Positions 1-64,000 of a stretch of DNA of 64,000 nt are shown here, piece by piece; positions within the stretch are counted from its first letter, which is position 1, and every line of letters begins with the position of its first letter. Origin of the DNA: Rebecca billardiae RCC1528 (lineage: Eukaryota > Protista > Haptophyta); contig OZ251250.1 in the NCBI GenBank assembly GCA_965240325.2, forward strand, positions 124,001-188,000, written 5' to 3'. Under the pieces are notes generated by a model. It searched no databases, had not been told where the DNA came from, and saw only the letters and a program-made list of their open reading frames with translations. The position numbers were made by a program, and so were the translations under genes.

Positions 1-1777
1 GCCGCTCTCCCGGACTCGGTGCTCCCGGACTCGGCGCTCCCGGACTCTGACGAACCCGAGAGCGCCGGACCGCGGCCGGCGGCGGTGGCGCTGTGCACGG
101 CGGGCGGCGAGCTGCTGCTGCTGCGCGCGCGCGACGGCGGCGCACGCAGCGCCCTGCCGGGGCCCGCCGCCACCGCCGCTGGCTGGGCGTCTGCACTTGG
201 CTCAGTGGCGCTGCTGCCGCCTGTCAGCATGGCTGCCGGCAGCATGGCTGCCGGCGGCGGTGGTGGTGACGGCGACGGCGCGGCGGAGGGCGCGGCGGGG
301 GCGGGGCGCGGGGATGGCTGCGCGCTCGCGGCGCTGCCGGCCGCGGCGCTGCCTGCCGCGCCGGCGCACGCGGCGGCACTGCTCGCCGTCGGCCGCCCGG
401 TGCGCGCGCGCGCGCCGGCCGCACGCGCGCGCCGCGCGGCTGCGCGCACCGCCGCGGCCGCGCGGCGCGCGCGCGCCCGCCGCGCCGCCCGCCCGCGGCG
501 GCGCGCGCGCCTCTCCCGCGTGGCTGGCCGCCCGCCCCGGCGGCGGCGCCCTGAGCTCGCCCCCGCCCGCCGCGCCGCCCCCGCCCCCCGCGCGCCGCGG
601 CGTCCGCTCAGGGCGCGCACGGCGGCGAAGGTTCCGTGAAACTTCTCTGGCTGAGCGCGCGCGGCGCGCTGCTGCAACCGCCCGCCGCCGTGCGCGGCCC
701 GCGTGCGGCGGCGGCGGCTGTGGCGGTGGCGGCCGGTGGAGCTCGTGCCGAGCGGCCGCACCCGCCACAGCCGCGGGGCGCCGCGGCCGATGCCGGCGCC
801 GTGCACGCGAGCGGCGCGGCCGCGGCGCCATGCCGCGGCGCGGCGGCGCGCGGCGGCGGCACTGTCAGCGGCTTCGGCGCCGCGCTGGTGGCGGTGCCGC
901 CCAGCGGCGTGCTGCGCTCGGCGATGCTTCTGATCGGCGCAAGCGGTGGCGGCGGTGCGGCCGTCGGCGGCGGCGCGGCCGCGCGGCCGGCGGCGGCAAA
1001 GCCCTCGGCCGCCGCGCCGCCGACAGCCGGCGCCGAGGCGGCGGCGGGCGCGGGCGCGGGCGGCCCTTCGGATCCCCCGGATACTCCGGATACTCATACG
1101 GGTATTACTCTGGATCTACCCTCGCCGGCGGCCGAGCTGGGGGCGGGGGGCGTGTTCGCTCTCACGCTGCGCGCGGACGGCGGCGGCGCGGCCGCGCCGC
1201 CGTGCGCCGTGCGCTGCGGCGGCGCGGACGGCGGCGGCGGCGGCGGCGCCACCGCCGCCGCCGCGTGCGCGGAGCGCGCCGCGGCCGCACGCGCGCGCTG
1301 CGCGGGCGCGCCGCCGGCCGGCGCGCCGCCTGCTGCCGACGGCGGCGCGGAGGCCGGCGCGGCTGGGGTGGGGGGCGGCCCGGGTCCGCAGGCGCGCGGA
1401 GCAAGCGGCGGCGATGGCCCGGCCAAGGGAGATACGATCTCCCTTAAGGGAGATAGTATCTCCCTTGGCCAGGCCCCTGAAGCGCCGCCGCTCTCGCGCG
1501 CCGCCGCCCTCGGCGTCGTGGCGCTGTGCGCGGCCGGCGGCGGCGGCAGCCATGCGGCTGCTGCTGCTGCTGCGCAGCATGCTCGCACCGCGCCGCCGCC
1601 GCCGCCGCCGCCGCCAGCCGCCGCCGCCGCGGACGGGTCGGACGGCGGCGACGCGCTGACGACAGTCACAGCGGCCGCGGCATTGAAGACTCCGACTCCG
1701 CCTCCGAGTCCGGCCATGGCGGCGCCCTCGGCCGCTGAGCCACAGCCCAGGGCTGATGGGTCGGGTGCCCACGGCAT
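1..1777 (-). CDS. Hypothetical low-complexity Ala/Pro/Gly/Ser-rich protein, runs off the window start, probably intron-containing
   Basis: Minus-strand open frames (1094-2017, 608-862) and a 15-bp repeat at 1-50 reading SGSAESGSTESG. No recognisable domain; strand and exon structure uncertain. Confidence 0.3.
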
Positions 1778-2000
1778 GACGGCAGTCCACGCCGCCGGCC
1801 CACTACGCCGCCGCCGACGACGACGACTGCTGACACTACGACGGTGACGCAGACGCCGACGATCCGACATCCGTCTGTCAGCCAGGCTGCCAGGCGCCGC
1901 GGCCCGCGGACGACTCTTGTTCTTACTACGCCAATATATGGGGGTACAGGCCTCGCAGGCGGACGGCTGAACGCATTTTCCGGCGCGGCGCAGCCATGGC

Positions 2001-2124
2001 ATCGGCGACGTCTTCATGGGCGGTGACAGTTCAAGTTGGCGGGCGTCGATCTCGCCTGCCTGAGCTGTGTGCGTCTCATATTCGTCTGAGTTGCGTCAAT
2101 CTCGCCTGCCTGAGCTGTGTGCGT
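2001..2124. repeat. Dispersed repeat fragment with two copies of the core (c)aatctcgcctgcctgagctgtgtgcgt
   Basis: 2001-2077 aligns with 47261-47331; the core recurs at ~2097, ~7193 and ~47301. Confidence 0.85.
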
Positions 2125-2237
2125 ATAAACTGTTAACTGTATAAGCTGCCAGCACGCAATAAGTGTATATCCAGTTATCGTCATCAGTTGTCGTACTGGC
2201 TGGTAGTACTCCGTACGGTAGCGGGGTCTGGCGAGCG

Positions 2238-4356
2238 ATGGCGGCGGCCGCCGCGCGTGTGGCGCGCGACGTGCCGGCGGCGTGGTCGCGCTGGGTGCTG
2301 CCGTCGCCGTACGGCGCGGGCGGCCGCGTGGAGGGCTTCGTCGCGCCCGGCTGGGACCGCGTGCGCGCCGCGTTCGAGGCCAACTTCGCCGCCGGCCAGG
2401 AGCTCGGCGCGCAGCTGACGATCCGGCGGCGCGGCCGCGTCGTCGTCGACCTCTCAGGCGCCTCGGCCTCGGCGCGCGCGCCGGCGGGGTACGGCGCGTC
2501 GACGATGCAGTGCGTGTACTCGACGGGCAAGAACCTCGAGGCCGTCGCCGTCGCCATGCTCGTCGACCGCGGCCTCCTCGACTACGGCGAGAAGGTGGCG
2601 CGCTATTGGCCGGAGTTTGGCGCCGCGGGTAAATCCGGAGTAACGGTCGCCGACCTGATGCGGCACGAGGGCGGCGTGCCGATCCTCGCGCAGGCGGGGC
2701 ACGAGCACGACCGCGCGCGCGACCGCAAGCTCACGCCCGACGACGTGCGCGCCGTCGAGCCCATGGAGGCGATGATTGCGGCCGCCGCTCGGATGCCGCC
2801 GCCGCCGCCGCCGGCCGCGGGCGGCGCGGGCGCTGAGGGCGCGTACAACCCGCGGTGCTACCACATGCTCACGCGCGGCTTCGCCGTGAGCGCGCTGCTC
2901 CGCCGCGTCGACCCCGCCGGCCGCTCCCTCGGCCGCTTCGTCGCCGACGAGATTGCATCTCCCCTCGGCCGCGCGTGCGACGGCGGCTCCGAGGTGCGCG
3001 CGAGATTGCATCTCCCCTCGGGTAGGGTTGGGGTTAGGGTTGGCGCGGCGCGAGATTGCATCTCCCCTCGGCGCGGCGCGGCGCAGGGTGGCGCCGGCTG
3101 GCGGGCTCGCTCGCCTGCGCGCGCGCGGCGTGCGCGCCCGCCACACCTCGCGGCAGCGCTCGCTGCGCCGTTGGACGGATGGCCTGCCCTAACCCTAACC
3201 CTAACCCTAACCACCATTGGACTGGCCTGTACCGCACCGCACCGCACCGCACCGCACCGCACCCTGACTGATACGCACCCAGCCGCCTTGGCTCCCGGAC
3301 TCCTGGCCTCGCACCGCACCGCGCCGCTCCGGCTGCCGCTGCTGCCGCGCACGCCCCTGCCCGCGACCCTCACCCTCGCCCGAACATACGACACGCGACA
3401 CGCTACGCGCTACACCGCACCCCGCCCGACCACGCCACCGCGCGCCCGCGCGGTGCCGGCCGCACGGCACGCGCCGCGCGCGCGTTCCCTCGCCCGCGCC
3501 CGCCGCGGCGCACGCGCGCTGCCGCAGCTGCGCTGCCGCATGCAGCCTGATCCCGACCGCGCCGCGCGCCGCCCCTCCTCCCCCGCCGCCACCCCGCCTC
3601 CGCACAGCGCGCGCGCGTGCACAGCTGCGCTGCGGCATCCCAACCGCCGAGCAGCGAGATTGCAATCTCGCGCCGCTGCGGCAGCCGAGCCTTCTCTACG
3701 CCGGCGGTTGCATCCTGCTGCCCGCGCTCCTCGGCCTCGGGTGTCCGGTGCTCTCCGCCACCATCCGGACTTTCCGCAGCTCCACCTCCATCCTCACCTC
3801 CGTGCCGGTCACCTGGTTCGACCCCAAGCTGCCTCGGCCCTCGTTCAACAACACGCCGGAGGGGCGCGCGCTCGAGATCCCGAGCGCGGGCGTGTACGCG
3901 AGCGCGCGCGGCCTCGCGGCGCTGCACGCGACGATGGCGTCGGGCGGCCTCGTGCCCGACGACCGCGCCGACGACGCCGGGGGTGGCGGCGGCGGTGGCC
4001 GCGCGGCCGAGCCCCGCGCGCGGCTGCTCTCCGCCGAGGCGGTGGCGGAGGCGCTGGCCGAGCCGGTCGACCGGCCGGACACCGGACTCGAGGGCAACGC
4101 GTGGGCGATGACGCGCGGCGGCTTTGCGCGGCTCGACACCCTGCGCGGCCTCGCCTTCCACCCGGACGACCCGGGCGCCTACGCCGGACTGGTGGGCTGG
4201 GGCGGCTGGGGCGGCTCGATCGGCGCGTGGGACCCAGATCGCGATCTCGCGCTCGCGTACGTGCCGAGCGGGATGGGGCCGTACCTGATCGGCGGGCCGC
4301 GCTCGCGCGCCATCCTGCACGAGGTGCAGCGCGCGCTCGCGGAGACGGGCGGCTGA
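2238..4356 (+). CDS. Beta-lactamase-family (class C/PF00144-like) serine hydrolase; exons 2238-2993 and 3625-4356 (~495 aa)
   Basis: SxxK motif (YSTGK), LLDYGEKVARYWPEF, LMRHEGG, EIASPLG, GWGGWGGS..WDPDRDLALAY. A GT..AG intron at 2994-3624 joins the two ORFs in phase 0. Confidence 0.88.
3188..3211 (+). repeat. Interstitial telomere-like (CCCTAA)4 in an intron
   Basis: ccctaaccctaaccctaaccctaa. A G-strand version (ggtagggttggggttagggtt) lies at 3021-3041 in the same intron. Confidence 0.8.
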
Positions 4357-4701
4357 GCGGTTGACACCGTGCCGCCAGGCAGCACGGGCGGTGTGACGGC
4401 GCTGGGCGCGGCCGCTCATGAGTGAGCACTAGCGACGCTGCGCTTCGGCCGGCAGCATCGTCCGGTGACAGCGGCGGCGCACCTTATTATCACAGCAACG
4501 TGACTTCTTTTAGTTGAAGCGCGGCCGTTAGCGTAGTCTGCGTAGTAGTGTATCCAGCGGCCGAGATTATATATATATAATTTTATTATCGTCGAAATTT
4601 ACGTAGTACTATATATGCGCTGCGCGCGCGCCCCTAGGGGGCGGCGCGCGCGCGCGGCTGGTCCCCCCTGCATGCCCGCACCGTCAGCTGCCTGATTGCC
4701 G

Positions 4702-7100
4702 CTACCCAGCCCCGCTACCGTCGCGCGCGACATCCGCGCCGCGTAAATCACCGTCACCGAGCGGTCCGAGCGCGCCGCCATCATCAATTTGCTCCTGAGT
4801 GCCGAAAACTCCTTCGATCTCCGGAAGCCCAGCCTCCTCGCGCAGGAGCTTGCGCGCCGTCATGCACTCCGCGATCAGGTCGATCGCGTCGGTCTCCGCC
4901 CTGCGCTGCCATTCGCGCTGCCGCTTGGCGTACTTCTTCAGCCAGAGCCGCCGCACCTTGTCGCCGAACTCCTCTGAGACAGACCTCTGCCCACGTCGCA
5001 GGCGACACGCGGCGCACGAGCTGCGCGACCGTCGAGATGTGCGGCTCCGCCGTCGACTTCTTCCCCTCGGCGTACTCGCGGGCGAATGAGTCGAGTGACT
5101 TGCGCGCGTGCACGAGCGGCATCGCACGCTTGGTCACCTGCACGAAATGCCCCTGTACCTGCTCGTCCGCGAGCTGCACGAGGCGTCCCCGCCGCCTGAG
5201 GCGAGACGCCGTCTGCGCCCGCCTCCGTGACCGCCCAGACGTTGAAGCGGAGCGGTGGGACGTTGTGCGAGCCCTGGCCGGCGAGGCTGGCGAGGCTGAC
5301 GTAAGCGCCGGTGCACGCCACGATGACCTTCTGCTCCTCCGCGTAGTCGGCCGCCTTGGCGCCGCCGCCAAAACCGCCGCCGGCCGAGCTGCCGCCTGCC
5401 GAGGCAGTGCTGCCACCGAGGCCGCGCCGCTGCGCGCCGCCGCCGGCCGCGCCGCCACCGGCCGCGCCGCCACCAGCCGCACCACCACCCGCACTGTCAG
5501 CCGCGCCGCTGGCCGCGCCACATGCCGCGCCACCGGCCACGCGGACGCGAGCACCGGCTGTGCCGCTAGCCACGCCGCTGCCACTGCCGGCCGCGCCGCC
5601 CACGCCGCCGCCCACGCCCGCGCCCGCGCCCGCGTTGCCAGCCGCGCCCCCGGCCGCGCCGCCGGCCGCGCCGCCGGCCGCGCCACCGGCCGCGCCACCG
5701 GCCGCGCGGACGCCAGCGCCAGCGGTGCCGCCAGCCACGCAGCTGCCGCTGCTGCTGCCACCAGTGCTGCTGCTGCCGCCCGCACCGGCCGCGCCGCCGC
5801 CGGCCGCGCCGCCGCCGGCCGCGCCGCCGCCGGCCGCGCCGCCGCCGGCCGCGCCGCCGCCGGCCGCGCCGCCGCCGCCCGCGCGATCGCCAGCGCTGTC
5901 AGCCGCGCCGCTGTCCGCGCCGCCGGCCGCACCTCCGGCCGCGCCTCCAGCCGCGCGGACGCCAACGCCAGCTGTGCCGCCAGCCACGCCACTGCAGCTG
6001 CCGCCCGCGCCGCCCGCGCCGCCGCCAGCACCCGCGCCCGCGTTGCCAGCCGCGCCGCCACCCCGCGTCCGGCCGCGTCGCCGGGCGCACCGCCGCCTGG
6101 CGCGCAGTTGTCGGGCGTGCCGCCGTCGGGCGCGCCGCCACCGGGCCCGCCATCGCCCGCGCTGTCAGCCGCGCCGCCGGCCGCGCCGCAGGCCGCGCCA
6201 CCGGCCGCGCGGACGCCAACGCCGGCTGTGCCGCCAGCCACGCCGCTGTCGCTGCAGCTGCCGCCGCCGCCGCTGCTGCCAGCCGCGCCGGCCGCGCGCG
6301 GCCGCGCCGCCGGCCGCGCCGCCGCCGGCAGTGCCGCCGCCGGCCGCGCTGTCAGCCGCGCCGCTGGCCGCGCCGCCGGCCGCGCCACCGGCCGCACGGA
6401 CGCCAGCGCCGACTGTGCCGCCAGCCACGCCGCTGCCGCTGCCGCTCGCGCCGGCCGCGCCGCCGCCCGTGCCCACGGACGCGCCCGCGTTGCCAGCCGC
6501 GCCGCCCGCCGCGCCGCCGGCCGCGCCGCCGACCGCGCAACCGGCCGCGCGGACTCCAGCGCCGGCGGCACCGCCAGCTACGCCGCTACCGCTGCCGCTG
6601 CCGCCGCTGCCGCCGGCCCCGACGGGCGGTTGGCGGTGTTGAGCCCGCCTGTATCGATGTCGTGCCCTCCGTGGCTCCGTCGTGGGACGACGCAAGCGAG
6701 CGCAGCCCCTCGGGAGCCTCAGCCATGCGGCTGCACTTAGCACAGCGCGCGATGAGTGCGGCGGCGCCTTCGAGATACGCCGTACGGAGCTTGCCGACAT
6801 CCCGAATGACCTCTCGCTCGTGCTTGACGGTGGTGTTCGCCTGCTTGATCCACGTGTCGTTGTCGTTGACGGGCAGCGTGCCGGCACTTCTCTGCCTCGG
6901 CCATCGACTCAGACACATAGTCAGACACCTTGCGCTGGTCGTTGTCCACGTCGCGCGCGTCTGTGAGGTCTCTTCGGGTGCGCATGGTCCTCACGCGCAC
7001 CGCCTCGCGCGCGAGATCGCGGCATATCACGCCCAGGTCCTCCTGCGGCGTGTGCTTGCGCGTGCGCCGAGCGGCGCCATGCTGTTTGAACGGTGTGGTG
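4702..7100 (-). pseudogene. Multiply frameshifted gene relic with a central Gly/Ala repeat region, possibly TE-borne
   Basis: Protein-like segments are spread over successive frames: DLGVICRDLAREAV.., DTWIKQANTTVKHERE.., GVAGGxAG repeats, DYAEEQKVIVACTG.., LVQLADEQVQ..WAEV, SEEFGDKVRRLWLKKY... One shift is explained by a 4-bp GTCT duplication at ~4977-4984. Confidence 0.55.
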
Positions 7101-7191
7101 GGCGGCGTCCGCGGATTCCCAGACGACAACCTTATTAATACCTTATGCTGATAATATGCCATATACCCTCTCCAAGTTGGCGTATTATTGG

Positions 7192-7343
7192 TCAATCTCG
7201 CCTGCCTGAGCTGTGTGCGTCTCTTACTGTATTGACTGAACCTCATCCATGACTAACCCGTGTCCGGTCAATCCGGTGGTCATATACGCATTCGAGTATA
7301 ATTTAGCCGTCCTGCCATACCTGTGTCGTTAAAGTCATAGAAT
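7192..7343. repeat. Dispersed repeat fragment: core motif plus putative right TIR cctgtgtcgttaaagtcatagaat
   Basis: Core is shared with 2050/2097/47301. The terminal motif recurs at ~25891 (+) and inverted at 47191-47213. Confidence 0.75.
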
Positions 7344-7520
7344 GGGGTACGGCTCGTCCGATGAACCCTTGCTGGCACCAATCAGGCAGCCGTTGTCGTC
7401 ATCATAGTGATCAAGTTTCCTACGCGCCCGCGACCGGCGCAACCGCGGCACGCGGCGAGCCGCCGAGCCTTGAGCGAGCTGCTCCCCACGCGTCGTGATC
7501 AGACCTCGCTAGCCGCTCCG

Positions 7521-9567
7521 ATGTCTCGACCGCCCTCGTCGCTCTGCTCGCTCCTCGCGCTCGCGGCGTGGGCTGTGGCCCCTGCGACGTGCTTCGACTT
7601 CGTCATGGGCGGCGAATTCGGCCCCGCGTGCGCCATCCTCGACACGGGCGAGACCAAGTGCTGGGGGCGAGGCACCTACGGACCGCACGGCCACGAGGAC
7701 GTCCAGAACCGCGGCTACGGCCCCGGCGAGATGGGGAACAACCTGCCGGCGATCGACCTGGGCACGGGGCGCACGGCGAGGCAGATCTACTCGAGGGAAT
7801 CGGGCGCCTGCGCGCTCCTCGACAACGACGACTTCAAGTGCTGGGGCAGGGGCAGGGACGGCCGTCACGGGCTCGGCGACACCGTCGACCGTGGCAATCT
7901 GCCGGGCACCATGGGCGACAAGCTGCCGGCCATCGAGCTGCCGTCCGGTACGGCTGTCGTGAAGGCGGCCGTCGGCGAGGAGTCCCGGTGCCTCCTCCTC
8001 GACGACACCACCACCCGATGCTTCGGCCGTGCGGAGTATCTCGGCCTCGGCCTGTCTGACCGCAACACGCAGAGCGTCGGCGACGGCCCGGGCGAGATGG
8101 GCGACAGCCTGACGGCCATCGACTTCGGAGCGGGGCGGTACGCCGTGGACATCTTCGCCGGCATTAAATCGTTCTGCGCCATCCTTGACGACCGGTCCCT
8201 CAAGTGCTGGGGCCAGAACAACAGAGGCCAGCTCGGCTACGACGACAAGAAGGACCGCGGCGCGGGTACGCAGTCGGGGTGCGCCGACTGCCATCTCATG
8301 GGCGACAAGCTCCCGGTCGTCAACCTCGGGGCCGGCCGGACGGTGACGAGGATGGATCTCTCCGCGCAGCACGCCTGCGCGATCCTCGACAACGACGGTC
8401 TCAAGTGCTGGGGGAGCGGCTGCAACGGCGCGCTCGGCTACGAAGACGACCTCAATCGCGGCGACGGGGCGCTCTACGCGCTGCCCAACCTGATGGGCGA
8501 CAGGCTGCCCTACGTCAACGTGGGCACTGGTAGGACGGCCGTCGCGGTGAGCCTGGCGATGCCCAGTTGTGGCACGACGTGCGTGCTGCGCGACGACGAC
8601 TCCTACGTGTGCTGGGGCGATAACACACGGGGCTACCTCATGACTGGCGACGACCTCAACCGAGGCGAGTTGCCGGGGGAGATGGGCGACGCCCTCCAGC
8701 CCATCTACCTGGGCAAGCACCCGTCCGACCCGGCGAACCGCGAACGGAAGGTCTGCAAGTTCGAGATGGGCGAGGAGACGAACTGCGTGTTCCTCGACGA
8801 TTGCACCCTCACGTGCGTCGGCTACTACCCGCTCCTCGCCCAGGGCGACCAGGTGAGCCGCGGCACCGTGCCGGGCGAGCTCGGCGACGGCCTGCTGCCC
8901 ATCGACCTGGGCGACGGCGCCTTCAGCAAGTGCGAGTCGGGTACGGAGAGGTGCTACCCGGAAGCCTTCGCGAGCCTGCCGAGCCCACCGCCGGGCCCGC
9001 CGAGCCCACCGCCGGACCCGCCGTCGCCGAGCCCACCGCCAAGCCCATCGCCGCCCAGCTCGCCGCCAACGCCCCCGCCACCCAGCCCGCCGCCCAGCCC
9101 GCCGCCACCGCCGTCGCCGCCGCCAAGCCCGCCGCTGCCGCCGTCGCCACCTTCCTCCCCGCCGCCGCCACCGCCGTCGCCGCCGCCGCAAGCCCTGTGC
9201 GGCGCCGGCTGCTTCCTTACGGTGCGCGCCCGCCGCCGCCGCGCGCCACCCGGCGCGCCAAGCGGAGCGCCGCACGTTGTCGCACCCAGCGGCCCGTGAT
9301 TGCCGCGCGTGCGCTGCCGCGCGCCAAGTGAGTCCGACCCAGCGCGCACGTGCGGGGGGCGACTGCGGCACGGAGATGCTACACGCGCATATGATGCGCC
9401 GGGAAGCCCCGTACCCACGCGTGTCATGTGTGCTGCTGCCTCACGATGAGCCCCTGCCCCGTGCCGACTGCGCGTGCCCGCGTGCGCGCGCGCGGCTGCA
9501 GCTTATGGCCTCGCTGTACAGATTCACCGTCGGGAACGTGGTGTGCGGCATCTTTGGCGTGTGCTAG
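7521..9567 (+). CDS. Secreted or surface RCC1/BLIP-II-like beta-propeller protein with Ser-Pro stalk; exons 7521-9221 and 9502-9567
   Basis: Signal peptide (SLCSLLALAAWAVA); repeated CAILDxxxxKCWG..GQLG..GEMGDxLP units; (SPPP)n tract; in-phase GT..AG intron to a short hydrophobic last exon. Confidence 0.85.
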
Positions 9568-9849
9568 CGCAGCTGCTGCTGGCTTGCGCGATCAGATGAT
9601 GATGTACAGATCGATGTACCGGACTGATGCTCATGAGCATCATCAGATGCGCGCGTCCGATATATCGCGGCACGACGTATATAGCGCCGCCAGGTGCCCC
9701 CACCGGATCCGCGGCAGCGTAGTCACTAACGGTGTCGCTGCTCACGGCAGTCACGGTCCGACCTTGGCGCCGCGTCACCGTAGCACTCCTCGTCACCGTA
9801 GCGCACAAGTAGTCGTATAGTACCGCGACCCATCCCTCGTGCCGCGTCG

Positions 9850-11858
9850 TCACGGCTCGGCGGTGTCGGGCAGCGCGACGACGCACATGCCGTCGCGGAG
9901 CTGGTGGATGGAGCACTCGGCCAGCAGACCGGCGCTGCCGCCGCCGCCCGCGCCGCCGCCGCCGCCGCCGCCGCCGCTGCCGCCGCCGCTGCCGGGGCCG
10001 CCGTCGGGTGCAGAAGGGCCTGGGGCGAGGCAGGTGGCGGCGGCGGCGGCGCTGCCTGCGGCGGCGGACGGCGCGGCGGGGCCGTGGGCGCCGCCGCCCG
10101 GACGCGCCTCCCCCGCGCGCGCCGCGGGCGGGACGAGGGCGTAGAACCGCAGGCCGCCGCAGCGGAGCGCGCCGCCGCCGCCGTCCGCGCCCGCGCCGCG
10201 CGCCGCCGCCGCGCCCTCCGCCCGCGCGAGGTGCGCTCGCACAGGCGCGCCGAAGCGCGCGGCGAAGGCCGCGCCGAGCTGCTCTGGGCGCGTGGGCCGC
10301 GGGCCGGCGTAGAGGACGTCGCGGGCGCCGAAGCGCAGGACGAGCGTCAGTCCGGGCGAGTCCGGGGGCGTGGGCGCCGTGGGCGGTGGCGGCGGCAAGC
10401 GCGCGAGCGGCGCGCCGGCTGGCGGCGCGCCGGCGCGCGGCGTGGGCGCATCCGCCGCGTCCACCGCGTCCGCCGCCACGTCCGCCTCCGCGTCCTGCGC
10501 GAGCCGGATGCAGTCCGCGAGCGCGCGCATCCACCGCCGCTTCCCCGCCAGGTCGGGCGCCGCGAGCTGGTGCAGCGTGCGCGCGCGGCCGGCGGCGGCG
10601 CGCGCGGGCGGCGCCGCGCCACCCGCGCGCGCGGCCGCGCCGCCGCCGCCCGCGCGCGCCGCCGCCGCGCCCGCGGCGGTGGCGGCGGCGGCGGCGGCAG
10701 CGGCGGCGGCGCCGCCCGCGGCGGGCGGCACGCTGATGGCGAAGAGGAACGAGCTCGGCCGCTCGTCCAGCAGCTGCGCACCCGCTGCGCAAACCGTCGG
10801 CGTCGGCGCGGCGCGCGGCGGTCGTCGTGTCAGGCGGTGCGCAGCATCGATTATAAAATGAGAATTCGACAGCGCGCAATAAAAAAAACCACCGTGGCGG
10901 GAAACAAAAGGGCGGGCACCCCAAATCGGAGCGTGAGTGGGCGGAGGTCACGGTGGCGATGCACGAGGACGGGGCGTGTCGCACGTGCCGGGCAGCGGGA
11001 TGAGAGCGGGCGCGGCGTGCGCATGCGTGCGCATGCGTGCGCGCGCACGCGCGCGGGGGCGGGCCGGCGGCTCAGAGGCTGAGTGAGAGGGGCGCTGGGC
11101 GGCGCCGAGATCGCAATCTCGCGCGGAGGTCGCACGCTCGCGCCGAGATCGCCATCTCGCGCCGCGCGCACCCGTGAGCAGCACAATCTCGGAGGGCGTC
11201 TCGGAGTGCTCGCCGCCGAAGATGTGCAGCTTGGCGGGCGGCGCCCAGCGCGCCCCCGGCGGCAGCGCCGGCGGGGGCGGCGCGCGCGCGGCCGGCGCCG
11301 CGGCGCCGCCGGCCGCGGCGCCGGCGGCGCGAGCGCTGCCGCTTCGCGCGCCGCCCCCGGCCGCGCTCGCGCCGGCTGCGCCGCCGCCGCCCGCCTCCGC
11401 CGCCGTCGCCGCGGCCGGCGCGCCCTGCCGCGCGCGCGCCCGCCGCCCCGCCGCCGAGCCGGGTAATGCGGGTAATACGGGTAGCGTGAGTACGAGCAGC
11501 CGGTCGTGCCATAGCAGCTCCGAGCCAATCAGCAGCCGGCCCTGCAGGACTCCCACCTCAGTCCGGTGAATCTCGGGCATGTGCGTGAGGCCGACGTAGC
11601 AGCGCTCGAGCGCGGACACGGCGTGCGCGCACACGCTCGCGTGCGCCGCGCGGAACAGCAGCAGCGGCGGGCGCGCGGCCGGCGGCGCCACCGCGGAGCG
11701 CGCGGCGGGCGCGGGCGGCGCGGCCGCCGCGCCGGCGCCGCCGCCCTTCGCTCCGCCGCCCGATGCGGCGGCGGCGGCCGCCACAGCTGCCGGCGGCGGC
11801 GGCGGCGAGCAGAGGATGATGGCAAAGTCGAGCAACGGCGGCGGCTGCGCGATCACCG

Positions 11859-11890
<32 letters not shown>

Positions 11891-12529
11891 GCCGCCGCCG
11901 CCGGGCGCGCGGCGGTGGCGGCGGCGCCGGCCGGGCCGGCGGGCCGGGCGCCGAGCGCCGCGCCTGCCACTTGCTTCTGGTGGCCCGAGGCGAAGCCTGG
12001 GAGCACGTCGTCGATCTCGTGCAGCGCGAGGGTCGTGTGCGCGCCGCGCCCCGGCTGCGCCACGCTCAGCTCCTGCGCCGCGCCGTCCAGCCTCAGCATG
12101 GCCGCCGGCATCGCGCCTGGCTCGGCCGCGGCCGCGGGCGCGCGCGCCGAGCGCGCGCCGAGCGCCTGCTGGTACACGGGGAAGAAGGACGGGCGGGAGG
12201 AGTCTGCGCGCGTGCGCGCGCGCGCGTGCGGCACGCACGCACGCCGGGGCGCCCTGTGATCAGCCGCTCGATCGCGCGCGCGGCCGCGCGGGGGGTCGGC
12301 GGCGGCGGCGGCGCAAGAACGCACCGACGTCAAAGCGCAGCCCGGCGCCGCAGTGGGCGCACGACATGGCGAAGGCGAGCGGGCAGGCCGGGCACTTGAC
12401 GAAGGAGGCGCACTGGGGGCAGCGCACCACGCGCGCCGTGCGGTTGCGCTCCATCGGGAACGTGAGCACGCGCGAGACGCACGGCAGCAGCTCGGCGTCA
12501 TGGCGCCCAGCCGCGGCGGCCGACGCCAT
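9850..12529 (-). CDS. Cys-rich Zn-ribbon plus tandem PH-like domain protein (3+ exons)
   Basis: Exon 1 (12529-12325) has CPQC..CPAC..CAHC. Exon 2 from 12203 has LALHEIDDV..LLLFRA..AVSALE and LQGRLL..LWHDRLLVL..LHIF. The last exon has LHQLAAPDLAGKRRWMRAL, typical of a PH C-terminal helix. Confidence 0.6.
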
Positions 12530-12773
12530 GGCCGATCGAGCGCGCCGACGCGCGACTTGCCGACTGCCGCACTGTTGTCTGTTTGTGCGCAAGCAAATTG
12601 TTTTTCGGCTGATGACGTTTTCGTCGCGCCTTTTTCTTTTCGCGGCGACGATGATTTTGAAAGGGGGGCGCGCCCCGACTCTGCTCTGCAGTGCAGCTGG
12701 CGGCCAGCGCGGGCGGCGGCGGCCATCAGTGCAGTGCAGGGCGCACGGGGGCTGGCCGCGGCGCACGGCGCGC
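12530..12773. promoter_or_regulatory. Short divergent (bidirectional) intergenic promoter region
   Basis: 244 bp, with T-rich tracts, between the inferred ATGs at 12529(-) and 12774(+). Confidence 0.5.
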
Positions 12774-15164
12774 ATGACGCCCGGCCCGGCGGAGTACGCC
12801 GGCCCGGCCGTCTTCGCCCTCGAGCTCGCGCTCTACGGCGCGCTCCTCGTCGTCTGCGTCGCGTCCGGCCGCCGTTTCCTGGAACCTTCCGCGCCGTGGG
12901 TGGAGCATGGCTGCCTCACGCGCAAGCTCTTCCACGTGCTGCTCGTGGCGTTCGCGGCGACGCGCGCGGGGTGGGCGCTGCTCGAGCTCGCGCTCACCGC
13001 CCTCCTCGGCGCCGACGCCTCGTGCGTCCGCCTCGCCAACCGCCGGCTCGCGCCGCGCCGACCCGCATGCATCGTCGTCGACTCGGTCGCCGTCTGTCTG
13101 TTCGACACGACGTTTTTGCTCGTGCGCGCCGCGCACCGCCGCGCACCGCCGCGCGTGCGTGCGTGCGTGCGTGCGGCCCCGTCCGCCCGTCTGCCCGCCC
13201 GTGCGTGCGCGCGGCGTGGGGTGCTACGCCGCGCACCGCCGCGCGCGTGCGCGTGCGTGCGCCTCTGTGCGTGCGTGCGTGCGTGCGTGCGGCGTGGGGT
13301 GCCGCGCCGCGCACCGCCGCCGCGCCGCCGCGCCGCGCTCGCCTGCCCTACCCTCACCCTCGCCCTACCCCCCACGCGCCCACGGCACCCGGCGCCCGCC
13401 CGCAGGTGAGCGCGCAGCTCGCGGACGTGCTCGCGCGAGGCTGGAAGTCCAGCCAGCGGCTTTGGTGCGCGCTGCGCGCCGCCGTCGGCGTGCTGTGGGT
13501 GTATTTGGCGTCGAGCGTGCTCGTGGCCGTGCTGGCGGAGCTCGGCGCGGCGGGCGCGGCGGCGCGCGGGTGCGGCGGCGGCGGCGCGCGCGCGGGGCAA
13601 GGGGGCGGCGCGGCGCGGCGCGCGGGTGCGGCGGCGGGCGCCGCGGGCGGCGGCGGGGGGCAGCAGCAGCAGCACGGCGGCGGCGGCGCACTCGGCGGCG
13701 GCGGCACGCCGGCCGCCGCGGCGGCGGCGGCGGCGGCGGGCGCGCACGGCGCCGCCGGCGCCGCCGCCAACGTGGCCGCCCTCGAGGCGGGCGCGCGCGC
13801 GGTCGCTGCCGACTATTACGCGGGCGGTTTCGTCGTACTTGGCGGCTACTCACTTTTACTCGCGCTGTGCGTTCTCTGGCTCGTGCTCGCGCTCTCGCTG
13901 CTGGGCGTGGGCGGGCTGCGCGCGCTGCGCCGCGGCGGCGGCGCCGTCGGCGGCGGCGGCGGCGGCGGCGGCGGCGCGCGCTGGGCGCGCGCGCAGCAGC
14001 AGCAGCAGCAGCTGCCCGCCGCGCGCGCGTCGGCGCTGCGCGTGCGCGCGCACGCGCTGCTGCTGAGCGCGCTCTGTGCCCTCGGCTTTGCGCTGCGCTT
14101 CGCGCTCTTCCTGCGCGCCTTTGAGCTCGCGCGCGCGCACGGCCGCGGCGGCGGCGGTGGCGGCGGCGGCGCGGCCGGGGTGTCGCCGGCGGCGGGCGCG
14201 GCGGGGTCGGACGCGCTCGCGCCGTCCGCGCTCGCGTGGCGGCTGTCCGCGTACTGGCTCCCCGAGCTGCTGCCGTGCGCGTGCCTGCTCACGGCGGAGC
14301 ACTTCCTGAACTCGCTCAAGATCGGCGTCTCGCGCCACCCGGACTTCTCGCTGGCGCCGGTCGCGCGCGTGCGCGCGCGCCGGCGCGCGGCGCGCGCAGG
14401 GCTCGAGCTGACGCGAGCGGCGGTGGGCGGCGGCGGCGCGTTCGGCGGCGGCGGCGCGGCGCCCGAGGGCGCAGGCGGAAGGCTGCCGGGTGGCGGCGCC
14501 GAGGGCGGCGGCGGCTCGGCCGGCCGCGAGCGCGCGCCGGCGCGCGCGGCCGGCGCGCGCGGCGCGGCCGCGGCGGCGGGCGCGAGATTGCAATCTCGCG
14601 CGGCGGCGGCGGGCGCGAGATTCCGCGAGATCGCGGCGGCGAGCGCGGCGCGCGCGGCGGTGGCGGTGGCGGGCGCGCTGGGCACGCCGCCGCCGCGCGC
14701 GCTGCTCCACGCGCACGCACGCCGCGCCGCGGCGGCCGCAGCCGCCGCGCCGACGCCCGCCGCCGCGGCGCGCGGCGGCGCGGACGGCGCGCGCGGACGC
14801 ACCGTCGCCGCGTGCGCGGCTTGCGCGCCGCCCGCGCTGCCCGCCGCCTCGCCCTCCGCCGCCGAGCTGATGGCGGCGGGCGCGGCGCGCGAGGCGCTAC
14901 GAGAGCCTCTGCTGCCGCCTGTCGGCATGGCTGCCGCCGGCGGTGGCGGTGGCGGTGGCGGGCGGCACTGCGGCGGCGGCGGCGAAGGCGGCGGCGGCGA
15001 TGGCGGCGGGCGCGGTGGCGATGGCGCGCCCCTTGCCGCCATGGGCCCAGCGGCAGACCTCGAGAGCGGCGGCTGGTGCGCCGGCAGCGGCCGCGCGGCC
15101 GAGGCACGCGCGCGCCATGCGCCACGCGCCGCCGCGCCGCCGCCGCGCGGCGCGTGGCTCGGCC

Positions 15165-15198
<34 letters not shown>

Positions 15199-15323
15199 GC
15201 GGCTGCTGTCGCTGTTCGCAACCGGCGCCGGCGCGGCGTGGGGCGCGGCGGCCGCGCTGGGCGCGGCGGCCGCGCACGCGGTGTGCTGTGCGCGCCGCCG
15301 CAGCCCACGCCACCTTCCGGTCC

Positions 15324-15354
<31 letters not shown>

Positions 15355-18300
15355 TCGCTCTGATGGAGCGCTGGCAGGGCCGCACCACGGCGGCGGCTCG
15401 GCGGCGCTTGGCGGGCGTGGCGGCTGCGGCTGCAGCGCGGCGCGCTCGGCGGACGCCCTCCTCGCGCCGGGCGCGCGCGCCGTGCCGCCCGCCGCGGACG
15501 ACGAGGACGCGGCCGCCGCCGCCGTCGGCCTGCCGAGCGGCGCGCTGCGCCGGCCGAACGCGCGCTTCGTCGCGAGCTATGTCGTGCGCGCGAGATTGCA
15601 ATCTCGGGGTGGCGCGGCCGCGGCGGCGCGGCGCGCGGCGGCGAGCGCGGCCGCGCTCGACGCGTACTACCCCGGATACTCCGGATACTCGGGATACTCC
15701 GGATCGCCGCCGCCCTCGGGCGGCGGCTCGCCGGTGCGCCGGCCGCGCACCCTGCCAACCACGCTGCCGGTCGTGGCCGGCCGAGATTGCAATCTCGCGG
15801 CCGCGGCCGCCGACGGCGGCAGCGGCGACGACTCGGCCGGCGGGGGCGGCAGCGCCGGCGGCGCTCGGCGGCGCAGCGGCAGCCCGGCCGCCGCGCCGGC
15901 CCCCACGCCCGGCACGCCCCACCCCACCCACGGCCCGCACAGTACCCACGGTACCCGCATGACCCACATTACCCGCACGCTGTATGTGCGCGAGCTCCTG
16001 CTCGAGGGCCCGCTCTCGTTCGCCGTGCCCGCGGGCTGGCTGCTCGCGATCGTCGGCGAGAGGCACCGGCCGGTGGCGGCGCTGGCGGCGTCGCTGGGCG
16101 CGGCCGAGGGCGGCGCGGGCGGCGGCGGGCAGCCGGGCGGGTCGCAGGCGCACGGTGGCGCGGCGCGCGGGGCGGCGGCGCTGGCAGCGGTTGGCGGCGG
16201 CGGCGGCGGCGGCGGCCCGCTGGCGCGGCTGCTCCGACGCTGGGCGCGGCGCGGCAGCGCCGTCGGCGGCGGCGCCGGCACCAACACGGCTGCCGCCGGC
16301 GGCGCCTCGCCCGGACCACCCACCCGGACCGCGCTAATGGCGGCACTCCTCGGCGCGCTCCAGGACGAGCGCCGCCGCACGGGCGCCGAGTGGACGCGCG
16401 CGCAGCTGCTCAAGCGCCACGACTATCTGACCGCGCTGGTGCGCCAGCTCGAGCTGCTGGACGGCTACTACTACCCCGGGTATTCGGGGTATTCGGGGTA
16501 TTCGGGGTATTCGGGGTACGCGGCCGGGCTGGGCGAGGGCAGGCTCTGGTTCAAGCCGTCGACGCGGCGGCGCGACGCGGCGCTGAGCTGCGTGCCGTGC
16601 AACTTGCACGTGCAGTACATGCAGGTCTGGGCCGGGCCGCCCGCCTCCGCCCCCGGCGGCGGCGACGGCGGCGGGTGCGCGGCGGCGCTCGGGCCCGCGC
16701 GGCCCGCGGCGCGCGGCGGCGGCACGCGCGGCGCGGTGCACGTTTGCGTGACGGTGGGCGCGCCGGCCGCGCACCCGCTCGGCTTTGCGCGCGGCGGCGT
16801 CGCGCACTTGGACGAGAGGATCGGCGCGACGGCGCGCGAGCTCGAGCGCTGCCGGCGCGAGCTGGCCGCGCACAGCGTGCACGCGCGCGCTGGCGGCGGC
16901 GGCGGCTCGGCCGAGCCGCCGCCGCCTCCGCACGTGAGCGACGACGCCGCGCACGCGGGAGTCCTCTACCCTAACCCTAGCCCTAACCCTAGCCCTAGCC
17001 CTAACCCTAGCCCTAACCTCTGGACGGGCGGCTCCGTGCTGCTGGATGGCTCCGGCTCGCCGTGGGGCGGCGGCGCGCCCGACCCGACCCTGGTCCTCCC
17101 CCTGCCACCGCTCTCTCCGCCGCGCGCCGGCGGCGGCGCGCACGCGCCCGTCCGAGATTGCAATCTCGACGGCGCGCCTCGGGGCGCCGGCGCCTGCCCG
17201 CACCCGCGCCCGGCACAGCCGCCGCCGCCGCTGTGGGGCGGTGCGGGCGGCGGCGGCACGCCGCCGCGGCCGCAGCCGAGCCCGCTGCGCGCCGCGGCGG
17301 AGCGCGCGCTGCCGCCGCGCTGGGTGGCGGCGCTGGGCGGCGGCGGCGGCGCGTCCGGCGCCCCGGGCGGCGCGGCCGGCGGCGGCGGCGCGGCCCTCGG
17401 CGATTCGTCACCCAGCATGGCCGCCCCGGACTCGGGCGGTTTCAGCATGGCCGCCGAGCACTGCGACTACCTCGCGAAGAAGCTGTGCGAGCTGCGCTTC
17501 GAGCGGATGCAGCGGCTGGACTGCTGCACGGCGCAGGCGCTCGCCATCGTCGGTACTGCGGTGGGCGCGCAACTCCTCGCGCTGCTGCACGATGGAGGCG
17601 GCTGCGCGGACGCGGACGCGGCGGAGGCGGAGGCGGCGGAGGCGGAGGCGGAGGCGGAGGCGGCGGAGGCGGAGGCGGCGGCGGCGGACGCGCGGAAGGG
17701 GGGCGGCGGCGCGGCGAAGGCGCCGCCGCCGGTGCCTCCGCCCGAGCCCGGCGGCGGCGGCGGCGCGGCGCGCGCCACGCCCGCGCCACCGCGCGGCTTG
17801 TGTGGCGGTGGCACCGGCGGCGGCGCCGCCGCCGCGCCGCCGCCACCGCCGCCCGCCGCCGCCGCCGAGCCCGTCTCGCCGCCCGCGCGCCTCTCCGCGC
17901 GCTCCGCCGCCATCCTGCGGCAGTGGTCCCGCCACGGCATCCTCCTCGGCTGGGAGTCGCTCCTCTCCGCCGCGGGGGACGAGGCGGGCATGCTCGCCGA
18001 TTTCGTTGGCACAGTCCGAGCCCTCCGGGCGCAGGGGCTGGCGGTGCGGCTGGCGCGCTCGCGCGCGGGGTGCGCGGCGGCGGGCGGCGGCGGGGAGGGC
18101 GACGGCGGGGGCGGCGGCGCGGAGGCGGGCGAGGTCGGGTCGGCGGGCCCGCCCGCGCCGCGCCCGCGGCCGCGCGCGCCACCAGCCCGCGGCAGCCCTG
18201 AGCAGCCGCCAGACACCGCCAGAGCTGCGAGATTGCAATCTCAGCCGCCAGACGCCGTCCGAGCTGCGAGATTGCAATCTCGCGGACGCGCCGCTGCCGC

Positions 18301-18864
18301 CCTCCCGCCGCTCGCGTGGGGTCGACGGTCGGAGGTGGGCGAGCGCGCGTGGCTGCTCGCGCGCGCCGGCGCGTGGGGGGACCCGCTCGCGTCCGTCCTC
18401 GCGCTGCCCGACGTCAGCGTGCACACGGAGTGCTGGGGCGGCGGGCGGCGCGGCGGCGCCGCGCCAACGGCGGCCGACGCGGACAATGTGCCCACCGCCG
18501 ACGACGACGGCGGCGGCGGCGGCAGCGGCGCGGCGCGGGTGCGGCGGCGCGGCGGCGGTGGCCCCGGCGGCCAGCGCACGGCTCGCTCGCCGGCCACGCC
18601 AGCCGCGTCGCCAGAGGCGGCAGATTCAGCAGCAGCGGCCGCCGCCGCAGCCGCCGCCCATCCCGCGGCGGCTGGCGCAGACGCGGGCGCGGCGGACGCG
18701 GCGGACGCGGCTGGCTTGGACGGCGGCAGCGGCGCGTCCGCGAGATTGCAATCTCGCAGCTCGGACGGCGGCGCCGAGTCCGACGCAGACGCCGCCGCGT
18801 GCGATGGCGAGCGCGGCGGCGACGGCGGCGACGGCGGCGTCGAAGGCAGCAGCGCCGAATCCAG

Positions 18865-18934
<70 letters not shown>

Positions 18935-20816
18935 TCGCGTCGGCTGGTGTTGACGCTGGAGCTTCCGCCGCCGCTGTGGCGGCTGCTGCCGCCCGAGCTG
19001 CGAGATTGCAATCTCGCGGACGCGCCGCTGCTGCCGTGTGTGCTCGCACTCTTCACGCAGGTGCGCGCGCGCCGCGCCGGCGGCAGTGCCGGAGGCCCGC
19101 GGCCGGCCCAGTGCGCCGCGGCGCGCGGCTCTTGCGCGCCCAAGCGCCGACGCGCGAGATTGCAATCTCGCGGCGGCGCCGGGCGCGGCGGTGCGCCCCC
19201 CGCTGCGCCGGCAGGCGCGCGCCCCACTCAAGCCTGACTGACTCGGCATGGCCGCCACTGCCCTGCCGCGCCGGCTCCGCTCGCCCTTTTCCCCTTTTCT
19301 TTTTTCCTGATTTCCTTTTCTCTTCTTTTCTGTGTTTCTCTTTCTTTTCCTTTTCTCTTCTTTTCTGTGTTTCTGTGTTTCTCTCTCTTGTGCCGGGGGC
19401 GCGCAGGGCATCAACCTCACGCAGCAGGTCGCGCAGGCCGTCGGCTCCGCGCAGGCGCGGCTGCAGGAGCGCACCAACGCCGACAGCTACTCACTTTTAC
19501 TCGCCTATGCGCACCGCGTCCTTGGCGCGGAGGCGGCGGCGGCGGGTGTGCCCCTGGCGCGCTCGCCGCACGCTCAGCCGCCGGGCGGTGGCGCGCACGC
19601 GGCGGCGGCGGCGGCGCAGCAGCACGGCGCAGCGCCCGGCACGCCGGGCGGTGGCGTGCCCGGCCTCGGCGGCGCCGGCGGCAGCCGCAGCAGCCTCGGC
19701 AGCGCGCCGCTGCCGCCGCAGCCGCAGCAGCAGCAGCCGCAGCAGGCGGCCGCGTCGCCGCGCGGCGGCGCGCGCTGCTCACCGCGCGGCGCGCCGAGCC
19801 CCGGACTGGCGCCCGGACCGTCACTCGGCTGGGGCGGCGCGGGCGCGCGCACGCCGGGCGGCACGGCTGGCGGTGCGGGCGCGCTGGGCACGCCCCTCGC
19901 CGCGCTCAGCCGCGCGGCCTCCTCCCTCTCCGACTATGGCGCCGGCGCCGGCCCGGCGCACGGCGGCGGGAGCGGCGGCGGCGGCGCGGCGGCGCCTGAC
20001 TCGACGGCCGCCGCCTCGGGCTCGCCCTCGCCCGCGGGGTCGATGACGGCGCCGGCGGCGCTGCTGAGCGTGGCGGCGGCGGCGGCGGCCGCGCACTACT
20101 CCCTCGCCGTCGTGCTGGACGACGGCCGCCACCACACGCTGAGCAAGCTGCAGCGGCTGCACCGTGCGCGCCCGCGCCGCCGCGCGCCCGCCGCCGCGCG
20201 CCCGCGCCGCGCGCCCGCGCCGCGCGCCGCGCCGCGCGCCGCGCCGCGGCTGACGCCAGCCCCCACACACCCCCCGTGCCCCCGCGCCCGCGCCGACGTG
20301 CGCGCAACTCTTCGCGCTGCCCTGCTTCCCGGGCCTCCTTCGTCTTCTGTGCTCATCTCCCTCGGCCGCAAATTCGGCATCGTCAATTGCGTCTCATATT
20401 TCGTTATTATTTATTATTCCCTTTTCTTCTTTTCTTTTCTTTCGTCCCCTCGCGGCGCCGGCTGCGCAGACCTGGTGCACTGCGCGCGCGGCGAGCCGTC
20501 CGTCGACCTGCTGCAGCTGGCGGAGGACGTGGTGCGCCGGCTGCACGGCGTGCGCGTGACGTCGTGCAAGTCGGGCAAGGACCGCACCGCCATGTCCGTC
20601 ACCGCCGAGCAGGCCCACCTCCTTGCCCACGAGCACGGCGTCAGCGCCGCAGACGCAGAGGCGCTCGCCGGCCGCATGCGCCGCGAGGGCGTGCGGCTCG
20701 AGAACGCCAAAAAGAACACGGGGCGCTCGCTGTACGCGTTCTCGCGGCTGCAGCGGCGCTGGCTGCCGCAGCAGTACGCGCCGCCCGAGGGCACGTACGC
20801 GCGCGGCCGCACGTAG
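12774..20816 (+). CDS. 7TM (TOM1/GPR137-like) domain fused to inositol polyphosphate 4-phosphatase (INPP4-type); exons 12774-13121, 13406-19060, 19407-20163, 20470-20816 (~2,368 aa)
   Basis: N-terminal hydrophobic helices with TRKLFHVLL..TRAGW and YWLPELLP. INPP4 blocks FKPS..VPCNLHVQ, VTVGAPAAH.LGF..GG, ILRQW..GILLGWESLLS..GDEAGML, LFTQ|GIN and catalytic CKSGKDRTAMSVT (20565-). All three inferred introns are GT..AG and keep the frame. Confidence 0.85.
16969..17018 (+). repeat. Telomere-like CCCTAA/CCCTAG array, in frame in the large exon (PNPSPNPSPSPNPSPN)
   Basis: Seen directly in the sequence. Confidence 0.75.
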
Positions 20817-21172
20817 GCGGGCGCGGCCTGCGACGGCACCTGTTATATTGATGACCTCACGGCGCAGATCGATTTATTCTCAGATCGAATATATAATATA
20901 ATCGGCGCTTTATTGATGTCGTGTGTCTCAGTCTGAGTGTGCTGATATGATGCTGCTGACGACACTTTGACCACGAGCAGCGAGCGTGCTGCGCACTGCC
21001 TGCGATCGTCCGGACGACAGATGATGGAACTTCGTTGCGAGCAGCAGCGGATCGTCCGCGCCGCCTACTGTCCCGCCCGGATCGAGGCCGCCGCCGATTA
21101 ACGGCGCGCGGCGCGCCCGCGATCATCAGCCAGCCGGTCCGCGGTCGTAGATGAGTCGTCAGCGCCGCTCAC

Positions 21173-23188
21173 TCAGCGCGTCACGTCGACGCGATGGCGG
21201 CCGTCGTCGCCAGTAGGCGTAGCAGCCAACGCGGACGGCGGTAGTTTGGTCTCACTAGCAGCCCCAGCCTGCGCGTGCTCGGCAAGGATGGCCTGGCACT
21301 GCTGGACCACCTCCGCGCTGGGTTTGCTGATGATGGCCGCCGCCGCCGATGCAGCAGCCGGGGGCGGCCGCAGCAGCGCGCCGTCGTGCTCGGCCGCTGA
21401 CGCTGCGTCGGCGGCGGCGTGCCGGGGCCACCCCCCGCTTGGCGGCTGGCGATGCGGATGGTCATCGGCACGGGCGGGCGCGCGGGCGCCCGCCGTCGGC
21501 CGCTGCTGCCATCCGCCGCTCGCCGCCGCCGCCGCCGCCGCCGCCGTCGCCGCCGCCGTCTTGGTGGCGGCGGAGGCCCCGCCCGCCGGCGGCGCGCCCG
21601 CAGACGCCGCACCGAGGGCGCCCGCCGCGGGCAGGCCGAGGTCGTCACACATGCGCTGGCTCAGCTCGGGCGGGAGCGGCGCGCGGGCGCACGCGCCGTC
21701 CGGGGCGCAGTCCACCGGCTGCCAGCTCAGCGCGCCGGGCGGCGTGTTGCGCGCGCCCCGCGGCCGGTCCCTTGGCGCACGCAACGGCGGGATGCGGTCA
21801 ATCTCAAACCGGGAGATCACGGCCGCGAGCACTCGCTCGAGCGACGCCCACGGCACCGAAGCGTTTTCGTTCCAGCCATCGAGCACGGTGCGCGCGGGCG
21901 CGACGCCGGCGGGCGGGCGCGCGAAGAGGCGGACGTGGCGCACGCCGCGGCCCATCCGCATGCGGTTCTCGTCGAGCCAGCTCGGCGCCGCGAGGTGGAA
22001 CCCGCAGTTCACGACTTCGATCGTCGTCCGGCCGGGGCGCATCAGCAGCCCGTGAATGACGTCGCCGCCGTGCATCGCGACGAAGACGTCGGCGCGGCGG
22101 ACGAGGCGGTAGGCGTGCGCGAGCGTGCGCGGCGGGCCCAGCGCCGCCGCGTGGCAGCGCAGCCGCCACCCACCCACCCGCCGGCCCCCCGGGGCCTCGG
22201 CGCACGCGCTCAGCAGCTCGGCAGTGTTCGCAACGTACCGGCGGCCGGTGCGCAGGGCGAAGAGCACGCGGAGCTGCCGCGGCTCGGCGGCTGAGCCGAG
22301 GGCGGGCGGCTCTGCGCGCACGTCGGGGAGGCCGAGCCGCAGCGCCAGCTCGTGCATGCCGACGTACGACCCCGCGCGCACCGTCCGCGCCGACGCCTCC
22401 AGCCGACAGACCCGCAGCCGCTCGTGACAGCCGGAGGCGCACCGGCTAAGGTTCTGCACGGGGCCCTCCAGCGCGCAGAACGACGTGCCGGCGCGGCGCA
22501 GCGGCTCGAGCGCGCGCGCGTGCGTCCAGTACGCGAGCCCGATTTGGCTCGGCAGCGCGCCGAATGCCAGCACCTGCGCCAGCGGCAGCAGCGTGTGCAT
22601 GTAGTGTGCGCCGTGCGCAAGCGCAAACTTGGGCCACAGCAGGGCGGGCGGATCGCGGCTGCGCGCGCCGCCAGCGCCGAGGCTGCCGTTGGCGAAGGCG
22701 CGCGCGGCGGGCGGCGGGATCGGCGGCCAGCGCGCCCACCGCGGCACGCGCGCCTTCCCGCCCGCCACGCGCACGCCGTGCACAAACGTGTCCGCCTCGA
22801 GGTGCCGAAGCCCGAACGAATGAATTGTGTCTGGCACCTGGTGCCACTGGATCGCGACCGCCTCGTCGGCGGCGGCCGGGCCGAAGAGGTCGAGGCGGAA
22901 CGGGCGGATGGCGCACCTCCGCGTGTCGGGGCACGCACTGCGCACCTCCTCGGAGACCGTCAGGCACGCGCGCTGCAGCGTCACGCACGTCATCGCGCCG
23001 CTCGGGTCGGTGACAACGCGCACCGAGCCTGCCGCGCTCGAGTCGGCAGCGGCGACGACGAGCGCCGGGAGCGCGCCGCTGCCGGCGTGGAGGAGGGCAC
23101 GCAGGGCGAGGAGGGCCGGCGCGAGCCTCGGCGCCGCCGCCCGTCCTCGGAGCGCGCCGCAGCCACGGGGGGAGAAGTTCACCGTCAT
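21173..23188 (-). CDS. GT61/DUF563-like glycosyltransferase, copy 1
   Basis: N-terminal signal/anchor; LRVLFALRTGRRYVANTAELL and ADVFVAMHGGDVIHGLLMRPGRTTIEV resemble the GT61 HGA motif region. Confidence 0.72.
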   Translation of the reverse strand: MTVNFSPRGCGALRGRAAAPRLAPALLALRALLHAGSGALPALVVAAADSSAAGSVRVVTDPSGAMTCVTLQRACLTVSEEVRSACPDTRRCAIRPFRLDLFGPAAADEAVAIQWHQVPDTIHSFGLRHLEADTFVHGVRVAGGKARVPRWARWPPIPPPAARAFANGSLGAGGARSRDPPALLWPKFALAHGAHYMHTLLPLAQVLAFGALPSQIGLAYWTHARALEPLRRAGTSFCALEGPVQNLSRCASGCHERLRVCRLEASARTVRAGSYVGMHELALRLGLPDVRAEPPALGSAAEPRQLRVLFALRTGRRYVANTAELLSACAEAPGGRRVGGWRLRCHAAALGPPRTLAHAYRLVRRADVFVAMHGGDVIHGLLMRPGRTTIEVVNCGFHLAAPSWLDENRMRMGRGVRHVRLFARPPAGVAPARTVLDGWNENASVPWASLERVLAAVISRFEIDRIPPLRAPRDRPRGARNTPPGALSWQPVDCAPDGACARAPLPPELSQRMCDDLGLPAAGALGAASAGAPPAGGASAATKTAAATAAAAAAAASGGWQQRPTAGARAPARADDHPHRQPPSGGWPRHAAADAASAAEHDGALLRPPPAAASAAAAIISKPSAEVVQQCQAILAEHAQAGAASETKLPPSALAATPTGDDGRHRVDVTR

Positions 23189-25406
23189 GGCAACTGGCGT
23201 TGTTGTACAAGGATAATACTGTTATAATACTGCTGTATTATAACAGCGGTATTTTTAAAACATACGGCCAAGGGCTGTACCTCTGACCGCTCACCGGTAT
23301 CGCGATGAAGCATGATGATAAACGCAAAAGTAGTGTCATATTTTTAAGAACACGATATACCGCTAAACCGTCGAACCGTTGATAATCGTTCCAGCAATAA
23401 ACTATCGCGCGCCCGCAGTCCCGCACCGGCGCACCCCGGTCTGTACGTTTTCATTAACTGCTGAAACGTATAGCAGTTGACATGGATCGTGGTCAACTGT
23501 ACACGTTACATCAAAGAAAAAGACTACTAAAGAGACGCACGCCGCTCAGCCTGATACCGCTGTGTCGTTGTGAAATCAGAGCAAAGCAGTCATGGTCGCT
23601 AATTAACGTTGGTTGTCGATTCGGTCGCGCGGCGCGGGCGCTGATCAGTCTCGTTATTCACTCTCGTACTCACCTCCCTCATTTGTAAACCGTCACAGTT
23701 GTGTCGTTAAATAACACGGCCTGCCGCCTATTATTGGGAGAGCGGGCCCGGGGTATAGCGACTCGTGGTGGGCCGTGCTGACGCAATCTGTCTGTGCAAC
23801 GGTATAGCGATTCGCGCGCGGACTGCCGCAGTAAAGTGTAAACTAGTTACAGCATGTGTCTGACGACTGGGCGGCGAGTGCGTCACACCACGTTCCGGAT
23901 GCCTCGCACCAGGATTCCGACGCGCGTTCGGACTCGGAGACGGCCCACAGACCGAGTTCAGGTCGGTCCTGCACGGACACTGGACAGCCTCGGGCGGCGC
24001 GCTGCGCCTGCGCGCTGGACCGCGTGGTGCCAACCACCATATAGTCGGCTGTCGGCTTTGGTCCGCGCGGAGCAGTGAGTGTGACCGCGCGCCAAGCGCC
24101 CAGCTGCGCAACGGCCTCAACGAATGCCAACTGTCTGGTCCCGCAAGCAAGGCCAAGCAGCGGTCGACAGAGGCTCATTCCGAACCGCGCCGGCACCCTT
24201 CGTGTTCGGTGTTGCAGCGGTCGAGCGATTGGCAGGGGCGTGGCCGCATCGTATCGAGTGCACGTCGCGCTCAGGCGTCTGCTCACTGCACACGCGCTGT
24301 GCCTCGCGCAGCTCGAGCACTGTGCCTCGTCGTTCGCGACCGCAGGTCCGTGATTGTTCGTTCGTTGCACTCCGTGAAACGCGCGCACAAGGCGTTCTTG
24401 AGACGCGCCGAGCGGCAAGTAGGCGGTCGACCAGTCGTGCAGGGGCGTGACCGCATCATCTTTCGCGCGTGTCGCGCTCAGGCGCCTGCTCACTCCGCAC
24501 GTACTGTGTCACCGCGCGGCTTGGCGGTCTGTGCTGTGATTGGTTTGACTGCCGCGGATCGTGACTATCGGCCGGCTAGCGGCGAGCTCGGCGGGCGAGA
24601 GACGCAATCAGAGCTTGGCGCGAGGCAAGCCGAAGCGCGCGACGGCCATGCACTGCGCCGCGGACGCGCCTCCCCCAAACGGGCATCGTGGCCACAGCAG
24701 CCCGGGTGCGCGCCTCACAGCGGAGCCCTCGGCGGCCTGCGAGCAGCTCCAGACGCGGTCGCGACACGACTCATGAACAGCTCTCAAAGAGCTGCCGAGC
24801 GGGGCCGCCGCGGGCCGCGAGCTATGTATTTTATTGGGATTTTATTTGCTTCTCTTCCAGGCGCCTCTTCGCGAATTTCGCGTAATGCGGTCCGGTGCCG
24901 TAGTCTCGATAGTTGGCGGTTCACCCCCCAATCGTTTTCGTTTGCGCCCGATCTCTGGCTGCTCGAATCCTCGTCAAGAATTCGAATCGTGTATCTGAAA
25001 GTGGCCAGGCCAAGATGCTCATCGCCCGCGCGCGCATGGCGCACGTGCGCCCGGGGGCACGCGCCCGCGGGGGCACTGCGTACGACGACTGCTTCGAGAC
25101 GACGGCTGACGACGCGTGGCACCGCGACCACCGCGGTGGCGCGCGCGCGTCGACGCCAGACGGTGCGTCGAGCTTCCGCTCGGCGATGGAGTGATGGGCG
25201 ACTACGAGGGGGGGGGACGACGGCGAGGAGCGCTGATCCTGGTGTTTGTCTCTGCTGCTCGATCTGCCGCTACAGCTTGCTGACTCTGACGCCTGCCCGT
25301 TGCATACCACGTCGTTAGTGTATCTGAAAGTGGACTACATTTTCCTAGTCGAAGTCGAAGTTTGTAACTCACGAGGCCAGCCGATTTCCGGACAAACTCC
25401 TTGGAC

Positions 25407-25680
25407 CAAGGGGCTTACAAAATACCACTGGGGGCGAAACACAGTCGTCGCCACCCCGGCTCCTCAAACGGATGTGTCCGGTGAGTGGAAAACACTGTGC
25501 GCGAAGTTTGAATCCGGGAAAGCGGGTAATCTGTCGACACATCTCGTATTCTTTCAAGGCATTCCGGTCTTTTTTCCATAAGAGCTACCGGACACTTTCC
25601 GTTTGAGGAGCCGGGGTCGCGACGGGGCTCCGCACTGGCGCTTTCGGCTTCGCCCCCAGTGGTATTTTGTAAGCCCCTTG
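25407..25680. mobile_element. 274-bp MITE with 32-bp perfect TIRs (CAAGGGG...) and 7-bp TSD CTTGGAC
   Basis: TIRs at 25407-25438 and 25649-25680; second internal IR at ~25447-25482 and ~25587-25623; CTTGGAC at 25400-25406 and 25681-25687. Confidence 0.95.
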
Positions 25681-26082
25681 CTTGGACCGGCCGACGACAA
25701 CTGCAAAAACAGCGGCATCCCCGGGCGCCTACTTATACTACCTCAGTGACCGTGTGATCAGCATCGGTTACGACGACTCCCTCACCCGCGGCCATCAACG
25801 GCAACGCGCTCCGACATCCTCCATTAACTCCGCCATTCAGTATACTTTATCGACAGACGAATGTCGAATCAGGAGAGCTGCGCCCTCGTGCCTGTGTCTT
25901 TAAATCATATATCATAGAATTAGTCGTATGCGCCGCCATCGTGATAATTCGCGCTCATCGCGGGTTTGGTACGCGTCGCGTATATATATATATATATATC
26001 ATCGCTAGTCGTCCGGACAGATATTGATGGACGGAACGAATAATCGTTGCTGCGAGCAGCGGATCGTCCGCCGCCCACTGTC

Positions 26083-28482
26083 TAGGGGGTCCATCAGATT
26101 AAATTGCTTTTTGATTTCTTTTCTTTTCCTTTTCAGAACTTGTTCGGCGTGTTTTCGCGATCGGCAGATTCCAAATCCGCGCTCGGCTGGCCCCGGCGCG
26201 GGAGCGGAGCTCTGAACGGGGTCGGCGAGGCTGATGGCCCTCGTCGACGGCCGTCCGCTCGCCGTTGGGCGCGCCCACCTCGGCGCAGGCGCCTCGCCGA
26301 GCGGCTGGGCGGCTGCGGACAGGTAGCCATGCTTCGTGTGGACCGGGCTCTCGCTGGGAGTCGCTGGCCAGTCGACGCTCGTGCTTCATGATTTGAATCT
26401 GCGTGCTCAACGTGTGCTGCCCGCGACCAAGGAGCGCGTCCTAGGAGCACGTGCAGGCGAGCAACGCGGAGACGAACATGCGCAACGCGGTGGGATAGGC
26501 ATCGGCAACGACTCGACGCTGTCTCCTTCCCCACCCGACGCTGCCTTCTCGCCCTCGGACGTGCCCGCGACGTCTCTGCCGCAAGGGCCAGCTACCGCCG
26601 ACCAACTTGCGGACCGCTGTGCCGGGCATGACGAGGTCCAGGGCGCGGCAGATGATGATGCACGCGTGCCCATGGATGTGTGCGACCCGCCCGAGGTCCC
26701 CGCTGGCACCGCCGAGGGGCTCGCCTCCTCCGCGGACGGCCTCGGCTGTGTGCAACCGTGCAGGCCCGAGCTACGGCCTGACGTCAACGTCAGCGCGCAG
26801 CAGCTCGAGGAGACGGCGGTGGCGGCGCGCGCCATCCACGTGCTGCAGCCCTTGGCCGGTCGGCCCGTGGCCGGCTTTCGCCCGCGGTACGCATCGGTGC
26901 TCAACTTCATGCTCCTCGACCTCCTCCGCACGCTCGTGGACCTCATGCTCGAGAACTTGAAGAAGCACAAGCCGTTGGTCAGAGTGTTCACCCCGGCGTG
27001 CGCCCAGACCGCGCGCGACGGTGGGACGAAGAAGCCCAATGCGCTCGCGCTCGTCTGCGCGGATGCGCTCGGCATCTCGGCGCGCCACGACTCGCCGCTG
27101 CTGGAGGTGATCGGCATCTGGCTGATGACCGTGCACAGGTGGTGGAAGGGCAAGAACAAGGACATGGAGCGCATCCTGAGCCGGAAGCAGGGCGCGTCGG
27201 CGGCGGAGAGGAAGGCGGAGCTGGATGCCGACGACACGTCGCTGGGCGCCGGCGACGACAGCTGCCCCTTCCGCGACCTCTACTCGCCCCCCGACGCCGG
27301 CGCGCCGCGCGCGTCCGCAGCAGGCCGCGTGCAGGTGCCGCTGCACGAGCAGCGCGTGACTCCTGCTGAGCACGCGGTCATCTTGGAGCAGCAGGTGCGC
27401 CTGACGGAGCAGCAGGTGGAGCTGGACTCGTCGCGCAAGGCGACCGCGCGCGCCGTCGCCGACGCTGCGCGCGCCAGCTTGCGCGCCGACGCAACCGAGC
27501 GCAGCGCGCGGGGGGGCACAGATCGCGCTGCGGCCGAGCGGGCTGCCATGGCTGCCGACTGCGTCCAGTTCGAGCGCGAGAGGAGAGCGGCGGAGCTCGA
27601 GGGCGAGCGCGCGGCGAAGCGCGCGCAGTCCGCCGCAGTACCGGTGGACCGGTGACGGCCTCGCGTGGGCTGGGGTACGACGAACGGCGACGACGCCGGT
27701 GACACAGAGCACGGGCACGGAAGTCGCCGAACGGCCGCGGCAAGCTCTGCGGCGGCGATGACTGCTAGTCTGCGCACGCAAGCGTCGATGGCGGAGGACT
27801 CCTTCACGACTATGGGGATGGTGGCATGCTCAGAGGTGCGCTTGGTAGTGTGCTTCGGCTTGCAGCCCGCCGCCCGCATCAGGTCCGTCCGGGCCTGCTG
27901 CGGGACGGTTTGACGGTGGCATGAGCCCGCCGTCACTCCGCGCGGCGGCGCGGCCTATTCGGATGACCCAGTGTCACGAATAGTGAACAAGGTACCCCCA
28001 TATTGACACCACCCTGAATATATATTTAAAACCCACCCGCATTGTATAATAAACGGGTGGGTGAGTGCATATATACGGGTACATGTCTCTAATTAAGTGG
28101 GTAACATGCTCGATCTTGGAGTAGTTTTTCACCGACCTCTACGCGCACTCATCGTGCCTACTAAAATTTAGCAAGTCCACCTTAATTTTGTTGGGGCGGG
28201 TTGCAACGGTTATGAATAAGTAAGTCCGACGACATACCGTCATTTAGCCGCCATAACAAGTCGTTGACGTTTGGCTGAATCTGTATGTGACACAGTGGCG
28301 CAGCTGGCGTGCGCGCACGACCGCGCGACGACGCGCGGAGTCGGTTTTGGGTGCTTCTGACGGCTGGGCTGGGTTCCAGGACATATTTGTGGGTGCCTCC
28401 GCAAGCGCCACGCTCGTCAGACACCTAAATCGCATGGTTGTCGAAAATCACAATTCAGTGGGCTGCTGTCATGGACCCCCTA
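26083..28482 (+). mobile_element. 2.4-kb TIR DNA transposon (TAGGGGGTCCAT TIRs) with 7-bp TSD CACTGTC
   Basis: 12-bp perfect TIRs; TSD at 26076-26082 and 28483-28489. The paralogous empty site at ~21050-21100 has one copy (tactgtc) with contiguous flanks. Confidence 0.93.
26336..27655 (+). CDS. Transposon-internal ORF of unknown function (helical domain plus coiled coil); true start uncertain
   Basis: Non-repetitive protein-like core (LLDLLRTLVDLMLENLKKHKPLV...HRWWKGKNKDMERIL) and a C-terminal coiled coil. No DDE motif recognised. Confidence 0.5.
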   Translation: MWTGLSLGVAGQSTLVLHDLNLRAQRVLPATKERVLGARAGEQRGDEHAQRGGIGIGNDSTLSPSPPDAAFSPSDVPATSLPQGPATADQLADRCAGHDEVQGAADDDARVPMDVCDPPEVPAGTAEGLASSADGLGCVQPCRPELRPDVNVSAQQLEETAVAARAIHVLQPLAGRPVAGFRPRYASVLNFMLLDLLRTLVDLMLENLKKHKPLVRVFTPACAQTARDGGTKKPNALALVCADALGISARHDSPLLEVIGIWLMTVHRWWKGKNKDMERILSRKQGASAAERKAELDADDTSLGAGDDSCPFRDLYSPPDAGAPRASAAGRVQVPLHEQRVTPAEHAVILEQQVRLTEQQVELDSSRKATARAVADAARASLRADATERSARGGTDRAAAERAAMAADCVQFERERRAAELEGERAAKRAQSAAVPVDR

Positions 28483-28586
28483 CACTGTCCCGCCCGGATC
28501 GAGGCCGCCGCCGATTAACGGCGCGCGGCCCGCGATCATCAGCCAGCCGGTCGTAGATGAGTCGTCAGCGCCGCTCACTCAGCGCG

Positions 28587-30581
28587 TCACGTCGACGCGA
28601 TGGCGGCCGTCGTCGCAGTAGCAGCCAACGCGGACGGCGGTAGTTCGGTCTCACTAGCAGCCCCAGCCTGCGCGTGCTCGGCAAGGATGGCCTGGCACTG
28701 CTGGACCACCTCCGCGCTGGGTTTGCTGATGATGGCCGCCGCCGCCGATGCAGCAGCCGGGGGCGGCCGCAGCAGCGCGCCGTCGTGCTCGGCCGCTGAC
28801 GCTGCGTCGGCGGCGGCGTGCCGGGGCCACCTCCCGCTTGGCGGCTGGCGATGCGGATGGTCATCGGCGCGGGCGGGCGCGCGGGCGCCCGCCGTCGGCC
28901 GCTGCTGCCACCCGCCGCTCGCCGCCGCCGCCGCCGCCGCCGCCGTCGCCGCCGCCGTCTTGGTGGCGGCGGAGGCCCCGCCCGCCGGCGGCGCGCCCGC
29001 AGACGCCGCACCGAGGGCGCCCGCCGCGGGCAGGCCGAGGTCGTCACACATGCGCTGGCTCAGGTCGGGCGGGAGCGGCGCGCGGGCGCACGCGCCGTCC
29101 GGGGCGCAGTCCACCGGCTGCCAGCCCGGCGCGCCGGGCGGCGTGTTGCGCGCGCCCCGCGGCCGGTCCCTTGGCGCACGCAACGGCGGGATGCGGTCAA
29201 TCTCAAACCGGGAGATCACGGCCGCGAGCACTCGCTCGAGCGACGCCCACGGCACCGAAGCGTTTTCGTTCCAGCCATCGAGCACGGTGCGCGCGGGCGC
29301 GACGCCGGCGGGCGGGCGCGCGAAGAGGCGGACGTGGCGCACGCCGCGGCCCATCCGCATGCGGTTCTCGTCGAGCCAGCTCGGCGCCGCGAGGTGGAAC
29401 CCGCAGTTCACGACTTCGATCGTCGTCCGGCCGGGGCGCATCAGCAGCCCGTGAATGACGTCGCCGCCGTGCATCGCGACGAAGACGTCGGCGCGGCGGA
29501 CGAGGCGGTAGGCGTGCGCGAGCGTGCGCGGCGGGCCCAGCGCCGCCGCGTGGCAGCGCAGCCGCCACCCACCCACCCGCCGGCCCCCCGGGGCCTCGGC
29601 GCACGCGCTCAGCAGCTCGGCAGTGTTCGCAACGTACCGGCGGCCGGTGCGCAGGGCGAAGAGCACGCGGAGCTGCCGCGGCTCGGCGGCGGAGCCGAGG
29701 GCGGGCGGCTCGGCGCGCACGTCGGGGAGGCCGAGCCGCAGCGCCAGCTCGTGCATGCCGACGTACGACCCCGCGCGCACCGTCGGCGCCGACGCCTCCA
29801 GCCGACAGACCCGCAGCCGCTCGTGGCAGCCGGAGGCGCACCGGCTAAGGTTCTGCACGGGGCCCTCCAGCGCGCAGAACGACGTGCCGGCGCGGCGCAG
29901 CGGCTCGAGCGCGCGCGCGTGCGTCCAGTACGCGAGCCCGATTTGGCTCGGCAGCGCGCCGAATGCCAGCACCTGCGCCAGCGGCAGCAGCGTGTACTTG
30001 TAGTGTGCGCCGTGCGCAAGGGCAAACTTGGGCCACAGCAGGGCGGGCGGATCGCGGCTGCGCGCGCCGCCGGCGCCGAGGCTGCCGTTGGCAAAGGCGC
30101 GCGCGGCGGGCGGCGGGATCGGCGGCCAGCGCGCCCACCGCGGCACGCGCGCCTTCCCGCCCGCCACGCGCACGCCGTGCACAAACGTGTCCGCCTCGAG
30201 GTGCCGAAGCCCGAACGAATGCGTTGCGTCTGGCACCTGGTGCCACTGGAGCGCGACCGCCTCGTCGGCGGCGGCCGGGCCGAAGAGGTCGAGGCGGAAG
30301 GGGCGGGTGGCGCACTTCCGCGTGTCGGGACACGCGCTGCGCACCTCCTCGGAGACCGTCAGGCACGCGCGCTGCAGCGTCACGCACGTCATCGCGCCGC
30401 TCGGGTCGGTGACGACACGCACCGAGCCAAACACGGTCGGTGAGTCGGCGGCGGAGACGACGAGCGGCGGGAGCGCGCCGCTGCCGGCGTGGAGGAGGGC
30501 GCGCAGGGCAAGGAGGGCCGGCGCGAGCCTCGGCGCCGCCGCCCTTCCTCGGCGCGCGCCGCAGCCACGGGCGGAGGCCAT
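28587..30581 (-). CDS. GT61/DUF563-like glycosyltransferase, copy 2 (near-identical paralogue)
   Basis: Near-identical to 21173-23188 over almost the whole CDS; differs mainly at the N- and C-termini. Confidence 0.72.
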   Translation of the reverse strand: MASARGCGARRGRAAAPRLAPALLALRALLHAGSGALPPLVVSAADSPTVFGSVRVVTDPSGAMTCVTLQRACLTVSEEVRSACPDTRKCATRPFRLDLFGPAAADEAVALQWHQVPDATHSFGLRHLEADTFVHGVRVAGGKARVPRWARWPPIPPPAARAFANGSLGAGGARSRDPPALLWPKFALAHGAHYKYTLLPLAQVLAFGALPSQIGLAYWTHARALEPLRRAGTSFCALEGPVQNLSRCASGCHERLRVCRLEASAPTVRAGSYVGMHELALRLGLPDVRAEPPALGSAAEPRQLRVLFALRTGRRYVANTAELLSACAEAPGGRRVGGWRLRCHAAALGPPRTLAHAYRLVRRADVFVAMHGGDVIHGLLMRPGRTTIEVVNCGFHLAAPSWLDENRMRMGRGVRHVRLFARPPAGVAPARTVLDGWNENASVPWASLERVLAAVISRFEIDRIPPLRAPRDRPRGARNTPPGAPGWQPVDCAPDGACARAPLPPDLSQRMCDDLGLPAAGALGAASAGAPPAGGASAATKTAAATAAAAAAAASGGWQQRPTAGARAPARADDHPHRQPPSGRWPRHAAADAASAAEHDGALLRPPPAAASAAAAIISKPSAEVVQQCQAILAEHAQAGAASETELPPSALAATATTAAIAST

Positions 30582-30907
30582 CGTCGCTCTGTCGCGGTCG
30601 GCACACGCCACGACGCCGCACTTTCCCATAGTCTGTCCACAGACCGTCGCGGACACAGCCTCAACCGGTATTTGATTCCGTGCCATACTGTGTTCGTATC
30701 ATGAGTACAGTATACTACTATACTTGCACAAGTACGACTTGTACAAGCATACATTGATGATGCGGATGATCAAGTACGGTGCTACCCCCATACTGTACCA
30801 TTGGCGACGGCTTCATACAGTCATGGGCGGCGATGAACAGTTGGCGGGCGTCAGTCTCTTATTGTTGTACCCCCCGATGCGGGCCAGCTTTAGCAGAGGC
30901 TCGGGCG

Positions 30908-32500
30908 ATGGCTGCCTCCACGCCGCGCGCGCTCGCCGACCTGCCGGCCGAGGTGCTCGAGCGGATCGCGGCGTGCCTGCCGTGCGCGCGCGACCTCGCC
31001 AGCGCGAACGGCGCCTCGCGCCTCTTCCGCGACGCGCCGCCGGGCGGCCGCTCGCCCGTCGAGGCCGCGCTGCGTGAGCGCGCGGCCGCGCGCGGCCACG
31101 CGCGCGCGCTGCCGGCCGAGCTGCCGCGCGGCGCGGGCTCGTGGACGGAGGAGCTGCCCGCGCGCGAGGTAGTGCTCGAGCTGGCGCGGGCGCACGCGGG
31201 CGCCGCCGCGTGCACCGCCCACGCCACCGCGCTCGTCGACGCGCGCGGCGCGCTGCACACGTGCGGTGAGGAACGGGAACGGAACGATTTTGGAATTCTC
31301 ACGGGCCGGTGCGTGCCCGCCGCCGGGCTGGGGTACGCGGCGAGCGGCGCGGTGCTCGCGCCGCGGAGGGTGGTGAGCCTCGCCGCCGTGCGCGTCCGCG
31401 CCGTCGGCGCGGGCTGCCGCCACCTCCTCGCGCTGAGCGACGCCGGCGCCGTGTACGGCTGCGGCGACAACGGCGCCGGCCAGCTGGGGCTGGGCCACAC
31501 GGAGGCGCGCGCCGAGTTTGCGCGTGTGGGCGGCGCGCTCGCGGCGGAGCTGGTGGTGGGGATCGGCGCGGGGGGATGCCACAGCCTCGCGCTCACCGCC
31601 GCGGGCGCCGCGTACAGCTGGGGCGCCAACCACTCCGGCCAGCTCGGCCACGGCGACGCGAAGGAGCGGTGGGAGCCGGCGCGCATCAAGGCGCTGGACG
31701 GCGGCGTGCGCGTGGGCGGCGTGGCCGCGGGCGACGTGCACACGCTGCTGCTCTCGGCGTGCGGCGCGGTGTACTCGTGCGGGTACGGCCGCGACGGCCG
31801 GCTCGGCCACGGCGACCAGCAGCAGCGGCACGCGCCGGCGCGCGTCGAGGCGCTCGCGGCCGCGCCGCGCGCCGCGCACGTGAGCGCGGGTGCGGACCAC
31901 AGCCTGGTGGTGGACGCGGCGGGCGGCGCGCACTCCTACGGCTTCGGCTGGGGCGGCTGCCTGGGGTACGCGGTGGGCGGCGGCGCGCAGCTCGTGCCCA
32001 GGCGCATCGACGCGCTGCGCGCCGTGCGCGCGGTGCGCGCGCGCTGCCGCAGCTCGACGAGCGCGGTCGTCGGCGCGGACGGCAGCGTGCACGCGTTCGG
32101 CGACGCGTCGCAGAAAGTTCTCGGAACCTTCCCGGCGGCGGAGCCCTGCCGCAGCTCGACGAGCGCCTCGCAGAAGGCTCTTCTCGGAACCTCCCGCCCG
32201 GCGGCGGCGGCGGCGGCGGCGGGTGCGGCCCAGGGCGACGGCGGCGGCGCCGCGGCGGCGTGGCGCGTGCGCGCCCTCGCGCGCGAGCGCGTCGTCGACT
32301 GCGCACTCGGCCCGCGCCACGCGCTGTTCCTCACGGCAGACGGCGGCGTGCACTCGTGCGGCGCGCCCTCGGGCGCGCTCGGCCGCGGCGTGAGCGCGCG
32401 GGGCGGCCCGGGCGCTGAGGCGCCTCGCGAGCAGGCGGACGCGGCGGGGCGGGCGGGCGAGCCAGTGCGCGTCGCGGGGCTGCCGCCGCTGCTCACCTGA
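30908..32500 (+). CDS. F-box plus RCC1-repeat protein
   Basis: LADLPAEVLERIAACL..DLASANGASRLF (F-box-like); repeats GAGxxHxLAL..GAVYxxGxNxxGQLGHG. Confidence 0.85.
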   Translation: MAASTPRALADLPAEVLERIAACLPCARDLASANGASRLFRDAPPGGRSPVEAALRERAAARGHARALPAELPRGAGSWTEELPAREVVLELARAHAGAAACTAHATALVDARGALHTCGEERERNDFGILTGRCVPAAGLGYAASGAVLAPRRVVSLAAVRVRAVGAGCRHLLALSDAGAVYGCGDNGAGQLGLGHTEARAEFARVGGALAAELVVGIGAGGCHSLALTAAGAAYSWGANHSGQLGHGDAKERWEPARIKALDGGVRVGGVAAGDVHTLLLSACGAVYSCGYGRDGRLGHGDQQQRHAPARVEALAAAPRAAHVSAGADHSLVVDAAGGAHSYGFGWGGCLGYAVGGGAQLVPRRIDALRAVRAVRARCRSSTSAVVGADGSVHAFGDASQKVLGTFPAAEPCRSSTSASQKALLGTSRPAAAAAAAGAAQGDGGGAAAAWRVRALARERVVDCALGPRHALFLTADGGVHSCGAPSGALGRGVSARGGPGAEAPREQADAAGRAGEPVRVAGLPPLLT

Positions 32501-32774
32501 TGCGTGCGCACGCACGCCCGCCGGCTGACGACAGCCGCGCGCCCTCCTGCTGGCGACCGGATGCCTATGATGATGACTCTGCTCGTCAGTGCTGTACTAT
32601 ACTCTACTACTGCTCTAATTTACTATAATACATACACGCGTACGACATGTTCGCTGTGGCGGCATCCGGCCGCGCGTCCGCCGCCGGTCCGCCGCGCCGC
32701 GCGCGCGCTCATCAAGATACTCAGATCACAGTAGCAGATGCCGCTGCTGCTTCAGCTCACGCAGGGGCTTAGGG

Positions 32775-35700
32775 CTAGGCCCCCACCGCGCGTCCGTCGT
32801 TCTGCACCGCGGCCGGCCACTGCGGGGCGGGGCCTCCCGCCGCCGCCGCCCGCGCGGCACCGCCGCCGTCCACCGCGTCCGCCGCCAGCAGAATCGGCGC
32901 GCGCATGCCGCCGTCCGCGTCGGGCGGCGCGCCGCCGCGCGCGCGGCGCGCGGCGCGCGCGGCCGCGCGCCGCACGGCGAGGCCGGCGAGGGCGGCGCCG
33001 AGCACGACGGTGGCGCATGCGCCTGCGGTGAGCAGGGTGCGCGCCGGCGCGCCGCGCAGCCAGCGCGGCCGCCCGCCCTCCGCGCCGCCGCCCGCCGCCG
33101 CCTGCTCCGCCGCCGGCACGTCCGGAGTGCGCAGCGGACCGTCAGCGGCCGCGGGCGCCGCGTCCGCGCGGCCGCCAAGCCCGCGCGTCGGCGGCGGGTG
33201 GAACGCGGGGCACGAGCGCTCGCCAGGCGGGAGCGCGGGCTCGCCGTAAAGCTCGGGATGCGCGTCGATGTACGCCTTGGTCGGAAAGTCCGGGGGGTCG
33301 CACCCGATGTTCAGCCGGTCCGGCCGCTGGTACACCCGCACGTAGTCCACGTACATCTTCCCCGGGAACTTCCCGGAAGCGGCGGCCGCGCCGCCGTTCC
33401 AAGAGCCGAGCGCGGTGTTGATCACGATCGACATTGGCTCGGCCGGCATCGTGCGCCGCGGCACGTGCTCGCAGCGGAAGCCATTCTTGTCGTCCGGCGC
33501 CTGGCCGCACACCGTGTACCTGGTGAGCGGGGAAAGAGGCATCGTGATCGTGATGATGATATTATTTGGGTTTTTTGGGGGTGGGAGGGAGGGTGTGTTG
33601 GCATGGGGCGCGGGATGGTGGCGTCAGCGGGCAGCGGGCGGGCTGCGGAAGCACAAGCGCGCAAGCAGCAGCAGCAGCAGCCGTCACCGCCGCCGCCGCC
33701 GCCGCAGCAGCAGCAGCACGGAGCGCGCCCGCCCCCTCCAACATCGCCCGTCCCCGCAACAGCGCCCGCCCGCCCCGCGCCCCGCGCCCCGCGCCGCGCC
33801 GCGCCGCCGCGCACCGGCCGAGCGCCTCCGCCGGAATTTCAAACGCAAATTCGTCGTCAATGAACCAGCGCACGTAACCGCCGTCGCCCTCGCGCCACTC
33901 GAGCCGGAACTTGCGGTAGCGCTCGGAGAGGTCGTTCAGGTTGCACACGCCGCCCTGTGTTGTGTGGCAGGCGCGGGGTCGGTGGTGGGGGCACGGCTCA
34001 GGCTCGGCACGTGCGGACCCACGCTCAGCCGCCTGGAGATTGCAATCTCGGCTCAGCCGTATTGCGCGCACGGCCGCGGCGGGGCGGCGGCTGGCAGTTG
34101 GCACGGCTGGCAGCGCCGGCCGTTGGCAGCGCCGGCCGTGCTGGCAGCGCCCGGTGTGGGCGCGCACCCCCCAGATTGCATCTCGGCCGTGGGCGCGCAC
34201 CCCCCAGATTGCATCTCGGCCGTGGGCGCGCACCCCCCAGATTGCATCTCGGCCGTGGGCGCGCACCCCCCAGATTGCATCTCGGCCGTGGGCGCGCACC
34301 CCCCAGATTGCATCTCGGCCGTGGGCGCGCACCCCCCAGATTGCATCTCGGCCGTGGGCGCGCACCGAGATTGCATCTGCCATCCCCTCCGGGCCGTGCC
34401 AGTTCGGGTTGGGCCCGAACACCGGACTGTGTCCGGACGAGTTGCCGCCGAAGCGGAGGCCGCGGTACCTGCCGTGCGCCGTGCGCCGAGCGCGCGCGGG
34501 GGCAGGGCCCAGGGGGTGAGGGAGCCGAGTGCGCAGTGGAGCGCGCCAACACCCGAGATGCAAATCTCGCGGACGCGCACGGCGCTCGCGCTGGGCGGCG
34601 CGCGCGCGCGCGTCGGCGGCGGCGGCGGAGGGGCGGGCGCAGCGGCGCACCACGACGCGGCCTTGCTGTACTTGGGCGGCTCGTACTCGAACCGCTTCGT
34701 CTCCGGGTCCTGCCGCCAGCCCGGCGGGAACTTACCCGTCTCCGGCCTGAAATACTTAGGCAGCGGCGGCGCCGCCTGCACCGAGTGAATCATCCAACCG
34801 CCAGCGCCCTCGGGCGAGTCTCCGATCTCGACGATATCTGCATGTGCCGAAGGGGCGCGGGGTGAAGGGGGCGGTGGGGTGCACGCCCACGTCGGCCCGC
34901 GCACCCCGCCACCGCTCCGCGTGCTGCTGCCCCGTGCTTTCGAATGCAAAGCCTCGCCGCACCCGCCGCCGCCGCGCCCGCCACGGAGGGCGCGCGCGCG
35001 GGCGGGCGCGGCGCGCGGCGGGGCGGGCGGCGCGCACGCACCGATCTCGGTGGCCCCGCGGCCCTGGTACGGGTGCAGCCCTTCGCCCGGCGTCGCGTTG
35101 CACCCCGAGATGCGCTGCGGCGCGAAGTCCTTCGACTGTTCCTTCGGCATCGATTCCCACGCGGAATCACACTCGGTGAGCGAATAAGGCCAGAGCCCGT
35201 CGTTGGATTCCTCGTAGATCGCGCGGCCGAGGTTGCCGAAGAGCCAGAGCGCGGGCCAGAAGCCCGCGCCCTGCGGGAACTTGGCGGAGATCTCGATCGC
35301 GCCGCCCGTGAAGCAGAACTTGTTCTGAGCGCCGCGCGGCCGATTTGGCCGAGCGCGGCGGCGTGCGGCGCGGGGCGGCGCGCGGCGGCACGTGTCAGCA
35401 GCACACACGCTGCACAGGAGAGCCCCCGCCCCGGCGCGCGCGCCGGCTGCTGCTCGCGCGCGCGTAGGGGGGGGAGCGCGAGGGCGGGCGTCGCCACGGT
35501 CCCTCCCGGCACGCGGGTCCGCCGGGCCACGCCGCGCGCGCGCGTACCCACGACTGCACCATCCCGCCCGCAAATTGCTTGCCCGTGCGGTTGGCGAGCG
35601 GCGTGTCCGAGATATTAGTCGAGATTATCTGAAGCGCATGGACGGGGTCCGGGTACTTGCGGTAGGTGCGCTCGGGCACGGACTCGTTGTGCGGGTCGAC

Positions 35701-36090
35701 GCGCACCATCGCGCCCTCGTCGCGCACCGTCGTCACCGCCTGCGGGTGGTAGTACATCGGTGAATCGTTCGTGTCGTCGCCCTTGTCTAGGGCCGTCCAG
35801 CGCTTATCTTTTCCATTTGAAAAGTCGCGGCCGGGCGTGGAGAACTCGTCGGAGAAGACGAGGTCGAGGGCGTGGCCCTCGGAGTCGGTCATCGTGCGCT
35901 CCATCGCCGGCGTGTCCTCGTCGCACCAGCAGCACTCCTCCGGCGGCGGGCGCGGCGCGGCGGCCGCGCCCGCCCGCCTGGGCGCGGTCGCGGCCGCCGT
36001 GCGCGCGTGCGCCGGCGGCGCGCCTCTCGGCGTGGGCGCGGCGGCCGCCGTGGCGGCGAGAAGGAGCGCTCCCGCGAGCCCGGCGCGCAT
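32775..36090 (-). CDS. KRE6/SKN1-like GH16 beta-glucan synthesis-associated protein, ~6 exons, signal peptide and C-terminal TM
   Basis: LVFSDEF, GGMVQSW|NKFCFTGG, GFWPALWLFGNLGRA, GRGATEI|DIVE (catalytic EIDxxE), DAIS, PAEPMSIVIN, FPGKMYVDYVRVYQ, GCDPPDFPTKAYI. Confidence 0.9.
34156..34380. repeat. Intronic minisatellite, 33-bp unit x6 plus a partial copy
   Basis: Unit gtgggcgcgcaccccccagattgcatctcggcc. Confidence 0.95.
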
Positions 36091-36444
36091 GCTCGACGCT
36101 ACCCTCGCGCGTGCGCTGCGGCGGGCTGGCTGACTGACGGCCGGGCGTCGACGCACCGGCGGAAGGCGGCTCACGTCCGCTGCACTCGAGCGGATGCGCG
36201 TGCGCGGCCGGGGGGAATCCTTGCGCGTGCGCGGGGGAACCTCGTTCAAATGGGCACTCAAGCACACCGCTCCGGGTGGCCGCCATCGTGCGCACGTCCG
36301 CCTCCACGGGCAACGGGGCAAACCGTCGATCCGATTGCGAAGCTTGACGAAGCAATTCGAATGGGCTGCAGAGAAGGAAGTCGTCACGACTCGTGACGAA
36401 TTCCTTCTCGCGCACTGGTAGTGGTGAGCAAGGACTTGGCCTTG

Positions 36445-38285
36445 ATGCAGGGGCCACGATGGCGGCGCGGCGCGCTCTCAGGGATCGTAGCGTGCGCCGC
36501 GCTGGCGTGCCGCGCGGCGGACGACGGCGTGGGCAGCGCGGCGTACCCGCGCGGCGTCGACACCGCCTCCCCGCCGCGCCCACGCCTCGGCGCGCACGCC
36601 GCCGCGCCGCTCAGCGACCCGGAGACGAGCCTGCAGCTTCCGGCCGAGCGCGCGCTGCGGCCGTGCTCGCTCGACGCGGACGCGCTCGCGCTGCAGCGCC
36701 AGCTCGCGGCGCTCTCGGCGTGCGCGTGCGGCGGGCACGCCGCGCCCACCAGCCACGCGCCGTCCTCCGCCGCCGCCACCCGTCCGCCCGCTGTCCCGCC
36801 GAGCGCATGCGACCCGGCCGCGCGGCCGATTGACGCGCGCATGCGCGCGCACTGGGGGCTCGGCGCGGAGCTGAGCACGCTACTCAAGCCGCTCGCGCGC
36901 GCAGTGGAGCGGCGCGCGCCGCTGCTCGACCCGGTCTTCCCGCGCGCGGGCTGCGAGCCGACGGCGGCCGAGTCGCACCCGCCGCCCGGCGGCAGGGCTC
37001 CGCCTCTGCTCAGCAGCTGCCTCGGGCTGCGGCCCTCCGCCCAGCGTTCGTGCGCGGCCGTGCGCGCGGGTGCGAGCACGCGCGCGCCGCGCCGCGCCGC
37101 GCTCGTCCACGCCCCCTCGCGCTCGGGCCAGCATCTGACCAGCGCGCGCGGCGCGGCGCGCACGCCCGCGGCCGCCCCCCGCTCTGCGCGGCGGCAGCTG
37201 ACGGCTCGCCGGCCGACAACGGGAGCGCGGCGGCGGCGGCGGCGGCGGCGCGGCCCGCGGCGGCGGCGGAGCTGGTGCGCGCGGACGTCTTCTCGCGCAC
37301 CACCGACGCGCGCGTGCCCGCGCCGTACGCGCACGCCAAGAGCCTGTTCTGGTGGACGGGCCAGGCGCTCGCATTCCTCCTCCGGCCCGCGCCGCCGCTG
37401 CTGCGCGACGCGCGCGCGCAGCAGGCGCGCTGGGGGTGGGGCGCGCGCGCGGGCGAGCGCGTGCTGGGCCTGCACGTGCGCCGCGGGGACACGTGCCTGC
37501 GCGACTGGCTCACGCGCGACGCGGCGGCGGGGTACCGCGACGGCGTGATCGAGCGGCGGCACGCGCGCCGCTGCGACCCGCTCAGTGCGTACGCGCCCGC
37601 GGCGCGCGCGCTCGCGCGCGCGCACAACCTGAGCGCCGTGTTCATTGCGACGGACGACGAGGCGGTGGTGGCGGCGGCGCGCGCGGCGCCGGCGGCGCTG
37701 CTCGGCGTGCGCCGCGTGTACGCGCTCGGGCGCGACGTGCTCAACCGCTCGATGTACTGGCGCGGGTACATGGACGACGTGCTGCGCGGCGCCGAGATCG
37801 CCATCTCGGATGGGGGGGGCGCCGAGATCGCAATCTCGGACGAGGGGGCGGCGCCGGGCGCGGGCGCGGCGGGGCCGGGCGGCGCGCCGCCTGGCGCCGC
37901 CCCCACCCGCCGCGGCTTCGACGCGCGCGCGGACGCGAGGGCGACCATGCTGGACCTGCTGCTGCTCGCGGACTGCGACGCGCACGTGGGCAAGGCCACT
38001 TCCAACCTCTTCCGGCACGCGCTTGCGCTCTCCAACGCGTTCAAGGGCGGCGACTGCGTCGTCCCGTACGCCTCCCTCGACGCGCTCTGGTGCGCAAGCC
38101 ACGGGAAGCGCGTCGGCGTCTCGTTCGTCGACTTCCGCGCCGACCCGCGCCCGGGGCGCAGAGGCGCCGGCGGCGGAGCCGGTGGCGGCGCGACGCAGCA
38201 CGCAGCAGACGCAGAGCGGCCCGGCGCGAGCGGCGCCCGCCGCCGCCGCCGGCTGCGCACGAAGGGGCACCGGTTCTACTGCTGA
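36445..38285 (+). CDS. GT23/FUT8-like (O-FucT fold) fucosyltransferase; exons 36445-37069 and 37198-38285
   Basis: N-terminal anchor; GLGAEL, VLGLHVRRGD, VFIATDD, DLLLLADCDAHVGKATSN. The inferred intron is in phase. Confidence 0.8.
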
Positions 38286-38963
38286 GCAGGATTGCCGCCT
38301 CTGCCCTCGCTCGTCATGCCTAGCAGACTCCCCGGGACGCGGTCCCGGGACTCCGGTCACCGAGTGACAGTCGCCCGCGGCTGCTGCTGCTATTCTGCCA
38401 ATCTGCTGATGTAGTACGCGTGTCTGAAACCGCGCGCCGCCAGAAACGGCTCGTTAGACGACGAGCAGTCGTCCGGCGGAATCTGATCGTCTCAGTCACT
38501 CACGGTCTCACGGTCCGGGTCTGCTCTTCAGAGTCTCGGACTGCACGGCGGCGGCACCGCCGCCCTGTCAAGCGCGTATGATCCGACGAATACATGATGA
38601 TGACTCATCGGATGTCGTCACTTCAGATGTGATGACGAGGTGGGGCCCACCCGCATATCATCATCGCGATTCCGAGACGAAGGACTGCTCCGCCGAGCTG
38701 GTTTGTGACCCGCGCGTAGTACTAGTAGCTCGGCTACCACGATCGAGCAGTGACCGGACCCTTGGAGTAGTAGTCCGGTGATGGTCGCGCCCCTTGCTGC
38801 GTGCAGAGCCTGCAGGCCAGACTATCTACGGCGCGGATAATGCTAGGGCGCCGGGCAATATTATCTGCATGGCTGCGCGTCAAGCCGCGATATCAAGCAG
38901 CGCAGTCGTGATGTTATCTAATCTAGTTGTACTATGATACGTCGTGTTCGTGCTCCGGCCAGC

Positions 38964-40895
38964 ATGGCGGTCGTCGTCGTCGCCGCCCTCAGCGCGGTGA
39001 CGAGCGCACGCGAGTCGGCGAGCCCACTGCGGGTGGCTATCAGCGAGCTCTTCCGTGACATCTTTGCCCCTTATTTGCCGCTGAGCCCGGACGAGGCCTT
39101 GCGCGGCGGGCGTGATGTACACACGCCGAGATGCACAGCCGATCGCACTGGTGCGCCGTGGCTGGACTTGGCAGCGATGAATGGGAGCTGGGACGAGACC
39201 GTGCTCCCTCCCATGCATGCGCTCAACGCAACCATCCTCTCCGCTGCGCACCTCTTCGATCCAGCCCGCCGCTTGTGCGTGGGCGCGCGCGCGGCTGCGG
39301 GCGGCGGCCGTCCGCTTGTGGGCACGAGCGAGGCGCCCGCAGACTTTTGCGTGCAGCGCTCGGCGTCCCCGCTGCACCTGTTCGACCAGTACGCACACGA
39401 GCGGCACGTGCTCTCGCGCGCGCTGCAGCGCGCGCACACCATCTGCGGCCACGGCGCGCGCTCGCTCGACGAGCTCAAGCAGCGGGCGCGCGCGGCCGCA
39501 GGCACCGCCAGTGTGGCCGGCCAGGCGCAGCCGGAGTGGTGGTGCGAGGCGGATGTGGTGTTCGTCCCGTCCCTGCGCTTCCACTACTACGCGATCGCGG
39601 GCTCCAGCTGGGACTGGCGCGGCTGCTTTGCGCACGGCGACGTCGTGCGCCGCTTCTGGCGCGGCGTGGTCGAGCTCTTCCACCTCAGCCCTGTGCGCCT
39701 CAGGCCGCACAGCCGGCCGCCGCTGCTGGTCGTGACCGAGCCGCACAGCTACATCTCGACGCCGATGCTCCGCTCGCTCGGGGTGCTCTCCAATGCACCG
39801 AAAGGCTTCCTCGCGCGGCTGGTGCTGGGCACGACGATGAGCTCGATGACGCGCGAGCACCGCCGTCTCTTCGCGCGCGTGAACGACACGCGCAGCTGGC
39901 AGGAGGGCGCGGAGGAGGAGCTGCGCAGGCGGGAGCGGCTGCTGGCCGAGGCGGACGGCGCGGCGCGCGGCGGGACGGCGCGGCTGCTCAAAGGCTTCGG
40001 CGGCGGGCCGTTGCTCGTCACGCTGCCCCGGACCGTCGGCGTCGTGCGCGCGGCCGACTGGACCTCCCGGACGGTCTCGAAGCGGCGCCGCCCGATCGCG
40101 CTGCTGCATGACGCCGACCCGAAGCGGTCTGGGTACGGGCGCATCTACGAGCGAAAGCAGTACATCCGCCCGCTGCTGGACAGGGCGCTCCGCCGCGCGG
40201 GCGGCGTTCGCGCGTGCGGCCGGCGCAATAACGCGACGCTGCGCATCGTGGTGTGCGCGACTGACTCGGTCACGCCGTGCGCCGCGCAGTGCGAGGGCAT
40301 GCACCCGATGCTCGCGGCCTCGCGGCTGGCCATCGAGCCGCCGGGCGACACGCAGGGGCGCTCGCACGCGTACGCGGCAATGCTGGCGGGCGCGGTACCC
40401 GTTCTGGTCGAGGGCGGGCACCGCGCGTACGACGAGGACGAGCCGACGTGGTGGGCCTGGCGCGCGGCGCGCACCGCGCCGTTGCGCACACGCGCGCGCG
40501 CCGAGGCCGTCCTTGTCACTGACGGCGGCACCGTCGCCATCGAGTACTCGCGCATCGCCGTGCTGCTGAGCGCGCGCGAGGTAGTGCGCGCGGAGGCGGC
40601 TCGCGACGACGGCTGGGTGCAGCGGCTCCTGGCGCTCGCGTACAATGGCGCGCGCCTCCGGCACATGCGCGCCGAGCTGCGCGCTGTCTCGCCCTTCCTC
40701 GTGTACTCGCCCTCAGGCTGCGGCGCCGACGAGGGCGTGCCGATCAGCGGCACCTTTGCCTGGGCGCGGCCGAGGGCGACGCCGGCGCAAGCGGCGCAAG
40801 CGTCGGTGTGGCACATGCGCGTGTGTGATGCGGTCTCCGCGTTCGACGCGGTGATCTGGCGCGCGTGGCGTGCGAGCTCGCAGCTGCGCTGGTGA
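38964..40895 (+). CDS. GT47 exostosin-like glycosyltransferase
   Basis: Signal/anchor; EADVVFVP; MLAASRLAIEPPGDTQGRSHAYAAMLAGAVPVL matches the exostosin C-terminal motif. Confidence 0.78.
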   Translation: MAVVVVAALSAVTSARESASPLRVAISELFRDIFAPYLPLSPDEALRGGRDVHTPRCTADRTGAPWLDLAAMNGSWDETVLPPMHALNATILSAAHLFDPARRLCVGARAAAGGGRPLVGTSEAPADFCVQRSASPLHLFDQYAHERHVLSRALQRAHTICGHGARSLDELKQRARAAAGTASVAGQAQPEWWCEADVVFVPSLRFHYYAIAGSSWDWRGCFAHGDVVRRFWRGVVELFHLSPVRLRPHSRPPLLVVTEPHSYISTPMLRSLGVLSNAPKGFLARLVLGTTMSSMTREHRRLFARVNDTRSWQEGAEEELRRRERLLAEADGAARGGTARLLKGFGGGPLLVTLPRTVGVVRAADWTSRTVSKRRRPIALLHDADPKRSGYGRIYERKQYIRPLLDRALRRAGGVRACGRRNNATLRIVVCATDSVTPCAAQCEGMHPMLAASRLAIEPPGDTQGRSHAYAAMLAGAVPVLVEGGHRAYDEDEPTWWAWRAARTAPLRTRARAEAVLVTDGGTVAIEYSRIAVLLSAREVVRAEAARDDGWVQRLLALAYNGARLRHMRAELRAVSPFLVYSPSGCGADEGVPISGTFAWARPRATPAQAAQASVWHMRVCDAVSAFDAVIWRAWRASSQLRW

Positions 40896-41216
40896 CTTAA
40901 GTGTCAGCTGCTAGCATATGCCAGTAGTCAGCGCAGCGGCGGGGGCGCGCTCATCGTCGTCTTGACGCGGTCACACCCCGACCCCGTCATCACTACTGCT
41001 GCTGTATACAGATGTACGGTCCGAGCGTTGCTGATGCTGACTACGCCATGATGACGCGTCATCATCGTCATCGTCGTCAGCACCGCCGCCCCTTCATATA
41101 ATCATACACTACGAGTACGACGGCGTGCATGTTATGAATACGTATGATGCCGGCTGGTCCTGCCATCGGATGGCAGAGCTAGTTGCGCGAGAGTACGTAT
41201 TTACAGTCGTCGGCGA

Positions 41217-42704
41217 CTACACGCCGCCGCCACTCTGCTGCGGCAGGAGCGGCGGCAGCTGCGCGACGCGCGTGGGCGTGGCGAGGTCCTCCAGCCCCGC
41301 CTCCGCGCCCTCGCCGTGCCCCAGCGCCGCCGTCCGCTTGCCGCACGAGAGCACCGCGCCGCCCGCCGTCACATAGAGCGCGTGCCCAATCGTGAGACTC
41401 ACGTCGACGATTCGCTCGGCCGCCAGCGCGTCGACGCGCGCCGGGTCGGTGGGGGCGTCGAGCGCCGCGTCGGCGCCGCGGCCGAAGAGGCCCGCGCGGT
41501 TGAAGCCGAACGTGTGCACGCTGCCGTCCGCGCCGAGCACCGCGCTGGAGTGCAGCCCCGCGCGCGCGCGCACCGCGCGCACGCCATCGAGGGCGCGCAC
41601 GCGCCGCGGCGTGCGCGCATCCGTCGCGCGCCGCGCGCCGCGGCCGAGGCAGCCGCGCGCGCCGTGGCCGAAGGCGCGCACGCCGCCGTCCGCGTCGACG
41701 ACGAGGCTGTGGTACGACCCCGCGCTCACGTGCACCACGCGCACGCCGCCCAGCGCCTCGATCCGCGCCGGACTCGGCCGCAGGGTCCGGTCGCCGTGGC
41801 CGAGCTGGCCGTGCGAGCCGCGCCCGCACGAGAGCACAGAGCCTTCCGCCGCGAGCAGCAGCGTGTGGTCGGCGCCGGCGGCGAGGCCTCCGACGCGCGC
41901 GCCGGCGAGCCCCGCGATGCGCCGCGGCTCCAGCTCGCCCGCCTGCCCGCCGTGCCCGAGCTGCCCCGCGTCGCCGCGGCCCCAGCTGTACACGGCGCCC
42001 GCGGCCGTCGTTGCAAGTGAGTGCTCGCCGCCGGCGCCGACGCCGACGACGACTTGGCCAGCGAGGGCGAGGACGGGCGCGAAGGCGGCGCGCCCGTCGG
42101 TGTCGCCCAGCCCGAGCTGGCCGTGCGCGTTCCCACCGCAGCCGTACACGGCGCCGCACTCGCTCAGCGCGAGCAGGTGCTCCCAGCCCGATGCCACAGC
42201 GCACACACGCACGGTCCCTAGCGAGGCCACACGCGTCGGCAGGGCGAGCGCGGGCGCGCCCGGCTGCCCGAGCGCGAGCGCGCCGACGTACCGGCCATTG
42301 TACACGCTGGCGCCGTCGCGCTCCATCTCCTCGCCGCACGTGTACAGCCCGCCGTCGACGCTCACGAACGCGCTGAACGAGAGGCGGCCGCTGTGCTCGC
42401 ACGCAGCGCTGTGCGCGTGCGCGCGCGCGAGCGCGAGCACGCGCTCGCGCGCGAGGAGCTCCTCCGTCCACGAGCACGAGGCGTGGGGCTCCTTCGCGCG
42501 GAGCGCGGCCGAGTGGCCCCGCTCGCTCGTGCGCTCGCGCAGCGTGTGCTCGACCACCGACGCCGTGCCCGGCCCGCCGCGGAAGAGCCGCGAGACGGCA
42601 TTCACGCTCGCGAGGTCGCGCGCGAACTTGAGGTCGCGGAGAATCCGCTCGACGAGCTCGGTGGGGACGTCGGCGAGCAGGAGCTTGGGCGGCGCGGCGG
42701 CCAT
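41217..42704 (-). CDS. F-box plus RCC1-repeat protein (paralogue of 30908-32500)
   Basis: LADVPTELVERIL..ARDLASVNAVSRLF, SWTEELLARE, multiple RCC1 repeats; colinear with the 30908 gene. Confidence 0.87.
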   Translation of the reverse strand: MAAAPPKLLLADVPTELVERILRDLKFARDLASVNAVSRLFRGGPGTASVVEHTLRERTSERGHSAALRAKEPHASCSWTEELLARERVLALARAHAHSAACEHSGRLSFSAFVSVDGGLYTCGEEMERDGASVYNGRYVGALALGQPGAPALALPTRVASLGTVRVCAVASGWEHLLALSECGAVYGCGGNAHGQLGLGDTDGRAAFAPVLALAGQVVVGVGAGGEHSLATTAAGAVYSWGRGDAGQLGHGGQAGELEPRRIAGLAGARVGGLAAGADHTLLLAAEGSVLSCGRGSHGQLGHGDRTLRPSPARIEALGGVRVVHVSAGSYHSLVVDADGGVRAFGHGARGCLGRGARRATDARTPRRVRALDGVRAVRARAGLHSSAVLGADGSVHTFGFNRAGLFGRGADAALDAPTDPARVDALAAERIVDVSLTIGHALYVTAGGAVLSCGKRTAALGHGEGAEAGLEDLATPTRVAQLPPLLPQQSGGGV

Positions 42705-42982
42705 TGCGCGCGCCGAGAAGAAAGACCGGGAGCCTTGACGCGCGCGAGAGCGCGGGGGAGCGCGGGGGAGGGTTGGGGCTCGAGGCGCTGATGAGATGAG
42801 AAGGAGAAGGGTTGGCCGTTCGCGTCGGCCTTCGCCGTGAATCCGTGAGGATGCGAAGCTGGGCTTTCAGCTTCGCGCACGTCATCAGCGTCGTCGTCGG
42901 GAAGGGTGCGAAGCGGGGGGCCCCCTTCTAATTATTATGACATAATGAGTACAAGCATCTCATCATGAAATGATAAGATGCA

Positions 42983-44110
42983 CAAGGGCGGTAAGGGCTG
43001 TCAACTCCCAGTGGCGGCAGCGCCAGAGGTTGGCTCCCGCTTCGCTGCTGCGCGGCCTCGCTCCAGCGACTAACTCTCGTGGGCGCCCGCCCCGGGGGGC
43101 GAGTGGGGCGCGCACGGCGCGAGCTCCTGCGGCCGTGTACGCGCGCGCGGAGGCGGCGCGCGCGGCTGGGTAGGTGCTAGGGAGTGCATGTCGCCCTCCC
43201 ACGCCGCGCGCCTTGCTCGCCGCCGCTTTCGCCGCGCCTCAGGCCAGCGCGCACGCGTGCGCCGCCTCCAGAGCCAGCCTCGGGCCCGCGGCAGCTGGCC
43301 GCGCGCGTGTGGTGCGCGGTCTGGTCGGCGCGAGTCGGTCGGGGCCATCGGGCGAGGTTCGCATACTTTAGACGCGCGCTCTGCCGCCGCGCGCCGCCGC
43401 GCACGGTTGTCATGGGTCGACACGCAAGCATCTTAGGTCTGACACGAACTGCAGCACGAATGCGAAAATGCTCATGTTTGGACGCTCATGGAGACGCTGA
43501 AGAGCACAACAGACGAGCGCAGGCGATGGAGAGCGGGGCAATGCACCCATTGGACGCCGTACACGCACCCAATGCGGCCGCCTATCACGCGCATGGGCGC
43601 TCACTGTCGCGTGTTCGAGCTCATTTCTGCTTGTCGTGCATTCATCGATCAGCTTCCTTCAACAGCTTCACGGGATGGTACCGGGCCCATGCGCGGCGGC
43701 GCGCGGCGGCAGAGCGCGCGTCTAAAGTATGCGAACCTCGCCCGATGGCCCCGACCGACTCGCGCCGACCAGACCGCGCACCACACGCGCGCGGCCAGCT
43801 GCCGCGGGCCCGAGGCTGGCTCTGGAGGCGGCGCACGCGTGCGCGCTGGCCTGAGGCGCGGCGAAAGCGGCGGCGAGCAAGGCGCGCGGCGTGGGAGGGC
43901 GACATGCACTCCCTAGCACCTGCCCAGCCGCGCGCGCCGCCTCCGCGCGCGCGTACACGGCCGCAGGAGCTCGCGCCGTGCGCGCCCCACTCGCCCCCCG
44001 GGGCGGGCGCCCACGAGAGTTAGTCGCTGGAGCGAGGCCGCGCAGCAGCGAAGCGGGAGCCAACCTCTGGCGCTGCCGCCACTGGGAGTTGACAGCCCTT
44101 ACCGCCCTTG
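42983..44110. mobile_element. Foldback element 1: 421-bp inverted arms, 286-bp spacer, CAAGGG...CCCTTG ends
   Basis: 42983-43403 is the reverse complement of 43690-44110 (one mismatch seen). No conventional TSD, but CAAGGGC follows the right end. Confidence 0.9.
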
Positions 44111-44129
44111 CAAGGGCCGTGGGTGGAGG

Positions 44130-45597
44130 CAAGGGAGTCAAGGGTGCCCGCGCCCCAGTGGCGCGCTCGGCGGATGTTGGGATACACCTTTTTGCCCGCG
44201 GCCTGCGGCGGGCGGCGGCGAGGGCGTGCTCCGCTGGCGGGGCGAGCGCACGGGGCACGGCGCTGCGGGCGCGGATGTGCCCGCGAAGCCGGCGCGTGCA
44301 GACGGGCTGTTGCGGGAGAGTATTCGGCGCCCTCCTGCGCCGCGCGACTTGGGCCACGCCTCTTTCGCCTCGGCTCAGAGCAGCGCGCACGCTCGCGCCG
44401 CCTCAAGGCCAGCCTTGCCGCGCCGCAGCCGGCCGCGCGCGCGCCGTGCGCGGCGCGGTCGGGAAGGAACGGGCGCTGCTGCCGGGCGAGATGGCAAACG
44501 CATGTGCGCACGCCATGCCGCCCCGCGGCGCCGCGAAAGAGCACGAGAACGGATCCGCACAGCTGTTGACGAGTGCTGATCACTTGTCGTGCACGAAGCC
44601 AGACCTGAGCTCGCAGAAGATGATGAAAGAGCATCAGCGCGAGGAAAGCGTCGCACCCAGCACTTCTACATGAACACGCGGTGATGAACATGCATGTAAG
44701 AGTAGCCCGCGTGCCCGTCTGGCACTATTCTGTGTCTCAATGATCGTCCCAACAAGGGTCACGACCGCGCAGCCGTGCACACCATTTGTGACAAGTCGAA
44801 GAGGCATGCAAACAGACCGACGACACGCTCATCAAGGCGCCGCGGGGCGGCATGGCGTGCGCATATGCCTTTGCCGCCGCCCCGCGGCGCCTTGATGAGC
44901 GTGTCGTCGGTCTGTTTGCATGCCTCTTCGACTTGTCACAAATGGTGTGCACGGCTGCGCGGTCGTGACCCTTGTTGGGACGATCATTGAGACACAGAAT
45001 AGTGCCAGACGGGCACGCGGGCTACTCTTACATGCATGTTCATCACCGCGTGTTCATGTAGAAGTGCTGGGTGCGACGCTTTCCTCGCGCTGATGCTCTT
45101 TCATCATCTTCTGCGAGCTCAGGTCTGGCTTCGTGCACGACAAGTGATCAGCACTCGTCAACAGCTGTGCGGATCCGTTCTCGTGCTCTTTCGCGGCGCC
45201 GCGGGGCGGCATGGCGTGCGCACATGCGTTTGCCATCTCGCCCGGCAGCAGCGCCCGTTCCTTCCCGACCGCGCCGCGCACGGCGCGCGCGCGGCCGGCT
45301 GCGGCGCGGCAAGGCTGGCCTTGAGGCGGCGCGAGCGTGCGCGCTGCTCTGAGCCGAGGCGAAAGAGGCGTGGCCCAAGTCGCGCGGCGCAGGAGGGCGC
45401 CGAATACTCTCCCGCAACAGCCCGTCTGCACGCGCCGGCTTCGCGGGCACATCCGCGCCCGCAGCGCCGTGCCCCGTGCGCTCGCCCCGCCAGCGGAGCA
45501 CGCCCTCGCCGCCGCCCGCCGCAGGCCGCGGGCAAAAAGGTGTATCCCAACATCCGCCGAGCGCGCCACTGGGGCGCGGGCACCCTTGACTCCCTTG
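44130..45597. mobile_element. Foldback element 2: 722-bp inverted arms, 24-bp spacer, 7-bp TSD GTGGAGG
   Basis: 44130-44851 mirrors 44876-45597 (mirror-image ORF pairs appear in the track); CAAGGG/CCCTTG ends; GTGGAGG at 44123-44129 and 45598-45604. Confidence 0.95.
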
Positions 45598-45617
45598 GTG
45601 GAGGGGTTAACCTGCTA

Positions 45618-47101
45618 CAGGTCGCTGCTTCGTTTTTCGGACTGCTTCGTTTTTCGGACCCGGGCGATGGCGACAGTGGCTCGCTCATCGGCGGGTGCGT
45701 GGCGGGCGCGCCGCGGCAGGGCTGAGCAGCCTGTCGGCGCGTGGGGTGACGTGCCCGTCACTATACGTTACCAGTCGGGTCGCGGTGCCTGCTGGCATCG
45801 TCCTCGGCCGCTCGCAGCTCAGGCGCTGCGCTGATCGGTACGCCCGCGCTTACGCTGTGCGCGCCGGCCGGGCCCAGCGCAAGCGCCTCGATGAAGGCGG
45901 CTAAGGGCGTCAAGCCGTACTCGGTTGAGGCGCGAAAGCGGAGACCTACAAGATATAGCGCGCGGTAGTTGCCCAGAAGGCGGCTGCCATGCGGTGGTGT
46001 TGGGGCGCGCGGCTGCGTGCTCGGCCGACGACAACGAGCCCTCTGGCACGCTCTCATCATCGAAGTTGAGTGTGTTCACAGCCACGCCGGCGGGGATGCG
46101 CTGGAAGACTGCTCCAGCCTTCCGCGCCAACGTTGAGCTTGCCAAGCAGTAGTCGGCACGCCAGGCCGCCAAGCTCGCGCGCCTTCGTGAGCAGCACGAG
46201 GCCGAACTTGATGACGTGCGCTAGGCTGAGGCGGTGAGGTTCGACGCGGCTGAGCTCGCCGACCAGCTCGGTATCCTTCCTGTGCACGCCGTAGAGGTCG
46301 CCGCGCCGAAGCCGGACAACATGCGGCTCAATGATGGCCAGAATGACTCGTGGTCGTTGCGGGAATTCAACCAGAAGAAGGCCGCGCGAACTGCGCAGAA
46401 GGAGGCGGAGGCGGCGCGTGCGCGTGCTGGCCGGCGGTCCGAAAGTTCACCAGGTCGACGTCGACGGCGAACGCCGGACGGTGCCCGCGGCGCAGGGTCT
46501 GGAGCTGACATCGACAGTCGCCTGGTGAGCATGCTTACCTGCCCCTGGGGTTGGATGCTACACGCACGTGATGTCTGGAATGTATGATGCCGTCAGCCCG
46601 ACTCAAATGGCCTACCAGGCGGCAGCTGCTAGCAGACTGCGCGTGCATGCTGAGAGCATGCGGTCCGAAAGTGGTCGACGGTGCCCGCGGCGGCGCAGCC
46701 GCAGCTGCCGTCTGGGCGGCTAGCGCGGAAGCTGAGTGAGCATGTTCGTCCGTTCCTGAGGTGGTCTACTGCATGTATGCTATGTCTAGAATGCATGATG
46801 CCGTTAGCCCGACTCACACGGCTCACCAGGCAGCGGCTCTGACTCGGCGCGCGAGAGCCCGCGGGTCCGAAAGTTGAAGCATGCCGTCGGCGGCCCCGTC
46901 GTGGACCTCGTGGCGTCCGTGGGGCACATGGTAGTGGAACAAAGTCGTCTAAATGGTACATAGCCGCTGGGTTGTACCTCAGGCACACCCTGGGGGTGCC
47001 GCCAGACGCGATCTCGAGCGCCGCAGACCCCCGGGGGCGCCGCCGCCATCGTGCACAAAAAGTGAACAGCAATCGGGTCCGAAAGTTGAAGCAGCGACCT
47101 G
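45618..47101 (+). mobile_element. Non-autonomous Tc1/mariner-like element with TA TSD
   Basis: TA|CAGGTCGCTGCTTC ... GAAGCAGCGACCTG|TA: 14-bp perfect TIR, ~25 bp with 3 mismatches; internal copies of the TIR submotif. Confidence 0.85.
45925..46587 (+). pseudogene. Degraded ORF inside the Tc1-like element
   Basis: One frame with two in-frame TAG stops (LAKQ*SARQAAKLARLREQHEAELDDVR*AEAVRFDAAELADQLG...). Confidence 0.5.
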
Positions 47102-47185
47102 TAATAGACTTTGATGCGGCAGCCGGCACTTCGTCGGGGATTCATCGGCCAAAAACAAGTTGGGTTGGAGACGAACCGCCCGTGA

Positions 47186-47335
47186 GACTCATTCTATGAT
47201 TTAACGACACAGGTTGTCGGCGAGTTCGGACGACGACGTTTTGTGGACGACGGCGCTACCATCGGCGACGGCTTCATGGGCGGTGACAGTTGGCGGGCGT
47301 CAATCTCGCCTGCCTGAGCTGTGTGCGTCTCTTAT
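47186..47335. repeat. Dispersed repeat fragment: putative left TIR plus core motif
   Basis: attctatgatttaacgacacagg (inverse of 7320-7343) followed by sequence matching 2001-2077. Confidence 0.75.
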
Positions 47336-47963
47336 TCTCAGTAAACTGTACCCGGAAGTGAGAGCCCGCGCCGCGCCCGGTCGCCGCGGCGTGCCGGCCC
47401 GCGTCGCGCGGGCCGTTGCGCCGTCAGGAATCGCGGCCATCCGCGGAGAATCGCCTATCAGACGAGAATGCCGCGGGCATCGCCGCGCGTGTCCTGCGGA
47501 CACTCGCCACCAGGCTCTCCGGTCAGGGTCGGACCGTACGCGGGCCTGACGGTTGGACGCGAGCACGGTGTCAGGGTGGTTCAAGACGGCGAGTGCGGCC
47601 CCGGCAGCATGCAGTCTTGGCTCGGACGTGAATCTGCCGCCCGGGGCCCGGCGGCGCGGCCGTGCCGTAGCCGCGCCCGACGCTGCCGCCGGCCCGTCCG
47701 GGACGAGTCGCCACGCCAGTCTGCGAGTCGGAGAGCCGAGTGCCCGGCGGCGCTCGCTGGCACACGGATCGGGGGGCTCGCGCCGCGTAGTGGCACGGCC
47801 CATCATATCGGAATCAGCGCGATCGAGTATGCGTAGCGCGCGATGGCGGCGCCGTTGCGGTTGCGCGGGCCCGGGCTCACACCGAGTCGTCTTCATCGGA
47901 CGAAGCCAGCGCCCCCGCAGCGGGCCCCGCGGAGGCCGAGCTGGCACTCGGCCACGGTACGCG

Positions 47964-49765
47964 TAGGGGGTCCAAGCCAGCAGCCCACTGATTTGTGATA
48001 TTTGACAACCATGCCATGTAGGCGTCTGCTGAGCGTGGCGCTTGCGGAGTCACCCTCAAATATGCCCCACAGCCCAGCCCAGCCGTCAGAAGCACTAAAA
48101 ACCGACTCCGCGTGTCGTCGCGCGGTCGTGCGCGCGCGCAGCGGCGCCCGCTGTGTCACATAGAGATTCAGCCGAATGTTACCTACTTGTTATTGCAGCT
48201 AGATGACGATACGCGGTCGGACTTACCTATTGACAAGCGCTGCCCCCTATCCGAAGGATTTTATGGTGAAAATACCGAAAAAGTGGGGCACTATGCTGTG
48301 CGCGTAGACGTCCATGAAAAACTACTCCAAGATCGAGCACATTACCCATTTAATTATGGGAATTTACCCGCGTATAAGAGCATGTTTACCCACTTTATAT
48401 CAAATGTGGTTACTTTTATAATATGCATTCAAGTACGTGCCTATACATGGGTACCTTGCTCACTATTTGCTGGGTCATCCGAATACGGAATACGGCGGCG
48501 CCGAGACGGCTCATGCTGCCACTGGACTCACATCAGTGAGCGCCGGCCCGCGAACGCGGGCCTGATGCCGGTGGCGGGCTGCACGTGCTGCGGCACACGG
48601 CCAACTCCGCCACTGAACATGCCACCATCCCCGTATGAGAGGCCTCTCCGCCGTCGAGGCTGGCGTGCGCAGACTAGCTCGCCATGTGTGGCGGCTTCCT
48701 TGCCGGTCTCAGGTGTCACCGGCACCGTCGCCGTTCGTCGTACACCAGCCCACGCGAGGCCGCCACCGGTCCACCTCGGCTGCGGCTACAGCGCCTGCAG
48801 TCGAGGGTGCTCCAGGTTACCTCTGACTCGGCGAGCTGCTCGGTGGCGAGCGTTGAGCTCTCTGCCTCCGCTGCCGCGCCCAGCGCGCACGCCTGCCCCG
48901 AGCACCATGCAGTCTGCACGCTGCTCCAAGACGGCCGCCAACAGTGGCGGCGGCACTCCCGAGACGAAGACACGGTGTACAGATGTGGCAGCGGCCATAG
49001 CGGCGCTTGGCGGCGCGCGTCTGCTCCGCAGCAAGCTTGACGTTCGTGACAAGGTGCACGCTCTTCGCCTCAGGGCAGCTCGGCTGCTGCATGCAGCCAA
49101 GCGGCACGCCAAGTGGCACAACAAACAAGCCGACGCGTGCCGGCTGGAGCTTCTGGCGGTACTACTGTGGGCTGGAAGATAGGCCCCGCACGTACACAGG
49201 GTCGCCGAGCTTGCTTACCACCCACGACTGCCGCGCGCTCCCGTTTGCGCACGAGCGGCCAGCCGGATCGCGCGAGTGCATGCGCAGCGCGTGGGGAGGT
49301 GAGCACTGCACGCACCGGGCCAAGCGCCGGGGGCTGACTCATTCTCCTCATGAGCTGATGGAACCAGTAGGGAACCAGGGCGCAGCGTGCACGGTTCACC
49401 TGGAACCGGGGCTGCGTTGTCCGCGCTCATCCGGATGAGAGTTCGAACGGCGCGCAGAGCGGAGCTGTGAGGTTCAAGATGTCCGGTGAGAGCGAGCTGC
49501 CAGCGATCATTTGGCCGAACGCTGCCATGGTGGGCACCCTGACTCGCCCGCCCGCGCGCCTCTGACGCCAGAGCGCGCTCCGCCGCGCCGACGCGACGAT
49601 GAAGTCCACCGCCCAGGCGTGCTGCTCGCCCGATCTCGGGCTCGACCGTGCTCTGAACGGCCGCGGCCCGTGCTGCCGCAATTCGAGGCCAAAATGTTCG
49701 GAAATGCTCAGCGCGAAATCGGTCAGTCGATTTTCGATTTTAAATTCCGCGGCTTGGACCCCCTA
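47964..49765 (-). mobile_element. 1.8-kb TIR DNA transposon (TAGGGGGTCCAAGCC TIRs) with 7-bp TSD GTACGCG; relative of 26083-28482 in the opposite orientation
   Basis: 15-bp perfect TIRs; TSD at 47957-47963 and 49766-49772. 47964-~48775 is a diverged reverse complement of ~27640-28482. Confidence 0.93.
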
Positions 49766-49937
49766 GTACGCGGCTCAGAATCTGAATCAGCATATTAATA
49801 TATTATCAGCGGCGGCGCCGCGCGGCGCGCGGCGCGCGCACTGATGCTGATGATGAGAATAATATATATATATATATATAAGTTCTGTCGTTATTTCGTC
49901 CGAGGAAATATCGCGTCATGGCGAGGCCGAGCCACTG

Positions 49938-51937
<2,000 letters not shown>

Positions 51938-52140
51938 ACCCGGCCTGGTCGGAACGGTCGCAAGGCGCGGACTCACTGCGCATTCAGTATCCGTATGCCC
52001 GGTATGGCGTATGCTGCATGCATGTCTGCTCGGCCACCGTCTGAGCCTCACGCTTCGGCCCAGCCCATTGTGACATACCACGTCGTTAACGTACTGATCG
52101 GCCACTCACGGGCGCGGCCCAGGGCGCCAGCAGCTCTCGG

Positions 52141-52618
52141 TCAGTCGGCCGCGGCGCGCGGCGGCGGCAGGGCCAGCCGCGGCCGCTGCGGCCGGTCAGC
52201 AGGCGCGGCGGACGGTCCGGGGGCTGCTGCCACGCCGGGCGCGCACGGCGGCGGCGGCGGCGGTGGGCAGCCTGCGTAGTCGAGCGGGCGCGCCGCGCCA
52301 CGCGCGCTCGCGAGCGCCGCGCCACCTGCCGACGCCGCCTGCGACGCGGCCAGCAGCTGCTCCACCCGCATGCGCGCCTGTTGCGTGCGTGTCACGCGCG
52401 CGCGCGCGGGTACGGTTAGAGGGACGACAGGGTGAGCGTGGGCGCGCGGGGTACGGGCAGGGGGATCGGGTGAGGGTGGGCGCGCGGGTACGGTTAGAGG
52501 GACGACAGGGTGAGGGTGGGTGGGCGCGCGGCGTGCGTTAGGCACGCTGCCACGCGCGAGGAGCGGGCGCGTGCATGCGCCTCGAGCGGGTGCCGTACAC
52601 CGCACACGCTCGGGCCAT

Positions 52619-52651
<33 letters not shown>

Positions 52652-53246
52652 CGCGCGCGCACACACACACACGCACGCACGCACACGCACACACACTCGC
52701 GCACACGCACGCACACAGGGCGGCGGTGGGCGGCGATTTTCGCTGTGGCGCCGCAGGCCGGCGCGGGGCGCGGCGCACCGTGCGCAGCACATCGCACACG
52801 GCGCGCTCGGTCTCGGCGCCATGCACGTCCACGAGCAGCGCGGCGAGCTGCTCGAGCGCCGCGCCCACCGCGCCGTCCGCTGCGAGCGCCGCGCGCCGCC
52901 CCTCAGCCGCGGCGCCGCCCTCGACGCCGCCGCGGGCGTCGGGCTCGTCGTCCTCGGAGGTTTCGTCGGCGTCCATCGCGCTGGGACCCACGCGCTCGGC
53001 CGAGATGTTCCCCCCCGGCGCAGCCTGCCCACCGCCGCCGAAGCCGCCGCCGCGCGCGCCCGTCAGTGTAAGCGGCCGCAGCGCGCGCTCCCCCGGCCGG
53101 AGCAATGGCCGCCACGGGTCCTCGAAGAAGGTGGGCTTGACGAAACTGCGGGCGTCGGCGGGCGGCGCGCCGCCGCGCGCGTGCGGCATGCCGCCGCGGG
53201 CACGCCCGCCGCGCGCCCGCCCGCCGCCCGACCGGCGGTCGCGCAT
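52141..53246 (-). CDS. Small two-exon hypothetical protein with an MPLKIP/TTDN1-like motif
   Basis: RGG-rich N-terminus, [14 protein letters not shown] (cf. KPSxxEDPW), helical [20 protein letters not shown], then an intron containing (CA)n, then ARMRVEQLL. Confidence 0.5.
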
Positions 53247-53995
53247 GGCGGCGAAGGCCGACGACCGCGCCGGCGCCCGTCGACCGACGGCGCGCGATTC
53301 TTGCTTGTTGTTTGCCGCCACCGCCAGGCCAGCCCGTTTCCGCAAGCGACGGAGCAATCGTACTGTCGTCAACCAGTCGTAGTCATTTGCTGGTACATCA
53401 ATCGCATTTAATCTAGATCCACGTAGTATACGACTCTGAAGAGTAAGGTAGCTGGAGTAGTCTCAAGCGCCGCGGCGATAATTCAGCGCACAGCACACTC
53501 ACAGCGCCGGAGCGCCTGTGCCGGGCCGCGGCAATCGGCATCCGGGCGTCGCCGGCATCCGCGGCGCGGCGGCGGGCGGCCCTGGGTGCTGCGCGTGCGT
53601 ACGCGCCGGTCCCGGGGCCATCCGGAGGGCGGCCGACCCGGCCACACGGGAGAGGCGCGCGCGGCGGTCCGCGAGCGGTCCGCGCCGCCAGCCGCCAGCC
53701 AGCCAGGGCGGCCGGCCCATCGGCCTGAGGCTGATTCGTCCTGAATGATGATCCGGACAGTGTCCGGACACGACCCAGCGGGCTCCGGCCGTCCCAGCCG
53801 CCAGGAGCAGCAGCGCGCCGCGCGCGCCCGGCCACGCGCCACGCCCGCCCGGCTGCCCGCGCCCGCCGGCGCGGCGGTGAGGAGGCGGGGGCGCCGCGGG
53901 TGAGCAGCCGAGATTGCAATCTCCGGCCGTGCCGCCCTCCGGCCCGGCTCCCGCTCGCTGGCCGCTGCGCATCCGCCCGGCACGCGGGCCGCCCC

Positions 53996-54192
53996 CCCGC
54001 CCTACTTCTTGCCACTGCCGCTCTGCGCCTCCGCCCCGCCCACGCCCGCCGCCATCTCCGGGTGCGAATCCATGAAGGACTTGAGCAGCGCGGCCCGCCC
54101 TACTTCTTGCCACTGCCGCTCTGCGCCTCCGCCCCGCCCACGCCCGCCGCCATCTCCGGGTGCGAATCCATGAAGGACTTGAGCAGCGCGGC
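53996..54192. repeat. 98-bp tandem duplication of the last codons and stop of the ankyrin gene
   Basis: ctacttcttgccactgccg...gagcagcgcggc starts at both 54002 and 54100. Confidence 0.92.
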
Positions 54193-57100
54193 GGTGTCGC
54201 GCTTGCCCGTGCGCTCGGCGAGCTGGAGCGGCGTGATTTTATTGTCGTCGGCGAGAAACGGGTTTGCGCCGCGGTCGAGGAGGAGCTGCACGACCTCCGG
54301 CTCTGCGCGGGCGGGGCGAGGGGGAAATAATAATAATCATAAGGGGGAAATCATAAGCGCACAAGCAGGCGCGCGCGGCTCGGCCGGACGCCGCAGGCGC
54401 ACCCCGGGCCCGCACCCCCCCCCCCCCCCCCCGTGCGCGCGCGGCGCACTCCGCTGCGCGCAGCCGCGAGCCGCCCCCGCGGCCGTGCTAGCCCGGCCGC
54501 CGCCGACAGCGCGCGTGCGCGCGCGCGCGCGCGCGCGGAGAGAGTGCGCCCTCGGCGCGGAGATTGCAATCTCGGCGAGCGGGCGCGCACCGGCCTTGAA
54601 GGCGGCGATATGCAGCGGCGTGCGCCCCTGCGAGTCGAGCGCGTCGATGTCGTCGAGCTTGTGCGCGTGCTGCTCCGACAGGTACAGCCTGTGCGCGCGA
54701 AGATGAATTGTGGAATTGTTTTTTGGGGGGCGGAGTTGTTTATTGGGAGTTTTTTTTGTTTTGGGGGATCGAGGGTTAATGTCGTGGGCGGGGAACGCGC
54801 CGGGCCGAGCCGAGAGCGCGGGGCGCGGGGAGGCGCGGGTCACGGTGAGTCCTGGCTGGCGGCGGCGACCTCGCCGTCCCGCACGCGGGACGGCGAGGCC
54901 ATCCAGCGCGCGGCCATGCGGACTCGGGTCGCAGCGCGCGCGCGCACTGGCCTGGCCGGCGCGCGCGCGCGCGAGAGAGAGAGAGCACGCGAACCCGCTG
55001 GAGCGCAGGGGCCAGGGCGGGGCGCACTAGCGCGCGCGCGCGCACCGCACGACGTCGGGCTTGTTGGACGTGAGCGCCTGGTGCAGCACCGTCTGCCACT
55101 CGTTGGACAGCCAGTTGATGTCCGCGCCGTTCGCCATCAGCCTGGTGCCAGGCAGCACGCGGCAGTCCGGACAGTCCGGTGTGGGCGCGCGGCGGGTGTC
55201 GGGGCGCGGAGGGTGTCGGGTGCCTCAGAGGTGGGGAGGGCGCGCGAGTCCGGATGGTCCGGGGGTCCGGGCGGTCCGGGAGGCGTGCGCGCGCGCGCGC
55301 GGGCGGGGAGGGAGCCGCGCCGACCCTACTACCCCCAAACCCTCACCCCCCCAACCCGAACCGCCCTCCCAGCCCGCGCGCAAGCTTGCAATCTCGGCGC
55401 GCGCGAGATTGCAATCTCGACACGGGCGCGCGAGATTGGTATCTCGGCGCGCACCAGTTGCAGATCTCGGGCCGGCCGTATTCGGACGCGGTGAAGAGCG
55501 CCGTCTTGCCGCGCTTGTCCATGTAGTCCACGTCGATGCCCGCGGCGACGAGCGCGGCGAGCAGCTCGCGCCAGCGGGACGGCTCGACCGGCGGAATCCG
55601 ACAGACTGCGCGGCGCGCGGGCGCGCGGGCGCGCGGGCGCGCGGGCGCGCGGCGCGCGGGCGCGCGGGCGCGCGGCGCGCGGGTGTGTGCGGGTCAGCCG
55701 GAGCACATGCGCCACGGCGCGAGCAGCCAACGCCACGGCGCCGCAGCCCGCGCCTCCGCGCGCCCCGCCCGCGCGTGCAATCTCGGCGCGATCTCGCACC
55801 TTTGTGCAGCACAGTCTCCTGCCTGTCGTCACATACGTTCACATTGTGCCCTGCACCCACGTAAGTAAAGAGGGTATCGTGCTCGCCCACGTCCGCCGCC
55901 TGCAGGAAGTTGACCTCGATCGACTCCTCCGACTGGAGCACGTTGGAGCGCTGCCGGATCTGGACCACCTGCATCGCGCAGCAGACAAACGACGAGCCGG
56001 AATTCACGAGCAGGAATTTCAAGGAAAAGAAAGTAGAAGAAATCCGCGTAAAAAGGAATAATAGCGCAAAAGCACAGGAGAGGATGGTCGCAGTCGCGAG
56101 GGGGCGTGCGCCCGGCAGGGGTGCGCCGGGGTGGGGGCGGTCACGCGTGCGCGGCGCGGACGGGAGCGCGCGCCGAGGCGCGCCACCCAACCCCTCAGCA
56201 AGCCCTCAGGCCACACGCACCGCCCCAGCACCGGACGCGCCGCGCCCCGCGCGCCGCCGCCGGCGCCGCGCGGCGGCGAGAAAAAGGACAGCCCGCCAAA
56301 TAAACAATTGGAAAAAAAAGCTCTCCCTCGCGGGCGCGCGCACCTTGGAGTCACGGCGCGACGCCTCGCGCGCTTTGATGCCGCCGCCCGGCACGAGCTC
56401 GCGCGAGCCGCGCCGCGAGCTGCGGCCGCCGCCCGCGCCGCCGCCCAGCTGTCCGCTAGAGCTGCGCCTCCCGCCACCGCCGCCGCCACCGCCGCCCAGC
56501 GAAGCCTGCGCGCGCGGACGGGGGCGGCGCGCGCGCGGCGCGGGGTGCGCGAGGCCGCGGGCGTGAGCGCCGCGTGCGCGGGCCGCGCGTGCCGCGCGCA
56601 GCCACCAGCCCCGGGGGCGGGCTCGCACGGCCGACCGGCCCCAGCGCCGCGCCGATCGGCGGCATCGGGCTCCCTTCCCCCGGACTTGCCCCGGACTCCC
56701 CCGGACTCGCAGGCGGCGCCGCCTAGGCCAGCAGTGGCGCCCGCCAGAGCTGGCGCCCCGTAGCCGTGCGCCGTGTCGGGCGGCCGACGGGCCACAGGCA
56801 GACGGCGTGCGTGCACGCTGGCGCCGCGCAGCGCAGCACAGCAGCTCGCGGCGCCAAAGAAATAAAAAAACTTGCTTTATTTCCTTGGCGGCGCGGCGCG
56901 ACCCCCCCGCCAGCCGGCCACGCACGCGCGGCCGCTCGCCGCAGCCACCGCGCGGCGGAGCCGGCGCCACCCGCAGCGCACAGCCGGCGGCGGGGCAGCG
57001 GGGGCCGGCGGGCAAACCGCACCCGATGACAGCCGTCGGCGCTAACCCAAAACCCTCACCCTCACCCTAACCCTACGCAGGCGCACCTTCGCGAGGAGCG

Positions 57101-57734
57101 CCTCGGCCTCCTTGACCGCGCGCGCCTCCTCGGCCTTCTTCTTCTCCTCGTCCCGGATCGTGGTCACCAGCCCGCGCAGCGCGAGCACCTCGAGCACCTG
57201 ATCCTCGCTCATGCCGTCGGTATCCACCTCCTCCGTGCCAAGTTTGATTCCCCAGTGCGCGGCGAGATTCTCGAGCGTCACGTTCTCCCTGCCGGCGGAG
57301 ACGGCCTTCCACTTGGTCTCCATCGTCAGCGGGTCCGCCTCCGGGTTGATCAGCTTGTACCCGTCGAAGAACTCCTTCTTCTCCAGCAGGTTGCTGCGCG
57401 CGACGAAGCGCGCGGCCGGCGGTGGCGAGAGCGAACGCACGCCGGCGCCGAGGGCGGGCACGGGCAGCGGGGCGCGTGAGCGCGCGCGTGCGCGTGCGTG
57501 CGGTCGGCTGGTAAGCCCCGTGCGCACGCCGGGCGGGGGGCACGCGGCCATGGCGCCACGTGCACCCGCGGTGCCAGCGCGGCCGCGACAGACCGCCGAG
57601 CCGGCGCGCAGCCGAGGCGCGCGCGCGCGCGCAGCCGGCGGGGCACGCCTCGGCGGCGCACGGCGGCGCGCGCACTTGTTGTTCTTGTCGAGCGTCTGAA
57701 AGATCGTCGCGAGCACCTCGCGCGTGATCGCCAT
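54100..57734 (-). CDS. EF-hand plus ankyrin-repeat protein, multi-exon
   Basis: Splicing 57676 to 57393 gives the EF loop DKNNNNLLEKKE. Ankyrin exons: ETVLHK, GKTALFTASEYGRPEIC, GADINW..QTVLHQA, GRTPLHIAA, LLLDRGANP..TPLQLA. Joining the 5' part to the ankyrin exons via a ~56500-56344 exon is inferred. Confidence 0.72.
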
Positions 57735-59506
57735 GGCGACTGCCCGTCGGCCGCGCGCGCCGCGATCGCTCCCAGCGGCGGCCTGTGCGGGTACGCTGCG
57801 CCGCAGACCGCGATAAGCGCAGCACTCAGCTTGGCCAAGACGCTCGCGAGTCGAGTGATACTCACCGTTCATCAATCACATATTACTGGGTACATCTAAT
57901 ACTCGGGCTCGCCGCCGCTCGAGGCTCATCCAATAGGAGCTCGCTCGCGTATGAGTAGTAACTGGTTTCAGCATGGCTGCCGGCCCACGCACGCCCACCC
58001 AGCGTGCCCCGCGCCGCCTCGCGCGCCCGCCGAGGCAGCCTCGAGGGCCGGCACGGACGCGAGGCACGCTGAGCCGTGCAACAGTTCAGAGTCAGCCACT
58101 GCGGTCATCACTCGTCATCTCACACGCATGCAGCTGACTGCACTCGAGGCGGTTGACTGCGCGGGATCCGCCAGTCTGACGGGGCGCGCACTAGCCACTA
58201 CCGTAGTCGCCGCTTAGACAGTCTGGCCTGCTGCTGATAGTGATGGCTGCCGCGGAGCTCTCGTCCTACGATGGCGGACAGGGTCGGTCTCGTCCTACGA
58301 TGGCGGACCGGGTCTGGCCGGAGCGGCTGAGCCGGGGCGCGCCTGGCGGACAGTCGGACGGGCGCGCCAGGCCCGAGCCACGCGGCCCAAACACTTACTC
58401 CTGCTGTGACCCGTCCGCTCGCGGCACTATATACTGCTGTCGGATGCTGCCGGCCGCTTGGCCGCCACTATAGAAATACGCCTCGGGACCGCCACGGCTC
58501 GGGCGCGCTGAGACTGCTGCGCTGCTAATACTTGGCCGGCGGAGCCGAGTGACCGCGCCCTCTACCCGCGGGCCCGCACCGTGACCGGGCGCCTGACTAC
58601 GCGCAACAGACCGCGCCGGCCGCGGACCGGGCCACCGCGCCTGCGCCCTCGAGTCCGTCGACGGTCGGTCACTCCGCATGGCGGCTATATGCATGATGTA
58701 TAGTACCGTTATTGCTGCTAGCTGCTATGCGCTGATGACGATGGCGCTGTACGTGCTGTATGCAGCATCACTGATGCCGCGCGTGTAGTTAGCAGCTAGT
58801 ATACTACTTTATGCGCGCAGCAGGATAACGTGCTGATGCGTGCCGTGTGACGTAGTTGTGACGGTCGCCGAGGCGACGACGACTACGATCATCAATCAGC
58901 AAATAATAATGATATTATTATTGATGCATGTCCTTATGCTGCCCCACTCATCCTGAGTGGCCTCGGTCGGGCTCGGAGACGACTACGACTTACGATTACG
59001 ATGATGATGACATATGACGACTACTACCTTGGTGTCTCGGTCAGTGGTTTGAGGTTGGGTGAGGGTGGTGGTTGGTTGGGGCGGCTGGCCAGGGTAGGGC
59101 TGGAGGCTTCGGCCGCCGCCAGTCGGCAGTCTGATCACCCGGTCAGCCCGTATATATAGTTATAAAGCCAAAGGGGAATTTTCACAGTAAAGAAATCGAT
59201 TTTCGGCGTTACCGTAACCCGTCCGCACATCCGCCCAGTGGGGATGCGGGGGATTTTTTTTCATGCCCCGTTCGCGGCACTTCGCGCCGCGTTATCGATT
59301 TATCGAACTATACTACTATATATATACGATCGAGCATTATATTAGCTGCTGTAGCGCATATCAGAGTTCGTCGCTTCACGACAACTCAGCAGCAGTCGAT
59401 CTCAGAATATGTATATATATATATATTATTAGTTCGTGACGCGATCTGACGACGACGCGATATATCAGCACTGCAACCAGGCCCACCGTGACGGGTCGTG
59501 TATTAG

Positions 59507-60870
59507 TCACTGCCGCAGCGCCGCCGAGGGGCGCGGCACGCCGTTGATGGACGGCGAGCGCGGCGCTGTCGCGCGCGGGTGCGCGACGACGCGCTGGAAC
59601 GGCTGCGCCGACGCGACCGCGTCGGCGAGCACGCGCCCGCTCGCGGCGTCGAGCACGCGCCACCGCTCCCCCGGCTCGGAGGGAAGCGCGATCGACTCGC
59701 GCGGCCGGAGTCGGGCCGCCTCGTGCCACGCGGCGGGGGCCTCGAGCAGGCGAAGGACGAGCGCGCCGCCCCCTCCGCCCGCGTCGTCGGCGCCGTCCTC
59801 CGCCGCCTCGAGCACGAGCTCGACGCGCACGCGCGCGCCGTACGCGCCCGCGCCGCCCGCCGGCGGCACGTCCACGTGCTGCTCGAGCGCGTGCGTCGCC
59901 ACGTGCTCCCACACGCGCAGCCCGGCGCTCGGGTCGAGCGCGTAGTAGAGGGTGCCCGGCGCGACGTCCCGGAGTCGCAGCCGGCCGTCCGGGCCGAGCG
60001 TGCCGACGAGCGCGTCGCCGACGAGCACGCCTGACTGTGGGCGCGGGAGCGGCAGCGCGTCCGTCGCCGCCGTCGCGGCGGTGCGGTGGTGCGGCGCCGC
60101 GGGTGTGAAGCCGCGCGATCGGTAGATTCGAATTCGATCGTCAGCGTCCGCCGGCGCGGTGGAGCTCGAGAGTCGCGGCGGCGGCGGCGGCTGGCGCTCC
60201 CCCTCCGCTCCGCTCGAGGGCGCGGCGCCCGGCGCGGCCGCGTGCGCCGCCCGCCGCCGCCCGTCCGGCCGGTGGAATTCGATCGCGACGCGGCGCGACG
60301 GCACAATGGCAACAGCCTGCCACGCCGGCGCGGCGCGCGCGGTGACGGTGCGCAGGTGGTGGCCTGTGCTGGCGTCGCGCACGCGCCACACGGCGCCCGG
60401 CGTCGTGCGCTGCCGGAACGGCGCGCCGCCCTGCTCGATGTCGGCGTACTTGTACTCGCGCCACGCCGCCGAGGTTTCGTCACTCTCGGCGACGGCGCCG
60501 CCACCGCCGCCGCCGCCGACGACTCGGGCCGCGCCGGTCGGCGCGCCGTCCGCGGCGCGCTCGCCGCTCGGGCCGGCGGCGGCGGCGGCGGCGGCCGGGG
60601 GCTCCACCCAGTAGACAGACGCGCGCGTGCCGAGCAGCGCGTTGGTCGGGAAGGTGAAGACGAGCGTCACGTCCGTGGGGGGCGTGGCAGAGTCCGGGGA
60701 TCCGTTGGCAGAGTCCGGGAGTCCGGGGGCCGAGGCTGCGGGTCCGTGCCCGGCGCGCGCGGGCGCGGCGGCGGCGTGGGCTGTGGTGGCGGAGGTGGCG
60801 GCGGGCGCGGGCGCGCGCGGGCCGCGCGACGGCGCTCGCCGTGCGGCGCCGGCCGCGCCAGCAGCCGGCC

Positions 60871-60904
<34 letters not shown>

Positions 60905-62023
60905 ACGGCCGCCGCCAGCCGGCGGCGCGCCGCCGCTCGGCTGCGCCCGGCGCGCGGCGGCCTCCGCGCTGCTGCGCACGCGCTCAATCTCCGCCTCGAG
61001 ATCGCGCGCGTGTGCCTCGGACGCCTCGTGCTCCGCGTCCACCGCCGAGCGCAGCGCCGCCATCACCGCCGTGAGCTCCCGCAGCTGCGCGGCGAGCTCG
61101 GCGGCGGAGATTGAATCTCCCCGGGACGCCTCGGGCCCCGAGATTGAATCTCCCGGGGGCGGCTCGAGCCGGGCCAGCCGCGCCTCGAGAGCGCTCAGCC
61201 GCGCCGTCGTCCGCGCAGAGCTCGCGGCGCTCGACGCGGCCGCGCGCAGGTCCTCGCGCACCTCCGCATCTGCCGCCGCCGCCGCCGCCGAGGCAGCGCC
61301 TGCGGGGGCGGCAGCGGTGCCCGCGTGAGGCGGCGGCGCCGCAGATTGATTCGTCACCTTCGCCGTTGGCTGCGGCGGCGGTGCCGCCGTCCGGGCGGGC
61401 TCGCGCGGCGCGGGCGTGTGCGCAGAGAGCGTCAATGGCCCGTGCTCGACGAGCGCGAGAGGCGCTGACGCCGAGCGCGAGCTCTGCACCGCGCCAGCCG
61501 CGCCGCGCGCCGCGGCCGCGCTGGCCGGGGCGTGCGATCGGCCACGCTCTCCGCCGCGCGTGGGCGTAAGCGACTCCAGCAGCTCGGCCTCGAAGCCGCC
61601 GAGCGCGGCCGCGGCAGCATGAAGCGGGCCCTCCGCCGCGCGCACGCGCGGCCACGCGTCCGTGCCGGCCGCCGCGCGGCGCGCGTCCGCGGCGGCGAGA
61701 CTAAAGGTGGCGGCGAGGCCGAGGCCCAGGCCCAGAAGGACGCCGCAGCCGACGAGCGCGGCCGCGCGGCGGTCGGCGCGGCGAGAGGCGGGAGAGCACG
61801 GACCCGCCTCAATCGCCTCCGCGCACGCGTGCGCGCGCTGCGCGGCCAAGCCCGCGCCCGGCGTCGTGCGCGCGGCCGGCCGCGCGCCGTGCGCGGCCGC
61901 GCGCTGCAGGAGCCGGCGCGGGTGCTTGGACGGCGTGCCGCCGAAGCTCGAGCGCTGGCGGCGGAGCTCGGGCGGCATGTCAACGGTCACGCTGGCCATG
62001 CCCGTCGCCCCGATCGGCGGCAT
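59507..62023 (-). CDS. Single-TM, coiled-coil protein with VHL beta-domain-like repeats
   Basis: TM LVGCGVLLGLGLGLAATF; coiled coils; VTLVF..SVYWVE..EYKYADIEQG..FRQRTTPGAVWRVRDASTG, plus two degenerate repeats (..PGERWRVLDAASG). Confidence 0.65.
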
Positions 62024-62424
62024 GCTCTCCGCGCGCGTCCGTGCGTGCGTGGCGCTCGTCGCGTGTAGCGCGCAGCGTGGTGCGGCGGCCGGCGCGCGGT
62101 CCAATGTCGCGCTCACGGTCAATCAGCGCGAATAGCGGAAGTCGCGGAGACTTCCTCCCGCCAAAACTCGGCGCCGCCCGAGGGAACTTTCACCAACGAC
62201 CGGTCGGGGACCCGGGGTGCAGACCTCCTGGCCGCGGCCGGCGAGAAAATGTGCGCTCGCGAACCTTCGGCTGAGCAAGCACGGCCCGGCTGAGAGGCTG
62301 CACCCAAAAATACCGCGCCTTTCGCTGGTGTTCGCTGCGGCGCAGTGATCTCCGCCGGCCAGATCAGCGCAATCACACACGGCTTCGCGCGTCGGGCGCG
62401 AGAGGGGCTGCGCGCGTACTCGTA

Positions 62425-63428
62425 ATGATGGCAGCAGGCGTGGCGCGGCGGCGAGGCCACCTCGCCGTGGTGGCGCTGCTCATCGCGGCGTGCCAGCCGT
62501 GGGCCTCCGCCATGCGCACAGTCGTCGTGCGCGCGCGGCCCGCCAGCGCCATGGTCGTCATGCGCTCGGGCAAGCCGACCAACGTGCGCGCAGCGCTGCG
62601 CGGCGCGCGCGATCGGCGGGCGGTGGGTCGGCGCGGGCGCTAGTCACCGCTGAGACCGCGCGCGCCGCGCGCGACGTGTGGGCAGCCGATCGGCGTGCAG
62701 GTGGGCCAGCTCGTCTCCGGCAAGGTCATCGGCGTGCAGCCGTACGGCGCCTTCGTCCGGCTCAACGTCCCGGACACGAAGCGGGCCCCCACCGGACTTT
62801 TGCATATCTCCCAGATCTCGGCGAAGCGCGTGGAAGACATGGAGTCGGTGTTCAAGGTGGGCGCGAAGGTAAAGTGCATGGTGATCGAGAGCGACCCCGA
62901 GAAGAACCGCATCTCGCTCTCCACCCGCCCGCTCGAGAGCACGCCCGGCGAGATGCTGCGAGATCAGGCGGCCGTGTACGCGAACGCCGAGGAGGCGGCC
63001 GTCGCCTACCAGGTGGGTAAAATGCGGGTAATATGCGTCGGTGGGTTGGGCGCGTGTGCACGTGTGTGTGCGTGTGTGTGCTCCCGCGTGGGGAGTCGGG
63101 GCGGGGCCGGCGCGTGCCGGGCGGCGCGCAGACGCGCCTGCCGCGCCGTGTGTCCGGCCACGCGTGTGCCTCAATTGGCAACTGCTGGCTGCTGAGCGCG
63201 CCACCGCCTGCGCCAACACCTGCGCCAACGCCTGCCTGCGCCGCTGCCACGCCGCCGCCACGCCGCGCCTCGGTGCATCCCCGCTCGCTCCGCCCGACCC
63301 GCCGGCAGGAGCGCGAGGAGACGCAGCGCCGGCAGAAGCGCGCCGAGGCGCAGGCGGTCATCTTCGGGCTGGAGGACGCCATCATGGGTGACGAGCAAGA
63401 GACGACCGACAGGAGCGCGACCGTCTGA
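62425..63428 (+). CDS. Single S1-domain protein resembling the last domain of plastid/cyanobacterial Rps1, with a bipartite-like leader; exons 62425-62583, 62686-63012, 63309-63428
   Basis: VGQLVSGKVIGVQPYGAFV..GLLHISQIS..FKVGAKVKCMVI..RISLSTRPLE.PGEM; hydrophobic signal followed by an R/S/A-rich transit-like stretch; in-phase GT..AG introns. Confidence 0.82.
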
Positions 63429-63564
63429 CTGCAGTCTGAGCTGCCCGCCCGCCTGCCCCGCCTGCTCCGCCCGCCATCATGGGCGACGAGCAAGAGACGA
63501 CCGACAGGAGCGCGACCGTCTGACTGCAGTCTGAACTGCCCCGCCTGCCCCGCCTGCTCCGCCC
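63377..63564. repeat. ~96-bp tandem duplication spanning the S1 gene stop codon
   Basis: cgccatcatgggYgacgagcaagag...ctgctccgccc occurs twice. Confidence 0.92.
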
Positions 63565-64000
63565 GTGGGCCGACGGTCGCCGCCACCATGCCCATCACAT
63601 CGCGGCGGGACGCGGGGCGGCTCCGAGCGCGAGCCCACGCGCGGACCGCACCGGCGGCGGCGTACGTATAGACGTTACTACTTCCGATTTCATCGCGCGT
63701 CAATCAAGTATGAGCGGCTGTGCCAGGCGCGCTCAGCCCTGACTCCGGGTCATTAAGTAGCAGCCGAATGTACGGTGCAATGATGATATATTATATATAT
63801 ATATATATAATGTCGTAGCGCTCGCGGTTATAACTAGTGCGCGCGTCCGACCGGTCGTCACAGCAAATCAGTAATACTGCCGCGCGCAGGACGGGACAAG
63901 TACCACTGCCACTGCCAGGCGGCCCACTGTGCAGCGTGCAGGACTGTGTGTGCGTGCCTCCGCGTGGGCGAGTGTGCGCCTGCCAGCCGAGCGACCGAGA

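Follow-up and report, generated by a model that had tools for sequence, protein, structure and literature searches.

The haptophyte Rebecca billardiae RCC1528 has a family of short inverted repeats, specific to its genome and able to form hairpins, in which the 16-nt palindrome CGAGATTGCAATCTCG is the most frequent member. The word is strongly enriched and clumped by gene, prefers one reading frame, and adds no residues to the proteins in which it could be aligned, and some of its copies lie in longer identical patches. As the best explanation we tentatively propose, at somewhat less than an even chance, that the word is spread by templated, frame-preserving copying of short patches and that the copies later erode and are duplicated locally.

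Distribution of the palindrome in the window and the genome

In the window (the whole 64,000-nt stretch that was analysed), ten perfect 16-mers of CGAGATTGCAATCTCG start at 3655, 14583, 15591, 15782, 17153, 18267, 18741, 19001, 19155 and 55404, exactly where the initial annotation had placed them, and six one-mismatch copies start at 11106, 18228, 34035, 37823, 53909 and 54559. Four further copies carry two mismatches, and 100 dinucleotide shuffles of the window gave no match to CGAGATTGCAATCTCG. Inspection of the sequence confirmed that the word is stop-free in every frame, as had been claimed. Variants of the form GAGAT-N3/4-ATCTC are present at 1429, 1450, 2949, 3002, 3052, 11145, 34555, 37794, 55432, 61107 and 61140; the variant sites reported earlier are real, but the one given as 61087 was off by 20 and some others were off by 1. 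When 5-nt stems were compared across the window, none was enriched besides GAGAT (27, with 3 for the runner-up). The window copies lie in GC-rich gene-body-like DNA, and the AT-richer intergenic stretches hold none.

Nine copies fall in one plus-strand ORF (12353..19237; 2,294 codons), for which a Pfam search gave no match and in which GC content peaks at the third codon position across most of 13400-19050. Six of them (14583, 15591, 18228, 18267, 18741 and 19155) are read as ARLQSR and three (15782, 17153 and 19001) as RDCNL, and the RLQSR and RDCNL readings claimed earlier thus hold for this ORF. The perfect 16-mer at 14583..14598 is followed by a degenerate partial copy (~14616-14640), further perfect 16-mers lie at 15591..15606, 15782..15797 and 17153..17168, two copies 39 nt apart occupy 18222..18301 (one-mismatch at 18228, perfect at 18267), and the perfect 16-mer at 19155..19170 is near the end of the ORF.

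In counts over the 72-Mb genome, CGAGATTGCAATCTCG proved to be far above a codon-aware background, in which natural E-[IV]-A-[IV]-S 14-mers have few occurrences each. The genome contains 170 perfect 16-mers, 262 14-mer cores and 433 sites within one mismatch, compared with 0, 0 and 2 for the reversed-pattern controls. GAGAT-N4-ATCTC and GAGAT-N3-ATCTC occur at 716 and 340 sites, respectively (10 and 7 for the reversed controls). Sampled stretches of the genome have a GC content of ~73%, and the GC3 of the genome is ~95%. The 262 copies in 72 Mb correspond to ~1 per 275 kb and are clumped by gene: besides the nine in ORF 12353-19237, eight perfect copies were found in a RIC1-like ORF 19 kb beyond the window, and there were none in the ~20 kb upstream of the window or in the ~19 kb between the two clustered genes. 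The earlier description of the word as highly iterated and HIP1-like was not borne out, since HIP1 occurs ~1 per kb whereas the present copies are sparse and uneven.

A sequencing or assembly artefact, such as methylated TCGCGA being systematically miscalled as TTGCAA, deserves mention because the two differences between TTGCAA and this GC-rich palindrome are precisely those that miscalling of 5-methylcytosine would produce. However, the independently assembled Logan contig of run ERR14847148, which may be the assembly's own data, has an identical TTGCAA at the one locus compared (1 mismatch in 2,014 nt), so that an assembly artefact is probably not involved. An artefact would also leave the excess of the EIAIS peptide and of the hairpin stem unexplained, and we regard it as extremely improbable.

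Reading frame and hairpin family

In the sample outside the window, ~86% of the copies are in one phase, GAG ATT GCA ATC TCG, which reads EIAIS identically on either strand, whereas inside the window the other two frames prevail over EIAIS. The claim that the word is embedded in all three frames therefore stood for the window, with one phase strongly predominating in the outside sample. Codon periodicity continues through many copies and domain alignments span them, which indirectly suggests that many copies are exonic.

The wider family consists of hairpins with the stem GAGAT/ATCTC (usually CGAGAT/ATCTCG) and a loop of 3-4 nt, at ~1,050 sites. The hairpin is predicted to be stable, with a folding energy of -5.8 kcal/mol (z-score ~-3.7) for DNA and -8.4 kcal/mol (z-score ~-4.2) for RNA. 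The variants carry chiefly synonymous AT-to-GC changes in the loop: among 171 one-off sites, 85 are changed at positions 6/9, 79 of these by T-to-C or A-to-G, and none at positions 3/12, and the remaining 86 non-loop variants are spread over 30 variant types, against 262 perfect sites. GC-rich EIAIS forms (GCG ~82, GCC ~29) are also far above natural E[IV]A[IV]S words. The 13-nt forms are in frame, in several phases and in both orientations. When Rfam covariance models were compared with environmental hairpin arrays having the same stem, no family matched.

The perfect word is carried by both paralogues where four-fold sites have reached saturation (0.65 identity, as in the most distant pairs), whereas a 95%-identical duplicate pair already differs by an A to G change in it. 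The contrast suggests non-neutral persistence or re-creation of the word and counts in favor of the copying model proposed below. Alternatively, the hairpin might be a functional element under selection, either a DNA site for a hairpin- or dimer-binding protein or an mRNA structure, which genes would gain convergently, the clusters being homotypic site clusters. The conserved stem with a loop variable in sequence and length, the stable predicted fold, the perfect copies kept by saturated paralogues, the clusters within single genes, and the confinement of window copies to gene-body-like DNA, away from AT-richer intergenic stretches, are all consistent with selection. However, the hosts (Lon, P5C reductase, CLASP, DENN, RCC1, F-box LRR and REJ/GPS/TIG receptors) have no common function, the young duplicate has already lost one loop letter, and the flanking patches shared by some copies are left unexplained. 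An RNA role is disfavored because asymmetric variants showed no orientation bias relative to the coding strand, in a small sample. We consider a selected hairpin quite unlikely.

No added residues in the host proteins tested

Alignments with homologues showed the word to be length-neutral in all the proteins where it could be followed: Lon protease, P5C reductase, CLASP, the TIG family, the esterase and a pseudouridine synthase. Homologues align gaplessly across the word in Lon protease, P5C reductase and CLASP and across the esterase EIASPLG site; the pseudouridine synthase has no insertion at the word, its alignment showing a 2-residue gap in the alga. In the 78-match TIG family the word adds no residues either, and other members have GAG ATC/GTC xxx xTC xxG in its columns. 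Relatives differ from the word at ~6 of 14-15 positions.

Three copies of the 20-nt unit GAGATTGCATCTCCCCTCGG lie at 2949, 3002 and 3052 (2949..3071, plus strand). In the first, the conserved esterase motif EIASPLG is spelled with three AT-ending codons, and these residues, which had been called family-typical, match the family motif of solved carboxylesterases in the alignment; the other two lie within a stretch containing telomere-like repeats. The 13-nt variant in the esterase gene of the window thus aligns without added residues. A coding-like block of the esterase/beta-lactamase gene opens with the perfect 16-mer at 3655..3670, directly preceded by a possible ...CAG acceptor.

When TSDs were searched at 70 sites with every boundary tried, flank matches of 1-4 nt equalled the shuffled expectation, in agreement with the claimed lack of TSDs. 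No conserved element longer than the core was present, the flanks being unrelated beyond C...G, and longer patches are common to only a few pairs of copies, with a different patch for each pair. A MITE was ruled out by the unique flanks and the lack of TSDs, and in-frame insertion in the manner of Rickettsia palindromic elements (RPEs) is contradicted by the lack of extra residues in one large family of paralogues and in five conserved proteins. The earlier view that the copies do not arise by ordinary transposition is upheld by the same three features, which indicate that the word is written or kept in place within coding sequence.

A broader version of the insertion model would have a miniature mobile element (RPE-like, a tiny MITE or an excision footprint) inserted ready-made, with selection retaining the in-frame survivors. 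This would suit copies that are perfect and young-looking in unrelated flanks, the seamless runs obtained by deleting 15 nt from poly-Ala runs, and the possible splice sites that adjoin copies at 2995 and 3655; in-frame telomere-like repeats in the same ORF further suggest that the genome tolerates short genic insertions. It is nevertheless highly improbable: TSDs and conserved flanks are missing, neither the TIG family nor five conserved proteins have extra residues, units of 16 or 14 nt are not insertable in frame, and the 13-nt forms lie within continuous reading frames.

Another possibility is molecular drive of the HIP1/USS kind, in which near-matching coding sequence would be converted stepwise by sequence-specific repair or methylation-dependent mismatch correction, with no donor. 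Such a repair drive was proposed in Elhai's HIP1 model (PMC4390886). Drive is consistent with the tested sites gaining no residues, with the conserved EIAS motif of the esterase using three rare AT-ending codons that mimic the word, with perfect sites (262) outnumbering non-loop one-off variants (86 in 30 types), and with 13-nt forms in frame in several phases. On the other hand, the density is ~300-fold below that of HIP1 with strong gene clumping, the ~6 differences per 14-15 positions in relatives are far outside the reach of one-mismatch repair, the favored letters oppose the strong GC3 bias, and point changes do not produce the identical 26-49 nt patches found at some copies. We therefore consider drive unlikely. 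Mutation bias was suggested earlier as a source of the motif, but point-mutation bias does not generate the identical direct or inverted patches of 19-49 nt seen at some copies.

Shared patches and proposed templated copying

Some copies have sharp-edged patches of 19-49 nt in common, direct or inverted. In ORF 12353-19237, a 49-nt patch (18253-18301) has an inverted duplicate at 18722..18770, which contains the perfect 16-mer 18741-18756, and a 39-nt patch (18259-18297) has a direct duplicate at 18993..19031, which contains the perfect 16-mer 19001-19016 and is read ELRDCNLADAPLL. Exact sharp-edged blocks within genes thus include 49 nt inverted and 39 nt direct, and also 40 nt inverted in the RIC1-like gene, and there are 26-nt exact blocks between unrelated genes. 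The 15782 copy has ~37 nt, including low-complexity flanks, in common with a copy of the RIC1-like gene 55 kb away (L211:3749).

The copying mechanism, including its direction and its enzyme, is inferred and would operate as follows. First, break repair or template switching in replication would use an existing copy as the template for a short patch (16 to ~50 nt), yielding a new copy. Being identical to its reverse complement, the word can pair with every other copy in either orientation. Second, the copies that persist in coding DNA would be those that preserve the reading frame; in structured domains they may settle where the prior residues looked alike (x-I/V-x-I/V-x), and in disordered Ala/Gly/Arg-rich segments every frame may be tolerated. 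Third, synonymous changes toward GC at the outer two positions of the loop would erode them from TGCA to CGCA to CGCG, a direction suggested by the genome GC3 bias of ~95%. Finally, copies would multiply locally by tandem and inverted duplication, and gene-level hot spots would therefore form.

The window contains several groups of neighboring copies. Three adjacent copies occupy 55381..55446, a perfect one at 55404 flanked by two-mismatch copies at 55381 and 55431, and 11106..11159 holds a pair of eroded copies 38 nt apart whose loops are CGCA and CGCC. At 37793..37838 (plus strand), a 30-nt tandem duplication holds two eroded copies with loops CGCC and CGCA, and both read EIAIS in ORF 37050-38285, as had been claimed for 37794 and 37823. 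A 33-nt minisatellite at 34166..34378 has six units, each with the 3-nt loop form AGATTGCATCTC, and another diverged copy at 34366.

Several points stand against patch copying. To our knowledge, no repair pathway has been established that would overwrite 16 nt at unlinked sites given such scant homology in the flanks. The majority of copies share only the 16-mer itself, and where longer patches are shared, several consist of GC-rich DNA of low complexity, in which a control run showed chance matches to be likelier. The 13-nt forms in several phases and both orientations would require many different donors or an in-place origin. Random breaks would be expected to leave many copies in non-coding DNA, but the AT-richer intergenic stretches of the window hold none. 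The stronger proposal, that a self-propagating 16-bp hairpin word overwrites coding DNA length-neutrally by hairpin-nucleated templated patch copying, is possible but doubtful. If true, it would be a selfish or drive-like element inside exons that rewrites five codons at once (EIAIS, RDCNL, RLQSR) and seeds local direct and inverted duplications.

Comparison with known systems

HIP1, GCGATCGC, is an 8-nt GC-rich word of cyanobacteria that occurs about once per 1000 nt and is tied to GATC/CGATCG methyltransferases (Elhai 2015, PMC4390886). Both words are short palindromes far over expectation that lie in coding sequence without indels, are spelled via codon choice, and deviate in a position-biased manner. 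Unlike HIP1, the present word is 14-16 nt, AT-rich in ~73% GC stretches, rare (~1 per 275 kb) and gene-clumped, has a eukaryotic host and one dominant frame, and shows longer identical patches around some copies. The USS/DUS of Pasteurellaceae and Neisseriaceae are likewise over-represented words that accumulate in place, with preferences for reading frame and protein region; they are explained by molecular drive, which depends on bacterial natural transformation, and not by per-gene benefit. Their density is, however, hundreds of times greater, and they are not hairpins alone.

RPEs are insertions of 100-150 bp that add tens of residues relative to orthologues. Like them, the present word is a palindromic repeat that is read through inside protein-coding genes and tolerated by the protein, but it has 16 nt and added no residues where tested. 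Such in-frame selfish palindromes are among the elements cited within PMC2996958. In Nematomorpha mitochondria, perfect inverted repeats of up to 284 bp with locus-specific sequences are embedded in coding genes (PMC6649704). There too, protein and hairpin are both preserved in functional coding sequence, but each mitochondrial locus has its own sequence, whereas here one short word occurs at hundreds of nuclear sites. Polymerase-theta end joining and quasi-palindrome template switching copy short patches from nearby, direct or as snap-back inverted copies, often with loss of resident bases. The short copied patches are similar, but these processes copy any neighboring sequence and spread no single fixed word through the genome. 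In the literature, we found no description, for a nuclear genome, of an exonic palindrome seemingly spreading as copied patches.

If length-neutral patch copying is true, repeated DNA could colonize exons without breaking them, unrelated proteins would undergo recurrent identical five-residue replacements, and genes would receive a seed for inverted and tandem duplications. The debate on drive or function in HIP1, USS and similar words would also extend to a eukaryote whose genes are large and poor in introns. In gene prediction and repeat masking, CGAGATTGCAATCTCG will be encountered in real exons, where a transposon label is inappropriate.

Other sites in the window are one-mismatch copies at 34035..34050 (GGAGAT...), 53909..53924 and 54559..54574, and 61107..61152, where the 3-nt-loop form GAGATTGAATCTC occurs twice at a distance of 33 nt. 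A stretch that is not coding-like contains, at 1421..1470, a pair of neighboring hairpins whose stem is longer (9 bp, AAGGGAGAT / ATCTCCCTT) and whose loops are ACG and AGT.

Abundance of the palindromic word in the window and the genome

The 16-letter palindrome CGAGATTGCAATCTCG occurs in the window in 10 perfect, 6 one-mismatch and 4 two-mismatch copies. The first two numbers agree with those of the initial annotation, whose copy coordinates are also right except for small slips (e.g. 61087 should read 61107). The window averages ~73% GC, with 4-kb stretches ranging from 54% to 81%, and no match to the word was found in any shuffle of it; when the related GAGAT-N3-ATCTC and GAGAT-N4-ATCTC forms are included, the window total is 27. 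When we searched the assembly (72 Mb, 41 contigs), the perfect 16-mer was found 170 times and the 14-mer core 262 times, and 433 sites differed from this core by at most one mismatch; the corresponding counts of the reversed pattern were 0, 0 and 2. A Logan contig assembled independently, from run ERR14847148, carries the same word at one locus and differs from that locus by 1 mismatch over 2,014 nt. Since this contig carries the same letters, we treat the word as real DNA, though the assembly may itself have been built from this run, and an artefact seems very improbable. The read run X1, which contains 6% of the sampled words, matched 17030-22990 only in short low-complexity stretches and therefore does not represent this organism.

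Flanks of the word and the related hairpins

We compared the flanks of 63 copies, taken from the window and from 40 loci sampled across contigs 1-20, to which the sample is confined. Many of these loci are paralogous receptor genes, and the independent origins are therefore fewer than the copies. The flanks share nothing beyond a C preceding the core (57 of 63) and a G following it (52 of 63), and no target-site duplications (TSDs) were found at any element boundary tried, as had been noted from the window. Since the flanks are unrelated and TSDs are absent, the word is not the core of a longer miniature transposon (MITE), a possibility raised at the outset and now ruled out. Each of 70 sites has at least one of these two letters, the C (-1) or the G (+14), which fits a 15-nt in-frame unit or, equally, a 16-mer with independent erosion. 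Deamination of CpG in GAGATCGCGATCTC was judged less likely as the origin of TTGCAA, because the flanking CpG at -1 is never T (0 of 63 sites) and GC3 is ~95%.

The word belongs to a wider hairpin family with a GAGAT/ATCTC stem. GAGAT-N4-ATCTC was found at 716 sites in the genome and GAGAT-N3-ATCTC at 340, versus 10 and 7, respectively, for the reversed controls. The most frequent 4-nt loop is TGCA (262), followed by CGCG (~82), CGCA/TGCG (79) and CGCC/GGCG (~29), while TGC/GCA (15) and TGA/TCA (6) come next among the 3-nt loops in a sample of 50 such sites. In the window GAGAT occurs 27 times as a 5-nt stem and the next best stem 3 times; a general excess of short inverted repeats is ruled out, GAGAT being the sole enriched 5-nt stem there. 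For the 18-mer, the predicted fold is a 7-bp stem closed by a 4-nt loop, with an energy of -5.8 kcal/mol for DNA and -8.4 kcal/mol for RNA. At window positions 1421-1470, in a stretch that is not coding-like and lies outside any gene, we observed a longer-stem relative of the word, namely two adjoining hairpins with a 9-bp stem (AAGGGAGAT / ATCTCCCTT) and the loops ACG and AGT.

Reading frame and host genes

Along the flanks, G+C varies with a period of three and reaches 89-100% at positions -1, -4, -7, -10 and +14, +17, +20, +23. The core is therefore in the phase GAG ATT GCA ATC TCG (Glu-Ile-Ala-Ile-Ser, EIAIS), and since the word is a palindrome, phase and peptide are identical on either strand. 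The GC-phase call gave this phase at 47 of 63 sites and in 25 of 28 confident calls, and at most of these sites the frame is open over the entire 2-kb locus with a GC3 of at least 0.9. The initial annotation described the word as lying in all three frames, which holds for the window but not for the genome, since 42 of 49 sites outside the window are in EIAIS phase; the window is atypical of the genome in this respect. The readings RLQSR and RDCNL of the initial annotation are borne out by the long ORF at 12353-19237, where nine copies are read as ARLQSR (six) and RDCNL (three) within an Ala/Gly/Arg-rich low-complexity protein. The unrelated host genes encode Lon protease, a P5C-reductase-like enzyme, CLASP, DENN, RCC1, an F-box LRR protein, a pseudouridine synthase, VPS13, a glycosyltransferase and many giant REJ/GPS/TIG receptor-like proteins.

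Several relatively AT-rich short repeats are gathered in ORF 12353-19237. Besides the hairpin word, it contains a telomere-like CCCTAA/CCCTAG (TTAGGG-type) tract at 16965-17012, in frame and read PNPSPNPS, and 9-nt microsatellites at 15670-15705 and 16470-16515 (GGATACTCC-like and GGGGTATTC-like), in frame as YSG repeats. Two more telomere-like tracts within gene bodies (3022-3043 and 3188-3213) lie in a probable intron after the EIASPLG exon of the window esterase gene and adjoin copies of the hairpin word.

Comparison of host proteins with their relatives

In the host proteins that were aligned with relatives, no residues are added by the word. In Lon, the host GLGPAEIAISDELL aligns without gaps to GLKKSNLQLRDQAI (3m6a) and AIKKGELTIDDSAI (6v11). 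The P5C-reductase-like protein, which reads PSEIAISTRT, aligns gaplessly both with solved reductases and with a 50%-identical environmental relative, in which the corresponding residues are GDVVIS, encoded with GAC GTG GTG ATA TCG. In CLASP, ELLAEIAISADE pairs with EFLDLLLQEWQT, and in the pseudouridine synthase the word lies at the V-R-V-S strand of the family, where the host protein is if anything two residues shorter. A near-match had been reported at family-typical residues of the window esterase, and there the 13-nt form GAG ATT GCA TCT C indeed encodes the conserved E-[IV]-A-S-P-[LI]-G with three successive AT-ending codons, against a GC3 of ~90-99% in sampled genes. Many 13-nt forms elsewhere are also passed by the reading frame unshifted, in several phases and both orientations, and insertion of 13, 14 or 16 nt is therefore impossible at those sites.

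With no TSDs, unique flanks and no residues added at the tested sites, the data exclude an ordinary transposon, in agreement with the earlier proposal that the word was not spread by transposition. Rickettsia palindromic elements (RPEs) are among the closest analogues of the word, but the word did not behave as an insertion in the tests for RPEs or for MITEs. A tiny inserted element is improbable given the gapless alignments.

Possible erosion of the word and its history in the TIG family

Specific 14-mers that spell E-V-A-V-S and similar peptides in preferred codons are each present just a few times, though Val should exceed Ile. The GC-rich EIAIS spellings (~82 with GCG and ~29 with GCC) are therefore also in excess, and erosion of copies of the word is the best explanation for them. 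Single-change variants of the core number 171; in 85 the change is at positions 6/9, which are both loop ends and third codon positions, and in 79 of these it is T-to-C or A-to-G. Positions 3/12 are unchanged throughout, and the remaining 86 variants are distributed among 30 possible types. Such a pattern is compatible with synonymous erosion that has a GC bias and is constrained by the protein and, equally, with conservation of the stem. Selection for a hairpin or a binding site, which the latter and the predicted fold would support, we regard as doubtful.

The TIG-domain family is matched at 78 places in the genome, and its open frames reach 21,132 codons. In most members the five homologous codons are GAG ATC/GTC xxx xTC xxG (e.g. 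EIGFE, EITFE, EVSIR and EISVR). The word is found in three lineages, and is perfect in the loci L159 and L162 and in the distant L030 (~41% protein identity). Four-fold sites are saturated between L159 and L162 (identity 0.65, that of the most distant pairs), whereas L161, a 97%-identical duplicate of L162 (four-fold identity 0.95), is already set apart from it by a single A-to-G difference in the loop, GCG replacing GCA. Since the saturated pair keeps the word and the young pair differs, the word at the TIG site is either re-created or actively kept, rather than passively inherited as a relic. Gene conversion over short tracts among paralogues could account for the TIG family but not for unrelated single-copy genes. 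As a separate observation, the frames of this TIG/REJ/GPS-type family (78 places, e.g. loci L159-L188) run uninterrupted for 2,000 to 21,132 codons, and intron-poor or intron-free giant genes are therefore common in this genome.

Clustering, shared patches and a possible mode of spread

The copies are locally clustered. A RIC1-like gene 19 kb beyond the window, one 2,658-codon ORF with a RIC1 beta-propeller match, contains 8 perfect copies (three EIAIS and five RDCNL or GDCNL), 5 of them within 510 nt; comparison of such a copy with solved structures gave glycine-linker matches only. No hairpins were found in the ~20 kb before the window or in the ~19 kb between the window and this gene. For comparison with the cluster, the whole 5.1-Mb contig 1 has three perfect 14-mers.

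Some copies share sharp-edged, exactly matching patches that extend beyond the word itself. Within the window, 18253-18301 and 18722-18770 share 49 nt in inverted orientation, and 18259-18297 and 18993-19031 share 39 nt in direct orientation. Two copies in the RIC1-like gene, 104 nt apart, share 40 nt in inverted orientation, and one copy there shares ~37 nt with a copy in the long window ORF. Patches of 26 nt are shared by a HEAT-repeat gene and CLASP (read EIAISADE) and by the pseudouridine synthase and a TIG gene. As several patches are low-complexity DNA and extended matches around copies show a modest excess over the control comparison, this evidence is suggestive, not conclusive. Word-containing tandem duplications of 24-39 nt recur at independent loci, and the window has a 33-nt minisatellite (34166-34378) and a 30-nt duplication (37793-37838) that include the word. 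The word also lies within bigger local palindromes, as in locus L020 (host contig 13, G000:C13:2612677-2614927), where a larger inverted repeat at ~1001-1251 has two word copies 39 nt apart per arm.

The data argue against an evenly spread, HIP1-type word made by point mutation. A drive by point changes through repair or methylation would add no residues, but given the clusters and shared patches we consider it rather unlikely. We tentatively favor copying of the word from an existing copy, as a short templated patch in repair or replication, into GC-rich coding DNA. Only outcomes with an intact frame and a tolerable peptide would survive, and copies would later erode at the loop and multiply locally, direct or inverted. 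A self-complementary word could pair with either strand or act as a primer on it, and this would account for the inverted patches. The copying itself, its enzymes, the TGCA-to-CGCG direction and the cause of the sparing of AT-richer non-coding DNA are what we infer.

Relation to known systems and environmental sequences

HIP1, the highly iterated palindrome of cyanobacteria (PMC4390886), bacterial uptake sequences and the coding palindromes of Nematomorpha mitochondria (PMC6649704) are also among the closest analogues of the word. Like HIP1, it is an over-represented palindromic word inside genes, but the initial label HIP1-like is not supported, since the word has neither the density nor the evenness of HIP1. 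PARCEL repeats (PMC2996958), a 25-residue tandem domain, are unrelated. Neither the 14-mer nor the 16-mer was found in the searched literature, which on HIP1 in eukaryotes and on in-frame palindromes in algae yielded only the cited analogues. Over-represented palindromic words inside genes are already known, and the way of spread here has a real chance of being new.

A metagenome scan for the word returned 108 stretches, by estimate of the order of chance, and a few GC-rich contigs had adjoining hairpins with the same GAGAT/ATCTC stem. On these environmental contigs (57-72% GC), two to four such hairpins with varied loops stand in a row with GC between them; the arrays are triple in L121, L104, L083, L138, L140 and L146, and others are in L097, L071 and L125. 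The arrays have no Rfam match and are adjoined by a conserved box of ~28 nt that is absent from the host genome; no transposase was seen in neighboring ORFs of the two contigs checked. Viral contigs gave seven single matches. The same word may be present in other organisms. In six metagenome contigs of 62-68% GC (L117, L129, L065, L132, L098 and L044), the perfect 14-mer stands beside a 13-nt variant or in 16-nt tandem repeats, with a direct repeat of 20 nt on either side of the hairpin pair in L117.

Follow-up and report, generated by a model that had tools for sequence, protein, structure and literature searches.

Introduction

Fusions of a seven-helix receptor to an enzyme (GPCR-enzyme fusions, or 'bigrams') are regarded as a speciality of oomycetes, where they have been proposed as drug targets. 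Among them, the GPCR-INPPs of oomycetes and Nannochloropsis combine, within a single chain, seven N-terminal helices with an inositol-polyphosphate phosphatase at the C-terminus (PMC5784254, PMC6033456). In the 2018 survey of van den Hoogen et al., GPCR-INPPs were found only in oomycetes and Nannochloropsis, and haptophytes had GPCR-PIPKs only (PMC5784254). On the side of the head, GPR137 has been described as having seven helices and no further domain (PMC12716839).

Here we describe a haptophyte gene of comparable design, found in a 64,000-nt stretch of Rebecca billardiae RCC1528 (OZ251250.1:124001-188000), referred to below as the window. A first-pass annotation of the window had reported a seven-helix domain fused to an INPP4-type phosphatase and had pointed to oomycetes as the main source of known GPCR-INPP fusions, in agreement with the survey (PMC5784254).

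Results

The plus strand of the window from 12774 to 20816 is predicted to hold one four-exon gene of ~2,368 codons (~2,370 residues), and the outer coordinates of the first-pass annotation fit this model exactly, with the ATG at 12774 and the stop codon at 20814-20816; all features below lie on the same strand. Exon 1 (12774-13121) codes for the start codon and membrane helices 1-3. The GC3 signal moves into its frame at ~12750, its N-terminus aligns with the starts of two homologues, P0014 and P0011, and its end aligns with their helix 3. Intron 1 (13122-13405; 284 nt, GT...AG, with a GTGC repeat and a C-rich tract) is frame-shifting, and homology confirms its junction, where the end of exon 1 and the start of exon 2 jointly make up a continuous helix 3 and loop, as in P0014 and the partial relative L003. 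The first part of exon 2 (13406-14362) contains the rest of helix 3, helices 4-7 and Gly/Ala/Gln-rich loops, and is collinear with residues 106-282 of P0011. It is followed by an Ala/Gly/Arg-rich low-complexity stretch (14363-15565) that forms most of the tether, and by the INPP4 part (15566-19060), in which low-complexity inserts lie between N-terminal and middle homology blocks that are collinear with P0011 354-699 and with dozens of INPP4 relatives. Intron 2 (19061-19406; 346 nt) has a GTGCGC donor, a CT tract of ~100 nt and a CAG acceptor. Exon 3 (19407-20163; GC3 0.92-0.98) opens with the conserved 'GIN..QQ' INPP4 block, which matches P0011 761-787, and continues as an Ala/Gly/Pro-rich insert. 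After intron 3 (20164-20469; 306 nt, GT donor, AT/CT-rich tract, CAG acceptor), exon 4 (20470-20816) carries the catalytic core, the CX5R loop CKSGKDR (20565-20585) and the stop codon. Both downstream introns are bounded by GT...AG and contain long pyrimidine tracts, and homology runs on across them.

The frame of 13406-19060 has no stop in 1,885 codons, against 6-16 stops in each of the remaining five frames of the stretch. Counted from further upstream, the stop-free run around it reaches 2,325 codons; the second-longest run within the window has 871 codons, and runs of 650-870 codons occur elsewhere in it. In a first-order Markov simulation, 13.3 stops are expected on average, and the Poisson P(0) is 1.7e-6. 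The GC content of the locus is ~80-82%, and an open frame of this length is far beyond chance, even at 82% GC. GC3 in this frame is 0.9-0.97 over ~13350-18400 (0.82-0.92 in the tether stretch, 14363-15565), AT-richer dips at the locus occur only at its two ends (5' flank and 3' end) and in the two 3' introns, and a composition scan of the locus found no GC dip that would separate the helices from the INPP4 blocks. A 16-bp palindrome was considered as an adapter remnant and rejected, because ordinary GC-rich genomic sequence lies on both of its sides.

The first-pass annotation had placed the helices and the INPP4 blocks in one uninterrupted frame and had held that the fusion does not depend on exon joining. 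Helices 4-7 and the INPP4 blocks do share the 13406-19060 frame, but helices 1-3 belong to exon 1 and CKSGKDR lies two introns downstream, in the last exon, so the complete enzyme depends on splicing. The fusion itself receives support from other genomes. Head and phosphatase are found as single uninterrupted ORFs on three unrelated contigs (P0011 and P0014/P0152), and in each the order of matches to the window gene is kept from the first helix through to the catalytic loop. P0011, which comes from a gene-dense Tara scaffold, has 933 aa and is devoid of low-complexity inserts; the distance between helix 7 and the first strong INPP4 match, located at 15992 in the window, is ~70 aa in P0011 and ~540 aa in the window gene. 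The long tether has no homology support, and its main stretch (14363-15565) could contain hidden in-frame introns. Among ~70 long relatives, 16 have 5-8 N-terminal helices, and others have C2, PH or FYVE-like heads instead. A metagenome scan with a two-row alignment added one further partial relative, L003, which ends short of the phosphatase. The single-ORF homologues and the continuous frame and GC3 agree with the earlier claim, and judged by sequence the fusion of head and phosphatase is real and lies in one gene.

Hydropathy places helices 1-3 at 12807-12863, 12927-12992 and 13065-13121 in exon 1, and helices 4-7 at 13478-13534, 13853-13909, 14057-14128 and ~14234-14310 in exon 2, the last with a 'WLPELLP' motif. 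Helix 1 begins ~11 residues after the start, and the head has no ectodomain, its outer loops being Gly/Ala low-complexity sequence. An AlphaFold model was made on the homologue P0011, with the window exons entered as alignment rows; it is a seven-helix bundle (pLDDT 78, pTM 0.69), for which pLDDT rose from 52 with 5 rows to 78 once oomycete-type rows joined the alignment. When this model was compared with solved structures by VIA-align, the best 50 matches were all seven-helix receptors (rmsd 3.8-5 over 215-250 residues), at Z 13-16, which barely exceeds the level reachable by helical bundles through arrangement alone. Classes A, B, C, D, F and T were tied with AdipoR2, TMEM87A and GPR155, and no class was favoured. 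Foldseek on the PDB gave no significant match for the model, although 49 of its best 50 rows were GPCRs, all weak, and the Atlas shape search gave no significant match either. With 14 K+R inside and 5 outside, the positive-inside count of P0011 predicts an N-out/C-in orientation. The head is therefore best described, as far as a homologue model can tell, as a generic GPCR-like seven-helix fold, which is in line with the seven helices first proposed for this locus.

Class-A motifs are absent from the head alignment, both DRY after helix 3 and NPxxY in helix 7; the two places read G-[YFW]-[RK]-S-S and W-L-P-E-L, respectively. The helix-7 motif (W-L/I/V-P-E..P) and polar positions of helix 3 are kept in very distant fusion proteins, and the conserved polar positions of helices 3 and 7 suggest that the head may be more than an anchor, with a part in sensing or regulation. 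Word-seeded protein searches within a length window, whose blanks carry no information on absence, returned only P0011 itself for its head, no match for the head alignment and no relative for the INPP4 block of the long ORF.

The first-pass annotation had also connected the head to THH1/TOM1/GPR137. In language-model features the nearest named clusters are indeed THH1/TOM1/TOM3 (PF06454) and GPR137, at 0.91-0.93 for the P0011 head and 0.87-0.88 for window exon 2, and 19 of the 30 clusters nearest to the P0011 head bear PF06454 or GPR137_N (0.91-0.93). Pfam does not bear this out: PF06454 had no match on the exon pieces (E<=10), on P0011 (E<=0.1) or in a six-frame search of this one genome (E<=1), and whole ORFs and trimmed pieces of the window gene had no relevant Pfam match. 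The affinity, which comes from language-model features, is taken here as a lead only.

At the other end of the protein the family assignment is firm. INPP4 blocks in the 13406-19060 frame lie at 15971-16054, 16406-16876, 17441-17590, 17912-18151 and 18938-19060; from 15992 to 19487 the window is collinear with P0011 354-787 and with many relatives, and the block order of the family is kept upstream of the core. An exhaustive HMMER search with exon 4 gave 1,088 matches, 538 of them at E<=1e-10. The best relative, at 75% identity, has the source name inositol polyphosphate-4-phosphatase, and relatives named PI(3,4)P2 4-phosphatase have 49-51% identity. Against solved structures, the best sequence match of exon 4 is the P-Rex2 IP4P domain (E 1.3e-9). 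Pfam, which has no INPP4 catalytic model, gave a faint IpgD match at the CX5R loop and detected no C2 domain in any piece of the window gene, where the seven-helix head stands instead; the long middle part, searched against PDB sequences, returned low-complexity noise only (TET2 linker). CKSGKDRT lies at 20565-20588, near the C-terminus. Of 150 relatives, 149 have a CKS[A/G]KDR loop; its variable position is A in 103 and G in 45, and one loop ends in S. By homology the tail is a genuine member of the INPP4-type CX5R phosphatase family with an intact active-site loop, as the first-pass annotation had concluded for both the loop and the C-terminus. The INPP4-type enzyme is single-copy in the genome.

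Discussion

We consider it probable, at roughly 0.6, that the gene codes for one polytopic membrane protein in which the head fixes an INPP4 enzyme in the membrane and the tail acts on the cytosolic leaflet. In this protein a seven-helix head, predicted to be N-out/C-in, is joined through a long Ala/Gly-rich tether, taken to be disordered, to an INPP4-type lipid 4-phosphatase that would face the cytosol. The head would permanently place the cell's only INPP4 enzyme in a particular membrane, substituting for the C2, PH or FYVE-like membrane-binding heads of its relatives, and the tethered domain, if it behaves as its family does, would take the 4-phosphate off PI(3,4)P2-type lipids in the cytosolic leaflet of that same membrane.

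A ligand-gated, G-protein-independent receptor had been put forward in the first-pass annotation. In such a receptor-enzyme, an outside or lumenal ligand would change the conformation of the head and thereby turn the tethered phosphatase on or off with no G protein involved, an idea also advanced as a proposal for the oomycete GPCR-bigrams (PMC5784254, PMC6033456). The fold, the N-out/C-in orientation, the helix-7 motif and the helix-3 polar positions are kept across distant fusions and would be superfluous for a mere anchor. However, there is no ectodomain, the outer loops are Gly/Ala low-complexity sequence, neither DRY nor NPxxY of class A is present in the alignment, and a disordered tether of ~540 residues is poorly suited to transmit a conformational change. 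G-alpha-like six-frame matches are also present in the genome, most of them covering the GTPase core alone, and G-protein independence is therefore not implied. We regard ligand gating as possible but unlikely; simple positioning in the membrane is no less likely, because relatives bear C2, PH or FYVE-like heads in the same place. More speculative, and in our view doubtful, is a single ancient and widespread fusion that preceded the split of stramenopiles, haptophytes and one green picoalga-like lineage, in which a GPR137/THH1-type endolysosomal sensor head directly controls the only PI(3,4)P2 4-phosphatase. If true, a single protein would connect a lumenal or external signal to 3-phosphoinositide turnover with no need of a G protein.

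The tail could also be a catalytically silent scaffold that binds partners or lipids and does not hydrolyze them, in the manner of P-Rex IP4P. The IP4P domains of P-Rex1 and P-Rex2 (9zq7, 6pcv and others) are the nearest solved sequence relatives of the catalytic exon, and neither of them is known to have phosphatase activity. Unlike the tail of the window gene product, they sit at the C-terminal end of a Rac exchange factor that lacks a membrane head, and in the alignment the P-Rex2 loop is degenerate where the window gene has its CX5R. The window gene keeps the full CKSGKDRT, a loop of the type present in 149 of 150 relatives, including annotated active PI(3,4)P2 4-phosphatases, and a silent tail is very unlikely. 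Hardly any credence can be given to a pair of neighbouring genes, one for a seven-helix protein and one for an INPP4, in a chance common frame, or to a decaying pseudogene. In favour of these readings, long open frames are common at 80% GC and the ~540-residue tether has no homology support. Against them, P is ~2e-6, GC3 is continuous with no intergenic-like GC dip, head and tail share one ORF in each of three independent homologues (with ~70 residues between them in one case), and neither the conserved blocks nor the active site show any damage.

The gene raises the question of what role PI(3,4)P2-type signalling has in algae. As the fusion is the only INPP4-type enzyme of this alga, it offers a simpler, single-copy system for asking if a lipid phosphatase can be under direct control of a seven-helix head, and P0011, with 933 residues and no low-complexity inserts, would be a practical protein for expression and structure work.

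The gene product is homologous to animal INPP4A and INPP4B, which are PI(3,4)P2 4-phosphatases with an N-terminal C2 domain, across the catalytic region and the preceding blocks, with the same type of CX5R loop at the C-terminal end, but differs in its seven-helix head and its large inserts of low complexity. The animal-type relatives that were checked are soluble, one of three scanned (P0030) has a C2 head, and they lie on the opposite side of a well-supported tree split from the window gene (SH-aLRT 98). THH1/TOM1/TOM3 and GPR137 are similar in size to the head and share its seven helices and its lack of an ectodomain; since GPR137 has no domain beyond the seven helices, true kinship would make the phosphatase tail a novel addition to that family.

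The closest likeness in design is to the GPCR-INPPs. A Saprolegnia GPCR-INPP (P0042; loop CKSAKDRT) is among the relatives of the catalytic exon, and oomycete-type heads have the helix-7 W-L-P motif in common with the window group. These heads nevertheless form their own sequence group, with no pairwise phmmer match to the window group, and hhalign aligned the two at 91% probability (E 1e-6) over a match confined to 37 columns of helix 7. Many oomycete-type members also have a signal peptide and several hundred residues ahead of helix 1, where the window gene has ~11. In the phosphatase tree, P0011 and P0014 branch together (SH-aLRT 99), apart from the oomycete-type clade (98), and the phosphatase domains fall in separate lineages, although the AU test does not reject a single clade of all fused forms (p-AU 0.34) when the N-terminally truncated rows P0035 and P0083 are excluded; with them included one clade is rejected, and these two rows drive the rejection. 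The window gene is a haptophyte version of the GPCR-INPP design, in a separate lineage and with a smaller, diverged head. The design, known from oomycetes and not reported before from haptophytes, is now found, with a small head that has no ectodomain, in a haptophyte, in a compact marine picoeukaryote (the Tara scaffold), in Cantina and in other uncultured eukaryotes.

Results

Gene model

Since the region has a G+C content of ~80%, open frames alone have little meaning; the longest ORF (12353-19237, forward strand) has 2,294 codons. From 13406 to 19060 the coding frame runs for 1,885 codons with 0 stops, whereas the other five frames have 6-16, and a first-order Markov simulation of this stretch gave a mean of 13.3 stops, so that the probability of none is ~2e-6; the uninterrupted frame proposed by the first-pass annotation is thus upheld. 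The second-longest stop-free run in the 64-kb window has 871 codons. GC3 is 0.9-0.97 in the coding frame alone from ~13350 to 18400, and AT-richer dips at the locus are limited to the 5' flank (~12450-12600), the two 3' introns and the 3' end; the composition scan of the locus showed none separating the membrane part from the phosphatase.

In our model, entirely on the forward strand, exon 1 (12774-13121) begins with an ATG and codes for three hydrophobic helices, the frame shifts across intron 1 (13122-13405), and exon 2 (13406-19060) is the long stop-free frame. Intron 2 (19061-19406) has GTGCGC as donor and CAG as acceptor and includes a CT tract of ~100 nt, exon 3 (19407-20163) carries an INPP4 block and, after intron 3 (20164-20469), exon 4 (20470-20813, stop codon 20814-20816) carries the active-site loop CKSGKDR (20565-20585). 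This loop is intact as annotated, and its place is exon 4, outside the 5.6-kb frame, contrary to the wording of the first-pass annotation. The gene would have about 2,368 codons, provided that exon 2 contains no further introns. Much of intron 1, at 13140-13330, is made of (GTGC)n-like repeats and a pair of nearly identical ~60-bp copies, a make-up different from that of the CT-rich introns 2 and 3.

Large Ala/Gly/Arg/Pro-rich inserts (14363-15565, 16880-17440, 18150-18930 and 19560-20100) make the protein ~2.5 times as long as its compact homologue P0011, and some, which start with GTGCGC, may in fact be in-frame introns that escaped recognition. A Y-P-G-(Y-S-G)n repeat is present near 15650 and again near 16470, the latter within a conserved INPP4 block.

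The gene is also rich in a perfect 16-bp palindrome, CGAGATTGCAATCTCG, which is found in exact form 170 times across the 72-Mb genome, against 0 for the reversed control. A 4.6-kb stretch of the gene contains eight of these exact copies, of which seven are in exon 2 and the eighth is in intron 2 (14583, 15591, 15782, 17153, 18267, 18741, 19001, 19155), with a one-mismatch copy at 18228; the copy at 19001 is within a conserved INPP4 block, and in the long frame the palindrome is translated as ARLQSR or RDCNL. Other copies are found at 3655 and 55404 of the window and at further genomic loci (L006-L009). Elsewhere its flanks are not conserved, tandem copies set 24 or 39 bp apart, which keeps the frame, are frequent, and the tandem regions show clear codon-position GC asymmetry. 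Candidate explanations are a binding site, a hot spot for insertions and a very small mobile element that coding sequence can tolerate.

The fusion in other organisms

Homology searches were made with each exon separately. Among ~70 long relatives, 16 have 5-8 hydrophobic helices N-terminal to the phosphatase, and two of these, P0011 (933 aa) and P0014 (1,760 aa, with a near-identical cluster member, P0152), share the head of the window gene. P0011 is strictly collinear with the window gene from exon 1 through the head part of exon 2 and the INPP4 blocks to exons 3 and 4. Its spacer from helix 7 to the first INPP4 block has ~70 residues; that of the window gene has ~540, of low complexity. P0011 is one ORF without introns on a Tara Oceans scaffold with gene spacing of ~30 bp, and P0014 and P0152 are each a single ORF. 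In P0014 and in a further relative, L003, a conserved helix 3 and loop run without a break across the position of our exon 1/exon 2 junction. Because single-ORF homologues have the same head and tail, the fusion is independent of the splicing model, as the first-pass annotation had maintained, and by sequence comparison at least three other organisms have kept it.

The Tara scaffold (6,112 bp) holds four genes with spacers of ~30-55 bp, the 933-codon intronless fusion gene lying beside genes for a DEX1-type beta-propeller protein and a CGL160_C protein. This suggests a compact picoeukaryote as its source, with a hint of a green-lineage picoalga.

The phosphatase tail

Pfam has no model for the INPP4 catalytic domain, and word-seeded protein searches with the long ORF and with the head matched no relatives, a blank that length and seeding limits make uninformative. 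Exon 4 matched the IP4P domain of P-Rex2 (E 1.3e-9), and an exhaustive HMMER search with this catalytic exon found 1,088 relatives. Among the 150 listed, the match was C-terminal in all and the CKS[A/G]KDRT loop was kept in 149. Source names are PI(3,4)P2 4-phosphatase or inositol polyphosphate-4-phosphatase, as in hagfish and Ciona proteins, and an environmental fragment with 75% identity to the exon carries an INPP4-type name as well. Further upstream, exons 2 and 3 match relatives at their INPP4 blocks in the order typical of the family. Together these matches bear out the proposed INPP4-type tail. The catalytic exon has one copy in the 72-Mb genome.

The seven-helix head

Hydropathy of the window gene gave 3 + 4 helices, in agreement with the seven-helix head first proposed. 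AlphaFold modelled residues 1-300 of P0011 poorly from five alignment rows (pLDDT 52); with a 20-row alignment, to which exon pieces of the window gene and L003 and all other fusion heads had been added, it gave seven long helices (pLDDT 78, pTM 0.69). By the positive-inside rule, with 14 K+R in the predicted cytosolic segments of P0011 and 5 in the outer ones, the N-terminus is predicted to face outwards and the phosphatase to be cytosolic.

Foldseek with this model found no PDB match at E<=0.001, and GPCRs made up 49 of its 50 top sub-threshold rows, aligned end to end. In VIA-align comparisons with 48,161 chains Z was 13-16, where arrangement alone can take helical bundles to ~13-14; the top 50 were all seven-helix receptors, among them AdipoR2, GPR6, a bitter-taste receptor, TMEM87A, Ste2, Frizzled, GABA-B and GPR155, all tied. 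The model thus supports a generic receptor-type seven-helix fold with no class favoured, and class-A GPCR motifs are absent from the head alignment. Language-model features place the P0011 head among the THH1/TOM1/TOM3 and GPR137_N clusters (0.91-0.93) and exon 2 more weakly (0.87-0.88). The suggested kinship to THH1/GPR137 is a lead only, since neither the exon pieces nor P0011 gave a Pfam match to either family, a one-genome search gave none to THH1/TOM1/TOM3 (PF06454) and the Atlas shape search with the head model was empty.

Discussion

Our results show one chain with a membrane head and an active-type INPP4 module predicted on the cytosolic side. Relatives of the catalytic module carry C2, PH or FYVE-like lipid-binding heads instead, and the simplest reading is that the seven-helix head is a membrane-positioning module. 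The cell's only INPP4 would then be held on one membrane by its head, where the tail is predicted to take the 4-phosphate off PI(3,4)P2-type lipids. Seven helices and polar helix-3/helix-7 positions are kept in very distant lineages, which hints at a function beyond anchoring. Direct gating of the tethered phosphatase by a ligand, as first proposed, is less likely, since the head lacks an ectodomain, its outer loops are made up of low-complexity sequence and the tether to the phosphatase is very long.

G-protein independence, part of the first-pass reading, does not follow from these data, and six-frame matches to G-alpha (PF00503) occur at G000:C32:945181-945435 of the algal genome and at seven other places, mostly limited to the GTPase core (profile positions ~168-262), and one exceeds the cut-off once in-frame neighbours are added. 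The genome also has at least nine PIP5K-domain loci, two of which (G000:C13:1480000-1486000 and G000:C24:1029500-1035500) also encode four hydrophobic helices, in frame with the kinase and upstream of it, and are probable GPCR-PIPK-type genes. GPCR-PIPKs are the kinase counterpart, found in other haptophytes by the 2018 survey (PMC5784254), and this alga may have the kinase as well as the phosphatase half of the proposed pair.

In that survey GPCR-INPPs were confined to oomycetes and Nannochloropsis, close to what the first-pass annotation had stated, and haptophytes had GPCR-PIPKs only (PMC5784254; PMC6033456); we found no published description of a haptophyte GPCR-INPP in the literature. An oomycete-type head group comprises 11 of the retrieved fusion proteins, including one from Saprolegnia, and many of its members carry a signal peptide and a long stretch ahead of the first helix. 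No pairwise link joins it to the head group of the window gene (P0011, P0014), and profile comparison of the two gave 91% probability over helix 7 only, where a W-L/I/V-P motif is common to all fusion heads. In the phosphatase-region tree all fused forms fall, with 14 non-membrane forms, on one side of a split (SH-aLRT 98) that has the animal-type INPP4 enzymes on the other, and the window's group is a separate branch outside the oomycete-type clade. A single clade of fused forms was rejected by the AU test on the full row set, a rejection driven by two rows, P0035 and P0083, that are truncated at the N-terminus and sit within fused clades; once these were removed, it was not rejected (p-AU 0.34). 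On these phosphatase sequences, one old fusion and several fusions are both possible origins.
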